NCBI GenBank assembly: GCA_050273025.1
Contig: CP158635.1
Location: 19,716,001-19,780,000, forward strand
Direction of reading: 5' to 3'
DNA from: Cenococcum geophilum
Lineage: Eukaryota
DNA: 64,000 nt
Part shown: positions 1 to 64,000 of the stretch, one piece after another
How positions within the stretch are numbered: the stretch's first letter is position 1
Layout: the number at the start of each line of letters is the position of its first letter
The notes under the pieces: generated by a model
What the model saw: the letters and a program-made list of their open reading frames with translations, nothing else
Databases searched by the model: none
What the model was told of the DNA's origin: nothing
Made by a program: the position numbers and the translations under genes

Positions 1-2
1 AC

Positions 3-1313
3 CCCTCTGAATATAATGACGCCCGAAGAACCCCTCTCCACCTTGCGGCAGATAACGGCCATCCCGCAATTGCAAACCTGCTTATTGATCACGGGGCCGA
101 TATTAACGCTCGCAACAATACGCAGAGCACTCCGCTACTTTCGTCGGCATGGAGTCGCCAGCCGAGCGTAGCTGAAGTGCTCCTCGAACGAGGCGCAGAC
201 ATCAAGCCGGTAGGCCGAAACGGCTACCACCCGATCCTCCTTTCTTCCAACAGCCCTGATATGATGAAAATACTGCTCAGATACGGTAAAGGCATACCTG
301 AACTCGATGGCTTTAAGCGAACCGCCCTCGGCTGGGCTATGGACGAAGAAGTTGAGCCTGTTGTCGAGATGCTCCAGCAAGACCTCGACCCCGCCTATGA
401 CTCTGCCGCAAACGACACCGGCCGTACCCCTCTTCATAAAGCCGCAGACGCTGGAGACATCGCTAGAGTGCGCGGCCTTCTCGACAGTGGCGCTGATGTT
501 AACGCAGCTTGCAAGAAGGGCGACACGCCTCTGGCTCTCGCCGCATGGCGCGGCCACGACCCAGTCGTCTCCCTCCTACTCGACCGCGGCGCCGACCCAT
601 CCCAAAAGAACAACGCCGGCCACACGGCTTTGCATAAGGCCGCCGTACGCGGCAAGACACGCGTAGTCCGCCTACTACTCGACCACACTGGCGCTAACAG
701 CGTCGACGTAAACGCCCGCACCGACGACAGCGCCGACACAGCACTCACGCTGGCATCATGGTGCGGCCACCTCGACACCGTGGAGCTCCTGCTGGACCGC
801 GACGCGGACCCCTGCGCCGTCACCAGCGGCGGAAACAACGGCATGCACCTCGCAGCCTCGCGCGGCTTCACCGCCGTGATCACGCTGCTGCTCGACCGCG
901 GCGCTGCCATGCGACAGGAGAACCCGGACGGCTGGACGGCGTTGGACTGGGCTGCGTATAACGGGGCCGCAGCGCTCGTGCAGACGCTGCTGGCGCATCC
1001 GCGCAACGACGGCTGGCAGCTCCACGCGTCGGCCGCGACGGGGAAGACGGCGGTGCATATCGCGGCAGAGCAGGGGCATCCGAGCACCGTCATCGTGCTG
1101 CTGGATGCGGGGGCGGACGTGGACGCGGTGGCGGCGGCGGGGGATACGCCGCTGCATTTGGCGGCGGCGAAGGGGCATGTGGAGGTTGCGGAGCGGTTGC
1201 TGGAGAGGGGGGCGCGCTTGGATGTCGTGAATGAGGAGGGGAGGACGGCGAGGCAGGCCGCGGAGAGGAATAATCGGGAGGCTATGACTGAGTTCCTATT
1301 GATGGTGCAGTAA
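3..1313 (+). CDS. Ankyrin-repeat protein, 5'-partial (starts upstream of the window)
   Basis: The frame is open from position 3 (PSEYNDARRTPLHLAADNGHPAIANLLIDHGADIN...) to TAA at 1311-1313. It has about 10 canonical TPLHxAA/G...V..LL..GAD ankyrin motifs, is GC-rich and shows no RIP damage. Confidence 0.93.
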   Translation, partial: PSEYNDARRTPLHLAADNGHPAIANLLIDHGADINARNNTQSTPLLSSAWSRQPSVAEVLLERGADIKPVGRNGYHPILLSSNSPDMMKILLRYGKGIPELDGFKRTALGWAMDEEVEPVVEMLQQDLDPAYDSAANDTGRTPLHKAADAGDIARVRGLLDSGADVNAACKKGDTPLALAAWRGHDPVVSLLLDRGADPSQKNNAGHTALHKAAVRGKTRVVRLLLDHTGANSVDVNARTDDSADTALTLASWCGHLDTVELLLDRDADPCAVTSGGNNGMHLAASRGFTAVITLLLDRGAAMRQENPDGWTALDWAAYNGAAALVQTLLAHPRNDGWQLHASAATGKTAVHIAAEQGHPSTVIVLLDAGADVDAVAAAGDTPLHLAAAKGHVEVAERLLERGARLDVVNEEGRTARQAAERNNREAMTEFLLMVQ

Positions 1314-1949
1314 ATGGGTATGAGTAGCGGGAGCGTTTAGTAGCAAATGGTATCTGATATCGGTGCCAATTTATGCAACGTAATACCTGATGGAAAAGCA
1401 GTGACTAGGGCAGCTGGCTATTGGTGATTTTGCAGGTGATGAGCAAGGTGTTTAGCGTGTATATGAAAGATATTCTGTGAGCTCTAGTACATTCTGGCCA
1501 GGTCACTTCATTGAGGTATAACATCAGCTACTTAACGGCAAGCCCTAAGTTTGCTCCTAGCTTACCTCGCTCAGGTCTTGCCTTATGCTGCTGACGCGTC
1601 CTATATCTATAGCCCGTATACAAATACTAACACTAACAAACCCTTCTATCTTAACTATATACTAATGTCTCAGGATACCGGAAGCATTCGCCGAGTCCCT
1701 AATGAAAATTTTGGGTATTTCCGTTACCTTTTTCGAAAGTGCTACGAAAATCAAAATTACTACCGTTTTCGAAAGTATTGCGAAAATTGAATTAAGCGAG
1801 CCCCGCCCGCAGTATCGAATTTAGGTGATCTCACCATACAAATCGTATGACTACCACGCATACTACGCTTGCTGTTCTTTAATTACTTATGAGGCTTGAG
1901 TATTACATTGTATCGCTTATATAGCTCGATTTTCTGGTGTTGCAGGCGC

Positions 1950-3860
1950 AATGGTAAACCGTGATAGCCTTCGGAAATGAGCTGCCAGTCAATCTATAGG
2001 GCCTTCTCAGGCAACCAAGCGCAATACTACCTTGCATGTAGGCCTCCGTACCGTTCTAGATCGTTGCCCACTTTAGCCGCTTAGTTCTGGTAAGGACGAT
2101 GAGGATAAGGATGAGGATGAGGACGAGGAAAAGGAAGAGGAGGGGAGGCCCAAGAGTCGGATGAGGATTTAGATTAGGGCGAAGACGACGAAGATAAAGA
2201 CGACGCAGGCCTAGTCGATCCAGATATTTACTAGCCACCTTAAGAGCCACCGGATGAGGAAGTAGGCTTTAGAACAGCAAGTGGGCGTATTATTCAACTA
2301 AGTCGAGGAGCTACTAAAGCTCTTGAAGCTGTTAAAATTGCATAAGTTGCTAGAGCTACTAAGGCCTCTAAGTCGACTCGGCGTACTTAGAAGCCTACTA
2401 GACGTTTAAGCCAGAAGAGTTTAAATCCAAAGTTAGCCTCTAAGAAGAAGCTTACTAAATTAATAAAGGCTTTAAAGCCTTTGCTAAGACAAAAGAATGC
2501 AACTAAGGAAGCTATTACGATAGATTTAAGCTCGCCGGCTCCCTCGGAGTCTGAGGTAGTATTTTAATACTATATAGCAATTTAGAAAGCTCGGGTAGGA
2601 GAGGAAGATCTTACTTCTACTTCTACGCAGCGTATAGTCGGTAGAGAGCTTCTTAATAAGATTAGTTCCTAGATTGATGAGGTTAAAGCCAATATAGTAG
2701 GTAAATCCTTTGAGGATAAGTATTTTATTAGGGCAACAGCTTCCTATAATCGCATTATGGCTCGTAATATAGTACCGTAAGACATTTACTCTACTAGGCA
2801 CGTCTACAACCTTTATCAGATTATAAGAACGTGGCATATAGAGGGCAGGAAAGGGCTACGCGTAGAGGTAGTAGTTATATTAACTAAGAAGCCTATACCG
2901 GAAACTACAGTAATATACGCCTCTCCCTATGCCCTTAGTATTAAGGCGCTCTAAAGAGCCTTACCAGCAAGTGCACTTTTATTAAATATTCTTAAGGCCG
3001 GAGCTACATCCAGTACACCTAAAAAGAAGGGTAGATTAAGTGCTACTATTACCCAACACCTTTCTCTACCCGACGATATTTTATTAGAAGTTCTTATAGG
3101 AAATCTAGCTCCTTTAGTAGCCTTCCAGTAGCCCTACTAATTAAAGATCTATTTAAATAATGGAGGCACCTGTTAGGTAAATAGAAACATAGAGCTGCCC
3201 TATTTTTATTACCCGGTTAACCACTTTATATTAAAGGCCTGGGGTAAGCAAATTAAGGACGGCAAGGCTTCTAAAGAGGCGCCTCCTGCGCCGCTTGCTG
3301 TACGCCTTTCAACTAAGAATAGGGCCACGGGAGGCAGCAGTAGTGGTGGTAGTAGAGGGGGGGGGGGGTGGCGGGCGCATGGGCCTAGGGGGTATTTTCA
3401 AGCAGGAGCTAACGATTTTGGCTACCATCCTCCCTATAGTTAACCTAGCTACCCCCCCTAAGGGCTACTACCTACCTACTATATAACTACCGGAGTGTAA
3501 CAGAATCTATACTAGGCACCTATATAAGCACCTTAACAGTCTCCGGTAACTCTAACGCCGGTAGCTACCATATAGGTAATACCGGCAGCGCCACCAACTA
3601 GCCCTATTAGTAGCGACTTAGATTCTAAGAAGAGGCTCCGCGAGTTCTTTAACTGGGTAAAAAGGTGACCTAGCTAGGTAACTCTAAAGCTTATAGCGGA
3701 GCTTAAGACTATCCTTAATACACTTATTAATAACTTCTATAACTTAGAGGCGCTCCGCTTAGAAATATCTAAGTAGGCATAGGTAGATAAGTTAGGCCTT
3801 ATAGTAGGGCTCCTACCTTAATTAAGGCGTAAGCTTAAGACCTTTTAAGCAAACTAAAAG
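1950..3860 (+). pseudogene. RIP-degenerate hypothetical gene, convergent with the Tc1-like transposase
   Basis: A long reading frame is recoverable after de-RIPing. It has an acidic tract at ~2095-2140 and a C-terminal SPISSD...LREFFDWV...GL.VGLL..IK segment. No family was recognised. Confidence 0.45.
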
Positions 3861-3879
3861 GGATAGTAAGTTTTTAATT

Positions 3880-4933
3880 TCTATAAGGGCACTACCTAAA
3901 TCTAAAAAATCGCACTCCTAACTAGTTTTCTACTAGGTAGCCGGCCTATTAAAAGTATCCTTAAGTTAAGTGACGAATTCCTATATACTATAGTCTAAAT
4001 TATAGGAACGTACCAAAGCTCTTATAGTCCTAAATTAAGTAAATATTTAGTCAAATCTATGCCTTTAAGTCATAAAAGGAAAGCTTAATTGGGTTAAACT
4101 CTAGGCAGTATAGAGAAAGATACTTAATAGAGACATTAGCGGCGGCGTAGAGCTCTATAAATTCCTACACCTAGTTAGATTATATAGCTATAATATATAT
4201 ATAACTACTCTCTTACTTAACTCTTATATATTAAGGCGTTATCTAACACTAAGACTATATAACTAGGTATACATTGCGGTAGAATAAAAAACTTAATCTA
4301 GGCATTAAATATTTTAGACGTAATTAAGCCCTACCATATAAGAGTCCTAGGGAGGAAGCCGTTAAGTAAATACGTAGGTAGAATACTCTACCGTTCTAAG
4401 CGCTTAATTAATACTATATTAATTGCAGGAAGGTTTATAGGACTCTAACCAAACTTCCTATAGCTAGTCCTCTTATTAGCGCCCAACTTATTAATAAATA
4501 TAAGGCGATTAGAGTCCCTTTTAAGCAGCACGAAGATCTTTAGATCGCTCCTGCGCTCTGCGCTGTATAATATTACAATCGTCCCATAGGAACCAGGCCA
4601 TCTTATTAAGGTAGGCAGTAGGGCGGTCTTCTAAGTAGGCAAGAAGCGCCTGTGAATGAGATTAGTATACCCAATACTATGATGTTATATATTATGAACT
4701 CGCTTATATTCCGCTTGTATATTACTTAGTCGCCCAATCTTAAGATTTAGTAGGGGGTATGGCTCTCTATAGAGGTCCAAGTTAAGCTGGATACGGTATA
4801 TAGTTGAAAGGTGTAACTTAGTAGCTGCCGCGATACATTTGACCGTCCAATCAAATAGAAAAGCTACCAAAATTTGATGGAGCTGCCATTCAGGAATCCT
4901 TTTAGGCATAGGAGGCAGATATAAGCGTTGCAA
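3880..4933 (-). pseudogene. IS630-Tc1-mariner DDE (DDE_3-type) transposase, RIP-inactivated
   Basis: Minus-strand motifs: N-terminal HTH-like region (IAAATKLHLSTIYR); LIFINKLGANKRT (=IFVDESGANERT, ~4460-4510); VLVLDNALIY (=DNASIH, ~4225-4255); YLSLYCLEFNPIKLSF (=YLPPYxPxFNPIE, ~4060-4125). Confidence 0.85.
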
Positions 4934-4936
4934 GCG

Positions 4937-6817
4937 TAGTAAGTAGACCTTTTTATAGATATAGCTTATTTTAATTTAACTTCTAGATTTCTATAAACCT
5001 TATATTTAATTTTTTACCCCAGTTAAAAACACACTAGGAAAGTCTTTCTCCCGATTTAATTGGCGCTAGGTACTTTTAGGGGTTACTAAGATTTCTTAAA
5101 GACCATTTCGCGCCTATAACTAATAGTCTTCTACCGCTCCTAGACTATAGCGAAATTAATTTTAATCTCCTTTAGGCCTTATTTAAACTAAATATATACA
5201 TCCTTATAATTTGCAAAGGCTTAGATTAACTAAGATGCCTTATAAATAATTTAGGCAACTTTAAAACCTTACTTTTTAGCGAAAAGAGCTTTAAACTTAA
5301 CTGTTACTATTTGGCTATAATAGGAAGGTATTTAGCAAGGTAAAAACTACCCTCTCTATTCCGGAATTCCGTTTAACTATAAAAATTACATCTCTTAAGG
5401 TATTTCTACTAGAGCGTTATAAGAGATAAGCCAAGATAAAGCAGGATCTTATTAGTAATGGCTGGAAGTTCGTGTCTTTAAGAGGTATTAACCACTATGA
5501 ATATAAAGGGATCGCGTTTTTCTGGACCAAAGATAGCCCGTTAAAATTTTCTATAAGCGGCCGCATTATAGTAGACGCGATAGCATTTTATTATTAGAAT
5601 CCTAACTATAGCAAGCAGTTAATCGCTATAGATATATACGGAATCGGCGTATATAATTAAGGGACTAATTAGTAAGGCGATATAAAGAATTAGGGTTTAG
5701 TTCCTAAGGAGATAGGAGATAATAAGTACCTAATCTATCTACTAATAGCCCTGGCCTTTAGTTTAGTAGATAAAAAATAGGGTTAGGCTTTTTATATACT
5801 TTTTCTAAAGCTAGCGAATTATATATACTAATACAAGCACTAATAGGTAAATTTGCTGTCGTTAATATTGAGGACATTAAATAGAATGCCTTAGTATTTA
5901 AATCACTCGTAATTAAGGAGGATAAGAAAATTGTACTTTAAGGACTTATAAAGAGCTACTAGTCTAGGTCCGGGAAATTAAAGTTTAATAATATAATTAA
6001 AGGGAAGGGGAAAGGCCTAGTTTTTTTACTATAGTAAGTTTTCTAGTAAGACATTGGCTGTTTTAAAGGCTAACCGTTTTAGTAGCCTACCTAGGGTAGG
6101 AAAGATATTAACAGCTAAAGCACTTACCGAATTTTAAAGGAGACCCCTCTATATGGTTTGTTCCCCTTTATAAGTGTATTTATATACTACTTTAACTATA
6201 AGAAGGCTTATGCGGGAGACCTTAATATAGATTTAGCCCATTTAGAATAAAACCTAGCTCTAATAGTTAAGAACATTTACTACTAGAGCGCTGTCCTTCT
6301 TCTAGATAAGGCCGATGTTTTTCTTATAGAAAGAACTTTAAATAATATCCAACGTAATAGCCTAGTATCTATCTTCCTATAATAGATGGAGTATTTTTAA
6401 GGCATTATATTTTTTATAATAAATAGAATTATTATATTTAATACAGCTATATAGAGCAGAATATATTTTGCACTTAGATATAATAAGCTAAAGAAACCGG
6501 TAAGAGAGTAGGTATAGAAGACCTTTCTAAAGTAAGCTAATACTACTACTAATATCTCTAAAAAAGATATAGAGTGGCTTTTGGACTATTAATTAAACGG
6601 AAGATAGGTAAGGTAATATTTAAGTAAGAGTTTTAAGGCTAGTGCTAATATACTATGTTAGATTAAGAACACTATATAGATTAGTTATAGCTTAGCCAAA
6701 AGTAAGGGGGAGAAACTTATATATAAGCATTTAAGAATAGCTCTTATATTAAACTAAAATTTTAAAAGTAACTTTAAAGGCGCTAGACTAGTTAAGAATT
6801 TAAACTTATATATATAG
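4937..6817 (+). pseudogene. Fungal AAA+ ATPase, copy 1 (5'-truncated, RIP-inactivated, intron-containing)
   Basis: GKGKGLVFLL / intron / GPPGVGKTLTAE Walker A (~6000-6130); VLLLDEADVFL Walker B (~6290-6325); FLTTNR; NGRQ-IKN. It is the reverse complement of 42131-44012. Confidence 0.9.
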
Positions 6818-7074
6818 ATTCGCTTATATATATAGTATCGGTAAATACATTTTATAGATCTTATAGCTAGTAGTATTAGTATTTATTACTTTTTAAAATT
6901 ATAATTATAGATAGCTTTTATTCCCGTAAGGACATAAGCCTATATACTTATTTACTCCTGTAATAATAAGGCCTATATAGTAGGCTATAGTATAGGCAAA
7001 TTGCTAAAGGGTTTAGGAATAGGAGAACGGAAGCTATAGGGCATTAGTTCCTATATAGGAGAGGAAGATATAGC

Positions 7075-7470
7075 TATTAGCTTTTATAGGGGAGTAAAAG
7101 CTATGTAGGAATATAAGCTATAGGGGATTAGTTCCTATAAGGCGATAGAATATATAGGCATTAGCACCCATAGAGGATTTATTACCATAGGGGATTTATT
7201 ACTATAGGGGATTTATTACCATAGGGGGTTCATTACTATAGGGGATTTATTACCGTAGGGGATTTATTACCATAGGGGGTTTATTACCATAGGGGGTTTA
7301 TTACCATAGGGGGTTTATTACTATAGGGGATTTATTACTATAGGGGATTTGTTACTATAGGGGATTTATTAAAGTAGGGGACTAGCTTCTATAGGGCGGC
7401 GAAATATATAGGCATTAGCTTCTATAGCGGATTTATTTAAGTAGGGGATTAGTTAGAGTAGGGGATTTAT
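7075..7470. repeat. 17-bp minisatellite (ATTTATTACCATAGGGG-like) between the convergent AAA and kinase 3' ends, copy 1
   Basis: About 12 regular units at 7175-7380 with degenerate flanking units. Confidence 0.85.
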
Positions 7471-7759
7471 TCTTCTATAGCCTCTATTTAGCGGTATAAG
7501 GCGGCTTCTAATAGGCTAGGAAGTAAATTATATATTTTATAGAAATATAAAGCCTATATAGGATAGTAGGGTATAGAGACCTAATAATCTAGCGGAAGAT
7601 TAGGTTATCCACTTTTCTAGGTTTATTTAGCCCAAGCAATTTACCCTCCGCTGTTTTATATACGTTTCGACTTAAGCTACTACCTAGCCTTAGCCGCCTA
7701 AATCCCTATAAAACTTTAACTTATATAGTAGAATACAGGATAACAAAATATTATTCTAT

Positions 7760-9944
7760 ATACCCTGCTAACACCTCTAGATCCTTTTATGCTTATTAAA
7801 GAATCTCTTTTATCTAGGAATAAAGCGCCTTATCTTCCTTCTCCTACCCCCTATCTATTAGGAAAACTACCTTCCGCAGCCTATTAACCTACGGCTTTAG
7901 CGGTTAGTAGTAGGGTATAAATACCTTAGCTATACGGTTAAGAAAATAGCCTTCTCTACTTACTAGCCCTAATTTTAACTTAGCCAGCTTTATAGTATTC
8001 TTATAGTTCTAACACTTAAACTTAGTTGGACTAATATCTTTACCTAATCTATTATAGTTGTATGTATATCTAGAAAAGCACTGTAAGGGATATTATTGCG
8101 GTCACCTTGGGTTGCCCTTAGGACAACCCCTAAACGCCCTTTAGATGGTCGCCGGTCACGTGCCAGAGGCACGTGCCCGTAGTATATAGTCTCTACAATC
8201 CTAGAGGCCTTACCTCCTTAAGGATTCGTCTCTCTTACCAATTTATCCTGTTCCATAATCGTGTCCTTATAGCCCCCTGTCTATAAGATCCCCTTATAAG
8301 CACCTAGAAGAACGACTCCAGATTATGCCTAAAGGAGTATTTCTCGCCTAGAAGCACTTCTATAGCTATAAACGCTCTTATACCGGTCTTATCCCGTACT
8401 CCCAAAAGTTCTTTTTACTTCTCTTTAATTACGAGATTAAAGTTAATTAAGAATGCCGGCTAAGAAGGATTGTTATTTTCCTTGTTTATTATAAGGTTGC
8501 CTATTAAAATATTATATTAGATAATACCGGCCTACGTATATAAAGACTCGTATCCTTTAATACTACCTTTTAGTATAGTAAGTATTGTAGCCTAAGAGCC
8601 TGCCTTATAAAGAGGCTTCCTATAGTTACTAGTAATAACGCGTCAATATACGTAATTCTATATAATAGAGCGCTTAGTTAGAGAGGTTAAATACGGGCGC
8701 TTACTAGGCAGTAATGGGGCACTGTAGCTAGAAGACCTCTTTCTACTAAAACTTTAACCTTTTCTTATACTACCTTGTACTCTATCTAGTCTTAGAGGCA
8801 TTATTAAGCCTTCTAACTTATAGTTTGTCGCTTTTATAATATTTAGCCCCTTGCGGATATTATAGATATTATTATCTTGTCTATCTACGTAAATAGTCTT
8901 ATAGTAATAGTACCTAGCTACGTTAACCACTCCCTTCTTTAATATCTTATATAGCAGTTTACCTTCTTTCTCGCGCTCTAGGTACTGCTATAAGTCTTTA
9001 ATAATAAAGGGTATTTTAGGTGTCCCCTTACGGTATACTTTTTAGTAAGTAGTTGCTTAACTAGTAATACAGCGTACCTGCTTTATAAGTTTATTAAGGA
9101 TAAAACGCTTAGTCTGGTTATTGCGTACAATTTTAATATACTATTTACCGTCCGATATTAAAATAGTAGGGTTAAACCCAAGCTGCTCCTTATTTATCTA
9201 AAGAAATCCTAATATTGCCAAGGTAAATTATAGTCCGTCTTTGTTAATATTGAATAGTAATAATACAATGCCTCCTACCCGGTTATACTTCTATAGCCGT
9301 ATAATAGATTTATAAAGGGTAAAGCCTGGGATAAAGCGACGAGTATTCTAAGCGGCGAAGACTTCTCTTATATATTTTCCTAAATTAAACTATACCTGTA
9401 AGGCTATATTGGTATTTAAATTACTCTTTAGCTCTTCTAGCACAAGTATATACAATTAATGGCATTAAGAGCTTTCACTAGCTATTAGATTATCTATAAA
9501 ACTAATATTTAGCTTTTACTTTGCTATAGACCCTTATAAGGGCTGCTTAGTATATATAATAAGCGTTTGTTATATCTTTAGGGCGGACCTATACTCCTCT
9601 ACAAAGTCTAAAAATAATTTTATTAGGTTATTAAACTACTTTAGGATATTATCTTGCTCTATACTTTTAGGCTAGTTATACTAGCCGCCCTTAGCGTATA
9701 GTGAATTGTCCCCTTCCTTGCATTTCTTAAAAACGGCAGCGCTTACCTCTTTAAGACCTTCTACTCCCCTAAAGAATGCTTTATATAAGCTAGGAATTCC
9801 TATATAAAGAGGGCCTAGCTCCTCCTTTAGAATATAATCTACGTATTTCCTATATTTAGACAAGTTAGTAAAGCTGCCTATACTATACAGATATAGGGTT
9901 TATTAAATGTGGAGTAGTAGCAGTTAGGAAGGAGGTATAGACTT
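7760..9944 (-). pseudogene. FunK1 / Pkinase_fungal kinase, copy 1, 3' portion (interrupted by a solo LTR; the 5' portion lies at 62553-62974)
   Basis: De-RIPed motifs ESTPP.R, GELKSN, G.I.CDIS.GNLM, FLIDFDL, KTGTRAFMA, HDLESFFWVL. Homologous to 38356-40759 in inverted orientation. Confidence 0.9.
8082..8298. mobile_element. Solo LTR (family A), 217 bp, 5-bp TSD AGCAC
   Basis: Ends are TGTAAGGG...CCCTTATA (RIP form of ...CTCACA). AGCAC occurs at 8077-8081 and 8299-8303. It is absent from the paralogous kinase copy and near-identical to 22326-22540. Confidence 0.93.
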
Positions 9945-10004
9945 TATCGGGAAAATATTCGCAGGATGAGATTCAAGTAGACTTTGTTTAGCGCGTTTCA
10001 CATA

Positions 10005-10290
10005 ATTAACATGTAATTGACCAACTTAATATATAACTTAACTAACTTGACACGCAATTAACTAACTTAATATGCAACTTAACTAACTTAACACGTAATT
10101 GACCAACTTAATATTTAACTTAACTAACTTAACACGCAATTAACCAACTTAATATTTAACTTAACTAACTTAATACGCAATTAACCAACTTAATATTTAA
10201 CTTAACTAACTTAATATATTTAAAAGTTAAATAACACGTAGTTAACCTACTTAACAACTTTAAAAGCCAACTGCATATTCCTTAACATGC
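10005..10290. repeat. Left subterminal repeat array (AACTAACTTAACACGCAATT-like units)
   Basis: Alternating ~20-21 bp units starting about 60 bp inside the left TIR. Confidence 0.8.
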
Positions 10291-10400
10291 AATTAAGGTA
10301 ATGTAATATATTATTTTAAAGTTATATGCTAATTGTATAAATAAATTTTTACTATTTTCTTAGCCTGTAGTATGCTAGCTTATAATATATATTATATATA

Positions 10401-10650
10401 ATCTCATATAATTTTATACAATTTTATATAATCTTATATAATCTTATATAATCTTATACAATCTTATATAATCTTATATAATTTTATACAATCTTATATA
10501 ATCTTATATAATTTTATACAATCTTATATAATCTTATATAATCTTATATAATCTTATATAATCTTATATAATCTTATATAATCTTATATAATCTTATATA
10601 ATCTTATATAATCTTATATAATCTTATATAGTCCTATATAGTCTTATATA
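10401..10650. repeat. 10-bp tandem array (ATCTTATATA)n downstream of the transposase
   Basis: More than 20 consecutive 10-mers, with variants ATCTTATACA and ATTTTATACA. Confidence 0.95.
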
Positions 10651-10689
10651 GGTTTATTATTATATTATATATTATAGGTTCTATGCTAG

Positions 10690-13600
10690 CTTAGCTGCTT
10701 TTACTATTTATCCTAGCTTCTATATAATAACGCGATGCGAGTTCCTTCTTTAAGAAAGTTGTCCGAGTACAGAGTATTATAGTAGTCCTAATTAATATAA
10801 TTATTGACGTAGTATAAATCTAGACAAGAAGTAGCGGCTAGAATAATATGCGCGCTTTGTAGAATAGATGGCATTAAATAAAAGCGACTACCTCTAAGTA
10901 CTTACCTAGTATTTACGCTCGGGCGCGGCCACCTTTTCACCTTAACTATGCCGTGTGTTGGATGCGGCAGTCCACGATTTAATGGCTGAAGCAGCTCTAC
11001 TATAGCTCTAGTATACTGCATGTATACACCATACTTATCTAACCTTTTAATATCTAGAATAGTAACAATTAGCTAAAGCTGGCCTATAAGTCTTCTACCT
11101 AATAGCGTGCGGCCCTTTCTAATACGGTTGCTGTTATCTATATACTCCTGGACCCATACATAATTACGCCTCTACTAGTTAAAATATTGCCAATTTGGTG
11201 TGCAACGTACTACCTCACTAATTTGGCCCTTAAGGTTAGTTATATTTTTTCCGTCTTGTTTCTAATAGCGAATAGATAGATATATTTTAATAAGTAGGCA
11301 CTTAACCTATAAGGGGTCCTTCTCTTTCCGGTCCATATTAGAGTTCTAGGTACATTCGCCTTGTAGTTTTCGCCTATACTCTCGGATAAATACCACAATG
11401 CCGTCTAGAAACCCTGGGATTTTGTAGTAGTTTGCTATATAAGATATATAAAGCCACGTCTTTAACCTAAGACGCCTCTAGATAAGATCTGTTGCCCTAT
11501 TTATATCTTCCAAAGGCTACCAAAGCTTTGCAACTGCTAAATGCTATATTGGTTAAGTAGCCTACACCTTTAGACGCTGGGAAGACTGTGGTATAGAATT
11601 ACTATTTATAAAAGCTATTTCGTCTTCTATTACTAGTACTGCTACCCGTCTTAAATTGTAAGAGTAGATTTAAGATAGCGAATCCTATTTATTTATTAAG
11701 TTATAAAACGCCTTAATAATGTAACGGTGTCCAGCTTCGCTATTTGCACTAGTGTAGTACCTATCTGCATATCCGTATAGGCGGATATTTTCCTTAAAAT
11801 ATATAAAGGTATGGAATTTTGATATATTAAAATGGCCTATATTAGAATCCTTTACCTTTAGACGGAAACTTTAAAACACGCCTTTAAGTATATTAATTTG
11901 ATATAGGGCGTGGTGTATATATTATAGTGTCTCCTTATTATGGGTGCGGTACTAAGCTATAATAATAAAGTTGTATACGGCTCTTATAAAATGCATAGTA
12001 TATAGTTCCCTAGATAACAGCAGTGGGGCTAGCATAGCGACAAGTTAACGAACTATGGCTTTTTATTTATTACCTGTCTATTAAGTAACTTTACTAAATG
12101 ACAGGTTATTAAACCATTTTAGCCCTATAAAAGCTAGGACTTATCTAAAACGCTAATTAAGCTAAGCCTCCGCAGATATATTTGTTATAGTTATCTTTAT
12201 CCCTCTTCTCTTTTTTTTTGGCTAGATAATATTGCCTACCAGTTTCTATACCTATTTAATAAGTTATATAACGATACCCTTTAGAAGCTAATATAGAACA
12301 TCTACTATTATGCCCTTATGGATATTAAATAGGCGATAGTGCCACGTAAAATATTCTACTAGGTATACCCAGTTATCTAAGAATAAAAGAATATTCTCTA
12401 GTTTCTGGCGTTTAATCTATCTTCTTGTCTCCTTATAGGTACGTAGCGGGTATTATTTCTTAGTTAAGTTCTTACGCTTTAGAGGGGGAACCTAGTATAT
12501 AGTACAATGCTGTTGGCTTTTAACACCTATAAGCAGCACTTATTCTTTATAGTCTACTATTATTCTATATATAATTAGATAACATCGTCACATAAAATTA
12601 TCCGTATATTAAAGGTCTACGCCGCTTTTTATAAGATGCTTAATTGCTATTATGTTTTAGTTAATAGAATATAGCGTTAGAATACTAAAATAGGACTTAC
12701 GTTTAAGTATAGTTCTCATTGCCTTATAATATACTTTACTTTTTATATTATTATCTTTTTCTTTAATAACTAGTATAAAGCCGATAAGGATATTTATAGG
12801 GGATATCTATTGGCGCTGAACTTGTTGGTTAAGATTACCGATAGTAAGATATACCGGCTAGGCCGATTTATTGCTATAGTGCATTATTAGCTAGGTCTTA
12901 TTAACTACTATAAGTATAGGAACTACTATAGTACCGCTAGGAAGCTTACCTTGTGTCTCTTACCACTAGTTACCGCTATATAGCTTATTATAGACTTAGT
13001 GGTTTTTAGTATTATAGAGTCTCTTTAGTGTATATACTAGTATATCTTTAAAGGGTTAATAGCTAATTAGAAAGGTAATTATATTTATAACATTCTAGTA
13101 AAGAATATGGTATTCCCTCTGCTTAGAGCCTTTAATATTTAATTTTACCTTACACTCTAATCGGAGCTATTGTTCGTCTTATATACTAAATAGAATAGCG
13201 GTAATTAGTTCTTTCCATTAATTTATAGATTGGAAGCTAAGTAGGCTATAAAGTGGGCTAAGGCGGGTGTCTTTAAGCAGTACGTTAACGTCTCTCTTTG
13301 TGCAGCAAATATAGTATAGCTATATTAAAAAGGTATAATTAAACTCCGAATAAAAAGGATTATATAGTATACTTTAGCTATTATTATATTATAATATAGT
13401 AATATCTAAAATTATCTAGCTAACTTACTATATATTATTATCGGTCTCATATAAAATTGGTTTACCCACCTTTATATTCTTAGTTACTTTAAATATCTTT
13501 ACTCTAAGTAATAATAATAACAATATAACGCTTTTCTAATATAGTATACCGCATAAAGGCACCAAATAGGCATTCTGCTTATATTCTACCGCCACCGGAG

Positions 13601-13853
13601 CGTACTTATTGGTATCCATATCTATACCGTCCGGTTATAATCGCGCGTTATCTAACTAGTAAGAGTGGTAGAATTAATCGCGAATTGTGAGTAGTCGGGC
13701 TATAATAAATGTGTGAGTGTTATATCTCTCTTTGCGTGCTTTTTTATAGACGTATTAGTGGCTAGGTAGTCGCCTTTTATAGCACCATAGGTGTCGGTAA
13801 AGGCCGCTATAACTCTTAGGGGTATAAGAACACTATAGACAGCTCCGCTGTAT
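10690..13853 (-). pseudogene. Plavaka transposase (CACTA/EnSpm-related), RIP-inactivated
   Basis: Minus strand: LPSGTIVVPILIVVNKT*L....KSA*PVYLTIGNL (=PI...DKTQL...AWPVYLTIGNL, ~12830-12945); DVLY*LLKGIV (=DxLHQLxKG, ~12270-12305); C-terminal YYVNNYIN*DYYNTLY; N-terminal CxxC...H C2H2-like finger. Confidence 0.88.
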
Positions 13854-13999
13854 TATCGCTAATTATATATTAAATAATGTGGTATTGTTTCTAGGCGTAA
13901 AGAGTGCGTATTATAGTACTAACCGTTAATTGCCGGTATTTAATCTGTGTAGGTGGCTTGGCTTTATAGCTACTAAGAGTATACCTTTTATTTTCTTGC

Positions 14000-14330
14000 T
14001 AGAACTAGTTACGCTAAAGCATAAGTATAACTAGCCTAATACCAAGTTTAAGGACTTAAAAGAGTCCAAGGCAGCTAAAATAGACGCTAAAGCGCAAGTA
14101 TAACTAGCTTAATACCGAGTTTAAGGACTTAAAAGAGTCTAAGGCAGCCAAACTAGATGCTAAAGCATAAGTATAACCAGCTTAACACCGAGTTTAAGGA
14201 CTTAAAAGAGTCTAAGGCAGCCAAACTATATACTAAAGTGTAAGTGTAACTAGCTTAATACCGAGCTTAACACCGAGTTTAAGGACTTAAAGAGTCTAAA
14301 GTAGTAGAACTAGACACTATAAACTAAAGA
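14000..14330. repeat. 73-bp tandem repeat, ~4.3 copies, upstream of the transposase
   Basis: The GCTAAAGC anchor (variant ACTAAAGT in the fourth copy) recurs at 14013, 14086, 14159 and 14232. Confidence 0.9.
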
Positions 14331-14379
14331 CTTAATAGTACCTAAAAAACTTTTATCTATCTAAATAATAATATATAGT

Positions 14380-15300
14380 ATTCTTAGGTAATAGCTATAG
14401 GACTATAGTAACGGCGAAGATATTATTTACTACTGATGTTATAGAGCCCGATAATATTAGCTATCTAGACCTACGAATTCCGTTGTTTTTATATAAGCCA
14501 TAGAAAGAAAAAAAGGGAAGATTAAGGGTAGTGCTAGTTAAGTTGAGATAACTGAATAAGTTAGCACTTAGAACTATAATATCCAGTCTTAGGTATATAG
14601 AGTTCTAACTAATATCTAACTTAAGCTGCCGCCTGGAAGTCTTATATTCGTCGTTAGGGTAACGTTAAAGGGCTAGGCTAGATAACGGGTATTAGCAATA
14701 ATATAGATAATTTAAAGCCCGCGAAGTAACTAAATAGAAAGCCCGTGTCTTATAGGCTAACTACTTGTCTTTAACGGCTTTTAAAAGTTTATTTCTAGAA
14801 TTCCTTTTAACATCTCCGGTTTCCTATTAAATAGATATATTAGTATAAGCCTATATACTACTAGGGTGCGGAGAGCTAAAATACAGTTAGAGCTTTTTAA
14901 ATGATTTGCTAGAAAAGAACGGGTTATTTAGGTTAGCCTGTAGATCGGCCAGCTTAACCTTAACATCCTACTTTAGCTTGCGAAGATTAGGGCCATCTCT
15001 ACCCGGTATGCCACCGTCGATCTATGTATTAGCATCTCCCTTATTCGCAGCGGCTAAAGAGGCTTTAGGTGTCTGGTTTCTGGAAGGCATTATAATGCGG
15101 CTTTTAAGAGAGCCCGCTCCGCGCTAGGGCACTAAACGCTATATTATAGGTAGAGCTTATAGTAGTTGTATAAGGCGGGATATATTTCTAGGCAGTGTGC
15201 GTTTAGAGAAATTAAGGCTAAGGTAAGCTTAACGTAGCTATATTTTTAAAGACAAAGAGGCTGTGGTGTTGGTTTAGGCGGCTATAGAAGTTTAAAAGAT
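14380..15300 (-). pseudogene. RIP-degenerate hypothetical gene
   Basis: A coding-like, Ser/Pro/Arg-rich minus-strand frame is recoverable after de-RIPing. No family was recognised. Confidence 0.35.
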
Positions 15301-15601
15301 TAAGCGAATAATGGCAGGAAATGGAAGAAAAAGGCGCGTAAATGAGAGTACGGTGTTATAGGGCTAGAGTGACAATAGCTGTGTTATGGATGGCTTGATA
15401 TGCAATTCAGACTACGGGACCTATATGCAAATAAGTCTAGCGAATATCTTTAATATAAAGCGTAGTAGCTATAAGTGGGATCTAGGATACTAGTTTTAGG
15501 TTGCCTATGTAGTAGATATAATAGCTTATCTAAAAAAAAGTTGCTTTATTAGTGATATAGCTTAAAAATGGGTTATACTTTAGGTGAAAGGGTATCCTAA
15601 A

Positions 15602-15924
15602 GCCTTATCTTGCGCTTATGGGATAAAATACCATATTATATTTTACTTTATTTTGTATAATCTTAGACTTTTTATAATGTCTTAGATTATCCCCCTATCT
15701 CTCTCTACTATATACTTTACCTTATTTTATACTTATGGGATAAAATACTATATTATATTTTACTTTTTTTTATACAATCTTGGACCTTTTATAATGTCTT
15801 GGATTATCCCCCCGCCTCTCTTTACTATGCATTTTACCTTACCTTGCGCTTGTGGAATAAAATGCTATATTATATTTTACTTTTTCGTACAATCTTGGAC
15901 ATTTTTAATGTCTTAGATTGTCCT
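15602..15924. repeat. 117-bp tandem repeat, ~2.7 copies
   Basis: A TTATGGGATAAAATA-like anchor recurs at 15616, 15733 and 15850. Confidence 0.88.
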
Positions 15925-16516
15925 AAACTTGTTCTCTAACCTCTCTAGAGCTGCTTTACTAACTAGTTACAACACAAAGAATAGAATTATTAGCTCTCTT
16001 ATTATTATATATCTAGTTTAGTTGCTTAAGTATACCTATTAGGGCATCTATTATCCTGTCTATAACTCTTTGGCTTTCTATATAATGTATATAACAACTA
16101 ATATTCTAAGGCTTCTACTGCGGATTATACTTGTTTTTATATGCCTTGCTATTTACATCTTGCAATTTTATTTACTTAGTTAGCAGCGCAAATCTTGCAT
16201 CTTATCTCGCTATATACCTTTTGTTCCGTTTCTTACTCTAAGTCTTACATTTTGTTCTACTGCCCATATTAAAGCTTATATCTTATCCTACTTCTCGCAT
16301 TAAGACTCGCATTCTATTCTATTTCTCGCATCGCTCTTATATCGCTCTCGTTAGAATCCGCTATTGTTTTAAGTTAACACTATTAGCATACCTTCTTATT
16401 ATAACTGTTAGGATTGTCTTATTGGATTATTACTAATTATCTAATATATTATCCGCTCTACTATCTTTATAAGTCACTCTATACTATTCTATATAAAACT
16501 TTTACCCGCTTATAAA

Positions 16517-19500
16517 TATATAGGGTCCTTAACTATAATAGCGGCGCTATACCCAGACTCTAGTTGGTACTTAACCACTGCGACTAATAAGAACTTATTG
16601 TAAATAAGTGGTCTAAAGCTGTAGTAAGGACTCGCGATTAACGAAAAAACATATAAAGAAATCCTCTAATACTATGCTAGCGAAATTAACGAAGCGTTTA
16701 GCGGTAGGTTGCTAGCGTCTGGGCCCGTATAAAATGGAGTTAAGCGTATAGTCTTTAACCTTTTTAACACTAAGTATAGGCACGTGTTTAAGAGATCCGA
16801 TCTACCATTAGAGTTTAAAGCTTTTGCTATTACCGCTAAAAAATCTATATGGCGATATGTAACGACTAATAAACGTGGAGGCGTGGAGGTTATAATAGCT
16901 GATATTATTTTAAAGCATAGCGGCTTGTCTTCCAGAGAGCAGTTTGTTGATTTATCTAGATTAAGGGTAGCCTCTAAGGCTGCCTAGGTGTTTGGTGGAC
17001 TGTCTATTAAAGTCCTATAATAGCTAAATACTATACTTATACTATTCTATAAAATGAGCTTTGCTATATATAGTTACCTAAATAAAACGCCATTAAATAG
17101 GGCCCCTATTCTATACGGATTTGCATTAAAAATTAAGTATAAGCATCTATTATCTGATTCTCTAGAGAAAGTTAATGTATATTATTATAGATATAATAAG
17201 CTGTAGGCCGCGATAAGTATAAACTTCTTAGCGGATAAATATAGGGATAGCTGGGCTATAGTAGATCTAACTACTAGTATATTAATTCTCAACTATATAA
17301 ACCTAGTATTTACGGTGCTTTTTATAAAGAAGGCTGGACTTAATATAATTATAATTGGAGTTAAAAATCCTAATTAGATTATAAAGTGTAAGAGACTTTA
17401 TAACTTATATAAGATTGTATAATATTATATAGAGTTATCTAACGTATATTTATAGGTATAAGATTTAATAAGAGTACTTCTAAGTCTGACTTTAACCCTA
17501 ATATTATACAACCGGTGCTAACTAGGAGAAGAATAGGTATACCTGCCCTAGGTTAAAGTAGTTATAAGCAGTTAATTCTAGAGTCTACGCTACCTATATC
17601 TAAGCAGTTAAATCTAAAGCCTATATTAACCCTAAAGTCTACGCCACCTATACCTACTGGTGTATTATTAGCCGTATAGCCGGCTATAATTAAAACTGCT
17701 TGTAGTTGGACCTATAGTAGTAAAGACTAGCCCCTGCTAGATAAATTGGAGCTCTTAAAAGGCGTGGATCTGGATAAAGTATAAACATTTAAGATAATGC
17801 TATAAGATGAGATGAAAGGATAGTATAATAAATAGCTAAAGTCTAATTGCGAAATATTTATTGATATATTATTTAAGGATATAAATAATAACCCTAACCT
17901 AATTTGTATTGGGGAAATTAATCTTAACCGCACATGGGAGCGCCGCTACTTTAATGCCTTAATTAACCCTATTTTGACTAATAAGGAACTAGAAGATAAG
18001 CACGAGGATGGAATTAAGGAGGTTAATTAGGAAGTTAATTACTTAAAGGACGTGCGAGAAGTATATATTAACCTAATATTATAGGTAAAGGCGCTACAGT
18101 TCCTCTTATTTCCGTTAACTATTTATAATACTCTTTAAGATGTAACCTTCTACTTATACGGCATAAAAAAGGGTAAAGCTATATAGATATATTAGCTGCT
18201 TAGTGTTACTTATACTCTTTGTAATTATATAGCCCTAAGTAGGACCTTTCTCGCGGATATAATGGGTTTAGGTAAGATACTTTAAATGCTTTTAATCTGG
18301 TATACTAGCGTGTTAATAACTAAGATTAACCTTAACTGGCTTAATTGGAAAAATTAAGAAGGTAGAGATAAAAGTCTCTATCTTGCCCCTGGTATAAATA
18401 AATACCTATAGCCGCCTAATACTTAATACCTAAGTTAAATAGATAGTATACTACAGTGCTGTTATGTTAAGAGAAGTATTACCAGAAATTTTCTTTACCG
18501 GCTAGTAGGACTAACTATATATATTACTAGACAGAATCTACTACCCTAAGCAGTTAAAGACGTTAAATTATAGTTTAAAACCTTAGAACTAAATAATTAT
18601 ATTCCCAGAGGTAAACTACAAGTTCGCGTACGCTATTCGGCTTTTATTAGGTCTAGTATAAAGAAGTATAATTTTATAGATAAAGATAAAGATATTCTTA
18701 AACCTATAAAATGCGAAAGAGAAGGTGAGAAGGTCTGGTGGATAATAGACCTAAGATTGGCTTTGTATCTTATAATTATAATATTATAAACTTAGGCAAT
18801 AACCTGGACCGCTTAGGAATAGTATAAGACTATTTTTAATCTCTATAGAGACGGTGGTCCTTATTATATTATTAGTGGGATTCTTACTGACGAGTTCTAT
18901 ATAGATAGGTTAGAGATAGGTTATCTAATAAAAATGGCTAAATAAGTATATAATAATTAAGTAGTATTTCCTCGCTTTTAACGCCTGGGCCTATCTTATA
19001 AGGATGGTAATAGTAAAATAGCCTACTACACCTCTTGACCTTTAGTAGTGTTTACTTTCGGTATACTAACTAGCGAAGGTTTTATAAGTCTAATTCCCGC
19101 TTTAGAAATTTTTAGGGCCCCTAATTAGGCGGATTCCATAAATATAAAATTAATTAATAATTGTAATATTAAAGCATTAATTAAATATAAAAAGCTAGGA
19201 GCAGCTAATTGCTCTTTTTTTCCAAATAAGGTTATTACGGGCTTTAAAAAATGCTTCTCTTTAATTATAAAGATCTTAATTATACGTAGGATAGGGGAAG
19301 ACCGATGGTTTAATAGGAGGGTAATTAATAAGCTACCACTGGTTGTTTACTAAGACTGCTATATAATAAATGATTTAATATTTAAACCGTATATTAATAA
19401 GCTCTAGCGTGGAGCATCTTTAGATGCTTTTAAACAGCTAAATAAAGCTTTTAAACACTGGAAAGCTAAAGGAAGAAAAGGAGAAGAACCCGTCTTTAAT

Positions 19501-19835
19501 ATAGATTAATTTCTAGAGGGAGCCGGTCGCTTATTAAAAATTTTTGCTATCTTTTTAGGCCTGGCTAAGGTAGGAGATAAGTGGTAGGATATATAGTGGA
19601 AGGATAAGGCAAAAGTTAGAATAAAGCCAAGGTGGACAGTTAATGAGTTTTGCAGCAAAAAATAGGATAAACCTTTAGATAAGAATCCGCTTTAGAGGAA
19701 TTAAAGTATAATTACTAACTCTAGGAAACTAAAGCTAATTATAAAATACGTTAATAAAGTACTTAAAAGGAATCCTAATAAGAGATTACTGTTTAGTAGT
19801 TACGAACCAGCAGCATATACGCTATTACGCCTTAT
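16517..19835 (+). pseudogene. SNF2-family helicase-like gene, RIP-inactivated and 3'-truncated (start uncertain)
   Basis: FLADIMGLGKIL*ML (=LADxMGLGKT, motif I, ~18245-18290); ILTDEFY (DExH-like motif II, ~18880-18900); VLLSGxP motif III (~19050); SxKL..I...V...L.....K.LLFS start of the HELICc region (~19720-19800). The frame then enters an intron-like sequence and stops. Confidence 0.75.
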
Positions 19836-20449
19836 AAGTTAGCCATTAAACTAGTAGTAAACTATTACTACTAGAATCTTGTTATTAGGGAAGACGCAGC
19901 CGGATTTGGAGGTTCCTACCCCCCGTTTTAGGAGGCTGTTTCTCCTCGCTTAGACCCATATCTATCGCCGCTTTTACAACATGCTAAGCGTGCCAAGGGC
20001 GGCAGGGTCTCCCTCACCTACCAAACCTAGAAGCGCGCGTGCAGCCCTGTAATACACCTCTCGAAGCTCCCTAAACGTCCCTTAATGGCTATTTAAGAAG
20101 CTATGGACGTCCGCCGCCTACCTAATCCAGTTTCTACCTTCGTCCTTATCCTCCGCCAAAAGCACTACCCTCACCCGACGAAACCTCCCTTCTGCACTAC
20201 GCTCCTTTAACCCTTTTCCCACAGTAGCTACGTATGCATTTTCCCCTATTATTATATCATTCGCTTCTAATACTTAATTTCTAGGTTTCTACTTACGGGG
20301 TTTTTTAGCCCTGTCCCGCTCTTAAGAACACCTATCTCCCGTAGAGCCTTTTTCAGCGTTCCCATTAACAGCAGTTACTCTTAAGCTAGCTTCTGCGTGT
20401 AGGCAACTAGTAGCTACTAAAGCACTAAGACACCACGCGTTTAACCACC

Positions 20450-23192
20450 ATGCCCTTTTAAAGCAAGAAATGGTAAAATATAGATTTAGCCTCTAGCTTA
20501 GACCTTAAATTAGGCAAGCCGTCTTATTCTAAGCCAGCTTCAGACTTAGATTTAAGCTCTAATTTTAGAGCTAGGGAAGACGCTAAGTCTAAGGGGGAAT
20601 ATTTACGGCAGAGGATTATATATTATAAGGGTTAAGGAAGAGCAAAGTTAAAACGGAAGCCCTGGTCTACTTCTCTTATTAAGCGTAAGTTTTAGAATTA
20701 GGAAAAGTTCGTTTATATTTAGACTAAGATTTACCTTATAATACTAACGATTTATATTTAGGTTCTACCTAAAAGTTAAGTCTAACCCAACCAAGGCCCT
20801 TTATTAGTGTATGGCCGACACATTTAAAATATACCTTAAATAGCGCGTAAAGAATTCTTAAATTAAGAAGGAAAGCGCGATTAAGGTATATTAGAGACGA
20901 ATTCTATATAAATTTATAGATATAGCAGGCCATAGTATAAATAATAGCGCAGAACTTAATATATAAGATATAAGGCAATCTTTAACCTTTAAAAAAAAAA
21001 ACTTAGTTAATTTGTTATAGTAGATTCTAACCTACTTAATGCTAATATACGAGCTAGATACGTTAGAGAAAGAAAAGTATGCAATATATATGTAAGACTT
21101 ATATACAATTATTAATGCCTATTAAATAATAGACGCGAAGCCTCGCTATAGTTGTTTTTGAGTATAAATAAAAGCAATCCTCCTCCTCTCTAGTGCCATG
21201 GCAATAAGACCCTAAGCTCTTATTAAAAGTTTAAGCGCGAGAGGCTCTAATAAAGCGCTTTTATATAAATATATCACAATCCTAAAAGTTCGCGATACGA
21301 AAAACTTTAATTAAACTATAACTATCGCCCTCGTAAGTCTTGTGTATATTAAGAATTCTAGAGGCATAGGTAGACGGTATATAGTAACGCCGATTAAAGA
21401 CGGCGCGAATGGCGCTAATAGACCTATAGTAAGAGGTTTATTTTCCGTCTTAAAAGCATCCTAGCTTTTTATATTCTATCCCATCTTATAAGCCTTACTA
21501 TTACAAATAATACATTTCGGCGCTATTATACTTCGCTAGAAGAGATTTTTAAACTTAAAATCCTAGCAAATAAAAAGAGTTTTAAAGTAAAGTTTAAGAA
21601 GCAGATGGAGGAATAACCTATCTTTTAAGATATTAAGATAATAGCTAGTTATAGGGGAGTATCGGACACTAAAGCATTCCCTTACCAGAAATGCCGCGAT
21701 TACTACGTGTGGTTAGGCCAAGTGGCCGGGTTTAAATAATTGCTTAAACTTTACTAGCTATAATAAGCGTCCGGAAGGAAATTAAATAGTAAGTGTCTAA
21801 TTTAATATAAGTGTATCTATTAACTAACCTTTCTAGCTACCCTTACTCTAGAAGAGCGAAATTAGATAATAGGTTATCACGGTAATACCTACTAACGGTT
21901 TTATTTACCTAATTTAATTAAGCGCGATTTCCAGTTAATCTACTTTAGGACTTCATCATAGGACAACCTTATCTAATATACCGTATAAATGGGGATTTTA
22001 AGGGACGAGCGGGCCTCTATAGGTTTAACTAACGAGCAGAAGCTTAAATTCTAGTTAGAACTTAATTAACACCCTAATATTTTATAGCTTTATAAGAAAC
22101 GAGAGTGATATAAGCAAAAGATCAGGAGCCGAGGATATTACCCTATTAACGCCGCGAAGGGAACGAAACTATATAACCGTTATAACGAAGCCAGACGTAA
22201 ACTTTATAGTATTATAAACGTCCTACGCAAACAAAAAGAGGACTAGGTTATTCTTAATTTTCACGACGCCATTAATAATTACAATATTAAAAGACAGCTT
22301 AATAGTAGCGTTGGGACGGATATTCTGTAAGGGATATTATTGCGGACACCTCGGGTTGCCCTCAGGACAACCCCCGGACGCCCCTCGGATAATCGCCGGT
22401 CACGTGCCGGAGGCACGTGCCCGTAGTATATAGTCTCCACGATCCCAGAGGCCTTACCTCCTCAAGGATTCGTCTCTCTCACCAATCTATCTTATTCCAA
22501 TCGTGTCCTTATAGCCCCCTGTCTACAAGATCCCCTCACATATTCCTACCCGTTTAGCTATATAGTATAAATTTCGCGAATATGCTGCTATTACTAAACT
22601 ACTATCTTAGCCGCTAAACGAGCTTGAAGAAGGGCACGCTATAAAACTCCGTATAAAGTTTATCCGCAATCTTATTAAGTATTATAATTAACAAGAGAGC
22701 TAGTAGAATAGGATCCTAAGCAAGGCTATTGGACTTTAACTTAGGTCTAAAGTAGACCAAAGTATAGTAGGCGTAAAAAGAGGTGTAAGTAACACTAATA
22801 CTGGTACCTATTAATAGGCAAAGCGGCAGAAAGAATATATTAGCTTAGACTTGCCTTTTTAAGAAAACCTAGATAAGATATAGAGCGCGGTCCTAATTAA
22901 GGAAGAGGGTATTAAGATAATACAGCTACCGTATCCTATAACGTTTACTAATCTTATTTACCTTATCTATATTAGCGATAACCGACTCTTAACACTAAGG
23001 CAGACCCGCCTATTTACGAAAAAGGATACACTATAGAAGCATCTTAATAATCACGTTATAGAAGGAATGTTTAGGTAGAGGTTCCGCTATAAGCATCCTT
23101 GTTATTTAGAGTGGATTAAAGGACTTAAGCATTTTAAAAATCACGCAGCCCTTATGCATGGCGTATGGCATTTAATTAAAAGGCACCACTAG
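20450..23192 (+). pseudogene. DUF3435 tyrosine recombinase (Starship captain-like) with C-terminal C2H2 zinc-finger region; RIP-inactivated and interrupted by a solo LTR
   Basis: CCACC-ATG at 20450 and an acidic N-terminus. De-RIPed motifs: LLLSxATATRPxALIES...GSNKALLY (~21175-21270); LG.VAGF...L.LY.LRR.SG (~21710-21780); ERNQIMGHHGNTY.RFYL...I.RDFQ.IYFG (~21855-21950); CPIC..., KH...H, C.HP.C...HFKNHAA..H. Confidence 0.85.
22326..22540. mobile_element. Solo LTR (family A), 215 bp, 5-bp TSD TATTC
   Basis: Ends are TGTAAGGG...CCCTCACA, with TATTC at 22321-22325 and 22541-22545. Confidence 0.95.
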
Positions 23193-23429
23193 GTAAGTCG
23201 CCTTGCTTATATAAGAATCCTATACTAACCCTCTAGTACTAATAGAAAGGTATATAACTAGTAAATTTAGAACTATGCGTTCCTTATACATAGGACCTTT
23301 TCCTAGTTATTTCTCGCTTATCTTATTATTCTTTACTACTTTTTATTTTATTTTAGTCTATTATCATCCAATCCTATTCTAGTATTTAGTAGAATAGATA
23401 TAATAACTAGGATTTTATAATTTGTCTAG

Positions 23430-23555
23430 GGGGCAAGGGGTAATAGGTGAGGGTAAAGGTAAGGGTGAGGTAAAGGATGAGATAAAGGGTGGGGTGAGGG
23501 GTAAGGGGTAAGGGGTAAGGGGTAAGGGGTAAGGGGTAAGGGGTAAGGTAAGGGG
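23430..23555. repeat. (GGGGTAA)n-like simple repeat
   Basis: About 6-7 consecutive 7-mers plus degenerate copies between the convergent DUF3435 and BTB genes. Confidence 0.8.
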
Positions 23556-23579
23556 AGGCTGATGGGAGATAGATAATAC

Positions 23580-24703
23580 AGTTGCTATATAATATCTAAC
23601 GGATCGACTATAGACGAGATATATATTCGAATTTCTTAGATTAACCTAAACGATATAATGACTTCTTACCTAAGCCAATCTCCTAAGCTATGTATCTTTA
23701 CTTATATATAACGCTCGCACCTTTTGCAATAAAGTATATAAGGGTAATTAGGGTCGGATAGATGACTACTATCCTTAATATAATATATAAACTCGGCTCT
23801 GTAACTAATATTATAACAGGTCCTAGTCGTACAGAAGGTATTAAGACAGTTATTAATATTTTTGCTTTTGCGCTCAGCCGCAATATACCTCGCCTTGGCG
23901 GATTAAAGCAGTGATTCTATTTATTATAGCTGAGATTAAACAGCTTGAAGTTTTAGTATAAAATTTTCCTCCATGTCCTTAGATGCGGTAATCACTATCC
24001 ATATAATGCTAATAGCGAAATTGCTTATAACATCCAGCTCTATAAAGTCCCTAAGTTTAATAAGCTCTTTAATATACTTGGCTGCTGTTAAGGTGATTAT
24101 ATTATACAATACTAAGTCGCCTATTAGGCTAAAGACATCCTTAACAACATTAGGAAACCCGTTTATGGACTAGCTGGTTCCTAGAATATATTAGATTTTT
24201 ATATTTATAAGCTCTTTTAGCTATGGTATATTATAGTAATTGGCAATTATATTAATATAGATGTGACGAAGTATAATATGGGCCGTCGTCGGCCGTATTA
24301 TTGTGTCTTTATTATTGCCACCGCTATTATCTAGTTTAGATGGCGATAAGGTATCGGTGTTGTCAATATTAGATCCTTACTCCTCCTTACCATTCTTATA
24401 GTCCCTCTTGTATATAAATTGGATTATCCTCTTAACGGTGCCGGAATTGAACTCGTTAATATTTATAATGTTAGTTACCGCCTCCTACCCATTAGTTAGT
24501 TAGTTAGGGTTAATTCTACTAGATATTTGGTTAGCTTTTACCTAAAAGCCTCTATTATAGGCAGCTGTAAGCATAAGAGATTAGGTATATATAATCGCTT
24601 TATAGACTTTAAACTCTAGCCCCTAGTATATAAGTTTTAAGTTGCTATATTTCCTGCTATCTATAAGCTACGCTAAGCTAAACGGAATACTCTTAGATGG
24701 CAT
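23580..24703 (-). pseudogene. BTB/POZ-domain protein, RIP-inactivated
   Basis: ATG at 24703, then ...KYSNLKLIY*GLEFKVYKAIIYT*S.ML.AA...GF* (=YSDL.L.C.G.EF.VHK.I.C.QS...AAC.G.F), an intron, and EA....I.I.EF...TVKR.IQF.YT.DY. Confidence 0.85.
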
Positions 24704-27700
24704 ATTTCTCTAGTTTTGACTGTGTCTTAAGTAATATTTAAGGGAGTGATTTGGTATTAAATAGGATAATTAAGAATAAGAACTCTGCTTTATTAAACGT
24801 GGCTCTAGAGCCTCTATATATACATTAAGAAGTTATTATTAGCTTTGTTTAATCTGCGACGGATTTAGCTAGTTAGTTAGAGCTTTAAATGTTAGTCGCT
24901 TAACTAAGGACTAGTATAACTTCTAAAGTTCTAAAAAGGGTAAGTGGCGGGGTATACGGCAGCTATAGCGCCTAGAAGTAGTTAGTGGTTATATAATAGA
25001 GGCTTAGTTAGAGGACGTGTTCCCGTAGCTTAGGTTAAGGCTCTATACTCCTCCAAGCTATATTAAGTAAAGTTAAATAGTATTATATTCCTACGTACCG
25101 GCCCGCTAATTATACTATTCTACTTTTTTCTTAACTATATACTAATATAGCCTGTATAATCACCCAGCTCGTAAGATTAGCTATGCTTATATAGTTTATA
25201 AAAATTAAGCATTGGGTTTTAAAAGACCACTTCTATATAGCCTTTCTATCTTTGTTATAAAAGAAGTATATTTATACTAGGTATTTTAGTAAGGCCGGGA
25301 GAAAAAAGCGTAGAGAGGGGGGTTTAATTTTAGTGGGGGTTGTAAGTATAGGCGAACGTGAAGGTATAAGGGCTTTAGGCTTAGTTATAGAATAATAGCA
25401 AATTGCTAGACCATTATATAAGCCGCACGAGATCTTATATTCTTTAAACGAAATTAAGCAATTTAAGCAGCGTAGTTCCTCTATATAAACTTAACTATTC
25501 CCTATACGGAAGTACTAAAGCTATTGCAAGTATTGGGGTAGTAAAGTACGCCAATCTAACCAAAAAGGGAGGCGTAGTAGTCTAGTTAGCATTATTAAGT
25601 TCCTTTACCTCTTTATCTAATTGTTCCAAAGCTTCCTTTCCACCTTCTATAAACTGTATATCGCCAGAAAAGCAATTAGACCTTATTAATGTTCCATTAT
25701 AATTAATTTCCGCTATAACTAATCTGCTACTACGGTAATATAGCACGACTAAAGTTATTTAAATAATTATATTATATATCGGACCTATAGCCCGGCGAAT
25801 ATTGGGTTAAGTATATAGAATGCCGATAATCTTATAAATCTTTAAGATATTAGGGACCTGCTACTTATAATATAGGTAATTACTTACTTTTGCTTTACGT
25901 AAATTGCCTTCTTCTTATCCCATAAAGGTAATATCTCGTTTTTTATCCTCCTTAGAAATCTCTTCTCCTAACTTTAGAACCTAATAGGCTGACTTTTGGC
26001 TTCTATTAGATGTATCTATTATAATAATAGGTACCTAAGAGTAGCAATTAGATTACTAAAGATATAGAAGGGGCAGGTTATATACTGCTTGCCTTAGTAG
26101 GTAAGTTATTGCTAGTCTTTAGAGGTTATTAAAGGCCTTTAGAGGTCTATAGAGGTCTTAGAGGCCTATTTATATATTAATTAGTAAAACCCTAGTAGAG
26201 GCAGTATATACGTATTAGCAAGGTTAAATTATATAGTAGTTCTTACTGGAGCAACGAGGAAGTGCGTAGATTTAAGTTAGGCTGTAAACGGTATAAAATG
26301 CATAAAGGCAGGCCTAAATATAACTTACTAGACGGTATAAATATAAGAAGACGCCTGTTCTAGCCTTACTATAGATAGTAAAAGATCGGTAAAGGGTAAA
26401 ACTAAGTATGCTTGCAGAATATAGGAGGCTAACCTATTATAAGTAGAGAAGCCTAGCTTGGCCGGCTATAAGTATAATTGCGTAGCATAGGGGGAGGTAT
26501 AAATTAGTACGCTATAATTATGCGTGGAAATGTAAAAACGTTATATAATAGCCTTCGCTATACTATTTATAGAAGGAATAGTTACTAGCGGAGAGACATA
26601 TTCTTCTTTAAATTAATCCCTAAAGCCTTAATCCTGGCAACTATGTCCTCCCTATATACGTCCTTATACGCATCCCCATCTTTATCCCAGTCCTCTTCTA
26701 TACTATACCTTATATTACAATTTCTATTATCCTATATTTCACGCTCTATCTATTATAGGATTTCTTTTCTACTATTTATCTTCTTAACTGCACCTAAAAA
26801 TATAAGAACTTTATAATAATTCCCTTAGTAAATAAATTCCCTAAAGAAGGTTTTCTAACCATGGTATTAGTAACAGGCTAAAGTATAGTAGATAGCTAGC
26901 AGCACTAATAAGGTGGGGGTATAGTAAACTTTAATTCTGAAAATATAGGGAGTAAAAAGAAAGTGAAATGGGAGAAATTAATACTATTTAAAACAAGAAT
27001 TAATAATCTAGTAGCCGAATAGCAGGTTTTCCTAGATATATAATATATACTATAGATATTCCATACGGTTAAACTATATCTTAAAGCCCAGAGCACGTAA
27101 ACCCTCCTCTACGTTGCTCTTTTTTAAGTCACTAGAAGACCCCTCTAGCAACTTTAACTATTTAACCTTTAATTTTACCGCGTTTATATCTTCTACAATT
27201 TGCTCCCTACCTTATATTAGCCCTACTGCTTCTAATAGAGCATATAACTACTTTTTAATCCTACTAATGCGAAAATATATTAGGACTTAAGCGTATTTGG
27301 GTTTAGTAGGTAGATTATAGCGGAAACCGATCTATTTTAAAACCTATAAAGCTTAAGATTTATTGGAAATTACCTAGATTTATAACCTACTTTAACAAAT
27401 TCAAACTGTTCTTTTCCCCAAGCGTTAAGAAAAACTCCGGCTATTTTATTATAGCCAGTTTTAGACGTTTTAAAGAGCATATAATACTCTTCTATTCTAG
27501 GCATATTTAATAAGGATAAGTATTTTCTTAGTAGTAGTGTAATATAAGAGGTCTAGGTTAGTTAGTAAACGTTTTAGTAGGTAGTAGATTAAGGTGCACT
27601 TTATCCTTACTTCTAAGGGCTTAAATAGTCTAACTTAGAAAGAAAAAAGCGTTAAATATAGTACTTATTAGTTCTAAAAGTATAGCTATATAATTGTGGA

Positions 27701-28809
27701 TAGGAGTAGGGGTAGCAATTAATAAAGATTGTTAAGAGGTTATAGTGCGTGCTATATGCCATTTATAGGCCTTATTGTAGCTAGGTAAAAAGTCTGGGCC
27801 GCTAGATATATTAAAGGGCAGAAAGGGCACTATAAATACATTTACGTGGGATAAGATGCCAAGCGTTTAATATATATAGCGGCCCGCATAGCGGCCATTA
27901 TATATATTAATCTTATTTTAGCGGTATATTTAAGATATTAAAAATATTACTACTAAATCCTCGCCAATAAAAATGGTAAAGCCTAAGCGTTAGGGTGTTA
28001 AATATTTAAGGCTCGTTTAAAATGCTAAGCATTTTAATATTTATATATATTAGCAAATTAGTATGCCTAGCGCGTGAAATATAAATAGGCCGATAAGCCT
28101 ACCCCTCTAAACTGCCCTACTACTTAGATAATTTTACTTACAGCGAGCTCGTAAAATTAGATATAGTAACGCAAAAAATAAGTAAGCATAAAACTCTAAT
28201 AAAGGATTACCGGAATAGGATATATATAGTATCCGTAATTAATAAGTCGTATATAAACCTCGTACGATTTAGCCTAGAAGAGGCGATATAAAAGATCTAG
28301 AAGACTACGCCAACCAAAACTATACCTACTATTGCCTTAACAGACACTACGGAAAGTAATAAAGCGCGTAAGCTTGCGAAAATAGTATATTTAATATAGT
28401 TTACTTTAGTATAGTAACTCTAGCGGCTAACGCAAATAAGGAATTTAAGTTAAAGATACTAGAAATACTACTAAAGTTAGGAGTCGGAGTAGTTAATATA
28501 AACTCTTTACGTATAGGCCTAACAGTCTATTTTACGGGACGACGCATTTTAATGCAATATCTAAACGATTTAGTAGTGTGTATATTAGCTTTTAGCCCTT
28601 ATTAGGACTCCTAGGTCCCGCTTAGTTATACTATCCCGCATTTAGAGAGCGGGTAGGGCTGTTGCTGGGCTAGTTTATAATGGGTAAAATGGAACGGGAG
28701 TAGAGGTGGCGTTAATATAATAATTATGGTGCTAATTATTAGCTAAGCTTAAACTGCTGGTTCTACTTAATAAGGGATATTATTAAACTATTATTGTACC
28801 GCGTTAAAA

Positions 28810-30620
28810 ACCTAAAACCGGGGTGTATAACAATATAAGAGTTTTAGAAGAAATTTACTAATACCTATAAGTAGAACTTATAGCAACCGCACTGTTAAGG
28901 GACTTATTATATACCTATTACGCGGAGCTATAGCTTATTTATTCGCTGTCACTAATCGCCGGTAGCGTATTACCACCAATTTGGTCTCTATACACCTATT
29001 GCGCCTTATTATAGCCTATCTATTCGCTGTTACTAATTCCTAGTAGCATATTACCGTTAATTTGGTCTCCGTATATTTATTGCGCCTTATTATAGCTTAT
29101 CTGTTTGCTGTTTCTAATTGCCAGTGGCGTATTACCGTCGATTTAGTCTCTATATACCCATTACACCTTATTATAGCTTATCTATTTACTATTGCCACTA
29201 ATATCTATAGAACTAGAGCTGCTAGGGTTTCCATTTAAACACGCTGTGCTATTTATATTTAAGTATCTTTACGTAAGGTTGCCGCGGGTATTAAAAGGGG
29301 TAGGGAAATCTTATAACAAGCGTTCTTGACTAAGGCGTAGTATAAGGGATTTGCCCGCCGGCTTAGAGGCTTAAGGATATTATTTAATAAATCGCAAAGA
29401 AGATGTTCTATAGCCTATAATAAATTAGAGATACTACTATTTGGAAGTATAACTACTCTTATATATCTACATGCTATTTATTAAGGCCGTTATTAGTAGC
29501 TAAAAAGGGTGCGATATTATTAAATCTGCGCGTTAATAATTATACGCTAATATAAGATCTCCAGGTTTAGCAACTTCTACACAGGGGCGTTTATAAGGGG
29601 AGGAAATTCGCTTTTTTGGGCTCGGCTAGGGCGGGTTAGTAGTGCTAAGATATATTGGTCTAAGAGAAAGCATCTAACTAGAATAAAGCTCTTAATACTA
29701 TCCCATCCAAACTAAACATTTTTGCGTAATTTTAAATATCATAAAATAAGACCGGTGCCGTAAAGCCATAAGAAAATCGTTAATGTTAGGTAAATTTAAT
29801 CTTCGGCAGGCGTTATAAGTAAAGGCTAAAAGAACTAATAGCCCTACCCCTTTAAGCCTTTATATAATATAAAGCTTAATTCTATATCTAATAGCTAAAG
29901 CCGCTTTAGTGACGTCGTAACATCCTATACTTCTTATAAATAATATAATATAGCTAACTCCCTTTACGGAAGTGGCTTAACTTTTAACTAAACTTTTAAT
30001 CCTTAACGCACCTATAGACTTTAGTTGCCATTTCTTAAAAGAATCCGCAAGTATCTATTAGCTAAGAAGTTTTTAAAAAATAGCGTTATTTAATAAATTG
30101 CTATTGGTAGTAATAAGATCCTTAATAAGGGGATGTTTGTTTAACCACTTTAGTTCGCCAATAATGCCCTTTAGATCTTTCCCTATAGATATATTAACGA
30201 ATGTCTTAATCTTAGAGAGGTTTACTAATAATGTGTTAAGCAGGTTCGCACATCTAGGTAAAAGGGAAGGTAGAGAAGCAACCTCATTCCCTAAAAAAGG
30301 CTAGACACTCCCTAAAGAAGGCTAGACGATATTATCCTTATTTCCTAAAAAAGGCTAGACATCCTTACTCTCTAAAGAAGGCTTAACAACATCCTTATTC
30401 CCTAAAGAAGGCTAGACACTCCCTAAAGAAGACTAAACGGCATCATCCTTATTCCCTAGAAAAGGCTAGACGACATCCTAATTCCCTAGAGAAGGCTAAA
30501 TATCCTCACTCCCTAGAGGAGCGTAAAGCGAATTATAGTGGCTATATTTATTCTCTAAGAGAGGCGGTAAATATTAAAAGGTGTTAATAGGAAGCTTCTA
30601 GAGCCTTTAAATAGTATATA
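28810..30620 (-). pseudogene. RIP-degenerate hypothetical gene with internal peptide repeats
   Basis: A continuous minus-strand frame after de-RIPing, with N-terminal short repeats (30280-30520) and four C-terminal 27-codon repeats. Confidence 0.5.
28910..29200. repeat. 81-bp tandem repeat, ~3.5 copies (27 aa on the minus strand)
   Basis: The TAGCTTAT/TAGCCTAT anchor recurs at 28931, 29012, 29093 and 29174. Confidence 0.88.
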
Positions 30621-30815
30621 TAATATTAGGGAGATAAGGTTAAAGCTACTTATTAAAAGCATTATAGATAAGATCTAAAGCTACTATAATGCTAAAGTCT
30701 ATAATAGTGGGTTGTAAGTTATATAATTTATATTAAGATAAAAGAGTAGTCAAGTGCAGTTCCCCTCCGCTCTTAATTCCCTAGTAGGTCGCTAGCGCCC
30801 CTAAAACTTAGAAGA

Positions 30816-30886
30816 GCCTTACACCAATTACATCGCTTTAATTAAGTATCGCGTACTTAATTAAAGCGATATAATTGGCGCAAGGC
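30816..30886. repeat. Inverted repeat, 33-bp arms with a 5-nt loop
   Basis: GCCTTACACCAATTACATCGCTTTAATTAAGTA-tcgcg-TACTTAATTAAAGCGATATAATTGGCGCAAGGC. The mismatches are transitions only. Confidence 0.9.
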
Positions 30887-31589
30887 CCTTATTAGAGCTG
30901 CGCTAATATAGTGGCAATTATTAACCTCGCTTTTGCTTATAATGCGTAGTCAAAAATTAAACCTCTCTTTTAGCTAAGATAGGAGGCGATATAAGTCGCA
31001 AACTTAATTAGGCGTGCAATATAAAATATTTAGTAATACAGCTTATTTTATTGCAGAAGGCCGTAAGCCTTAATACTATTAGAGGATTCCTTTTCTAACT
31101 AATGCGTAGGATGTACAATTTATAATAATTTCTTCCTTAAGGAGCTAAAGAGTAAGACGCCTTAATAAATCTAAGGATGCTATTTAAAGGAAAGAACACG
31201 GAAATACCTAATATATAGAGCTAATTTCCGCCCCATTATACTGGGGATATATAATTGCCTTTATCGCCCACTCTGCTAGTTACCTTAACGCGTCTTCTAT
31301 ATCTTTCATTTATTACTACCCTACTTTACTATTTTTACCACTCCTTTTAAACTATTCCCTAGCTTATCCTATTTCCGCTAACCATTTACGGCCGCTCTTT
31401 ACTCTTTAATATGGATACTTATTTAACTATTAGCTTGCTTATTAAAGCCGCAACTTACTAAATTACGCCGACTATTAGTTTCTTAAAGCGTTATATTTAG
31501 CTGCCTCTTATATTAATTATTGGTACTTTAACAGCCGCTTATAGTTAGGATCAAGATTCTAAATACGGTGCATTAATTATTAAGCTTTA

Positions 31590-32600
31590 TTAACGAGCAA
31601 ATACCCTATAATCTATTAAGGTAGATCTAGAAAAGGCGTCTTCTATTACTAGGATTAGTTGGCCTATAAAGAGCTCATAAAGTAAGGAAATGATACCTTC
31701 TAAGTTAAACAATTCTAAGCGTCCTAGCACCGGTCTATTATCTAATTAAATTACTATAGGCCTAAGTAACTAGCAAAGGGCATTTAGGGGTCCGGTAGAT
31801 CCTACACATATATAATACTAATAAGTACCCTAAATACTTAATAATATAATATTAAGTGAAATTCTTAGCACTTGCTTAGATAAGACTCTAATAGATAAGA
31901 CTCTAACTTATAAGAGAACTGCGGATATACTCTCTTATAGAATAATTCATTCGTTCCCTAAGCCTCTATAGAATTTCCTTAGTGTTCTTTATAAAAGAAC
32001 TAGAGAGCGAAAAGTATAGGATATTATCTATATATCTGCTTTCTCTAAGTTAATATATAATTGCTCTAACGCATCACGAGTCTAAGTATATTTAATATCT
32101 CCTATATAATATCTATTCTAATTAAATTATAGACTATAATCCAGGCGATTCTCTAAGACTTACAGAACTATATTAAAGAGAAAGGTATAAATAGTGCTCT
32201 CTTATAGAAGCCACGTCCACTCATTAATATTACGGACCTTTAATAGTAGTTTTTTGTATCTAGCTTAGAGTTAAGATTTCGGCATATAATTAAAATTAAT
32301 CCTCCAGTCTTTAAATAAATCCGCTTGCACTATAATGTAAATTTACGTATATACATCTAAAATTCTTGAAATTGCAGCGCTTGTATATTAAGGGGGAGTT
32401 ATATTAGTGGTGTTATTGCATTTATTAGCCGCCTAGTGTTATTAAATAGATATATTCCGCTAAATGTCCTCCTAATTACTACTAACGCTCCTACTATACC
32501 TCTTGCAGTTTTAATATAAGATATACTTTAATTAATCACTCTAGCAATGTAATCTATTACTATTATTTTTAACGTTAATAAAATCTATTAATCTAGATAA
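31590..32600 (-). pseudogene. RIP-degenerate hypothetical gene
   Basis: A long minus-strand frame whose stops mostly fall at RIP-type codons. No family was recognised. Confidence 0.35.
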
Positions 32601-33710
32601 CGAAGTTTACTTTATGGATATTCCTAATAAGTTAAGAGCAACCAGTCCAGCGTCTAGTAAGGGTTTTACTAATAATAGTTAATCTAGAGCTACCAGCGCC
32701 GATTACCCGCTTAACATTAATTAACTTAACTCTCTAAAAACCACCTAAACTGTTAGTTTACACTATTGGCCTTTCCCTAGTAAGACTTTACTAACACTTT
32801 ATAAAGTGTAACTTAACTAGCCCTTACACGAATAACAAGCCCTTAGTATCTATATATAAGTCTTAGTTAGTTAAGGAATAATTTAAATTAATTAACACGA
32901 CCTTTAAAGATAGTGATAGTTAGGGCAGTATTTCGTCTAAGCTTAATAGACTAACACTAGGTTATAAGCAGAAATATTATAGCCTTTTTCTTAATACCGG
33001 AGCAAGTAGTAAATAGATAAATAAAGAGAAAGCTATTATATACTTTTTAAGGCAGGACAGGTTTCTGTTTATAAATATTGCTAAATAGGTGCCGTATTTA
33101 CCAGCTTAAATTTCGGAGATATACCTAATCCTATACGTCTTATACCTTATCCTACTAAGGCTATATATTACTTACATTTACTAGGTTAAGTAACACATAG
33201 GATCTCTTATAACCCTATAACCTAAATATAGAGTTTTAGCGTATATTGCCGGTTAGTTTCTTTTCTTAGATACAACTTCTAATAGCTTTGCTAATATTTT
33301 AAAGATTATTATTGCAAATAAAGCCTTATAGGAGCCCTAGTCTTAAAATTAGATACCCTATAAAGATTAAATCCTTATAGAGCTAGGTCACTAGGTATTA
33401 CTTACAGTTTTATTATAGGATAATGTTATAAAAGCCCTATTAGGGAGAATACCGGGTGCATATTAGCGCCATTATAGCTATATCCTTCGCGCTAAAGAGC
33501 CAGCATAAACAGTTAAGGAAGTAAATCTCCTTATAGAATTGTGTAATAAGAAATTTCTATTATAAGAAGTCATTAAGGGATATTTTCAGAATAGGCACCG
33601 TTGATTAATTAAGGAATTCTATAAAAATAGTAAGCTAGGTAGTTAGGCGTAGCGTCCTCTAAATATACAGCTAGGATCTTAACGGATTTAGCGGCTATGG
33701 CTTTAGTCCT

Positions 33711-34275
33711 ATAAGCTAGGAGGTTATAAAAGCTAGGGGCTCGTAGGAGCTGGGGGATCCTACGAGCTAGGTAATTATATAAGTAGAGTGGTCTAACCTA
33801 GCGCCCTCTAATTAATTCCTAGCGTATAAATAGGGTATTAATAGGTTTAATAACTTCGGCTTTAATTATGCGAGCTAGATGCTTATAGGGGCTAGCCAAT
33901 CCTATAAGCTAGGTAATTATGCGAGCATAGTGCTTATAGGAGCTGGGCAATCCTATAAGCTAGGTAATCGTACGAGCTAGGCAATCGTGCAAACTAGGTA
34001 ATCGTGCGAGCTAGATACTCGTAGGAGCTGGCCAATTCCACGAGCTAGGTAATCGTGCGAGCTAGGTAATTGTGCAAGTATGGTGCTTATGGGAGCTAGG
34101 TAATCCTACAAGCTAGGTAATCGTGCGAGCTAGGCGATTATGCGAACTAGATAATTGTGCGAGCTAGGTAATTATGCGAGCTAGGTAATTGTACAAACTA
34201 GGTAATCGTGCAAGCTAGGCGATCGTATAAGTAGAGTAATCGTGCAAGCAGAGTAATTATATAAGCAGGGTAATC
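33711..34275. repeat. 17-bp minisatellite (GAGCTAGGTAATCGTGC)n
   Basis: More than 20 units in register between ~33870 and 34275. The flanking motif AACCTAGCGCCCTCTA is repeated near 33796 and 34277. Confidence 0.9.
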
Positions 34276-36059
34276 TAACCTAGCGCCCTCTATTAACGCC
34301 TAGCATGTAAATAAGAAGCAAATGTTAGGAAAATACTAGAACTACAAAAAAAAGAAATATATAAGTCCTAGATCTAGAAATATTAAAGAAGTTCCTATAT
34401 AAAAACCCCTTATATATACTTAGAGAAGTTCCTATATAAACAGCCCTATAAGCGTAGCTATAAGTCTAAGCCCTCTTACGTAACCTAACTACTTCTCCCC
34501 ACTACACTAGAATAGATAAATAACCGCTATATACTATAAGTAGAGAAATAATTTAAATAAAAAGAAAATACTATAAAAAAATATGTTTATATCCTTAAGA
34601 TATAAATCTATAAGTACTATAGTCTTAAATACGACTAATAGTTACTAAGGTGGCATGCGTCCCAGGTCTATAAGAAATTTAAAAAATCCTAGGTTATTAG
34701 TATAGATTTTCCTTCTATTATCGCTTTTAAGGTAGTAAATAAATTCATCTAAGTGAAAGTATAGATTATCGCGAATACTTTATAGCTCGCTATAAGTCAA
34801 GCGGGTAGAAACTCTAGTAGAAATAATAAAATATTGTTTTGTTTCGCGATAGGCTAAACAAAAAGTAGCCAAAGTTTTAACCCTTTTACTAGCTTTTATT
34901 AGAAATCTTCTTTATATTTATATCCTGTACTTATAGATTTAAGACTATAAAGCTAAGGCCACCGTATTTAACCGTCGCCTATATAACCTTGTCGCTTAAT
35001 ATCTCTTTATTGCTATCTGCCCCTATTTTTTAATCTTTAGTACTAAAACCATTTTCTCTGTTATATAATATCTCTACGTCCTATTCTTAATCCTTATTAC
35101 TAAAGTTACTTTCTTAACTAGCTAACGCCTCTACGTTGCCGTTATCTCTAAAGTCGGTTTCTTTATCTATAAACGCCCACTCACTAGCTAACAATTTAGG
35201 GACGCTGCGCTTATAGGTACTTAGGGTTGCGAATACCACTTAAGGAGAAATTGTAGTCAATATTGTTGGGATATGGAATATGTCTATAGACCTCTAAGTA
35301 CCGGCTGCTTAATACCTTAAGTAAAAGATCTCCCCTAACGCAAGGTAGATTAACAGGAGTTAATTACCGCCTATATAAGGCGGAGCGCTTATAAAGGGCT
35401 TAGCTAGAATAGCAATTAAACTACCCTAGAGGTATTAATAGCTCCTTTGCTATAGATGGGGGGTCAATATATAAGATTAACTGGCTAGGATAAGTCTACT
35501 GCTTAGGCAGTATCTTGCCCTAGGAAGGATAGGCGTTAGAAGTAGATTATATAATGCTATTCCTACTAAGAGAGGCGTTATTAGGGGTCATTATTAACTT
35601 CTAATTCTAGTTTATAACTTTATGCAAACGCTTCTAAACCCTACTAAGGCATGCGGCGTCCGTTAGGGATTGTTAGCCATTTAAGTTTAGCAGCAGCTTA
35701 GCCAATAGCTACCCCTAATAATGCCTCACTTATAGATTACTCTAGGCACCTATAGTTTCGGGCGCAGATAATACGTAAGCTAAGAGTAATTATAGCCACT
35801 AAATATTGTACTACAGACACCATATAAAGTGGAAAAGGGCGGCTAGTATACTCTACCTTTCCCTTCTACCTTCTGTCTTAACTCCGCCCTAGAAGAGAAA
35901 TGGAATATAAATATCATACTCCTAGTTTTTATATACCATTAATTTGACTTACCTTTAAATTTGACCTCTTGACTATACATCCCTATAAGAATACTAGACA
36001 TTATATATATTACCTTAACTAAGCTTAAATACGTTGCTAATATAACCTATAGGTCCTTA

Positions 36060-37003
36060 ATTGGTATTTATAAAAATATTACGATATGCTATCGCCCCGA
36101 AGATAATATACCTGTTTATTAACTTGCTGGAAACCTTAAATTATCCTAGAATTGTATTGATAATAAAGATATAGCATCTGCTAGTAGGGAGAAGAAACAA
36201 TTATAGCTTTCCGACCCTATACAGAAACAAATACCTTATACGCCTACTTAAATACCTAATGAGGTTAACTCTTATAAAATCGACGATAATACGGAGGGTA
36301 ATATATAAGAGGATATAGAAATATACGCTAATTACCTTAAGAGCCTGGAAGGCCGTAGCAAAACTAAGATAGTCTTACCTAAGCTAATAGAGGGCCATGG
36401 CGAGGCTAAAATAGACTTACCTTAACTAAAAGAGGGCTATATTAAAGGTTTGCTAGTACCTCCAGGTATATTTATAAAACACCTATATATTTTTTAGCAA
36501 TACTAATAGTTAAGTAAAGAATAGTTTAGCCAATTATATAAACTTCCTTGGAGATATATCTCCCCTAACTAAAGTATTAACAATTTCTAATGCTACAATT
36601 TTAGACGGACAACTAAAGTATCTCTTATTATGGTTGCTAACTTGCTATATAATAGAGGACTTAAAGCGTCTCCAAAACCCTAGATATAGATTAGTTATAT
36701 CTATATATAGTCCTATCGCAGTAGTATACTGGTATCCTACCTAGGTTTTACCCGCGGGTATACCATATAAGAAACTTATATCATACTATACTAAGAACCC
36801 GCGTTACCTCTATTATTATGCTATAATATACAAACCGCTTAAAGATGTTATAATAGAGATAGCTTAAAAGGGTAAACTATATAAGCAAAGAGACTAACTA
36901 GGAGAGGCACCAGATGATTATTTAGATCTATTAAGGAGAGGGATACGCAAAAGAAAGGTAGATTATACCATAGATAGAGCCTCCAAGAAGCTAAAGAAAT
37001 GAG
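36060..37003 (+). pseudogene. RIP-degenerate hypothetical gene ending in a basic NLS-like tail
   Basis: A coding-like frame with an intron, ending ...LLRRGIRKRKVDYTIDRASKKLKK*. Confidence 0.4.
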
Positions 37004-38355
37004 AAATTTCTTATAAGAAAAGATTTTTGTAATTATATTCTTGTTTTCTAGCGTTAAGAATTAAGGCGCCAATTAGGATTTCTTTAGCTTAGTATTATTT
37101 TTCTATCTAGTTGCTTCCATATTAAGAGTATCTCGTTATTATTTACATATATATTAAATTAAAGTTAAGAACTCGCTTATAGTAAAGTCCTCCACCTTTA
37201 TATACTTGGCAGCAATAAGTTAGCCACCCTATAACTCGCTAGTCCTTTACAAAGAATTAAAGTTAAGGTATTAAAGTCTCTGGCGTTTTTATAGGTAACT
37301 AGGGTGCGGGTTAACTCTAAATTTCATATTAATAAGGTAGGAATGTTAAGAATAAATACAGGATATCTCTCTTAATATTAGCCTAAGTTATAACTCTAAA
37401 AATAGGATCTTGTTCTAAGAACTAGATCTAATTCTAAAGACTCTATCCTATCCCGATTCTAAGCTAAACATACTAAATATAACCAAAAAGGTATAGCGTT
37501 AAGCTAAGCGGTTCAACGGTCTTAAAAGAGAGGAGCTATTTTTAGTTATAGCTTAAGTTATAATTCCAGAAACGGAATCTAATTCTAAAACCAAGATTTT
37601 AATTTAGGTTTATAAAGCAAACCAATTAACTACTATAAAAAGGGCGTAATCCCAAAAAAGGATCTGGTTCTAAGAACTAGATCCTAGTTATAGGAAATAG
37701 GTCAATTAAGCGCTATAAAATAGGGTTGGCTATATCTATATTTGGTATATTAGGTTTAGCTTATTTTAGGACCAGCCACGTAATTAATTATAGGTGCTTA
37801 CACGACTAACCCAATAATTAACCCACTATCGCCAGCTATACCTTACCTAGCGCCTTTCAGTATCGCTATATTAAAGCCTTACTCTATTTAAGCCTTACGC
37901 GTTACGGAATAAACTAAAAGCCAATAATTATAATTACTAATAAATACTGCCTACAACTTTCTAATAATACTAAAACCCTATATACGCACTATATTTTTAA
38001 CCTATATAACTAGGACTATAAACAATATTTCTACACTTTAGGTTATTATAGCTTAGCATTTAACTAAGCCCCGCAAAGCCTTAGTCTAAGCCATATTAAA
38101 TCGGCTTAACTTTTCTACGCCCAACCTTTAAATCCTCCTCGCATTCCACTCGTACCTTACTTCCTCCCTTACACTTTCCTCTTTCGCTATTCCCTTATTT
38201 TAAGACGCGCCCAATATATATTTAACCTCCCTATACTTATTTACTTCTCTACTATTATACCATCCTTATATACTAGTCTCTTTAATCCCCCCTCGCCTAC
38301 CTACCTATCTACCACGCTAGCCCTCCCAACGTAGCTCTTAGCGCGTTTACTCACA

Positions 38356-40759
38356 ATAGTAAATCTCTTTAGATTAGAGATAATTAAAACAAATCCTATT
38401 AGGGAAGGACTAAATAGCTTTCGCAATTTATTTAACTTAACTTATTAAGATCTAGGCATCCCTAGCTCTCTAAACTCGTTACGCTAGATAGGCTATAAAG
38501 GTAATTATTAATTTATCTATTATAGGTTCTCTCTAATATATATAGGGCTTAAAAATCTTATAGTTAACCTTATTCTAGCATTATAGAACCTTCTTACTAC
38601 TTAACTACTTCCGTCTAGCGCTAGCCGCAGCACTCTTTATAGTAACCTTTTCCGACTTCTCCCTTTAGTTGATTTTAACGACTTTAATATTAAACGGTTC
38701 ACCCCTTTCTTAAAAACAGTTATTAATCGCGAATCGGATAAGGACGTTTAGAGTAATACTATTACCACTATAATAGAGTCCACGCCTCCCCCCTAACCGC
38801 TGCCACTCCATATTTAATAAACCCTATATTTATATAATACAAGCAGCTTTACTAACTCGTCCAAATACAGGAAATACGTAGATTATATTCTAAAGGAGGA
38901 GCTAGGCTCTCTTTACGTGGGGATTTCTAGCTTATATAAAGCATTCTTTAGGGGAGTAGAAGGTCTTAAAGAGGCAAGCGCCGCCATTTTTAAGAAATAT
39001 AAGGAAGGGGACAATCCACTATACGCTAAGGGCGGCTAGCGTAACTGGCCTAAAAGTATAGAGCAGATTAATGTCCTAAAGTGGTTTAATAACCTAATTA
39101 AATTATTTTTAGGCTTTATAGAGGAGTATAGGTCTGCCCTAAAGATATAATAAACGCTTATTGCATATACCGAGCAGCCCTTATAAGGGTCTATAGCAAA
39201 GTAAAAGCTAGATATTAGTTTTATGGATGATCTAATAGCTAGCGAAAGCTCTTAATGCTATTAGTTGTATATACTTATACTAGGAGAGCTAAAGAGTAAT
39301 CTAAACACTAATATAGCTTCGCAGGCATGGTTTAATTTAGGAAAATATATAAGAGAAGTCTTCGCCGCTTAGGACACTCATCGCTTTATTCTAAGCTTTA
39401 CCCTCTATAGATCTATTATGCGGCTATAGGAGTATAACCGGGTAAGAGGCATCGCATTATTACTATTCAATATTAATAAAAACGGATTATAATTTACCTT
39501 AGCGATATTAGGATTTCTCTAGATAAATAAGGAGTAGCTTAGGTTTAACCCTACTATTCTAACATCAGACGGCAAGCGATATATTAAGGTCGTGCGCAAT
39601 AATCAGACTAAGCATCTTATCCTTAATAAACTTATAAAGCGGGCACGCTATATCGCCGGTCAAGCGACTACTTACTAGAAAGTATACTATAAGGGGGACA
39701 CCTCTAAGATACCCCTCGTTATTAAAGACTTATAGCAGTACCTATAGCGCAAGAAAGAAGGTAAACTGCTACATAAGGTAATAGAGAAAGAAGTGGTTAA
39801 TATAGCTAGGTACTATTACCACGAGATAGTTTATATAGGCGGTAAAGAAGATAATATTTATAATAACGTCTATAAGGGGCTAGATATTATAAGAGCGATA
39901 AACTATAAGCTAAAAGACTTAATAATGCCTCTAAGACCGGCTGGAGCGAAAATCAGTATAAGGCAAGGCCGAAGTTTTAGTAGAAAAAGGTCGTCCAGCC
40001 ACACCAACGCCCTATTACCGCTTAGCAAGCGTATATATTTAGGCTCTCCACCTAAAGGCGGAAGGCGCCTTACAACCCTAAATTAAGTATATTAACGTAT
40101 TATTACTAGGGACTATAAAAAGCCTCTTTATAAGGCAAGCTCTCGGGCTACAATACTTACTGCACTAGAGGGTGGCATTAAAGGATATAAGTCTTTATAT
40201 ACGCGGGCCAGCATTATCTAATATAACATTTTAACAGGCAACCTTATAATAAACAAGGAAAATAATAATCCTTCTTAGCCAGCATTCTTAATCGACTTCG
40301 ATCTTATAATTAAGGAGCAGTAAAAAGGGCCTTTAGGAGCGCAGGGCAAGACCAGCATAAAAGCGTTTATAGCGATTAGAGTGCTCCTAGGCGAGATATA
40401 TTTAGCTTAGCATAATTTTAAGTCGTTTTTTTAGGTACTATTCTAGATATGCATTTACTATAATAGACCTAATAAGAAAGGCAACGTTATTAATAGGTTT
40501 AATAAGTGGAATTCTATAGATACGGAAGAGCTAGCTAAGATAAAAAAAAGAAGAAGTGGATAATAAAGGGGATTTTCTTAAGAATACAGGTAATAACTTT
40601 TCGCCGTACTATTAGCCACTAATCCCTTAGGTTAATAGATTGCGGAAGGTAGTATTTCTAAGCGGTAGGAGGCAAAAGGGAAATAATAAAAAACTTCCTT
40701 CTTAAATAAAGGAGGTGCTTTAGGAAGCAAGGAAGGATCTAAAGGTGCTAGTAGAGTAG
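38356..40759 (+). pseudogene. FunK1 / Pkinase_fungal kinase, copy 2 (full length, RIP-inactivated)
   Basis: M(ATA)VNLFRLEIIKTNPI.EGL..FR start and an intron at ~38500-38545. De-RIPed motifs ESTPPP.P, GELKSN, GRAT..WK, VIKD.W, GII.CDISTGNLM, FLIDFDL, KTGT.AFMAIGVL, HDFESFFWVLFWICIHY; stop at 40757-40759. Confidence 0.92.
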
Positions 40760-41169
40760 ATAGAATAATATTTTATTACTCTTCCACTATATAAGTGAAG
40801 TTTTACGGAGATTTGGGCGGCTAAGGCTAGGTAGTAGCCTTAGTTAAAACGTATATAAAATAGCATAGGGCGAGTTACCTAGGCTAAATAAACCCAAAAA
40901 AGAATAATATTTCATTTTCCTATATTCTTCTACCGCACGGGTTAAAGTTTTGCGGGGATTTAGGCGGTTAAGGCTAGGCAGTAGCCTTAGTCAAAACGCA
41001 TATAAAATAGCGTAGGGTAAGTTGCCTAGGCTAAATAAACCTAGGAAAGCAGATAACCTAATCTTCCGCTAGGCCCCTATACCCTACCATCCCGTATAGG
41101 CTTTAAATTTCTATAAAACACGTAACCTACTCTCTAGCCTATTAGAAGCCGCCTTATACTATCTAAATA

Positions 41170-41990
41170 GAGGCTATTAGAGAATTAATCCCTTACTCTA
41201 GCCAATCCCCTACTTAAATAAGTCCCCTATTTAAACAAATCCCCTACAGGAGCTAATGCCTACGTATTTCGCCGCCCTATAGGAACTAATCCCTTACTCT
41301 TAATAATCCCCTACAGGATCCGATTCCCTACTTTAATAAATCCCCTATAGGATCTACTCCCCTACGGGATCTACTCCCCTACGGTAACAAATCCCCTACG
41401 GGATCCACTCCCCTATAGGATCTACTCCCCTGCGGTAATAAATCCCCTACGGTAACAAATCCCCTACGCTAACGAATCCCCTACGGGTACCAATGCCCAT
41501 ATATTCTACCGCCCTATAGGAACCAATCCCCTACGGCTTATATTCCCGTACGGCTTTTGCTCCCCTATAGGGGCCAATAGCTACATTTTCCTCTCCCGTA
41601 CGGGAACTAATGCCCTATAGCTTCCGTTCTCTATTCCTAGATCTATAGATACTATTAGCTATATCTTCCACTCCCTTACAAAACAAATCCCCTATAAATT
41701 CCGTTCCTATATATAGTAACTATATCTTCTACTACCCTATAAGAACTATACCCTATAGCTCCTGCTCCTATATAGCTTTTACTCCCCTACAAGAACTAAT
41801 GGCAATTTCTTCTACTTCCCTACGGAAACTAATCTCCTACAGCTTGCGGTTCTCTATAGGGGTTAATACCCGCTTTCTCCGTCGCCTTATAGCTTTTAAT
41901 TCCTTACGGGAACCAACGCTTATATTTTCCACTCCCCTATAGGAACTAATGCCCTACAGCTTCTGTTCTCCTGTTCCCGGATCTATAAAC
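41170..41990. repeat. 17-bp minisatellite and longer direct repeats between the kinase and AAA 3' ends, copy 2
   Basis: Reverse-complement homologue of 7075-7470 (CCCCTACGG...AAAT units). It also carries an extra ~345-bp block and a ~150-bp tandem duplication (40790-41045) that copy 1 lacks. Confidence 0.82.
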
Positions 41991-42130
41991 AATTTGCCCA
42001 CGCCACTGCCTACCGTATAGGTCTTATTACCACAAAAGTAAGAAAGTAATTTTAAGAAAGCAATAAGTAATAATGCCACCAGCTACAAGATCTATAAGAC
42101 GTATTTAATACTCTGTATATATAAGCGAAT

Positions 42131-45000
42131 CTATATATATAAGTTTAAATTCTTAACTAATTTAGCACCTTTAAAATCACTTTTAAAATCTTAGCTTAAT
42201 ATAAGAGCCTTACCTAAATGCTTATATGTAAGTTTCTCCCCCTTACTTTTAGCCAAGCTATAACTAATCCGTATAGTGTTCTTAATCTAATATAGTATAT
42301 TAGCACTAGCCTCTAAACTTTTTCTTAAATATTGCCTTGCCTGTCTTTTGTTTAATTAATAGTCCAAAAGCCGCTCTATATCCTTTTTAGAGATATTAGC
42401 AGCAGCATCGGCTTGCTTTAGGAAGGTCTTCTATACCTACTCTCTTACTGGTCTCTTTAGCTCGTTATATCTAAGTATAAGATATATTCTACTCTATATA
42501 GCTGCATTAAATACGGTAATTTTATTTGTTATAAGAAACATAATACCTTAGAAATACTCCATCTATTATAGGAAGACGGATACTAGGCTATTACGTCGGA
42601 TATTATTTAAAGTTCTTTCTATAAGAAAGACATCGGCCTTATCTAAAAAAAGGACAGCGCTCTAGCGGTAAACATTTTTAACTATTAGAGCCAGTTTTTA
42701 TTCTAAATAGGCTAGATTTATATTAAGGTCTCCTATATAAGCCTTCTTATAGTTAAACTAGTATATAAATACACTTATAAAGGGGAACAAACTATATAGA
42801 GGGGTCTCCTCTAAGATTCGGCAAGTGCTTTAGCTGTTAATATCTTTCCTACCCTAGGTAGGCCACTAAAACGGTCAGCCTTTAAAACAGCTAATGCCTT
42901 ACTAGAAAACTTACTATAGCAAGAAAACTAGGCCTTTCCCCTTCCCTTTAATTATATTATTAAACTTTAATTTCCTAAACCTAGACTAGTAGCTCTTTAT
43001 AAGTCCTTAAAGCACCATTTTCTTATCCTCCTTAATTACGAGTGACTTAAATACTAAGGCATTCCATTTAATGTCCTTAATATTGGCGACGGCAAATTCA
43101 CCTATTAGTGCTTATATTAGTACATATAATTCGCTAGCTCTAGAAAAAGAGTATAAAAAGCCTAACCCTATTTTTTATCTGCCAAACTAAAGGCTAGGGC
43201 TGTTAGTAGACAAATTAGGTACTTATTATTTCCTATCTCCTTAGGAACTAAACCTTAATTCTTTACGTCGCCTTACCAATTAGTCCCTTAATCAATTACG
43301 CTTATTCCGTATATATCTATAGTAATTAGCTACTTGCTATAGTTAGAATTCTAACGATAAAATGCTATCGCGTCTACTATAATATGGCCGCTTATAGAAA
43401 ATCTTAACGGGCTATCTTTAGTCTAGAAAAACATAATCCCTTTATATTTATAGTGGTTAATGCCTCTTAAAGACACGAACTTCTAGCTATTGCTAATAAG
43501 ATCCTACTTTATCTCAGCTTGTCTCTTATAACGCTCTAGCGGAAATACCTTAAAAGATATAATTTTTATAGTTGAACGGAATTCCGGAATAGAGAGGGTG
43601 GTTTTTACCTTACTAAATGCCTTCCTATTATAGCTAAAATAGTAACAGTTAAGTTTAAAGCTCTTTTTGCTAAAAAGTAAGGTTTTAAAGTTGCCTAAAT
43701 TATATATAAGGCATCTTGGTTAATCCGAGCCTTTATAAATTATAAGGATATGCGTATTTAGTTTAAATAAGGCCTAAAGGAGATCAAAATTAATTTCGCT
43801 ATGGTTTAGAAGCGGCAGGAGACTATTAGTTATAGGCGCAAAATGGTCTTTAAGGAATCTTAGTAACCCCTAAAGGTGCCTAGCGCTAATTAAGTTAGGA
43901 GAAAGACTCTCCTAGTGTATTTTTAACTGGGGTAGGAAATTAAATATAAGGTTTATAGGGATCTAGAAGTTAAATTAGAATAAGCTATATCTATAAAAAG
44001 GTCCACTTACTATAGGCTTATCTTCCCGAAGGGAGATAGCTTATATGCTGTTTAGCACTACCTATAAGGCGTCTTTTACTTCTCCTAAATTTATACCTAG
44101 GTATATGCTATAGTCTTTCTTGTCCTTTTCTAGCTTAAAGTTAGTATCTAAGTTGATATATTTAAAGGCACCTAAGAGATAGACTAAATTTCTTCCAAAG
44201 GATATAAATATACTAATTATATATATTACGCTCACTTAACATATCCGGCGAAGTCTCTATAGTCTTATATTAGCAGTTTTGTTTATCCTAGCTGTAGTAG
44301 ACGCTACATTAGCGTATTTCCAAGTATGTTTTAGGGATTTCGTAAGCATATATCTCATTTAACACCTTAACTTTAACCTTGGAACCTCTTACTTTGGGTA
44401 TCTCTTTAACCCCTAAACTTATAGGGGGAGGTAGAGGAGGTAGAGGAGGTAGAGGAGGTTAGGCCGCTTAGACTATCTTTAACACAGCTACAAGTATTTT
44501 AACTATAAGATACTGCGCTAACTGCCCATAATGCAGATGCGTTTAGCTTAGGCTACCAGGGGGGGTGTTTATGCTATTATAAGGCAGTAAAGGCGCTGGC
44601 GTAACAGGCTTAGATATAACTAGCATTATTACTCTATAAAGCTTTAATAACGTAATACTAATCTAAAGTGCAAGGTTGGAGTAAGGAGCTAAGTGTAGAT
44701 AGTATCGTTTCTTTAAAGGATCCGCCTTCTTTTATACCCATTAATAGGACCTAAGTTACTACTATACCGCAAATATTTACTACACCGCTTACTTACCCTA
44801 ATTAACCTTAGATAGCGCTAGACTATATATCTTTAATAGCGTTCCAACATGTTAGAGAGTTTAACTAAGTTAAGCCATAGGGTATATACTAGCTCTTATT
44901 ATAGGATAAGCCTATAATTTGTATAGCTATAGGGGGTATCGCGAAGGATTGTATAAATGATCCCTATAAGCTAGGTGGACGTTATAGATCCGTAATAGTG
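42131..45000 (-). pseudogene. Fungal AAA+ ATPase, copy 2 (more complete; start uncertain)
   Basis: Same Walker A/B, TTNR and NGRQIKN motifs as 4937-6817. It extends further 5' through a Pro-rich tract (44425-44460). Confidence 0.88.
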
Positions 45001-48000
45001 TGCCTGCTATTTCTCTAAGGGGCGATATTTATTTAGCGGAGGCTTTAGACTAATAAAGAATTAATCTTACATTAACTATATAAATATTAGTATAGCTTAC
45101 GTTAGAATAAGTCCTAATTAGGGGACAAAAAGAAGAAAGATATAATAAGTTTAATAATATATAGAGTGCGGTATATTAGTAGGTTAAGATATTATAACCC
45201 ATAAAACAAACTTAAGGTAATTAGCTAACTAAGTTTAGTAATCTTACCCCTAGTTACCCCCTAGTTACCTCCTAACTTCCCCCTAACTTCCCCTTAACTA
45301 CTATTAACTACTCTTTAAATACCTACTAACTGCCCTATAACTGTTATAAACTTTCCATTAACTTATTATTTAACTACTATAATATTTAGCCGCCTCTTAA
45401 TCTATTCATTTTAGCGCGCCAATCTTGCCTCTTCGCCAATCTTAAGATATAGAGTTGCCTTATATCGTGCTGCAGGCGAAAGAAAAGGATTCCTTTTCCT
45501 ACTAAGATGGCTATAATAGAGTGACTAACTTAGAGCTTAAGACTCTTCTTAAGCAGAGCTAAGAAATAGTTATTTCGCTTAAAGCCAAGCTAGATAAGCG
45601 CCAGATCGTAGCAAAGCCCTAGTTACTTGGCGTTATTAAGTACAGCAAGAAACTCTAAAAGAGTGTCACAAATCTCAGGATCTTAGGACGGCTGGATAGT
45701 AGAGCGGCTAAACTTGCTATTACGGCTGCTGGGATTCTAAAGACGAAATAGATAACTCGTAAGTTAAATATCTATTAAACGTTCCTTAGCAATATCCTTC
45801 ATTACTACAGTTAGGGGTTAGTTTTGCTATACGCTATAAGCCTTAGCAAGTAAAAAGTAACCTCTTTAAATTCTTAAGATTGGATTAGGCTTATATAGTA
45901 TCTTAAAAGCAACTAAGCCACCTTTAAATGCCCTATCTTAGACTCGCTAGCAGTAGAACATTATATACCTTATAGGAATAGTAAGTTGTATAATCTTTAA
46001 CATAAATATCTCGCTTATCCCGTAAAAGAGGTCTATAAATTAGATCCTTTAGTTACGCCCTCTTAAAAACGCCTATTTCTAAAAGACATAGGTTTAAAAC
46101 AAAAGTCAGCTCAGAGCAATTATACTTATTAATTAGACGTTTATTCTCTAAACACTAATTAGCTGCGCTAAGATACAGTCTAAAATTTACAGAATCCTCT
46201 AGCTAGTCAGACTCCGTAAGCTAAGGCTACAATTAATCCAGTATAAAAAGAAGGAAGTAGTATAGATTTTCCCTCCCTATATTAATAAGGCCGAATACTA
46301 ATCCAAAATAAGATACATTACTAGGCTCTTTATCCACAGCCATAATTTAAACTCGCTCAGCAAATTATAGAGAGATTATAAACCTTAAGTTTATAGTACT
46401 TCTTACTTTCCTATAGTAGTATTAGGACAGCTATTTAAAACTAGTATACTCTTAAGGTGGAGTTCTATTACCATCTATTGACATTATATTAGAGCTAACT
46501 CTTGGGTTAAGCGCGAAAATTAAACTCTCTCTTCAATTATATAAAGCGTTAATTTAATTCGACCTTGCCTTCTATAGGCGAAAATAGCGCACCGTAGGAC
46601 TACTAAATAGCCTGCAGCTCTCACCAGGCCTTATAATAAGGATAACGAAGCCAGTAGGTTCCTTAGGGCCTATAACCATATTTCTTATTATATTACTAAA
46701 GACCCTAACAGCCCCCCCCCTACTGTATATTTTTACTAAAATCGCTTAAACTAATAGGTCCACTAACTCTAGAGATATACTAGTTGTTTCCGGACCTATT
46801 TTAATAGGCTCTTTATACTAGATAGTATTTAGCGAAATATATCTTATACTATTTTAAATTTTGCCTACTAGCTCTAAAGCTCTTTTTTTAAGTTTCTAAT
46901 TATTATCTGCGATATTATTAACAGGAACCCCGCCGTTTATTATCCTAAAGAGCTCTTAATATATGCTATCTAAGCCTAGGTAATAATGGTAACTAAATAG
47001 TTATAGGTTAAAGATAAAAGCAAGGGCTAATAGAGAGAGCTACCAACTTTAGAGAGATAAGGATTATATTAGGATCGGAATAATAGAAAATATAAATATA
47101 TCGTCTAAGGAACGCGCTAAAGAACTACGGCGTATATTATTACTAGCCATATAATACACATAGATAAAGTAGGATCGTCTTACCTTAATAGTTAAATACT
47201 TTAGATCTGTGGCAAGTATAGCGGGGTAGGCTATAAAGCGGATAGCGTTAAGATTAAAGGTTAAAGTTAGGAGAAACGTTATATCCTTAATAGGCCATAC
47301 CCTACGCAGTGCGCGAAATAGTAACGCGCCTAGCGCATAAAAAGAGAATATAAATTTAAGATAGCTAAGGCTAGTCTTAGGCGTTAATACCCAACTCTAT
47401 AACGGGGCTTAGCCTTAAGCTTTAGTTGGTATTATCACGTATATATAACGTAAGGGTCTACTACCTAACCGCGAAAATTATATAGCCGGTAAAGGAAGCT
47501 ATATAGATAAACACGCTAATATATAGCTGATGCGAGTTAACGCGGACACCTTACCCTTTTTATTATATAATGCTTTAAAGGATTGCATAAACTATAGCCT
47601 ATTCTTATTTATAGACCCGATATCTATACTTAATCTCTTAACCTATTAATAGTACTAAAGGTTATACTAAATATACTTAATCGGATAATACAGCATAATC
47701 CTATAATTTATGGATTCTAAATAAATGGACTAAAGTTATGGGCGAAGTAGGTTGTTCTTTAAAATTTCGCATTATTTAAATTAAGCTTACAGCTTTAGGC
47801 GATATCACGATTATATATAGTATAGCCAGCAGATATCTAGTTAAATTACTTATAAACACTTATAACACTTTATTAGCATATATACCTAAATCCCTCTGCC
47901 TACTAGCGCTCTATATAGTTTATAAGGGCTTAACTTTCTTAAATTGGAAATTATAGGACGTTATAGGAAATGCGCTATAAATAGAATAAGCTAGAAGTAA

Positions 48001-48019
48001 AACCTAAAGCTAGAAATAA

Positions 48020-50204
48020 AACTTCAGGCCAAAAAGAACAGCACTATTACTACCGATTCTTCCGCCTAGTAGGCCGCCCCCATTTCTTCTATATAACAGG
48101 CTAAGCCTTTAATTTTAAACAGTAATGCCCCTATAGTAATCTAAGACTTCTTATTAGAAAGCTATCTTTAATCTAGTCCCATAGAAGATTTTATTTCCCT
48201 TTTAGGTTAGTAAGTAACGCGTCTTCCTCTTTAGTGAATTTTATTCTAGACTTTAGCCCTTAGGGCTTTAGCTTCTAGGGCTGCTTAACTAGGTTAAAAG
48301 GTAAAGGGAATTATTAAGGAAGGATATTTAGTGTATATAACCCGTCTTTCTAGCGCCTAAAAGCTGCTTAAATTAAAATTTCTTCTAAATTAGCATTTAA
48401 GGCGGCTCCCAGTATTACTTTATTAGAGTTAAAGCTAGAGGTAGCACTTAGCAGCAGTTTTTGGGTACGGAGGCGATTATATATAGGGGATGTAACCCGC
48501 TTACAATAATTGCTAGTAAGCGTAGTGCTTTAGTCGGATACATACGTGGATAAAATTAAAGGGGAATAGTAAGACCGCTAGAAATAATGCTTTATAGCAT
48601 ACTTTACCTTTAATTAACTAGTAATAGGGGTTAGTAATCCTCGTCGCCCTATATACCCGCGGGCCTTATTATCCTTATCACTACTACTACTATTACCGTC
48701 CCTAGAGTTATTATTATCCGTATTATTACTATTATTACTTCCGTTGCCATAATTCCCGGCCTTACCTTCGTCCGTAACGTTCTTACCGTCCTTATTATTA
48801 CTTTCTTTAGTTAAGCCGTTTACAAAATCGTCTAAAATATAATTACAACTATTATTAGTCCTATATTCTGGTGGTCTAGTATTATAAGGAGATATATAGT
48901 GCCGGGGGGAGGGGCTAGTGGGCCGCGTAGTAGAGACCGCTTACTCCTTAATACCGTTATAGTTATTAAGGCTAAGGGTAGGAGAGCTAGAAGGCGTGGT
49001 CCTCTAGGAAGTAGGTAACCTTTATTACTTCCTAGGTTATACGCTCTCGCTACTCTTATTAACGGAAGTATTAAAGATATAATTAATGCTACCTAGCTAA
49101 TTAAGCTAATCGGACCTCCGCTTCTTTAACTTCTTAGCTCCTAAAGACTCTTAACTAGCAGCTATTAATATCCTAAGCTTCTACCTAAACTATGGAGCAG
49201 TTCCGATGCGACGCCCCTTAGCTAAATTATCCGTTTAATTGCCGTCTAGCGTTAAGGGTGTGGTATAATTATACGTAGGTGCATATACCTCCTCTTCTAG
49301 CGCTTCTAACAAAGGTAGCTCTTTATTATCTTTATCGCCCTTACTACTACCGTTATTCCCGTTATCTACTAATTATTAAATAAGCCATTATAAATTAAAA
49401 GGGGAAGCGTATACCTAATCTATAAGATATTAGTTGATTATTGGCTTTGTCAGCTTTATTATTAGCGTTACTAGCTTTATTACCCTTAGTTTCTAAGTCT
49501 AGATTGGCTATATTATCTTTAATAACTATTAAATTTGCTACTAGTTGTTAAAACTATATATTTAGAACTGCTAGGGAAAAAGGGAGAGTGGTAGGGTAAT
49601 TACTGGGATAATTACCTTAATTACTTCTTCTAGAGACTTAACTGTCATTTCCATCCCTATAGAAATCTTCTTTATTGTCCTCATTATCCTTATTATCCTT
49701 ATAATACTTATTATTAGCTTTCTTATAATTATATATAGGGTCTATAGGCGCTTTATTAGACGGAATATCTAAATTAAGGCCCTAGGTGGAATAACATGCC
49801 GTTAAGTACCTAAGCTTATAATACTTCTTAACTTTTTAGGGGGAAAAGAGGTACTCCCCTACTCCTCCTTTTAGGCTTACTGCTCGCGCTTTTCTTAGGG
49901 GCCGTAATTATATAGTGCTAAGATAAAGCTGTTAATTTTCTAGGGGGACTAGTATAGAAATTATTCTTATTAAGCGAAATTTTAGAAGAAATACGAAATA
50001 AAGACTAAGGTAGTGCTAACATTATTATTATTAGAGTTACTATTGTTTTATAGCTTTTAAAAGCTTTAAGGGGGAATTAAAGGTCTTTTTAAGTGCACGT
50101 TAGTCCTCCCTTCGCCACTAGCACTCGCCTATCGCCCCTTGCCCTTTACCCCTTGCCTAGGTTTCTTATTAAATTAAAGCATTTAATATATACGCCTCCG
50201 GCAT
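48020..50204 (-). pseudogene. Myb/SANT-domain protein (C-terminal domain), RIP-inactivated; start uncertain
   Basis: The minus strand at ~48115-48255 reads KSRIKFTKEEDALLTNLKGK*NLLWD*IKDSFLIRSLRLL*GHYCLKLK (=FT.EED.LL..LK....L.W..I...FP.RS..SLQ.HY..KLK). A long acidic low-complexity region precedes it. Confidence 0.8.
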
Positions 50205-52138
50205 AGACTAGGGTTAATTGCCGTTTATAGGGTATAAAGGTTTATAAGGGCTTAAATTCCTAGCACCTAATTAATACCCTTAGCAAATTACGATTAAACC
50301 GTATCCGCCCATCTAAGCTAGCATATTTAGCTCTAACATAGCTATTACATCTAGCCCCTTATTAGGAGGTTAGTAGCTTAAGTTTTCTACCTTTATTCCT
50401 TAGTAAAGGGCAGTACTAATATATCTATTTACTTCCCGATAATACTAATCCGGCTAATCTTCTACGCCGCTTATATTAATAGGGTATAAAGCCCCGCTTA
50501 TATATGCGTATTGCGAGCTATTTATAACGGAAGGAGGTAGTATTATTATTAGTAGCGGGCGGGGTTCTCTAATACTAACCGCCTAGTAACAGATATGCCT
50601 ACTACTCACACGGTGATCGTATATAGATATATAAATATGCTAGGTAAAGGACTATATAGGGTACTGCATAAGGTGCTGCATAATGCTCGCCCTCCTAATA
50701 TAGCTGGCTAGTATTAGAGATTCCTTCGCAGTTATACCGCAGTGCCGCAGATCTATTATATGCCTAAAAGCTATAACCTTTTAATTTTAATCCGGGTGGT
50801 TCCTACTATAGCCCTATAGCTTAGAAGGCCGGATTATTAATCTTTTACCGCTCTACTACTAAGCAGTTAGGCAGAGCTAATAGCCCCTTAGCCCTAAACT
50901 AGCAGATTAAACAGTATCTTTAAAACATCCGTGGTAATGCAACTATACTATTAGGCAGGCATACATGGCCACCTAAGCGACACTCCATATAATGTTTGTT
51001 TAAATAATGCCTAACATAGCCCTATATAGGGTGGTCGCTTAAATCGGCAACGTCTAGTTGCTTTTCTACTGGGTAGCCTAGTAGGCATACTAGCTATAAT
51101 ATAGGTGGCTTTAGCTATTAGTAAACGCTAAAGCGGGTTGTCTAACTAACAGTATATCCTAGGTAAGAAAATAGCATATAGGTTAGCTAAAACGAGTGCG
51201 ACATAAGCTCGCTTAAGCCCTTAAGGGGGCGGATACGGCACGCCTATCTCTTCCTACCTTAGAAGGAGATATGCGGCAGAGTTAAATAAGATAATAGTGC
51301 TAACGCGGCTAGTAACTGCGGAATTCCCCTAACCCCCTTCTTATGGGATAGTTGCGGACTAGCGCCATCTAGAAGGCGAAAGGAGAGAGGGTGTATATAA
51401 GAGAGAGAATAGAATTATAAGGATATAGACGCGCTTAGCGGACAGAGGCGGGGCTAAAAGAGCTTAATAAAAATTAAAGCCATTAACTCCAGAGGCAGGA
51501 ATTAGGAGAGGAGGCTAAGACCATCTATATATTACCGTAGAATAGAAACTCACCCATTAGAAAGGCCGCAGTTAATTATATTAATTATTAGTTTAAGATA
51601 TAGGGGAATAAAGCAATAAGCGGGCTAGACTTATATACGCATTAGCGCTAAAGGGACGGCAGAAATGCCTTAATATAACTATGCCAGGGACTAGCAGTAA
51701 GAAGAGGAGGAGGCGCAGCATTAGGAGAAAGGAAAGATAGAGAATAAGAGGAAAAGTAGTAAGAGAAATGGCCTTTTATGGTTAAGGTTAAGGGGCAGTC
51801 TTGGCTTAGCTAGGGTTAATAAGCGAGGGCGCCTTGCCTGTAAAGGAAGCCTCTATTTCCTAATACAGTTTCCTACATAACAAAATAACTAAAAGGATAA
51901 TAATTAATAAGTTCCACGAGGTGTTTAAAACCCAACCTACTTAGTAGGCTAATAATAATGTAATGGAAATAGCATAGCTAGTGTAGTTAGAGTAGCGATC
52001 CCCTATAATAAGAGTGTGTTTTAGTATAATGTATATATATGTAGACAATATACAACTGTTTAATATTTTGTGATATATTATCTTAGTGTTAACCACCGTA
52101 TAGAAGTATAGGCCACCTTATATATAGTACCAATATTA

Positions 52139-52892
52139 CCCCACTAAAATACTTATAACTTAAGAACTACTATAGTTATTTATATAAAATTTTAAATATG
52201 GCTTATTAAATAGTAATTTAAGCTTTTTATAAAATAAAAATTTAAAATTTTAAAGCTATTTTATATATAGTTTTAAAATACTTATAGCTTAATAACTATA
52301 ATAGCTATTTATATAAAAATTTAAATATGGCTTACTAATTAATATATTAAACTTTTAATATAATTAAAATAAAATACTATAAAATATTTTATAAAGAGTT
52401 TAACTTATTAATTAGTAAGCTATATTGGTTTTTATATAAATAGCTATTATAATTATTAAGCTATATGTTAGCGACTTAGTTAATTAAGGTATAAGCACAG
52501 AAAGAGGGACACGTAAGCCTATATAATTGGTAGTTTATAAACAAGAATCTAAAGCTAGAGAAAGGAAAGGAGAGGGTGGCGCCACTTAACGTTATATATA
52601 ATCCTCTAGTTATATAATAGCAAATGTCTAAAACTGTCTAAAACTATATAAAACTGTCTACGATTGTCTGCTATAATTTACTAATATCTACTAGTTTCTA
52701 CTAGCGCCGTAACACTATAAGTATTTTAAAACTATATTTTAATATAAAATATAAAATAAAACTATATATAAAATAACTTTAAAATAAAGAATTTTTATTT
52801 TATAAAAAGCCTAAATTACTATTTAATAAGCTATATTAAATTTTTTATATAAATAACTATAGTAGTTCTTAAGTATAAGTATTTTGGTGGGG
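52139..52892. mobile_element. Foldback MITE with long TIRs and TA target duplication
   Basis: TA|CCCCACTAAAATACTTATAACTTAAGAACTACTATAG... is mirrored by ...CTATAGTAGTTCTTAAGTATAAGTATTTTGGTGGGG|TA. The arms pair over more than 100 bp and contain internal sub-repeats. Confidence 0.88.
52466..52714. mobile_element. Solo LTR (family B), 249 bp, 5-bp TSD CTATA, inside the MITE
   Basis: Ends are TGTTAGCG...CGTAACA, with CTATA at 52461-52465 and 52715-52719. Removing it restores the MITE arm symmetry. Confidence 0.88.
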
Positions 52893-53809
52893 TAATATAA
52901 GGTGGGACCGTGCACGAGGTGGCCTATTCTAGAAAGTTTAAATTTAGTCTAGATTAATATTACTCTAGCTACTAACTACTTTAATACCTATTAAGTAATC
53001 TAGCCCACTAACTCTCGTTCCTATATATATAAACAGTTCCTATTAAGGTATATCCTCTCTACTAATAGATTATGTATATTTACTATCTTTGTTATTCTAA
53101 AAGCCTAATTAATATGTAAGAGGATCCTCCCGTTAGTGGTGGTTTTTGAGATCTTACTATCCCGTATAAAAACTTTTTACTACTAACAACTACCAGCTTC
53201 TACCTGCATGCTGTGTAATGTCTATATAAAATCCCTAATGTTAAAGAAAAGCGTACCCTAATTATTCTATTTAATCTGCCTTTTAACTTTTTCTATAGGT
53301 GCAAGATATTAAATTAACCTATAATATAATGCTAACTGGAATAATTAGTAAACCTAGCTCCGTTAGACAAATATGCTTAATAATAAGGACTGAAACCCCG
53401 TTGCTACTAAGCCTATTATACTGCAAAATAAAAGGGCTATTATTGATATTGGTACGTTTTAAACGCACTTTATTAGCTAGCACTAATAGATATAGGTTAA
53501 TGGGCTACTTACTACTTCGTGTTTAACGGTTCTAAGAATAATAGGGCAAAACATGCTGTTATTTGTCGTGCTCTTACCGACTATAACAATTAATTTATTA
53601 TAGGCTAGAAACTTAGCCTTAGATAAGCAAAAGGCAGACTTTTAGGATATATTAGATATATTACGGACGAAACCTTTATATAGCCTACCCGTATTAGAAC
53701 ACCTTAATAGCAGTACTATACTGTTGGATTTTGCTGTTAGGCATTAGAGTAACTAAGTAACCTTAAGTCTTCCCCTTGTTGCCCAACCCTAAGCCTTATT
53801 ATATCGCTA

Positions 53810-54133
53810 AGACTCTTATATTATTAAGTTTTATTATATTACCGAGTATTATTATATTACCGCCGAGCCTTATTACGTTGCCAAGCCTTATTACATTATT
53901 AAGTCTTATTACGTTACCAAGTCTTATTACATCGCCGTTAAGCCTTATTATTTTACCGAGCCTTATTGCATTGTTAAGTCTTATTACGCTGCCGAGTCTC
54001 ATTACATCGCCGTTAAGCCTTATTATGTTACCGAGCCTTATTACATCGTCAAGTCTTATTACGTTACCGAGTCTTATTGCATCGCCGTTGAGCCTTATCA
54101 CGTTATTGAGCCCTATTATATCGCCGCCGAGCC
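53810..54133. repeat. 18/21-bp minisatellite (GAGCCTTATTACGTTGCC-like)
   Basis: About 17 units. This array produces the spurious repetitive ORFs in the track. Confidence 0.9.
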
Positions 54134-54135
54134 TC

Positions 54136-54208
54136 CTAGCTAGATTGGGTAATTAGACGTCGCGAATTTAACTCCTAGGCGTGGTGGGTTCGATTCCCAC
54201 TTGTCGCG
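54136..54208 (+). other. tRNA-like fragment (T-arm / Pol III B-box)
   Basis: GTGGG-TTCGATT-CCCAC forms a perfect T-stem/loop at 54184-54200, and a weak A-box-like TAGCTAGATTGG lies upstream. No complete cloverleaf was found. Confidence 0.35.
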
Positions 54209-55299
54209 TATTAAAAATATTAAAAAAGAAGGTCATTTCCTATTAAATTAGGCGTTAGTAAGGCTCTAAATTAAGCTTATATTTTTATACGTGTCTTATA
54301 ACGCCTAAAGTCATATATTTAACGAAATCTCAGCACTATATATTAAGCATATTGGCTCTTCTACGCCGATTTTTAATTATATTAGGCTAGCTCTAAATTA
54401 AAGTAAGAGGTAGAACGTACTATACCACTACGCTATAAGGACTTTAGAATGTAATCTTATGAATTTAACTAAATTATAACCCCTTCCTAAACCTTACGAT
54501 TAAACCAGATCCTTAGGGAGAGATCCCTACATCAAATCTTAGGGAACGTTTAGTGGCGACTTTAGATTAAATTTAAAGGCCCCAGAATATATCCGATCTA
54601 AAGCTTAAATCTGATTCTAATGTAATTGTTTAGTTAATCTGGCGACTTTCTAATCTAAAAGCTTTTCTAGATTAGTAAGCTATACCGTATATAGAATCTA
54701 AACTAAGGTCTTGGCGTTAGTTTAAATTAGGAGCTTAAAGCTTATCTGGAGCCTTATAGAAGGATTAACTTAATTTCAGATTTTATATTTTAGTAAGTAG
54801 TTAATCTGCTGTAGTCCAAAATCTTAGTTATTAGAAATTTGGGGTGTCTCTGCCACTATAGTAGCAGAGGCACCTTAAGTTTAATACTACGCTAAGTATT
54901 ACGACTTTCCTACAGTGACTAAGCAATCCTAAATTAAAGTAATTGTGGAACTTACTATACCACTGCCCGTAAAGGCCCTTAGTTATAGTCTTATAAATTT
55001 AATTAAAATATAAACGCCTTCCTAAATCTTACAATTAAATATTTCTATATGTAGCACTATGCTAAGGATTATGATATAGATTGCTTAGATATAGCTTTAC
55101 TATAATATAACGGCTCTATGCTAATTAATTGATCTATAGCTCTAAAATCTAGATCTATAACACTAAAAATAAGCTTTAAGCTACTAATTTTATATTAGCA
55201 GAATGAAACTTGGCAAGAGATTTGGGTAATAAAATTACTGTTAAGAGTTACTGCCCGGATCCTGGCCGATAAATACCTATAACTATAATCTTAGTAAAT

Positions 55300-55625
55300 A
55301 GCAAAAGTATATAGTAGTACCGAGACAATAGTAGGATAATATAAGATAATGATAGGACAATATAATATAATGGCAGGATAATAATAGGACAATATAGTAT
55401 AATAGTAGGATAATGGCAAGACAATATAACACAATGGTAGGACAATAATAGGATAATATGATATAATAGTAGGACAATAACAGGATAATATGACATAATA
55501 GCAGGACAATGATAGGACAATATAACATAATGGTGGGATAATGGTAGGATAATATGGGATAATATAATATAATAGTAGGACAATGGCAGGATAATATAAG
55601 ACAATATAAAAACATAAAATATAAG
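55300..55625. repeat. Compound 10/11-bp minisatellite (GGACAATRRYA / GGATAATATRRYATAATRGYA)
   Basis: Regular alternation of 11- and 21-bp blocks. Confidence 0.88.
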
Positions 55626-55649
55626 ATATAAAAAGAGGGAGCCCTAACG

Positions 55650-56900
55650 CTTCCTCTTCTTTCTACCCCTATGGCCTTGGCGCCTAATGTAGTGTAATAT
55701 CGTCTATCCGTATAAGCGATAGTATTAAGACGGTTACTTTAAGTAATATACCTAGATAACTGGTCTAGCGTATAGTTTGTATAATATGTGATAATAATAG
55801 GGGGATCTCCTATTGTTATATTGCTAAGTAATGCCTTTAAAGCCACGTTTTTCTAGTGCCTGGAGGTCCTTAAATTATTATAAAACGCTTTATAAGAACT
55901 CGTTTTAGCGCAGTAGCTTTAAGCCCCATAGTAGTTATATTTGGCCAGTCTTTAAGAATATAAACATTCTTAAATAAGGAAGTATCCTTAATAGCTATAA
56001 TTAAGCTAAGATCCGTATAAGGCTTATTTATAACGTATTATAGTGCTTTAATATTCTATTAAACTTAAATAAGGTGTTCTAATAACGGGAATCTATTAAT
56101 AGTTAGATATCTTCTTATTTAGAAAATATTGCACACTTACGGCTCTCTTATTAGCTTTTATAATGCCAATATAGTATAGCGACTAACTTTGTAAAATCTA
56201 GTTTGTTTCTTAACCATCGTCTATAATACGGATAAGTTAATCTTAATCTCTTTAGGTCTTAAAGAATAAGTTAACCTCTAGAGGATTTTATTCTAATACG
56301 GCTAATAGTCTCGCCGCCGCTATTGCAAGTATATATTTCGTTTAAAAAATGTTAGTCTTGGGAGTTAAAGCAATTAAAGACCTGGTGACTAGTCTTTTCG
56401 ACTAATCCTAACGGATTATTTTCCCTACTCTCCTAAGTAAGAACGCCACGCGGATTACTAGCCCTTAAGGTAAAAATATTACTAAGCTAATATAGGCCTT
56501 GTAGATGTTAGGGGATAACTACTTTAGAATTGTAGCATGCTTACCTGTTTATATATACTAATTCTATTACTATATCTAGATTCTAGTAAACTAAAAGGGT
56601 CTACTCTAATTTAACCTACTGCCTCTCTTAACGGTTTAATCGTGTCTTCTCTTAAAAGATTGTACTAAGAGCTTAGATACTTTTTTGTTAAGCTAGATAG
56701 ACCTAAGATCTTATTAACTTATAGTGGAATATCTCTGTTTTTACTAATAATATTCTGGCCCTTATTAGGGATATTAAGTATTTTAGTGGAGGTTAGAACC
56801 TCTAATTATACTAACTAGGCTCTACCAGTTAAGGGCTGACTAGGCGTCTTAAAGTATTAATAAATATAGTTACTAGTATATGTTAAGCTGCCTAGAAGGG
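55650..56900 (-). pseudogene. Hrr1/ZNFX1-like SF1 (Upf1-like) helicase, N-terminal part only, RIP-inactivated
   Basis: Minus strand: KYLSS*YNLLREDTIKPLREAV (~56620-56685); RVAF...VGKIIR*D*SKRLVTRSLIALTP..N.F*TK.ILAIAAAR (~56310-56450); LKRVL.KR..II*GPPGT.K Walker A (~55850-55910); PIIIT.YTNYTLDQL (=TNHALDQ). Confidence 0.8.
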
Positions 56901-59566
56901 ATTTATATATATAGAACTATAGCGCTATAGCCTAGAGGCTACATACGCAGTATTATACGTAGTATAATATAATGGAGATAAAAAAATTTTTATATATATA
57001 TATATAAAAAGTATTAACAAATCTAGGTGCTAAATTGAGCTTATTAAGACGGAGGAGACGTAAAATAGATAGGAGAAGGCTTATAAGTCTAGGTGGTGTA
57101 GCGGGTAGAGAAGCGTTCGCTAATACGCTTATTTATTTCTTGTAAGATATTTAACCGATTGTTTTATATATAACTAAATAATATAGTTACCTGTCTACAT
57201 AATCCTATATATTGGTCTTGGCGCGTAATTAAGACGTCTTTCCTACCGTACCTCCCCTAACGCTTCTAAAATTATAGCACTAATAATAGACCTAAGCTAT
57301 AACACTAAAGACACTCTTAAGCGAGATCTTAGGGTTATAAATAAATAATATAATACGATCTACTATGATGTTAAAATTAAAATGTCGATGCGCGGGCTCC
57401 TTGGATAGCCACTACGCTCCCTTATAAGTAAGGTATAAATACGGCAAATATTAAACGAAATCTCTAATAAATTTCTATCTGTGTTTCTAGGTTTACCTAA
57501 GAATCTATATACTAAATATGTTAAATAACTTGCCTAGCGCTATAGCTATAACGCGACGCGTTAAATAAATAAAACGGCTTTTACTAGGCAAATTATAATA
57601 GGCAACCTAGTACTCCCATACTCCGCTATTGCGCATTATCCACCGGCTGGTATACTAAAGGTAATAAGGTAGGAGGGAATACTAAGGTTATATAGGATAA
57701 TAATAATACTAATCCGGCGGGCAGCTAATAAAGAGCTAATAATTATCCTAACCTGAAAGCTAGCGACTAGTAAGAATAACGCCCTAGATATACACGTTGA
57801 TAATCTAAGCTTTGATATATTTATAGACATGCTAGGCTAGGGTATTAACTTTAACCCTAAGAACGAAACGCTTTACTACTATATTAGCGATAAGATAGCT
57901 AGAGGACGAATTTAGCTTATAAATAAAGAGAAATAGCGTAGTATGGTTAAGGATATGTTTCTATAAGAAATGGATAGGTTTTTATTTATAATAGAATAAA
58001 GAAGAACGAGTAGGTTACTATTTAAAGTTAATTTAGCGTTACTAACTTGTATTTATAGTCTGCGCTACCAGCTAAGAATAATGCAATTACTTACCCTCTA
58101 TTTCCGCACCCTTGCCTTTACTAGATAACTCGCACTCTATACGTATAAAAATAGGTAGAATAGGTAAATAGGTTAATACTAAGGCGATACTTAACCCATA
58201 GCTATCCTAAAAAACCTCTCCTAGTTAAAAAAGAGCCCTTACTCTACGCCTTAACCCGTAATAGAAAAGGCAAAGGTAACTATAACCGTAGCATGGATTA
58301 TGCGCCTTGAAGCCACTGCTTTATTCGGAATACTTACTGGTTTAATAGATTACTATATATAAAGGTAGACGGCTTAATATTAGAGCCCTTTGGCGTGCTA
58401 TTAGGCGAGGGAGTCTTAGAATAATATATCCTGGGATATTCTTATAACTTATCCGGCATTCTTAAAACGCTTAAGGGGATTAGATGATAAAGCCTAAGGT
58501 TTATACCTATTCTTTCTAGTAAACTTGTTAGGGTAATATATATTAACACCGTCCCCGGCTTACTCTTAGTATCTAATACCTAATCCTTATATCTATGCTT
58601 GCGCTTTCCTTACTATTCTACTAAATTTAATTGCTATTGCGATATATATATAGGGGATAGGTTGGGCTTATTATAGGCTGGCGGGGTTAACGACACGGAA
58701 GAATAACATTAGATGTTTGCGGTAGAAATACTAGGTATTGCATAAGGGTATAAAATATGGCGATATAACTATGTAGAAGTGTTATTGCTGTCCTATATAC
58801 CGCCTGTGCCTACCCTAGCATTATTTACACTAGTAAGCTATACGGATGAGGTAGATAAGCTTCGCTTTAAGCGTGAGACGGGTGTTAAACCTAGTGTAGG
58901 TGGACTGGAATAAGGTACAGGATCTAAAAGCCGGTGCCCTAGGTGGGTAAAGTGGTTTAATAAGGTACCTCCCTATTGAATTTAGACACGAGCCTTACTA
59001 GCCTGCTGCTTTTGTTACCGGGATTAACGTTTAACCTTTTATATACCTATACTGTATTTACTAAGGGATATGCTAATAGAATAAAATAGTTTCGCGTATA
59101 ATAGCAAATAGTATTAGATAATCTTTAACTATATAATAATGTTTTCTTAACTACTAACTTAATGCGAGTTAATAGGTTGCGGTTGTGGCTTAACCGCAAC
59201 CAGTTAGAACTAGCAGCTAATTATAATAAATATACCCCTATTTAAGTTATTTGCAAGCACTATAGCAATAATACTCCTACTAATACTGCTATTAGTCTAA
59301 TATATACTATACCAGTATACATTCTTTTAAGTTGTTAATCTATATACGCCCTAGACATTATAGAAATAGCTATAAGGTAACCTATTCTAGCTATAAGCTG
59401 TACTTTTTACTAACTAGGTAAATATAGGAGTGTTACTATAGCAGGTAAATGTAAAAACGCGTTATTAAACACTTAAACTAGTAGTAAGAACCCTACTTTG
59501 AGTTAACGTATAATAAGGAAACGAGGATAACTAGTATAATTAACCTTATGTCTCTACCTAGTCTAC

Positions 59567-59773
59567 TGTTGGGAGTTGCCCACGTCCTAGCTGACGGAAG
59601 GAAGAACGCGCTGATGGAGAATAAGTATGTGGAGCCCAGCTAGAATGAGCACGTGGAACCTAGCTAGAATGAGTAATATTGTAACTCTAGTCTAGTTATA
59701 TTTAGGCGCGGAGAGGAGTAGGCATGTAATAGACCCCGTTAACGTTGTATATAATATATTAAGCTAGCTAACA
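59567..59773. mobile_element. Probable solo LTR (family C) without a matching TSD
   Basis: Ends are TGTTGG...CTAACA (RIP form of CCAACA). It has an internal direct repeat (AGCTAGAATGAG x2) and a TATA-like tract, and is less RIPed than its flanks. The flanks TCTAC / ATGTA do not match. Confidence 0.45.
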
Positions 59774-59789
59774 ATGTATAGAATATATA

Positions 59790-61620
59790 TAGCCGCCTCC
59801 GGCCAAAAAGGGTAATCTCTAATAATGAGGATAGTGACTATAAGTCTACACCTGCTTCTTTTACGAAACGATAGCGACTAAATATTAATAAATCTACTAA
59901 ATCTGTTAATAATCTGGTAGTAGAACTAGCTTAGTTAAAGACGTAAAGTTCTAATCTTTTGGTTAAGGTAGGTTATACCTTTATATATAACCAGAGTCTA
60001 ACTATAATACTTAATAGTCTTCTCTACTATTTGGTACTTAACGGGCCCTAGTAAATAGAATACTCTCTTTGCTATCTAACCGCTAACCGCTATAAAAAGC
60101 AGCATCTTCGCAATATACCTCCGGCTCTTAATAATTGCGTATTGGTTTAAAATACTCTCCTACGCGTCTAATCTGTACCTTACCGCGTAAATAATTGCGT
60201 GCTAGTTTAAAATACTTTTCTACGCGCCTAATCCGTACCTTATCGCGTAAACAACTAATATTTGGCTTTATATTCTCTTTAGTAAGCCGTGTCCGCCTAA
60301 ACCCTAATATAGCTTCGTCTATGAGATAAGTAACCTCCCTTTAATACAGAGTATACCAACCTAGTATTTAATCTAAAGGGGACCTGAATAGCGCCAGGGA
60401 AAGTAAGGATAAGTTAGACTACGAAGACGATTTTGACCTAACTGCCGCGCTATGGGCAAGAGAAGAGTACCTTTGGATATTATAACGGCGACGTATAAAA
60501 GAAAACCTACCTAAGAGATATGAGCCTATATTTGCGCTTTGTAGGTCTATTTTACTAGTAAGGCTAGTAACTGACTCTGGGACTTATAACGGGCATCTTA
60601 TTAACCTATAGTTTGACCGCTTTCTAGGCCTTATTAAGGATATAATGAAAAAGGTATAGTTAGAAGCCATTTTAAAGCAGCTAAAAGCAGTATAAAAAAA
60701 AGCTAATTGTATTCCTGACCCGGTGTCCGCTCGTAAGGTATCTATATACTAGAAATATTATATTAAATTATTTACTAATAATCTTAATATTATATATAGC
60801 TATTTAACGCAATAGGGAACTTTAGGAACTACGTGATTATAAAGGCTCGTATGATTGTAAGGGAGGTATATAGGCTAGGGTTTAACAACGCGCCTAAACT
60901 TATTGTGGAACTACTAACTAATTATAATTTTATTGCGCTGGATTATATAAAGGTATTTTGCCTATGCTATTTAGTAAAATACTAATAAGAGTTAATAGCT
61001 AAGTGATAACCGCTTCCGTTCCAACGTAATAGTTGCTGGTATAGCTAGTATATTTTATAGTAGAGGAAAGAACGGCCTTACCTAATTACCCTGCTTTTGT
61101 AATATGTTTAAAAAGCTTACTGGCAACACTATTACTTTTATTTTAATAGCAATATATTATGTAATTAGGGAGTATAGAACTGGGTCTAAGGGAATAGACA
61201 ACTTTTATAGCACTGTTATTAGTAGTTAGTATATATTTAGTGTTTTACTACCTATTATTATTCTCTAACTCGTTATAGAAGCCTATGCTAACCTCTTAGG
61301 CGGCTAAAACTAGATGTTTAGAAAATGGTAATCTAGAATCTGGCTGCGGCTTTAGCCCGTAGTTATTAAATATGCTATAGGCCTAATGCCGGATTAATTA
61401 ACTATAGAAATTATTAAGGACCTGTATAAAGATAACCTTAACGACCTTATAGCGGATTTAAGCAATAATGTAAGAGAGAGGTTCCTTATAAGCCTTAGCG
61501 ATAACGAAACTAACGCGATTATTAACTTAGGCTATTTATTAGTAAGCTGGGCTATATTATCTAATCCACTAAGCCTATCTTAAAGGGAGAGCTCTAGAGT
61601 AGGCTAGACTAGTTCGCTAA
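59790..61620 (+). pseudogene. RIP-degenerate multi-intron gene near the right TIR; C-terminal segment resembles DUF6532-type proteins
   Basis: Several GT...CTAAC...AG introns. A de-RIPed segment FILxAMxHVIGEYxTGSKGxDNFxxTVISxAYANLL is followed by an acidic tail. The resemblance is by eye only. Confidence 0.4.
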
Positions 61621-62380
61621 GTCCGTCTTAAAGGGAGAGCTCTAGAGTAAGCTAGAAAATCTAGGGCCTTACTACTACTATAATATTTGCTAATTTAACT
61701 TTTGGAACTAGCTAAGTTTGTTAGATTTAGTAGAATATATATCCTCTGCTTTAGTGTATTACTTTATCCTAAATATAGGAACTGGTAAGCCTAGGCTAAA
61801 AAGGTTTAAATCTAATAAGTTATTTATATAATTTAAGCAGTACTATAGCCTTATAGAGGACAGCTATGGCTAGTATAGTAACGGGAAAGCAATATTAAAT
61901 TTAATTAAGAATAAGGAGTAGTATATAAAGTTTGTAATATATGCTCTGGACTCTAGTATAGAGGAGCCGGTAGAGTTTTTGGTAGGAGATTAGGTGTAGA
62001 ACTTTCTATATTCTCCTATAGGATAACTGCGGCTTCTTTATTATATATACTAGCTCTTAATCTACCTTTCTTTCGGCCTATATCTGCTACTTTTAGTAGC
62101 TACTTTTTGGCTATATATATGTGCTATACTAGTAAAGCTAAATACTTATATTATATTATTGTCGCAGAGAGAGCAGGAAAGGTCTTATAATTTTAGAATA
62201 TATTATAAAACAGTTGGAATATTATATTATATTATTTAAAATAATATATTGGATTATATAAGGAAGTGTATATAATTTGCCTTGCTAGCCTTATAAATAG
62301 CTTTAAAGTAGCCTTTTTTTATTATCTAAAATATACTATTGGTACAAAAGAGGTAGATGGCTCTAAATATAATTGTGGTT

Positions 62381-62435
62381 GCAGGTTGCGTGTAGGTTGC
62401 GTGCAGGTTGCGCGCAGGTTGCGCGCAGGCTGCGT
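62381..62435. repeat. Right subterminal array, 5 x 11 bp (GCAGGTTGCGY)
   Basis: Five consecutive units about 100 bp inside the right TIR. The reverse complement shares the CACGCAA core with the left array. Confidence 0.88.
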
Positions 62436-62552
62436 GTTAAAAAAACACGACATAGGCTAGTCGGTCGGGTTGCCAAATGCCCTCAACTGCGCGCCAATTG
62501 CGTCAACCACCAACCATTGAGGCCATTGGAAGGGTACCATATTTTGCCGATG

Positions 62553-62974
62553 TTTATTATAGTAGCGTATACCTTTTCCTAGATAATCTCGTTAGGCTTA
62601 ATACAAAGAATTGTATTTAAGAGAGGTAGGAACTATTTAATATTAAAGCCGTTAGAATTAACTGCTAAATTAAGTCTTAATAGATTACTAAAAAGGCTTT
62701 TATTACTACCGTTAAATAGTAATAAATAAGAAGTAGAAAGGCTCTATAGAGCGAGTATTAGATTAAGTAAAATATCCTTTAGTTCTACAAGCGTTAAATA
62801 GAGCTTACACTAGGTAAATTAACGGTTACCTTTATTACTTATCTAACGCGACGCATTTAAAGAGTTAGAGACACCTAGATCCTTATAAGTTGAGTTAAAT
62901 AAATTATAAAAACCATTTAGTCCCTCTCCGATAGGTTTTATTTTAATTATCTTTAATTTAAAGAGATTTGCCAT
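62553..62974 (-). pseudogene. FunK1 kinase copy 1, 5' portion
   Basis: ATG at 62974, MANLFKLKIIKIKPIGEGLNGF..., an intron, then ...KPNEII*EKVYATII. It is homologous to 38356-38775, and upstream homology to 37720-38350 continues to ~63480. Confidence 0.88.
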
Positions 62975-64000
62975 TATGGGAGAACGCGCTAAGAGCTATA
63001 TTAGGAGGGCCGATGTAGTAGGTGGGTAGGTAGGCAATAAGGGGAGATTAAGGAGGCTAGTATATAACGGAGGGTATAATAGTAGAGAAGTAAATAAGTG
63101 TAGGGAGGTTAAGGACACATTAAGCGCGTCTTGTAATAAGGAAATGATAAGGAAAAAAAGGTAAAAAAGAAAGTAAGGTGCGAGAGAGATAGATTAAAGA
63201 TTAGGCGTAGAAAAGTTAAGCCGATCTAATATGGCTTAGACTAAGGCTTTATAGAGCTTAGTTAAATACTAAGCCACAATAACTAAAAATGCGATGGTCT
63301 ATGACTAATTATACCTATTAGTTTTAGTTTGTTCCGTAACGTATAAGGCTCTAATATAGTGGGGCTCTTATATAGCGGGGCTCTTATAAAGAGAGCGGGT
63401 TAACTATAGGGTTGATCCTATAAGCGCCTATAAACGATTATATAGCTAGTCCTAAAACGAGCTAAACCTAATATACTAAATATAGTCGCTAGCGAAACCG
63501 GCTTCCCCTTAAGCGTAGCTGTTGTAAACTTTTTATATAAGGGGCTTATAGCTTTAGTGGTGAAAAGTTACTAGTATATTTTAACCGGGTTATAGGTAGG
63601 CGATAAAGGTAAATCCCTATAAAGCTGTTATATTCTATAAACATTTATTAACCAACACTGGCTTAGTAGCTAGGATAAAAAACTCTAGACTAGAGAGCGA
63701 CTAGACTTAAACATATAATAGCGGAACGTAGTTCTGCTCGCTTTAGATACTAAGCTTAGTTAGATCTATTAACTTATTACTAATTAAGTATATAAATGCG
63801 GTAAACACTTACTATAAAGGGCAGGGCTAGTTTAAGCTTAAATTTAACAATAAGTAAACATATAATAACTAAAGAGCGTACTATTTAAGCTAATAAATTT
63901 CCTCCTTAATTCTATAGACTTCTCTTTTTTTTTTTTTTTAATCCGATTGTATTATACTACGTATAATACTGCGCATGCAGCCTCTAGGCTATGGCGCTAC

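Follow-up and report, generated by a model that had tools for sequence, protein, structure and literature searches.

A probable PlavakaB-type transposon killed by RIP, with a nested 32-kb Starship-like block, inside a split FunK1 kinase pseudogene

We are fairly confident that the segment between positions 9945 and 62552 of the window (the whole 64,000-nucleotide stretch of Cenococcum geophilum DNA analyzed here) is a PlavakaB-type DDE transposon, CMCT/EnSpm-related, of about 20.6 kb, which was killed by RIP and which also holds a later 32-kb Starship-like block. The first-pass annotation had headlined a cargo-laden unit of 52.6 kb, guessed that an element of about 20 kb with a nested Starship-like block might underlie it, and left the size at which it moved undecided. 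The guess proved right and the headline did not: the family element measures about 20 kb, the other 32 kb belong to a nested block private to this copy, and the core lacks the many passenger genes that the headline implied.

The element interrupts a FunK1 pseudogene on the minus strand, which breaks off at 9944 and resumes at 62553. The target comprises the following features:

7500-9944, minus strand: 3' part of the target gene, a FunK1 kinase pseudogene killed by RIP (PF17667 match, stop count)
62553-63485, minus strand: 5' part of the target gene plus the sequence upstream of it, matching the paralogue at 38774-37736 in collinear order (blastn, RY-space matches, alignment)
9943-9944 (left) and 62553-62554 (right), no strand: 2-bp target-site duplication TT, where the paralogue has TC (global alignment)

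An X-read translation of the 3' part matches Pkinase_fungal (PF17667) at E 4.4e-74, and 60 of its 815 codons are stops. The uninterrupted paralogue, whose equivalent of the junction lies at about 38.77 kb, aligns by blastn with both pieces, at 83% between 8299-9943 and 40439-38777 and at 75% between 62606-63287 and 38724-38037. Global alignment of the joined flanks with this paralogue leaves exactly two extra bases, the junction reading GAC-TT on the left and TT-TATTATAG on the right against GAC-TC-TATTATAG in the paralogue, and the protein frame is continuous across it (ATII-K-SIPPS against TTII-E-STPPP). The split gene with an empty-site paralogue, as described in the first-pass annotation, is thus borne out by the collinear flanks and the two extra bases. 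It is vanishingly improbable that the two ends stem from separate Plavaka insertions, or that the kinase pieces are different paralogues joined by chance, as the annotation itself had allowed. The right piece is indeed farther from the paralogue than the left (7.4% versus 2.0% transversions); against this, both are collinear with that single paralogue, the breakpoints meet with single-base precision and only the two duplicated bases left over, the reading frames run through the junction, and in 18 sister copies the two halves of the core, separated here by the block, form one continuous stretch.

Both ends of the inserted element carry short terminal inverted repeats (TIRs), each accompanied by a subterminal array:

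9945-9958, plus strand: transposase-side TIR TATCGGGAAAATAT (RIPed CATCGGG..), placed by the consensus and by homology ending there in 32 loci
62539-62552, minus strand: distal TIR CATCGGCAAAATAT (reverse complement), where homology with a second copy in locus L011 starts exactly
9997-10255, plus strand: transposase-side subterminal array, about 12 units of 20-21 bp after de-RIPing, GACACGCAATTGACCAACTC
62376-62434, plus strand: distal subterminal array of 11-bp units, CGCAACCTGCG read inward

As present in the window, the pair CATCGG(G/C)AAAATAT is identical at 12 of 14 positions; the de-RIPed consensus from sister copies is CATCGGGAAAATAT, with which the agreement becomes 13 of 14. The motif as such is not rarer than chance (three matches with at most two mismatches, 3.18 expected) and carries weight because it is located exactly at both breakpoints. 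One further end-like match, at 60953-60966, was set aside as a chance occurrence in an unrelated context. The 14-bp imperfect TIRs and subterminal repeats of the earlier description are accordingly found at both ends. The left subterminal units are not, as had been considered, inverted copies of the right 11-bp units altered by RIP: the de-RIPed units differ, and only the core ACGCA(A/G)TTG is common to the two arrays.

The transposase-side end is shared by 32 independent sister insertions, all taken from public metagenome contigs and not from the window's own genome assembly; homology stops in these loci exactly at ..ATATTTTCCCGAT(G/A), with a different flank in each. One further copy, in L011, has the distal end next to a different flank. 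The terminal-end search proposed at first pass for paired ends thus recovered each end separately: the sister loci include 10 kb on the upstream side of the transposase, and the window copy is the one in which both ends are seen together. By these matches, the view is supported that both ends belong to one multi-copy mobile family. Against the sister copies, positions 9945-19873 and 51884 onward show 88-91% identity along 9.3 kb of alignment, and the core differs from them by 10% transitions and 0.3% transversions; therefore, the copies were near-identical before RIP. The second of these two parts is:

51884-62552, no strand: distal half of the family element, of which 51884-58766 is common to the sister copies and the last ~340 bp to the second L011 copy

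Taken together, 9945-19873 and 51884-62552 would make a family element of about 20.6 kb, matched by sister copies to 58766 and then over the terminal ~340 bp, with 58767-62210 in between as presumed family sequence.

The following gene relics were recognized in this core:

10707-13910, minus strand: Plavaka transposase relic (PF18759, match to P0001, consensus ORF pieces, stops)
14831-19839, plus strand: orphan ORF relics, family-specific and pointing away from the transposase (pieces of 133-293 aa in the de-RIPed consensus)
55650-56494, minus strand: helicase fragment relic that ends in a tandem array (ZNFX1 domain and Walker A)
60960-61233, plus strand: borderline DUF6532 match (PF20149, E 3.7e-5, 24.1 bits at a cut-off of 24)

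The transposase relic matches the Plavaka profile PF18759 at E 7.2e-35 over about 12270-13139 on the minus strand (profile positions 35-317 of 325), the profile having been suggested as a check at first pass. It is 67% identical to P0001, called a Plavaka transposase by its source, and 42 of its 661 codons in 11265-13247 are stops. The transposase had been placed within 1 kb of the left end, which holds for the relic's 3' terminus (10707); the Pfam domain itself lies 2.3-3.2 kb away. For the plus-strand orphan ORFs, Pfam searches with the least-RIPed copies gave nothing below E 0.1, and protein searches returned same-family fragments only. The helicase fragment combines a ZNFX1 domain (PF25396, 56246-56494, E 4.1e-8) with a Walker A motif, GPPGTRKT (P-loop), at about 55869. 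A 77-bp inverted match is seen at 56116-56192, and no inverted repeat was found to account for it. A sliding stop-density scan was too noisy for gene finding. Hence, the "many passenger genes" of the earlier account reduce, in the ~20.6-kb core, to the transposase, the orphan ORF relics, the ZNFX1/P-loop fragment and the borderline DUF6532 match.

The remaining 32 kb form a nested block:

19874-51883, no strand: Starship-like block of 32,010 bp private to this copy, standing in place of 366-370 bp of the sister copies
21458-22303, plus strand: captain-like DUF3435 tyrosine-recombinase relic (PF11917, E 2e-27 and 1.4e-28)
37727-44016, plus strand: 6.3-kb repeat with the uninterrupted FunK1 paralogue, our empty-site reference, and a DUF7025 relic
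39211-40453: Pfam match of the FunK1 paralogue in this repeat
43531-43818, minus strand: DUF7025 relic in this repeat

Each of the 18 sister copies spanning this site (18/18) has the 366-370 bp where the window has the block. Among 77 loci blastn found no further copy of the block, its hits being limited to a ~215-bp LTR repeat (22321-22543, matched in 5 loci) and one 75-bp match. A self-comparison of the window in purine/pyrimidine space gave no repeats beyond those from blastn, and no terminal repeats were found for the 6.3-kb FunK1/DUF7025 repeat. We consider the block most likely to be a Starship-like element, presumably mobilized by a DUF3435 tyrosine recombinase of its own. The recombinase relic lies 1.6 kb inside the left edge (19874) and points inward, which, like the length of 32 kb, fits the Starship layout. 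A TTAC(N7)A string, a motif taken from PMC10104507, also occurs at the left junction but has little information content. An alternative that we hold to be unlikely, though by a smaller measure than the others weighed here, is arrival by ectopic recombination, repair or translocation, with about 370 bp of core swapped for foreign repeat DNA. It would agree with several features of the site: the insertion of the block is not clean, since it lacks about 370 bp of Plavaka core at the site; the published Hephaestus excision sites, in the part of PMC10104507 used here, are without leftover DNA; the 6.3-kb repeat common to block and flank offers homology for recombination; and the block ends show only a weak TIR-like match, TTGTTAT.TAGG.AA.

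With the Starship-like origin of the block as the preferred reading, the history of the locus is best reconstructed as follows. The PlavakaB-type family spread as near-identical copies, its transposase recognizing the CATCGG(G/C)AAAATAT ends and presumably binding the subterminal repeats too. One copy integrated by a 2-bp staggered cut into the 5' part of the FunK1 kinase gene. The block would have entered afterwards, replacing about 370 bp of Plavaka core, an order for which parsimony is the basis. RIP has since degraded all sequence between 4.9 kb and the window end. Between 4.9 and 64 kb, the TpA/ApT index is 1.5-1.8 and (CpA+TpG)/(ApC+GpT) 0.38-0.57. The element most likely moved at its size of ~20.6 kb. 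It is distinctly improbable that the block instead entered a Plavaka copy elsewhere and that the whole 52.6-kb composite then transposed into FunK1 as one. Both ends and the 2-bp duplication do bound the full 52.6 kb, the window gives no clue to whether the block is older or younger than the Plavaka insertion, and cut-and-paste transposition would leave no donor copy; yet the block is present in 0 of the 18 spanning sister copies, the family's copies, in their ~20-kb layout, were nearly identical until RIP set in, and this route would take one extra event and a substrate 2.5 times as large. If the composite did move, a DDE transposase carried an entire Starship-like element, with its recombinase and cargo, to a new site, the reverse of the published cases of small transposons hitchhiking on Starships.

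What emerges is a large Plavaka family in a probably ascomycete fungus with active RIP; its near-identical copies had inserted at least 32 times by the time RIP inactivated every one of them. For this family, the two kinds of end, the asymmetric subterminal arrays and the 2-bp duplication are now defined, adding a well-resolved example to a little-characterized transposon group.

Plant CACTA/En-Spm elements have CACTA (CAC..GTG) termini, a 3-bp duplication, short TIRs starting with CA, subterminal arrays, large size and captured gene fragments. The window element resembles them in its short CA-starting TIRs, subterminal repeat arrays, large size and gene fragments, and differs in its CATCG termini and 2-bp duplication, which place it outside CACTA in the strict sense. 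Closer is PlavakaB of Agaricomycotina, described in the consulted part of PMC12730594 as having 2- or 3-bp duplications and 5'-CATCA..TGATG-3' termini. A PF18759 transposase and a 2-bp duplication are common to both, and the termini of the window element, CATCG..CGATG, are a one-base variant (4/5 bases, the fifth being G and not A). The Plavaka-11_AB consensus (PMC12730594, supplement Table S1) starts with CATCAGCAAAACGG, which is identical to CATCGGCAAAATAT at 11 of 14 positions, and is 9.9 kb long against about 20.6 kb for the window family. No TET/JBP gene was detected in the window element, in contrast to PlavakaB as presented in that part of PMC12730594, and the host, too, differs from those Agaricomycotina in that its RIP and DUF3435 element point to Pezizomycotina. 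In its ends and 2-bp duplication, the window element agrees with the published PlavakaB type.

In the Chinese white truffle (a Pezizomycete), the Plavaka consensus elements have TIRs, 2-bp duplications and the motif CATAC in the portion of PMC12581995 drawn on here; they share with the window element an ascomycete host, TIRs and 2-bp duplications and differ in the motif, which is CATCG in the window. The giant Plavaka families of the red alga Bostrychia, 17-19 kb long with several non-transposase genes (bioRxiv 10.1101/2025.02.11.637652, in part), are alike in size class, tandem arrays and many degenerate copies, in a host of another kingdom; PAG1-3, the accessory genes given there (methylase/SET, ParB-like/2OG oxygenase), were not found in the window element. 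By these accounts, giant members of the group that reach 17-19 kb and carry accessory genes, and ascomycete members with 2-bp duplications, are already published. This weakens the claim of the first-pass annotation to a novel giant gene-carrying DDE transposon, and no new class of giant cargo carrier is revealed.

The nested block has in common with Starships such as Hephaestus, so far as the consulted part of PMC10104507 describes them, an inward-facing DUF3435 gene at one end, a length of tens of kb, other genes and absence from homologous sites. Where Starships leave a clean empty site, the comparison here is with 18 of 18 paralogous Plavaka copies that lack the block, 366-370 bp of whose sequence is lost in the window. 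The outer 52.6-kb element is not a Starship, because it has DDE-type Plavaka TIRs and a 2-bp duplication in place of tyrosine-recombinase ends, and on this point the earlier view of it as distinct from Starships stands. Starship-like and Plavaka elements are found at this locus nested within each other's repeat families.

Translated from the minus strand, 7500-9944 matches fungal kinase family PF17667 (E 4.4e-74), and an inverted, uninterrupted paralogue within the window is collinear with both sides of the insertion: 40439-38777 aligns with 8299-9943 and 38724-38037 with 62606-63287. Once joined by script and aligned with this paralogue, the two flanks carry exactly two extra bases (GAC-TT|TT-TATTATAG against GAC-TC-TATTATAG), and the translations of target and paralogue show the kinase reading frames continuing over the insertion junction. 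The splitting of a FunK1 gene by an insertion at 9944/62553, proposed in the first-pass annotation, is thus borne out. The target belongs to a repeat, at least 6.3 kb long, that contains FunK1 and a DUF7025 relic (4935-9944 plus 62553-63485 against 44016-37727); the other copy of this repeat, uninterrupted, lies inverted within the nested block (19874-51883). No terminal repeats were seen for this repeat, and transversion divergence between its copies is 1-2% in the left part and 7.4% in the right.

The window is AT-rich fungal DNA from ~4 kb to its end (GC 0.30-0.39), with GC-rich sequence confined to its first 2 kb. Beyond 4.9 kb, TpA/ApT is 1.5-1.8 (0.96 in bases 1-2000) and (CpA+TpG)/(ApC+GpT) is 0.38-0.57 (1.13 in bases 1-2000); by the usual thresholds for RIP indices, the signal is strongly positive. 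The RIP-affected compartment starts somewhere between ~2 and 4.9 kb, and the GC-rich, RIP-free DNA before it holds a 436-codon open frame (3-1313) with ankyrin-like repeats recognizable by eye in its translation. No stop-to-stop frame in 9945-62552, counted from 80 codons up, is longer than 151 codons; hence, gene calls there rest on translations read with X at stops. A six-frame Pfam scan of this interval at E up to 0.01 returned the six families below, with neither a reverse transcriptase nor an integrase among them.

Pfam families matched in 9945-62552
12270-13139, minus strand, Plavaka (PF18759), E 7e-35
21458-22303, plus strand, DUF3435, E 2e-27
39211-40453, plus strand, FunK1, E 1e-70
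43531-43818, minus strand, DUF7025, E 1e-14
56246-56494, minus strand, ZNFX1 domain, E 4e-8
60960-61233, plus strand, DUF6532, E 4e-5 (24.1 bits against a cut-off of 24)

The insertion begins with TATCGGGAAAATAT; its other end, in reverse complement, is CATCGGCAAAATAT, identical at 12 of 14 positions, and short-repeat arrays follow both ends, in agreement with the imperfect 14-bp TIRs and subterminal repeats originally described. This end motif by itself is not rarer than chance (three matches at up to two mismatches, against 3.18 expected); its weight lies in its exact position at both breakpoints. The X-read transposase found P0001, a protein 67% identical and named Plavaka transposase by its source, with which public metagenome contigs were scanned: 160 stretches matched, 126 encode relatives, and 77 loci were retained, all of them from environmental assemblies and not from the window's own genome. 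A search for the terminus pattern gave 33 matches, one of them spurious. In the resulting 32 of 77 loci, homology between copies ends exactly at ..CCTGCGAATATTTTCCCGAT(G/A) and every flank is different, so these copies are independent insertions. Their termini establish the window's initial T as a RIPed C. Measured downstream from the transposase match, the terminus lies at ~350-730 bp in 31 loci and at 8.9 kb in the remaining one (L014), where a nested LTR element is present. Locus L011 additionally contains a second element's distal end, which reads TATTGGCAAAATAT.., and homology to window 62552 back to ~62210 begins exactly at this terminus, next to an unrelated flank.

The two family elements of L011 lie 8.3 kb apart (transposase-side end of one at 12448, distal end of the other at 20747), and past ~340 bp the second parts from the window and becomes a simple repeat resembling CTACCTGCCTATCT. 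A heavily RIPed contig of GC 0.25 (L028) has at 635-3830 a stretch with CATCAAAAAAAT at its start and, read in reverse complement, TATTGGGAAAAT at its end; flanked by the dinucleotides CA and TA, compatible with a RIPed 2-bp duplication, it may be a 3.2-kb relative, short but complete. A dispersed repeat of ~215 bp occurs singly at 8078-8298 in the target kinase gene and at 22321-22536 directly past the DUF3435 relic. Because L014 has two direct copies of it (12124-12338 and 19772-19990), 7.6 kb apart between transposase and Plavaka end, it is probably a retrotransposon LTR, and the window copies solo LTRs. Another short repeat, in inverted orientation in the right flank (63925-63999, running past the window edge) and the distal Plavaka core (56866-56986), recurs at loci L006 (18079-18205) and L020 (2269-2340).

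Comparison of the window with the 77 loci by blastn (516 matches) delimits the family element. Coverage by 19-36 loci is unbroken over 9945-19873; 20000-51500 is met only by the ~215-bp LTR repeat (22321-22543, five loci) and by a single 75-bp match close to 24.8 kb; and coverage resumes exactly at 51884 in 19 loci, extending to the limit of the 10 kb of upstream sequence per locus. Twenty-one loci reach 19-20 kb. Three end too early (L018 at its first base, L001 and L025 at 6.6 and 7.5 kb upstream), and in all 18 others the two core parts stand 366-370 bp apart, with those bases missing from the window. The 32,010 bp of 19874-51883 are thus private to the window copy, where they replaced ~370 bp. 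The collinear paralogue, the two extra bases and these adjoining core parts speak against unrelated origins of the two ends or of the two kinase pieces.

The family element proper comes to 9,929 + 10,669 = 20,598 bp. Collinearity of locus L020 with the window ends at 58766, at the start of a nested LTR element in L020, and 58767-62210 is covered by none of the 77 loci; the family length of ~20.6 kb is therefore taken from the window and not from a second copy. The size of ~20 kb first suggested for the element without its block accordingly stands as to layout, with all 18 spanning loci block-free, while the length is read from the window alone. The interruption in L020 is a copy of the LTR-like repeat at L020 1-496, of which a pair occurs 6.3 kb apart in L012 (15233-15602 and 21556-21684). 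A 77-bp piece (window 56116-56192) has the opposite orientation in nine sister copies, near the position matching window ~55.3 kb, where it forms base 1 to ~78 of L004, L006, L007, L008, L011, L017, L021, L027 and L029; L020 is collinear with the window around it. In some copies, then, the region around the tandem array at 55.3-55.6 kb seems to have been inverted or rearranged.

Between window 10568-19873 and L004 or L008, transitions amount to 10% and transversions to 0.3%; between L004 and L008, to 8.6% and 0.0%. As the differences are nearly all transitions, the copies must have been almost identical before RIP, a sign of a recent burst with RIP after it. Among 34 close loci, no open frame of at least 180 codons lies within the element.

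The core had also been credited with many passenger genes, a claim that is not borne out. The de-RIPed consensus of 9945-19873 (~29 copies deep, GC 0.46) recovers minus-strand transposase pieces and, between 14831 and 19839, plus-strand ORF pieces of 133-293 codons. No Pfam family matched these ORFs in the least damaged copies, and large protein collections returned same-family fragments only: one hit in one search and 12 in another, of which 11 have lengths of 41-130 residues and the twelfth covers 44 residues within a protein of 6,874. After de-RIPing, 51884-54900 has no ORF of at least 90 codons outside the tandem-array stretch at 53.75-54.35 kb. Past the ZNFX1 domain, after 380 nt and in another frame, comes a Walker A motif and then a tandem array; this looks like no more than the front part of a helicase gene. 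The core, then, is large yet not laden with host cargo. Tandem arrays occur in it at 10386-10671, 14003-14319, 15603-15923, 52105-52930, 53790-54123 and 55323-55606, one of them with inverted arms (52105-52275 against 52930-52757).

It is clear from the sister copies that the family transposed in the block-free layout. In the simplest history, which we regard as quite probable, the kinase gene first received the ~20.6-kb element, and the nested block came into this Plavaka copy later; movement of the 52.6-kb composite as a whole is improbable. The DUF3435 relic (E 1.4e-28 in a separate search, 18 stops in 282 codons) lies 1.6 kb in from the left edge of the block and is oriented inward, a position and direction matching the captain layout of Starships. 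The block's ends share only a weak inverted match, TTGTTAT.TAGG.AA. At its left junction stands TTAC-N7-A, which PMC10104507 gives as the target string of Hephaestus-family Starships; it is too short to serve as evidence. The loss of ~370 bp of core and the homology common to block and flank leave room for a recombinational origin. We call the block Starship-like and withhold the name Starship.

The outer element finds its closest likeness in the PlavakaB families, defined in PMC12730594 (2025) by CATCA..TGATG termini and 2- or 3-bp duplications; the 9.9-kb Plavaka-11_AB consensus in its supplement starts CATCAGCAAAACGG. With its 2-bp duplication and a terminus (CATCGGCAAAATAT) differing by one base, 9945-62552 is of PlavakaB type with a one-base variant terminus; together with the PF18759 match, this upholds its initial classification as a Plavaka-type TIR transposon. 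PMC12730594 assigns Plavaka elements to the EnSpm-related CMCT clade, with CA..TG ends and duplications of 2-5 bp, and curated ones with 2-bp duplications are described from an ascomycete, a truffle (PMC12581995). In Ganoderma genomes, DUF6532 is listed together with Plavaka, KDZ and FunK1 domains (PMC8955403), and a red-algal genome is described as dominated by giant Plavaka families that are 17.4-19.1 kb long and have three accessory genes (bioRxiv 10.1101/2025.02.11.637652).

Follow-up and report, generated by a model that had tools for sequence, protein, structure and literature searches.

The Plavaka transposon and the repeat around it

We analysed a 64,000-nucleotide stretch of Cenococcum geophilum DNA (contig CP158635.1, positions 19,716,001 to 19,780,000), hereafter called the window, whose own coordinates are used throughout. 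The outermost feature of the locus is a 6.3-kb repeat carrying FunK1 and DUF7025 sequences, of which two copies were found. Copy A is divided into a left part (4937-9944), which matched 38773-44012 in a self-BLAST comparison at 74-87% identity, and a right part (62553-63499), which matched 38724-37723 in inverted orientation. Copy B (37723-44012) lies inside the inserted block described below and has sharp ends and unrelated flanks. Pfam searches identified a FunK1 relic at about 8295-9476 of copy A (minus strand, E 2.1e-73), together with a weak DUF7025 match at about 5310-5414 (plus strand, E 0.0029). In copy B, the corresponding matches were FunK1 (PF17667) at about 39211-40452 (plus strand, E 4.5e-72) and a DUF7025 gene relic at about 43531-43818 (minus strand, E 2.7e-15). 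The repeat is thus a discrete unit with sharp ends and unrelated flanks that is also present outside the Plavaka transposon, and its two copies, with 1-1.6% transversions, are older.

Between the two parts of copy A lies a giant DNA transposon of the PlavakaB type (9945-62552; 52,608 bp including the block), whose limits were placed against the uninterrupted copy B. The junction alignment showed that copy A is the insertion site of the transposon and that copy B continues uninterrupted across the same point. RIP is a fungal defence that mutates repeated sequences. The transposon has 14-bp inverted ends, TATCGGGAAAATAT and CATCGGCAAAATAT, which agree at 12 of 14 positions, or at 13 when the first base, C at one end and T at the other, is counted as changed by RIP. 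Its target duplication is 2 bp, TT, where copy B reads TC at the same spot. The termini read CATCG at the right end (other strand) and TATCG at the left, so that four of the five terminal bases fit PlavakaB; the left-end difference is a C-to-T change of the RIP kind. A transposase relic was detected at 12270-13139 (minus strand), where PF18759 matched with 121.5 bits (E 5.8e-35) over profile positions 35-317 of 325. In its right part, the element contains a ZNFX1-domain relic at 56246-56494 (minus strand; PF25396, E 3.8e-8, 33.7 bits against a cut-off of 27), which probably derives from a helicase gene. Scans of the window against Rfam and for tRNA genes were negative. These results, namely the transposase match, the inverted ends and the target duplication, indicate that the host element is a real Plavaka, as an earlier reading of the DNA from its letters alone (the sequence-only reading) had claimed. 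Without the block, and with 370 bp added back, its size is 20,965 bp (about 21 kb).

A foreign block in the SNF2-like gene

The Plavaka carries an SNF2-like gene whose first exon spans 18109-19837 (plus strand) and is followed by an intron donor GT at 19838. The exon was delimited with a family profile built from intact relatives, which scored 24.7 bits (iE 3.9e-7) at 19249-19815 and 16 bits at 18109-18543 of the window. The relative P0024 contains the Pfam domain SNF2-rel_dom (PF00176, E 2.9e-18) and matched the SNF2 region of the window in tblastn at E 3e-4; tblastn with eight SNF2 relatives against the window gave one short match only. Two relatives, P0024 and P0028, stop at the same point as the first exon (19837), and P0029 reads through. 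Searches of the window SNF2 region itself returned no Pfam family and no phmmer match in PDB, and 26 of the 27 database matches to the gene were short RIP-like fragments. The gene is broken within the intron that begins at GT 19838, 33 bases past the end of the first exon and two bases past a TTAC.

We then compared the window with Plavaka copies retrieved from metagenomes by patterns that tolerate RIP transitions. Two RIP-mutated copies on metagenome contigs, L001 and L002, followed the window collinearly on both sides, as far as 19870 on the left and from 51884 onwards on the right. The interval between these points (19871-51883, plus strand, 32,013 bp) constitutes the inserted block, which is RIP-mutated throughout according to RIP indices. 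It was absent from both of the copies compared, which are further Plavaka copies (paralogous or from relatives) rather than this locus in a second strain; 370 bp stand in its place. Because both copies run straight on without it, the block is foreign to the Plavaka and substitutes for 370 bp of Plavaka sequence, and this comparison also establishes the position of the left junction. Transitions and transversions between the window and the other copies numbered 534/11, 257/3 and 738/13. Since the differences are almost exclusively transitions, these copies are closely related and underwent RIP separately; the divergence between RIP-mutated copies is about 10%, with a transversion divergence of about 0.2%.

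At the left junction, TTAC and the two following bases, TA, are common to the window and the empty copies (19865-19870, plus strand). The break at 19870/19871 therefore falls two bases after the TTAC at 19865-19868, and the empty copies read TTAC TAATAAT A, that is, TTAC(N7)A. A random breakpoint has a probability of 0.019 of lying 0-2 nt after a plus-strand TTAC, and of 0.006 when the motif is TTAC(N7)A. At the right junction (51883/51884), positions 1-563 of L001 (92.5% identity) and 1-322 of L002 (91.9%) match the window from 51884 on, and the Plavaka resumes, after the missing 370 bp, with the tail of the SNF2 reading frame (51884-52110, plus strand). The right end of the block showed neither a TTAC nor a direct or inverted repeat. 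Alignment of the two block ends for inverted repeats gave weak matches of 16-32 columns only, and with a RIP-reduced alphabet the observed score was reached by 65 of 200 shuffles. Because a repeat is absent there and a deletion accompanies it, the right end is probably truncated.

These alignments bear on several claims of the sequence-only reading. It had correctly placed the break of the SNF2-like gene in intron-like sequence just past the TTAC. It had also named as a refuting outcome the presence of the block in all Plavaka copies, and neither of the two copies holds it. The right boundary, which it had set at about 51950-51960, is corrected to 51883/51884. It had further looked in vain for the missing SNF2 3' exons after 51960; the missing piece, 370 bp found in the other copies, is deleted here and does not lie beyond the block.

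Translated, the 370 bp of the other copies give a peptide with weak pairwise similarity to the helicase-C motifs of full-length relatives, in the place where these motifs should lie. The score was reached by 0, 0 and 3 of 200 shuffles when L002 was compared with P0031-33, and by 1 of 200 when L001 was compared with P0030. Helicase-C in the 370 bp was not significant by Pfam or by the family profile, which stops before helicase-C, and Pfam recognised no family in the SNF2 frames of the other Plavaka copies. On this alignment, the lost target DNA looks as if it included the helicase-C core of the SNF2-like gene. A helicase-C profile was also run on the window in six-frame translation, and its top score, 1.2 bits, did not rise above noise. 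A helicase-like string spotted by eye at 51904 scored no better than shuffles and was dropped.

Contents of the block

The left junction is followed by a GC-richer leader, with a GC content of 0.53-0.55 at 19900-20199. The first recognisable gene of the block is a dead tyrosine-recombinase gene of the captain type (20450-22303, plus strand), which begins 580 bp inside the left junction and points inward. It was identified by its DUF3435 domain at about 21458-22303 (PF11917; 97.7 bits, E 9.7e-28, covering profile positions 99-363 of 418). The domain shares its reading frame with the ATG at 20450, and 52 of the 618 codons in that frame are stops. Between the left junction and this ATG, Pfam detected no other family on the plus strand. 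A word-based protein search with the RIP-mutated captain as query gave no matches, nor did a pattern for the 5' end of the block in either genome contigs or viral contigs. A GC-rich repeat of about 214 bp (22325-22536, plus strand) has a second copy at 8081-8294, with 89% identity, 20 transitions and 1 transversion.

Stops were read as X in the Pfam scans because they defeat Pfam on raw frames. The scans covered the block apart from the plus strand of 40561-43900 and the minus strands of 19801-22300 and 38901-40400; the homologous sequence of copy A was covered at 4801-10200 in all six frames. About 24 kb of the block had no Pfam family in any frame scanned, and LTR pairs and reverse-transcriptase, integrase or second transposase domains were likewise not found in the scanned frames. 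An inward-facing Myb/SANT-like motif (48104-48238, minus strand), recognised by eye in the translation only, lies 3.65 kb from the right junction, and Pfam on 47939-48388 (minus strand) returned no families at E<=5. The claims of the sequence-only reading for this region thus fared unevenly. The GC-richer leader, the DUF3435 gene starting at ATG 20450 and a FunK1 relic were all recovered, and the Myb/SANT gene was left with its by-eye motif. A proposed BTB relic was not seen, as six-frame Pfam scans of 22.3-38.9 kb detected no family. For the proposed AAA relic there is the match to DUF7025, a domain associated with AAA ATPases; an AAA domain itself was not found in the block by Pfam. The FunK1-DUF7025 part, which is the whole of copy B, may be a later insertion into the block rather than its cargo.

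Origin of the block

The window shows a stack of three dead mobile elements, in which a captain-led block lies in a Plavaka that itself lies in an older kinase-gene repeat. We consider it probable that the block is a single, large Starship-like element that may have acquired nested units, for example the FunK1-DUF7025 repeat, at a later time. Events would then have begun when a cut-and-paste transposon of the PlavakaB type, some 21 kb long, entered copy A of the older FunK1-DUF7025 repeat, a step that we regard as demonstrated. A captain-led element of the Starship type would have entered the SNF2-like intron at TTAC(N7)A, with the DUF3435 gene at its entering 5' end, and we infer that a tyrosine recombinase carried out this integration. 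The far end of the element and 370 bp of the target may have been lost later or during integration. RIP then wrecked all of the genes, which we again regard as demonstrated. The sequence-only reading had described a Starship inside a DDE giant. A foreign block with a DUF3435 gene at TTAC(N7)A agrees with that description. All 32 kb may have moved as one Starship, but the right end lacks direct and inverted repeats and the target is short of 370 bp.

Either order of the Plavaka and block insertions would fit the observations. The block may instead have entered the Plavaka elsewhere, after which the Plavaka transposase would have pasted the whole 52.6-kb composite into the FunK1-DUF7025 repeat; we hold this to be improbable. 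The composite would then have been one mobile unit, with a Starship riding piggyback on a DDE transposon. Intact 14-bp inverted ends and a 2-bp target duplication flank the 52.6-kb composite and are compatible with a move of the whole.

The most serious competitor to a single Starship-like element, which we judge possible though rather unlikely, is that a compact captain-only transposon of a few kilobases entered at the TTAC, that separate events added the other 28 kb or so (the FunK1-DUF7025 repeat and unannotated repeats) next to it or within it, and that a deletion then took 370 bp. The FunK1-DUF7025 unit, an independent repeat with sharp ends, fits such stepwise growth, as does a block without a recognisable right terminus. 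However, the scanned frames of the block show no LTR pairs and no reverse-transcriptase, integrase or second transposase domains, and several independent strikes would be required at one spot of a young Plavaka copy, which differs from its relatives by only about 0.2% in transversions.

Origins other than transposition appear considerably weaker. A break in the SNF2-like gene of the Plavaka could have been mended with sequence copied from a Starship-bearing locus, or through recombination with one, at the cost of 370 bp. This would agree with a block that substitutes for 370 bp rather than lying between target repeats and with a right end that has no terminal repeat, but on the left the break coincides with a TTAC(N7)A site, directly before the captain leader and in the orientation expected of recombinase-driven entry, and we regard such a repair as improbable. 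An assembly artefact, in which repeat mis-assembly joined the block into the Plavaka, seems to us very improbable indeed. The region is highly repetitive, and even the best sequencing runs contain only 0.53-0.59 of the sampled words: among words of 46001-56000, this fraction was reached in 4 runs (one sample), 8 runs had 0.24-0.28, 8 had 0.14-0.17 and 4 had next to none, values that are uninformative on strain differences. Nevertheless, an artefact would need two mis-joins that jointly took out precisely one uninterrupted 370-bp stretch of Plavaka sequence, and RIP-diverged copies about 10% apart differ enough for assemblers to separate them. A single Starship-like element, with or without later additions, therefore remains our preferred reading of the block.

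Starships within transposons and RIP-dead Starships have already been described, and the block is a further, mutation-wrecked case that leaves knowledge of how Starships or Plavakas work unchanged. It documents, to the base, a case in which very large fungal transposons of two classes are stacked at one locus. The nesting of the captain block, the 21-kb Plavaka and the kinase-gene repeat places the activity of three repeat families, prior to their silencing by RIP, in relative order, subject, for the order of Plavaka and block, to the piggyback reading above. The locus also shows that a TTAC(N7)A site of the Hephaestus type stays recognisable in heavily RIP-mutated DNA and that RIP-tolerant patterns are usable for dating and delimiting other dead elements.

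Comparison with known Plavaka elements and Starships

The accessible part of the Plavaka survey describes PlavakaB elements with termini 5'-CATCA..TGATG-3' and target duplications of 2-3 bp, gives families reconstructed from Agaricomycotina and mentions TET/JBP passengers (Kojima 2025, PMC12730594). The element described here has in common with PlavakaB, as presented there, the Plavaka transposase domain, a 2-bp target duplication and similar termini (CATCG..CGATG versus CATCA..TGATG). It differs from the elements in that part of the survey in its size of about 21 kb without the block and in having SNF2-like and ZNFX1-domain genes aboard. Unlike the Agaricomycotina sources given there, its host performs RIP, and the relatives of its SNF2-like gene bear ascomycete names.

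For Starships, the portions of O'Donnell et al. (2025, PMC12256816) available to us list DUF3723 and patatin-like phospholipase among the Starship-related genes and place a MYB/SANT gene at the edge opposite the captain. Compared with that text, neither DUF3723 nor a patatin-like phospholipase was detected in the block by Pfam. The Myb/SANT-like motif, which has no Pfam support, resembles the MYB/SANT gene of that text in being opposite in sense to the captain and in lying 3.65 kb from the far junction. The empty sites used here, in contrast to those of a Starship comparison at one locus between strains, are other copies of the host transposon. According to the excerpts at hand, Hephaestus-type Starships insert at TTAC(N7)A, the direct repeats of the family keep TTAC, and the RIP-degraded state is termed 'derelict' by the starfish authors (Urquhart et al. 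2023, PMC10104507; Gluck-Thaler and Vogan 2024, PMC11162782). Against the Hephaestus elements described in those excerpts, the block departs at its right terminus, where TTAC, direct and inverted repeats are missing and 370 bp of the target are gone. It resembles them in having a DUF3435 gene first at one end, a length of tens of kilobases, a captain-side junction at TTAC(N7)A and a RIP-degraded sequence.

The host Plavaka element

Apart from its first 2 kb or so, the window is AT-rich and bears the signature of the fungal process repeat-induced point mutation, or RIP (TA/AT 1.3-2.1; (CA+TG)/(AC+GT) 0.37-0.69). Nearly all reading frames are broken, and every stop was therefore read as X in the Pfam frame scans. 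The sole stretch of normal GC content (0.56) is 1-2000, within which an open frame (3-1313) extends past the window start.

Self-comparison of the window showed that copy B of a 6.3-kb FunK1-DUF7025 repeat (37723-44012), when reversed, corresponds to 4937-9944 joined directly to 62553-63499, indicating that copy A of this repeat was split by a 52,608-bp insertion, 9945-62552. The insertion ends in inverted repeats, TATCGGGAAAATAT and CATCGGCAAAATAT, which agree at 12 of their 14 positions, or at 13 with the C/T mismatch at base 1 attributed to RIP. The flanks of the insertion carry the 2-bp repeat TT; at this spot copy B, which is uninterrupted, reads TC. The accessible part of Kojima 2025 (PMC12730594) gives PlavakaB termini of 5'-CATCA..TGATG-3' and duplications of 2-3 bp, which the ends and 2-bp duplication of this element fit closely. 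Its relics include a Plavaka transposase (about 12270-13139, minus strand; Pfam PF18759, E 5.8e-35) and, in the right part, a ZNFX1 domain (about 56246-56494, minus strand; E 3.8e-8). This content suggests a Plavaka family with two nucleic-acid motor genes, one with the ZNFX1 domain and one SNF2-like.

Comparison with empty copies

Metagenome contigs were scanned with the last 58 bases of the SNF2 exon, using a transition-tolerant pattern because RIP produces only transitions. Two contigs, L001 and L002, matched. Each holds a further copy of this Plavaka, likewise mutated by RIP, with about 90% identity to the window across 8.1 kb (11744/11779 to 19873). Transitions account for nearly all of the differences (transition/transversion counts 534/11, 257/3 and 738/13). 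Past the point matching 19870, both continue through 370 bp missing from the window, and from 51884 they match it again with 92.5% and 91.9% identity. The 32,013-bp block 19871-51883, which takes the place of these 370 bp, is thus absent from both other Plavaka copies. The sequence-only reading, which had proposed this alignment as its check, is confirmed in that the block is foreign to Plavaka. Its left boundary just past TTAC was also upheld, with a shift of two bases to 19870/19871, while the right one moves from about 51950-51960 to 51883/51884. With the block subtracted and the 370 bp restored, the Plavaka measures 20,965 bp.

Short tandem or near-tandem repeats were seen by self-comparison in Plavaka and block (10006-10671, 14003-14319, 15603-15923, 28908-29193, 33863-34275, 53790-54123 and 55323-55606); those at 14.0-14.3 and 15.6-15.9 kb are matched at several offsets by L001 and L002. 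Just right of the block junction lies an AT-rich, MITE-like foldback of about 800 bp (52111-52905), whose arms of about 170 bp (52105-52275 and 52930-52757) are 86% identical. The foldback probably breaks assemblies, since both contigs start inside it.

Fate of the SNF2-like gene

Neither Pfam nor a PDB sequence search gave matches at 15-19.9 kb. With 17950-19869 as query, a full HMMER search of 1.84 billion proteins returned 27 matches, 26 of which were short fragments (41-161 aa, 48-87% identity) that look like other RIP-mutated copies. The sole intact match, the 586-aa protein P0024 (E 6e-5), carries Pfam SNF2-rel_dom (E 2.9e-18), and a family profile built from it and six longer relatives scored 24.7 bits (iE 3.9e-7) at 19249-19815, with a second match of 16 bits at 18109-18543. 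The frame in the window stops at 19837, with GT at 19838; two relatives, P0024 and P0028, end exactly at the matching point, and a third, P0029, reads through the intron-like stretch there.

The helicase-C part was undetectable anywhere in the window (best score 1.2 bits). The peptide encoded by the 370 bp aligned at the expected place with the helicase-C motif region of full-length relatives: that of L002 scored 37-38 against P0031-33 (matched by 0, 0 and 3 of 200 shuffles), and that of L001 scored 40 against P0030 (1 of 200). As helicase-C, the peptide did not reach significance by the SNF2 family profile or Pfam. The loss of the 370 bp explains why the sequence-only reading did not find the SNF2 3' exon right of the block: the exon core was deleted rather than displaced.

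Left junction and captain-type gene

The left junction lies 2 bases past TTAC; the sequence of the empty copies at this point, TTAC TAATAAT A, conforms to TTAC(N7)A. A random Plavaka breakpoint would fall 0-2 nt after TTAC(N7)A on this strand with a probability of 0.006, and after plain TTAC with 0.019. In the accessible parts of PMC10104507 and PMC11162782, TTAC(N7)A is the insertion site of Hephaestus Starships, whose direct repeats keep TTAC. As read from the bare sequence, a GC-richer leader directly follows the junction, and then a DUF3435 gene from ATG 20450 (domain at about 21458-22303, plus strand; E 9.7e-28), whose frame holds 52 stops in 618 codons. We firmly conclude that the block is foreign to Plavaka and starts with a captain-type gene, at a site that fits a Starship-type target.

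Immediately after the DUF3435 domain, at 22325-22536, lies a GC-rich, roughly 214-bp repeat with an internal palindrome and no Rfam match. Its second occurrence, at 8081-8294 (89% identity; 20 transitions, 1 transversion), separates the FunK1 and DUF7025 genes of copy A; copy B lacks it at the corresponding position.

Contents of the block and its origin

Among the cargo relics proposed earlier, FunK1 was recovered (about 39211-40452, plus strand; E 4.5e-72), together with a DUF7025 gene relic (about 43531-43818, minus strand; E 2.7e-15); neither a BTB domain nor an AAA domain proper was found in Pfam frame scans of the block. With stops read as X, Pfam gave zero families in any frame at 22.3-38.9 and 44.0-52.1 kb. 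The proposed inward-facing Myb/SANT gene comes down to a motif recognized by eye (48104-48238, minus strand), to which Pfam lends no support; O'Donnell et al. 2025 (PMC12256816) place a MYB/SANT gene at the Starship end remote from the captain. Sequencing runs labelled as a second organism contained only 0.14-0.28 of the words sampled from 46001-56000, and four contained next to none; these word shares may hint at strain presence/absence differences there.

The block is best read as one truncated Starship, which we consider fairly probable. The main rival reading, in which sequences accumulated around a compact captain element, appears rather unlikely, and draws on two features that count against a single Starship. 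The right end shows neither TTAC nor a repeat, nor is the insertion a clean one. The FunK1 and DUF7025 genes, moreover, lie tail to tail within copy B of the 6.3-kb repeat, a self-contained unit whose ends are sharp and whose flanks are unrelated; neither a target duplication nor inverted ends were found for this repeat. Scans of genome and viral contigs with a pattern for the 5' end of the block gave zero matches. Transversions amount to 1-1.6% between copies A and B versus about 0.2% between Plavaka copies, indicating that the repeat family predates the Plavaka burst. Copy B may have reached the block independently.

The accessible part of PMC11162782 already describes Starships lodged in transposons of Class I as well as Class II, nesting of insertions, and 'derelict' copies killed by RIP. 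The locus, read as a truncated Starship, is not new in kind, and provides a well-resolved further example of this nested, RIP-dead type.
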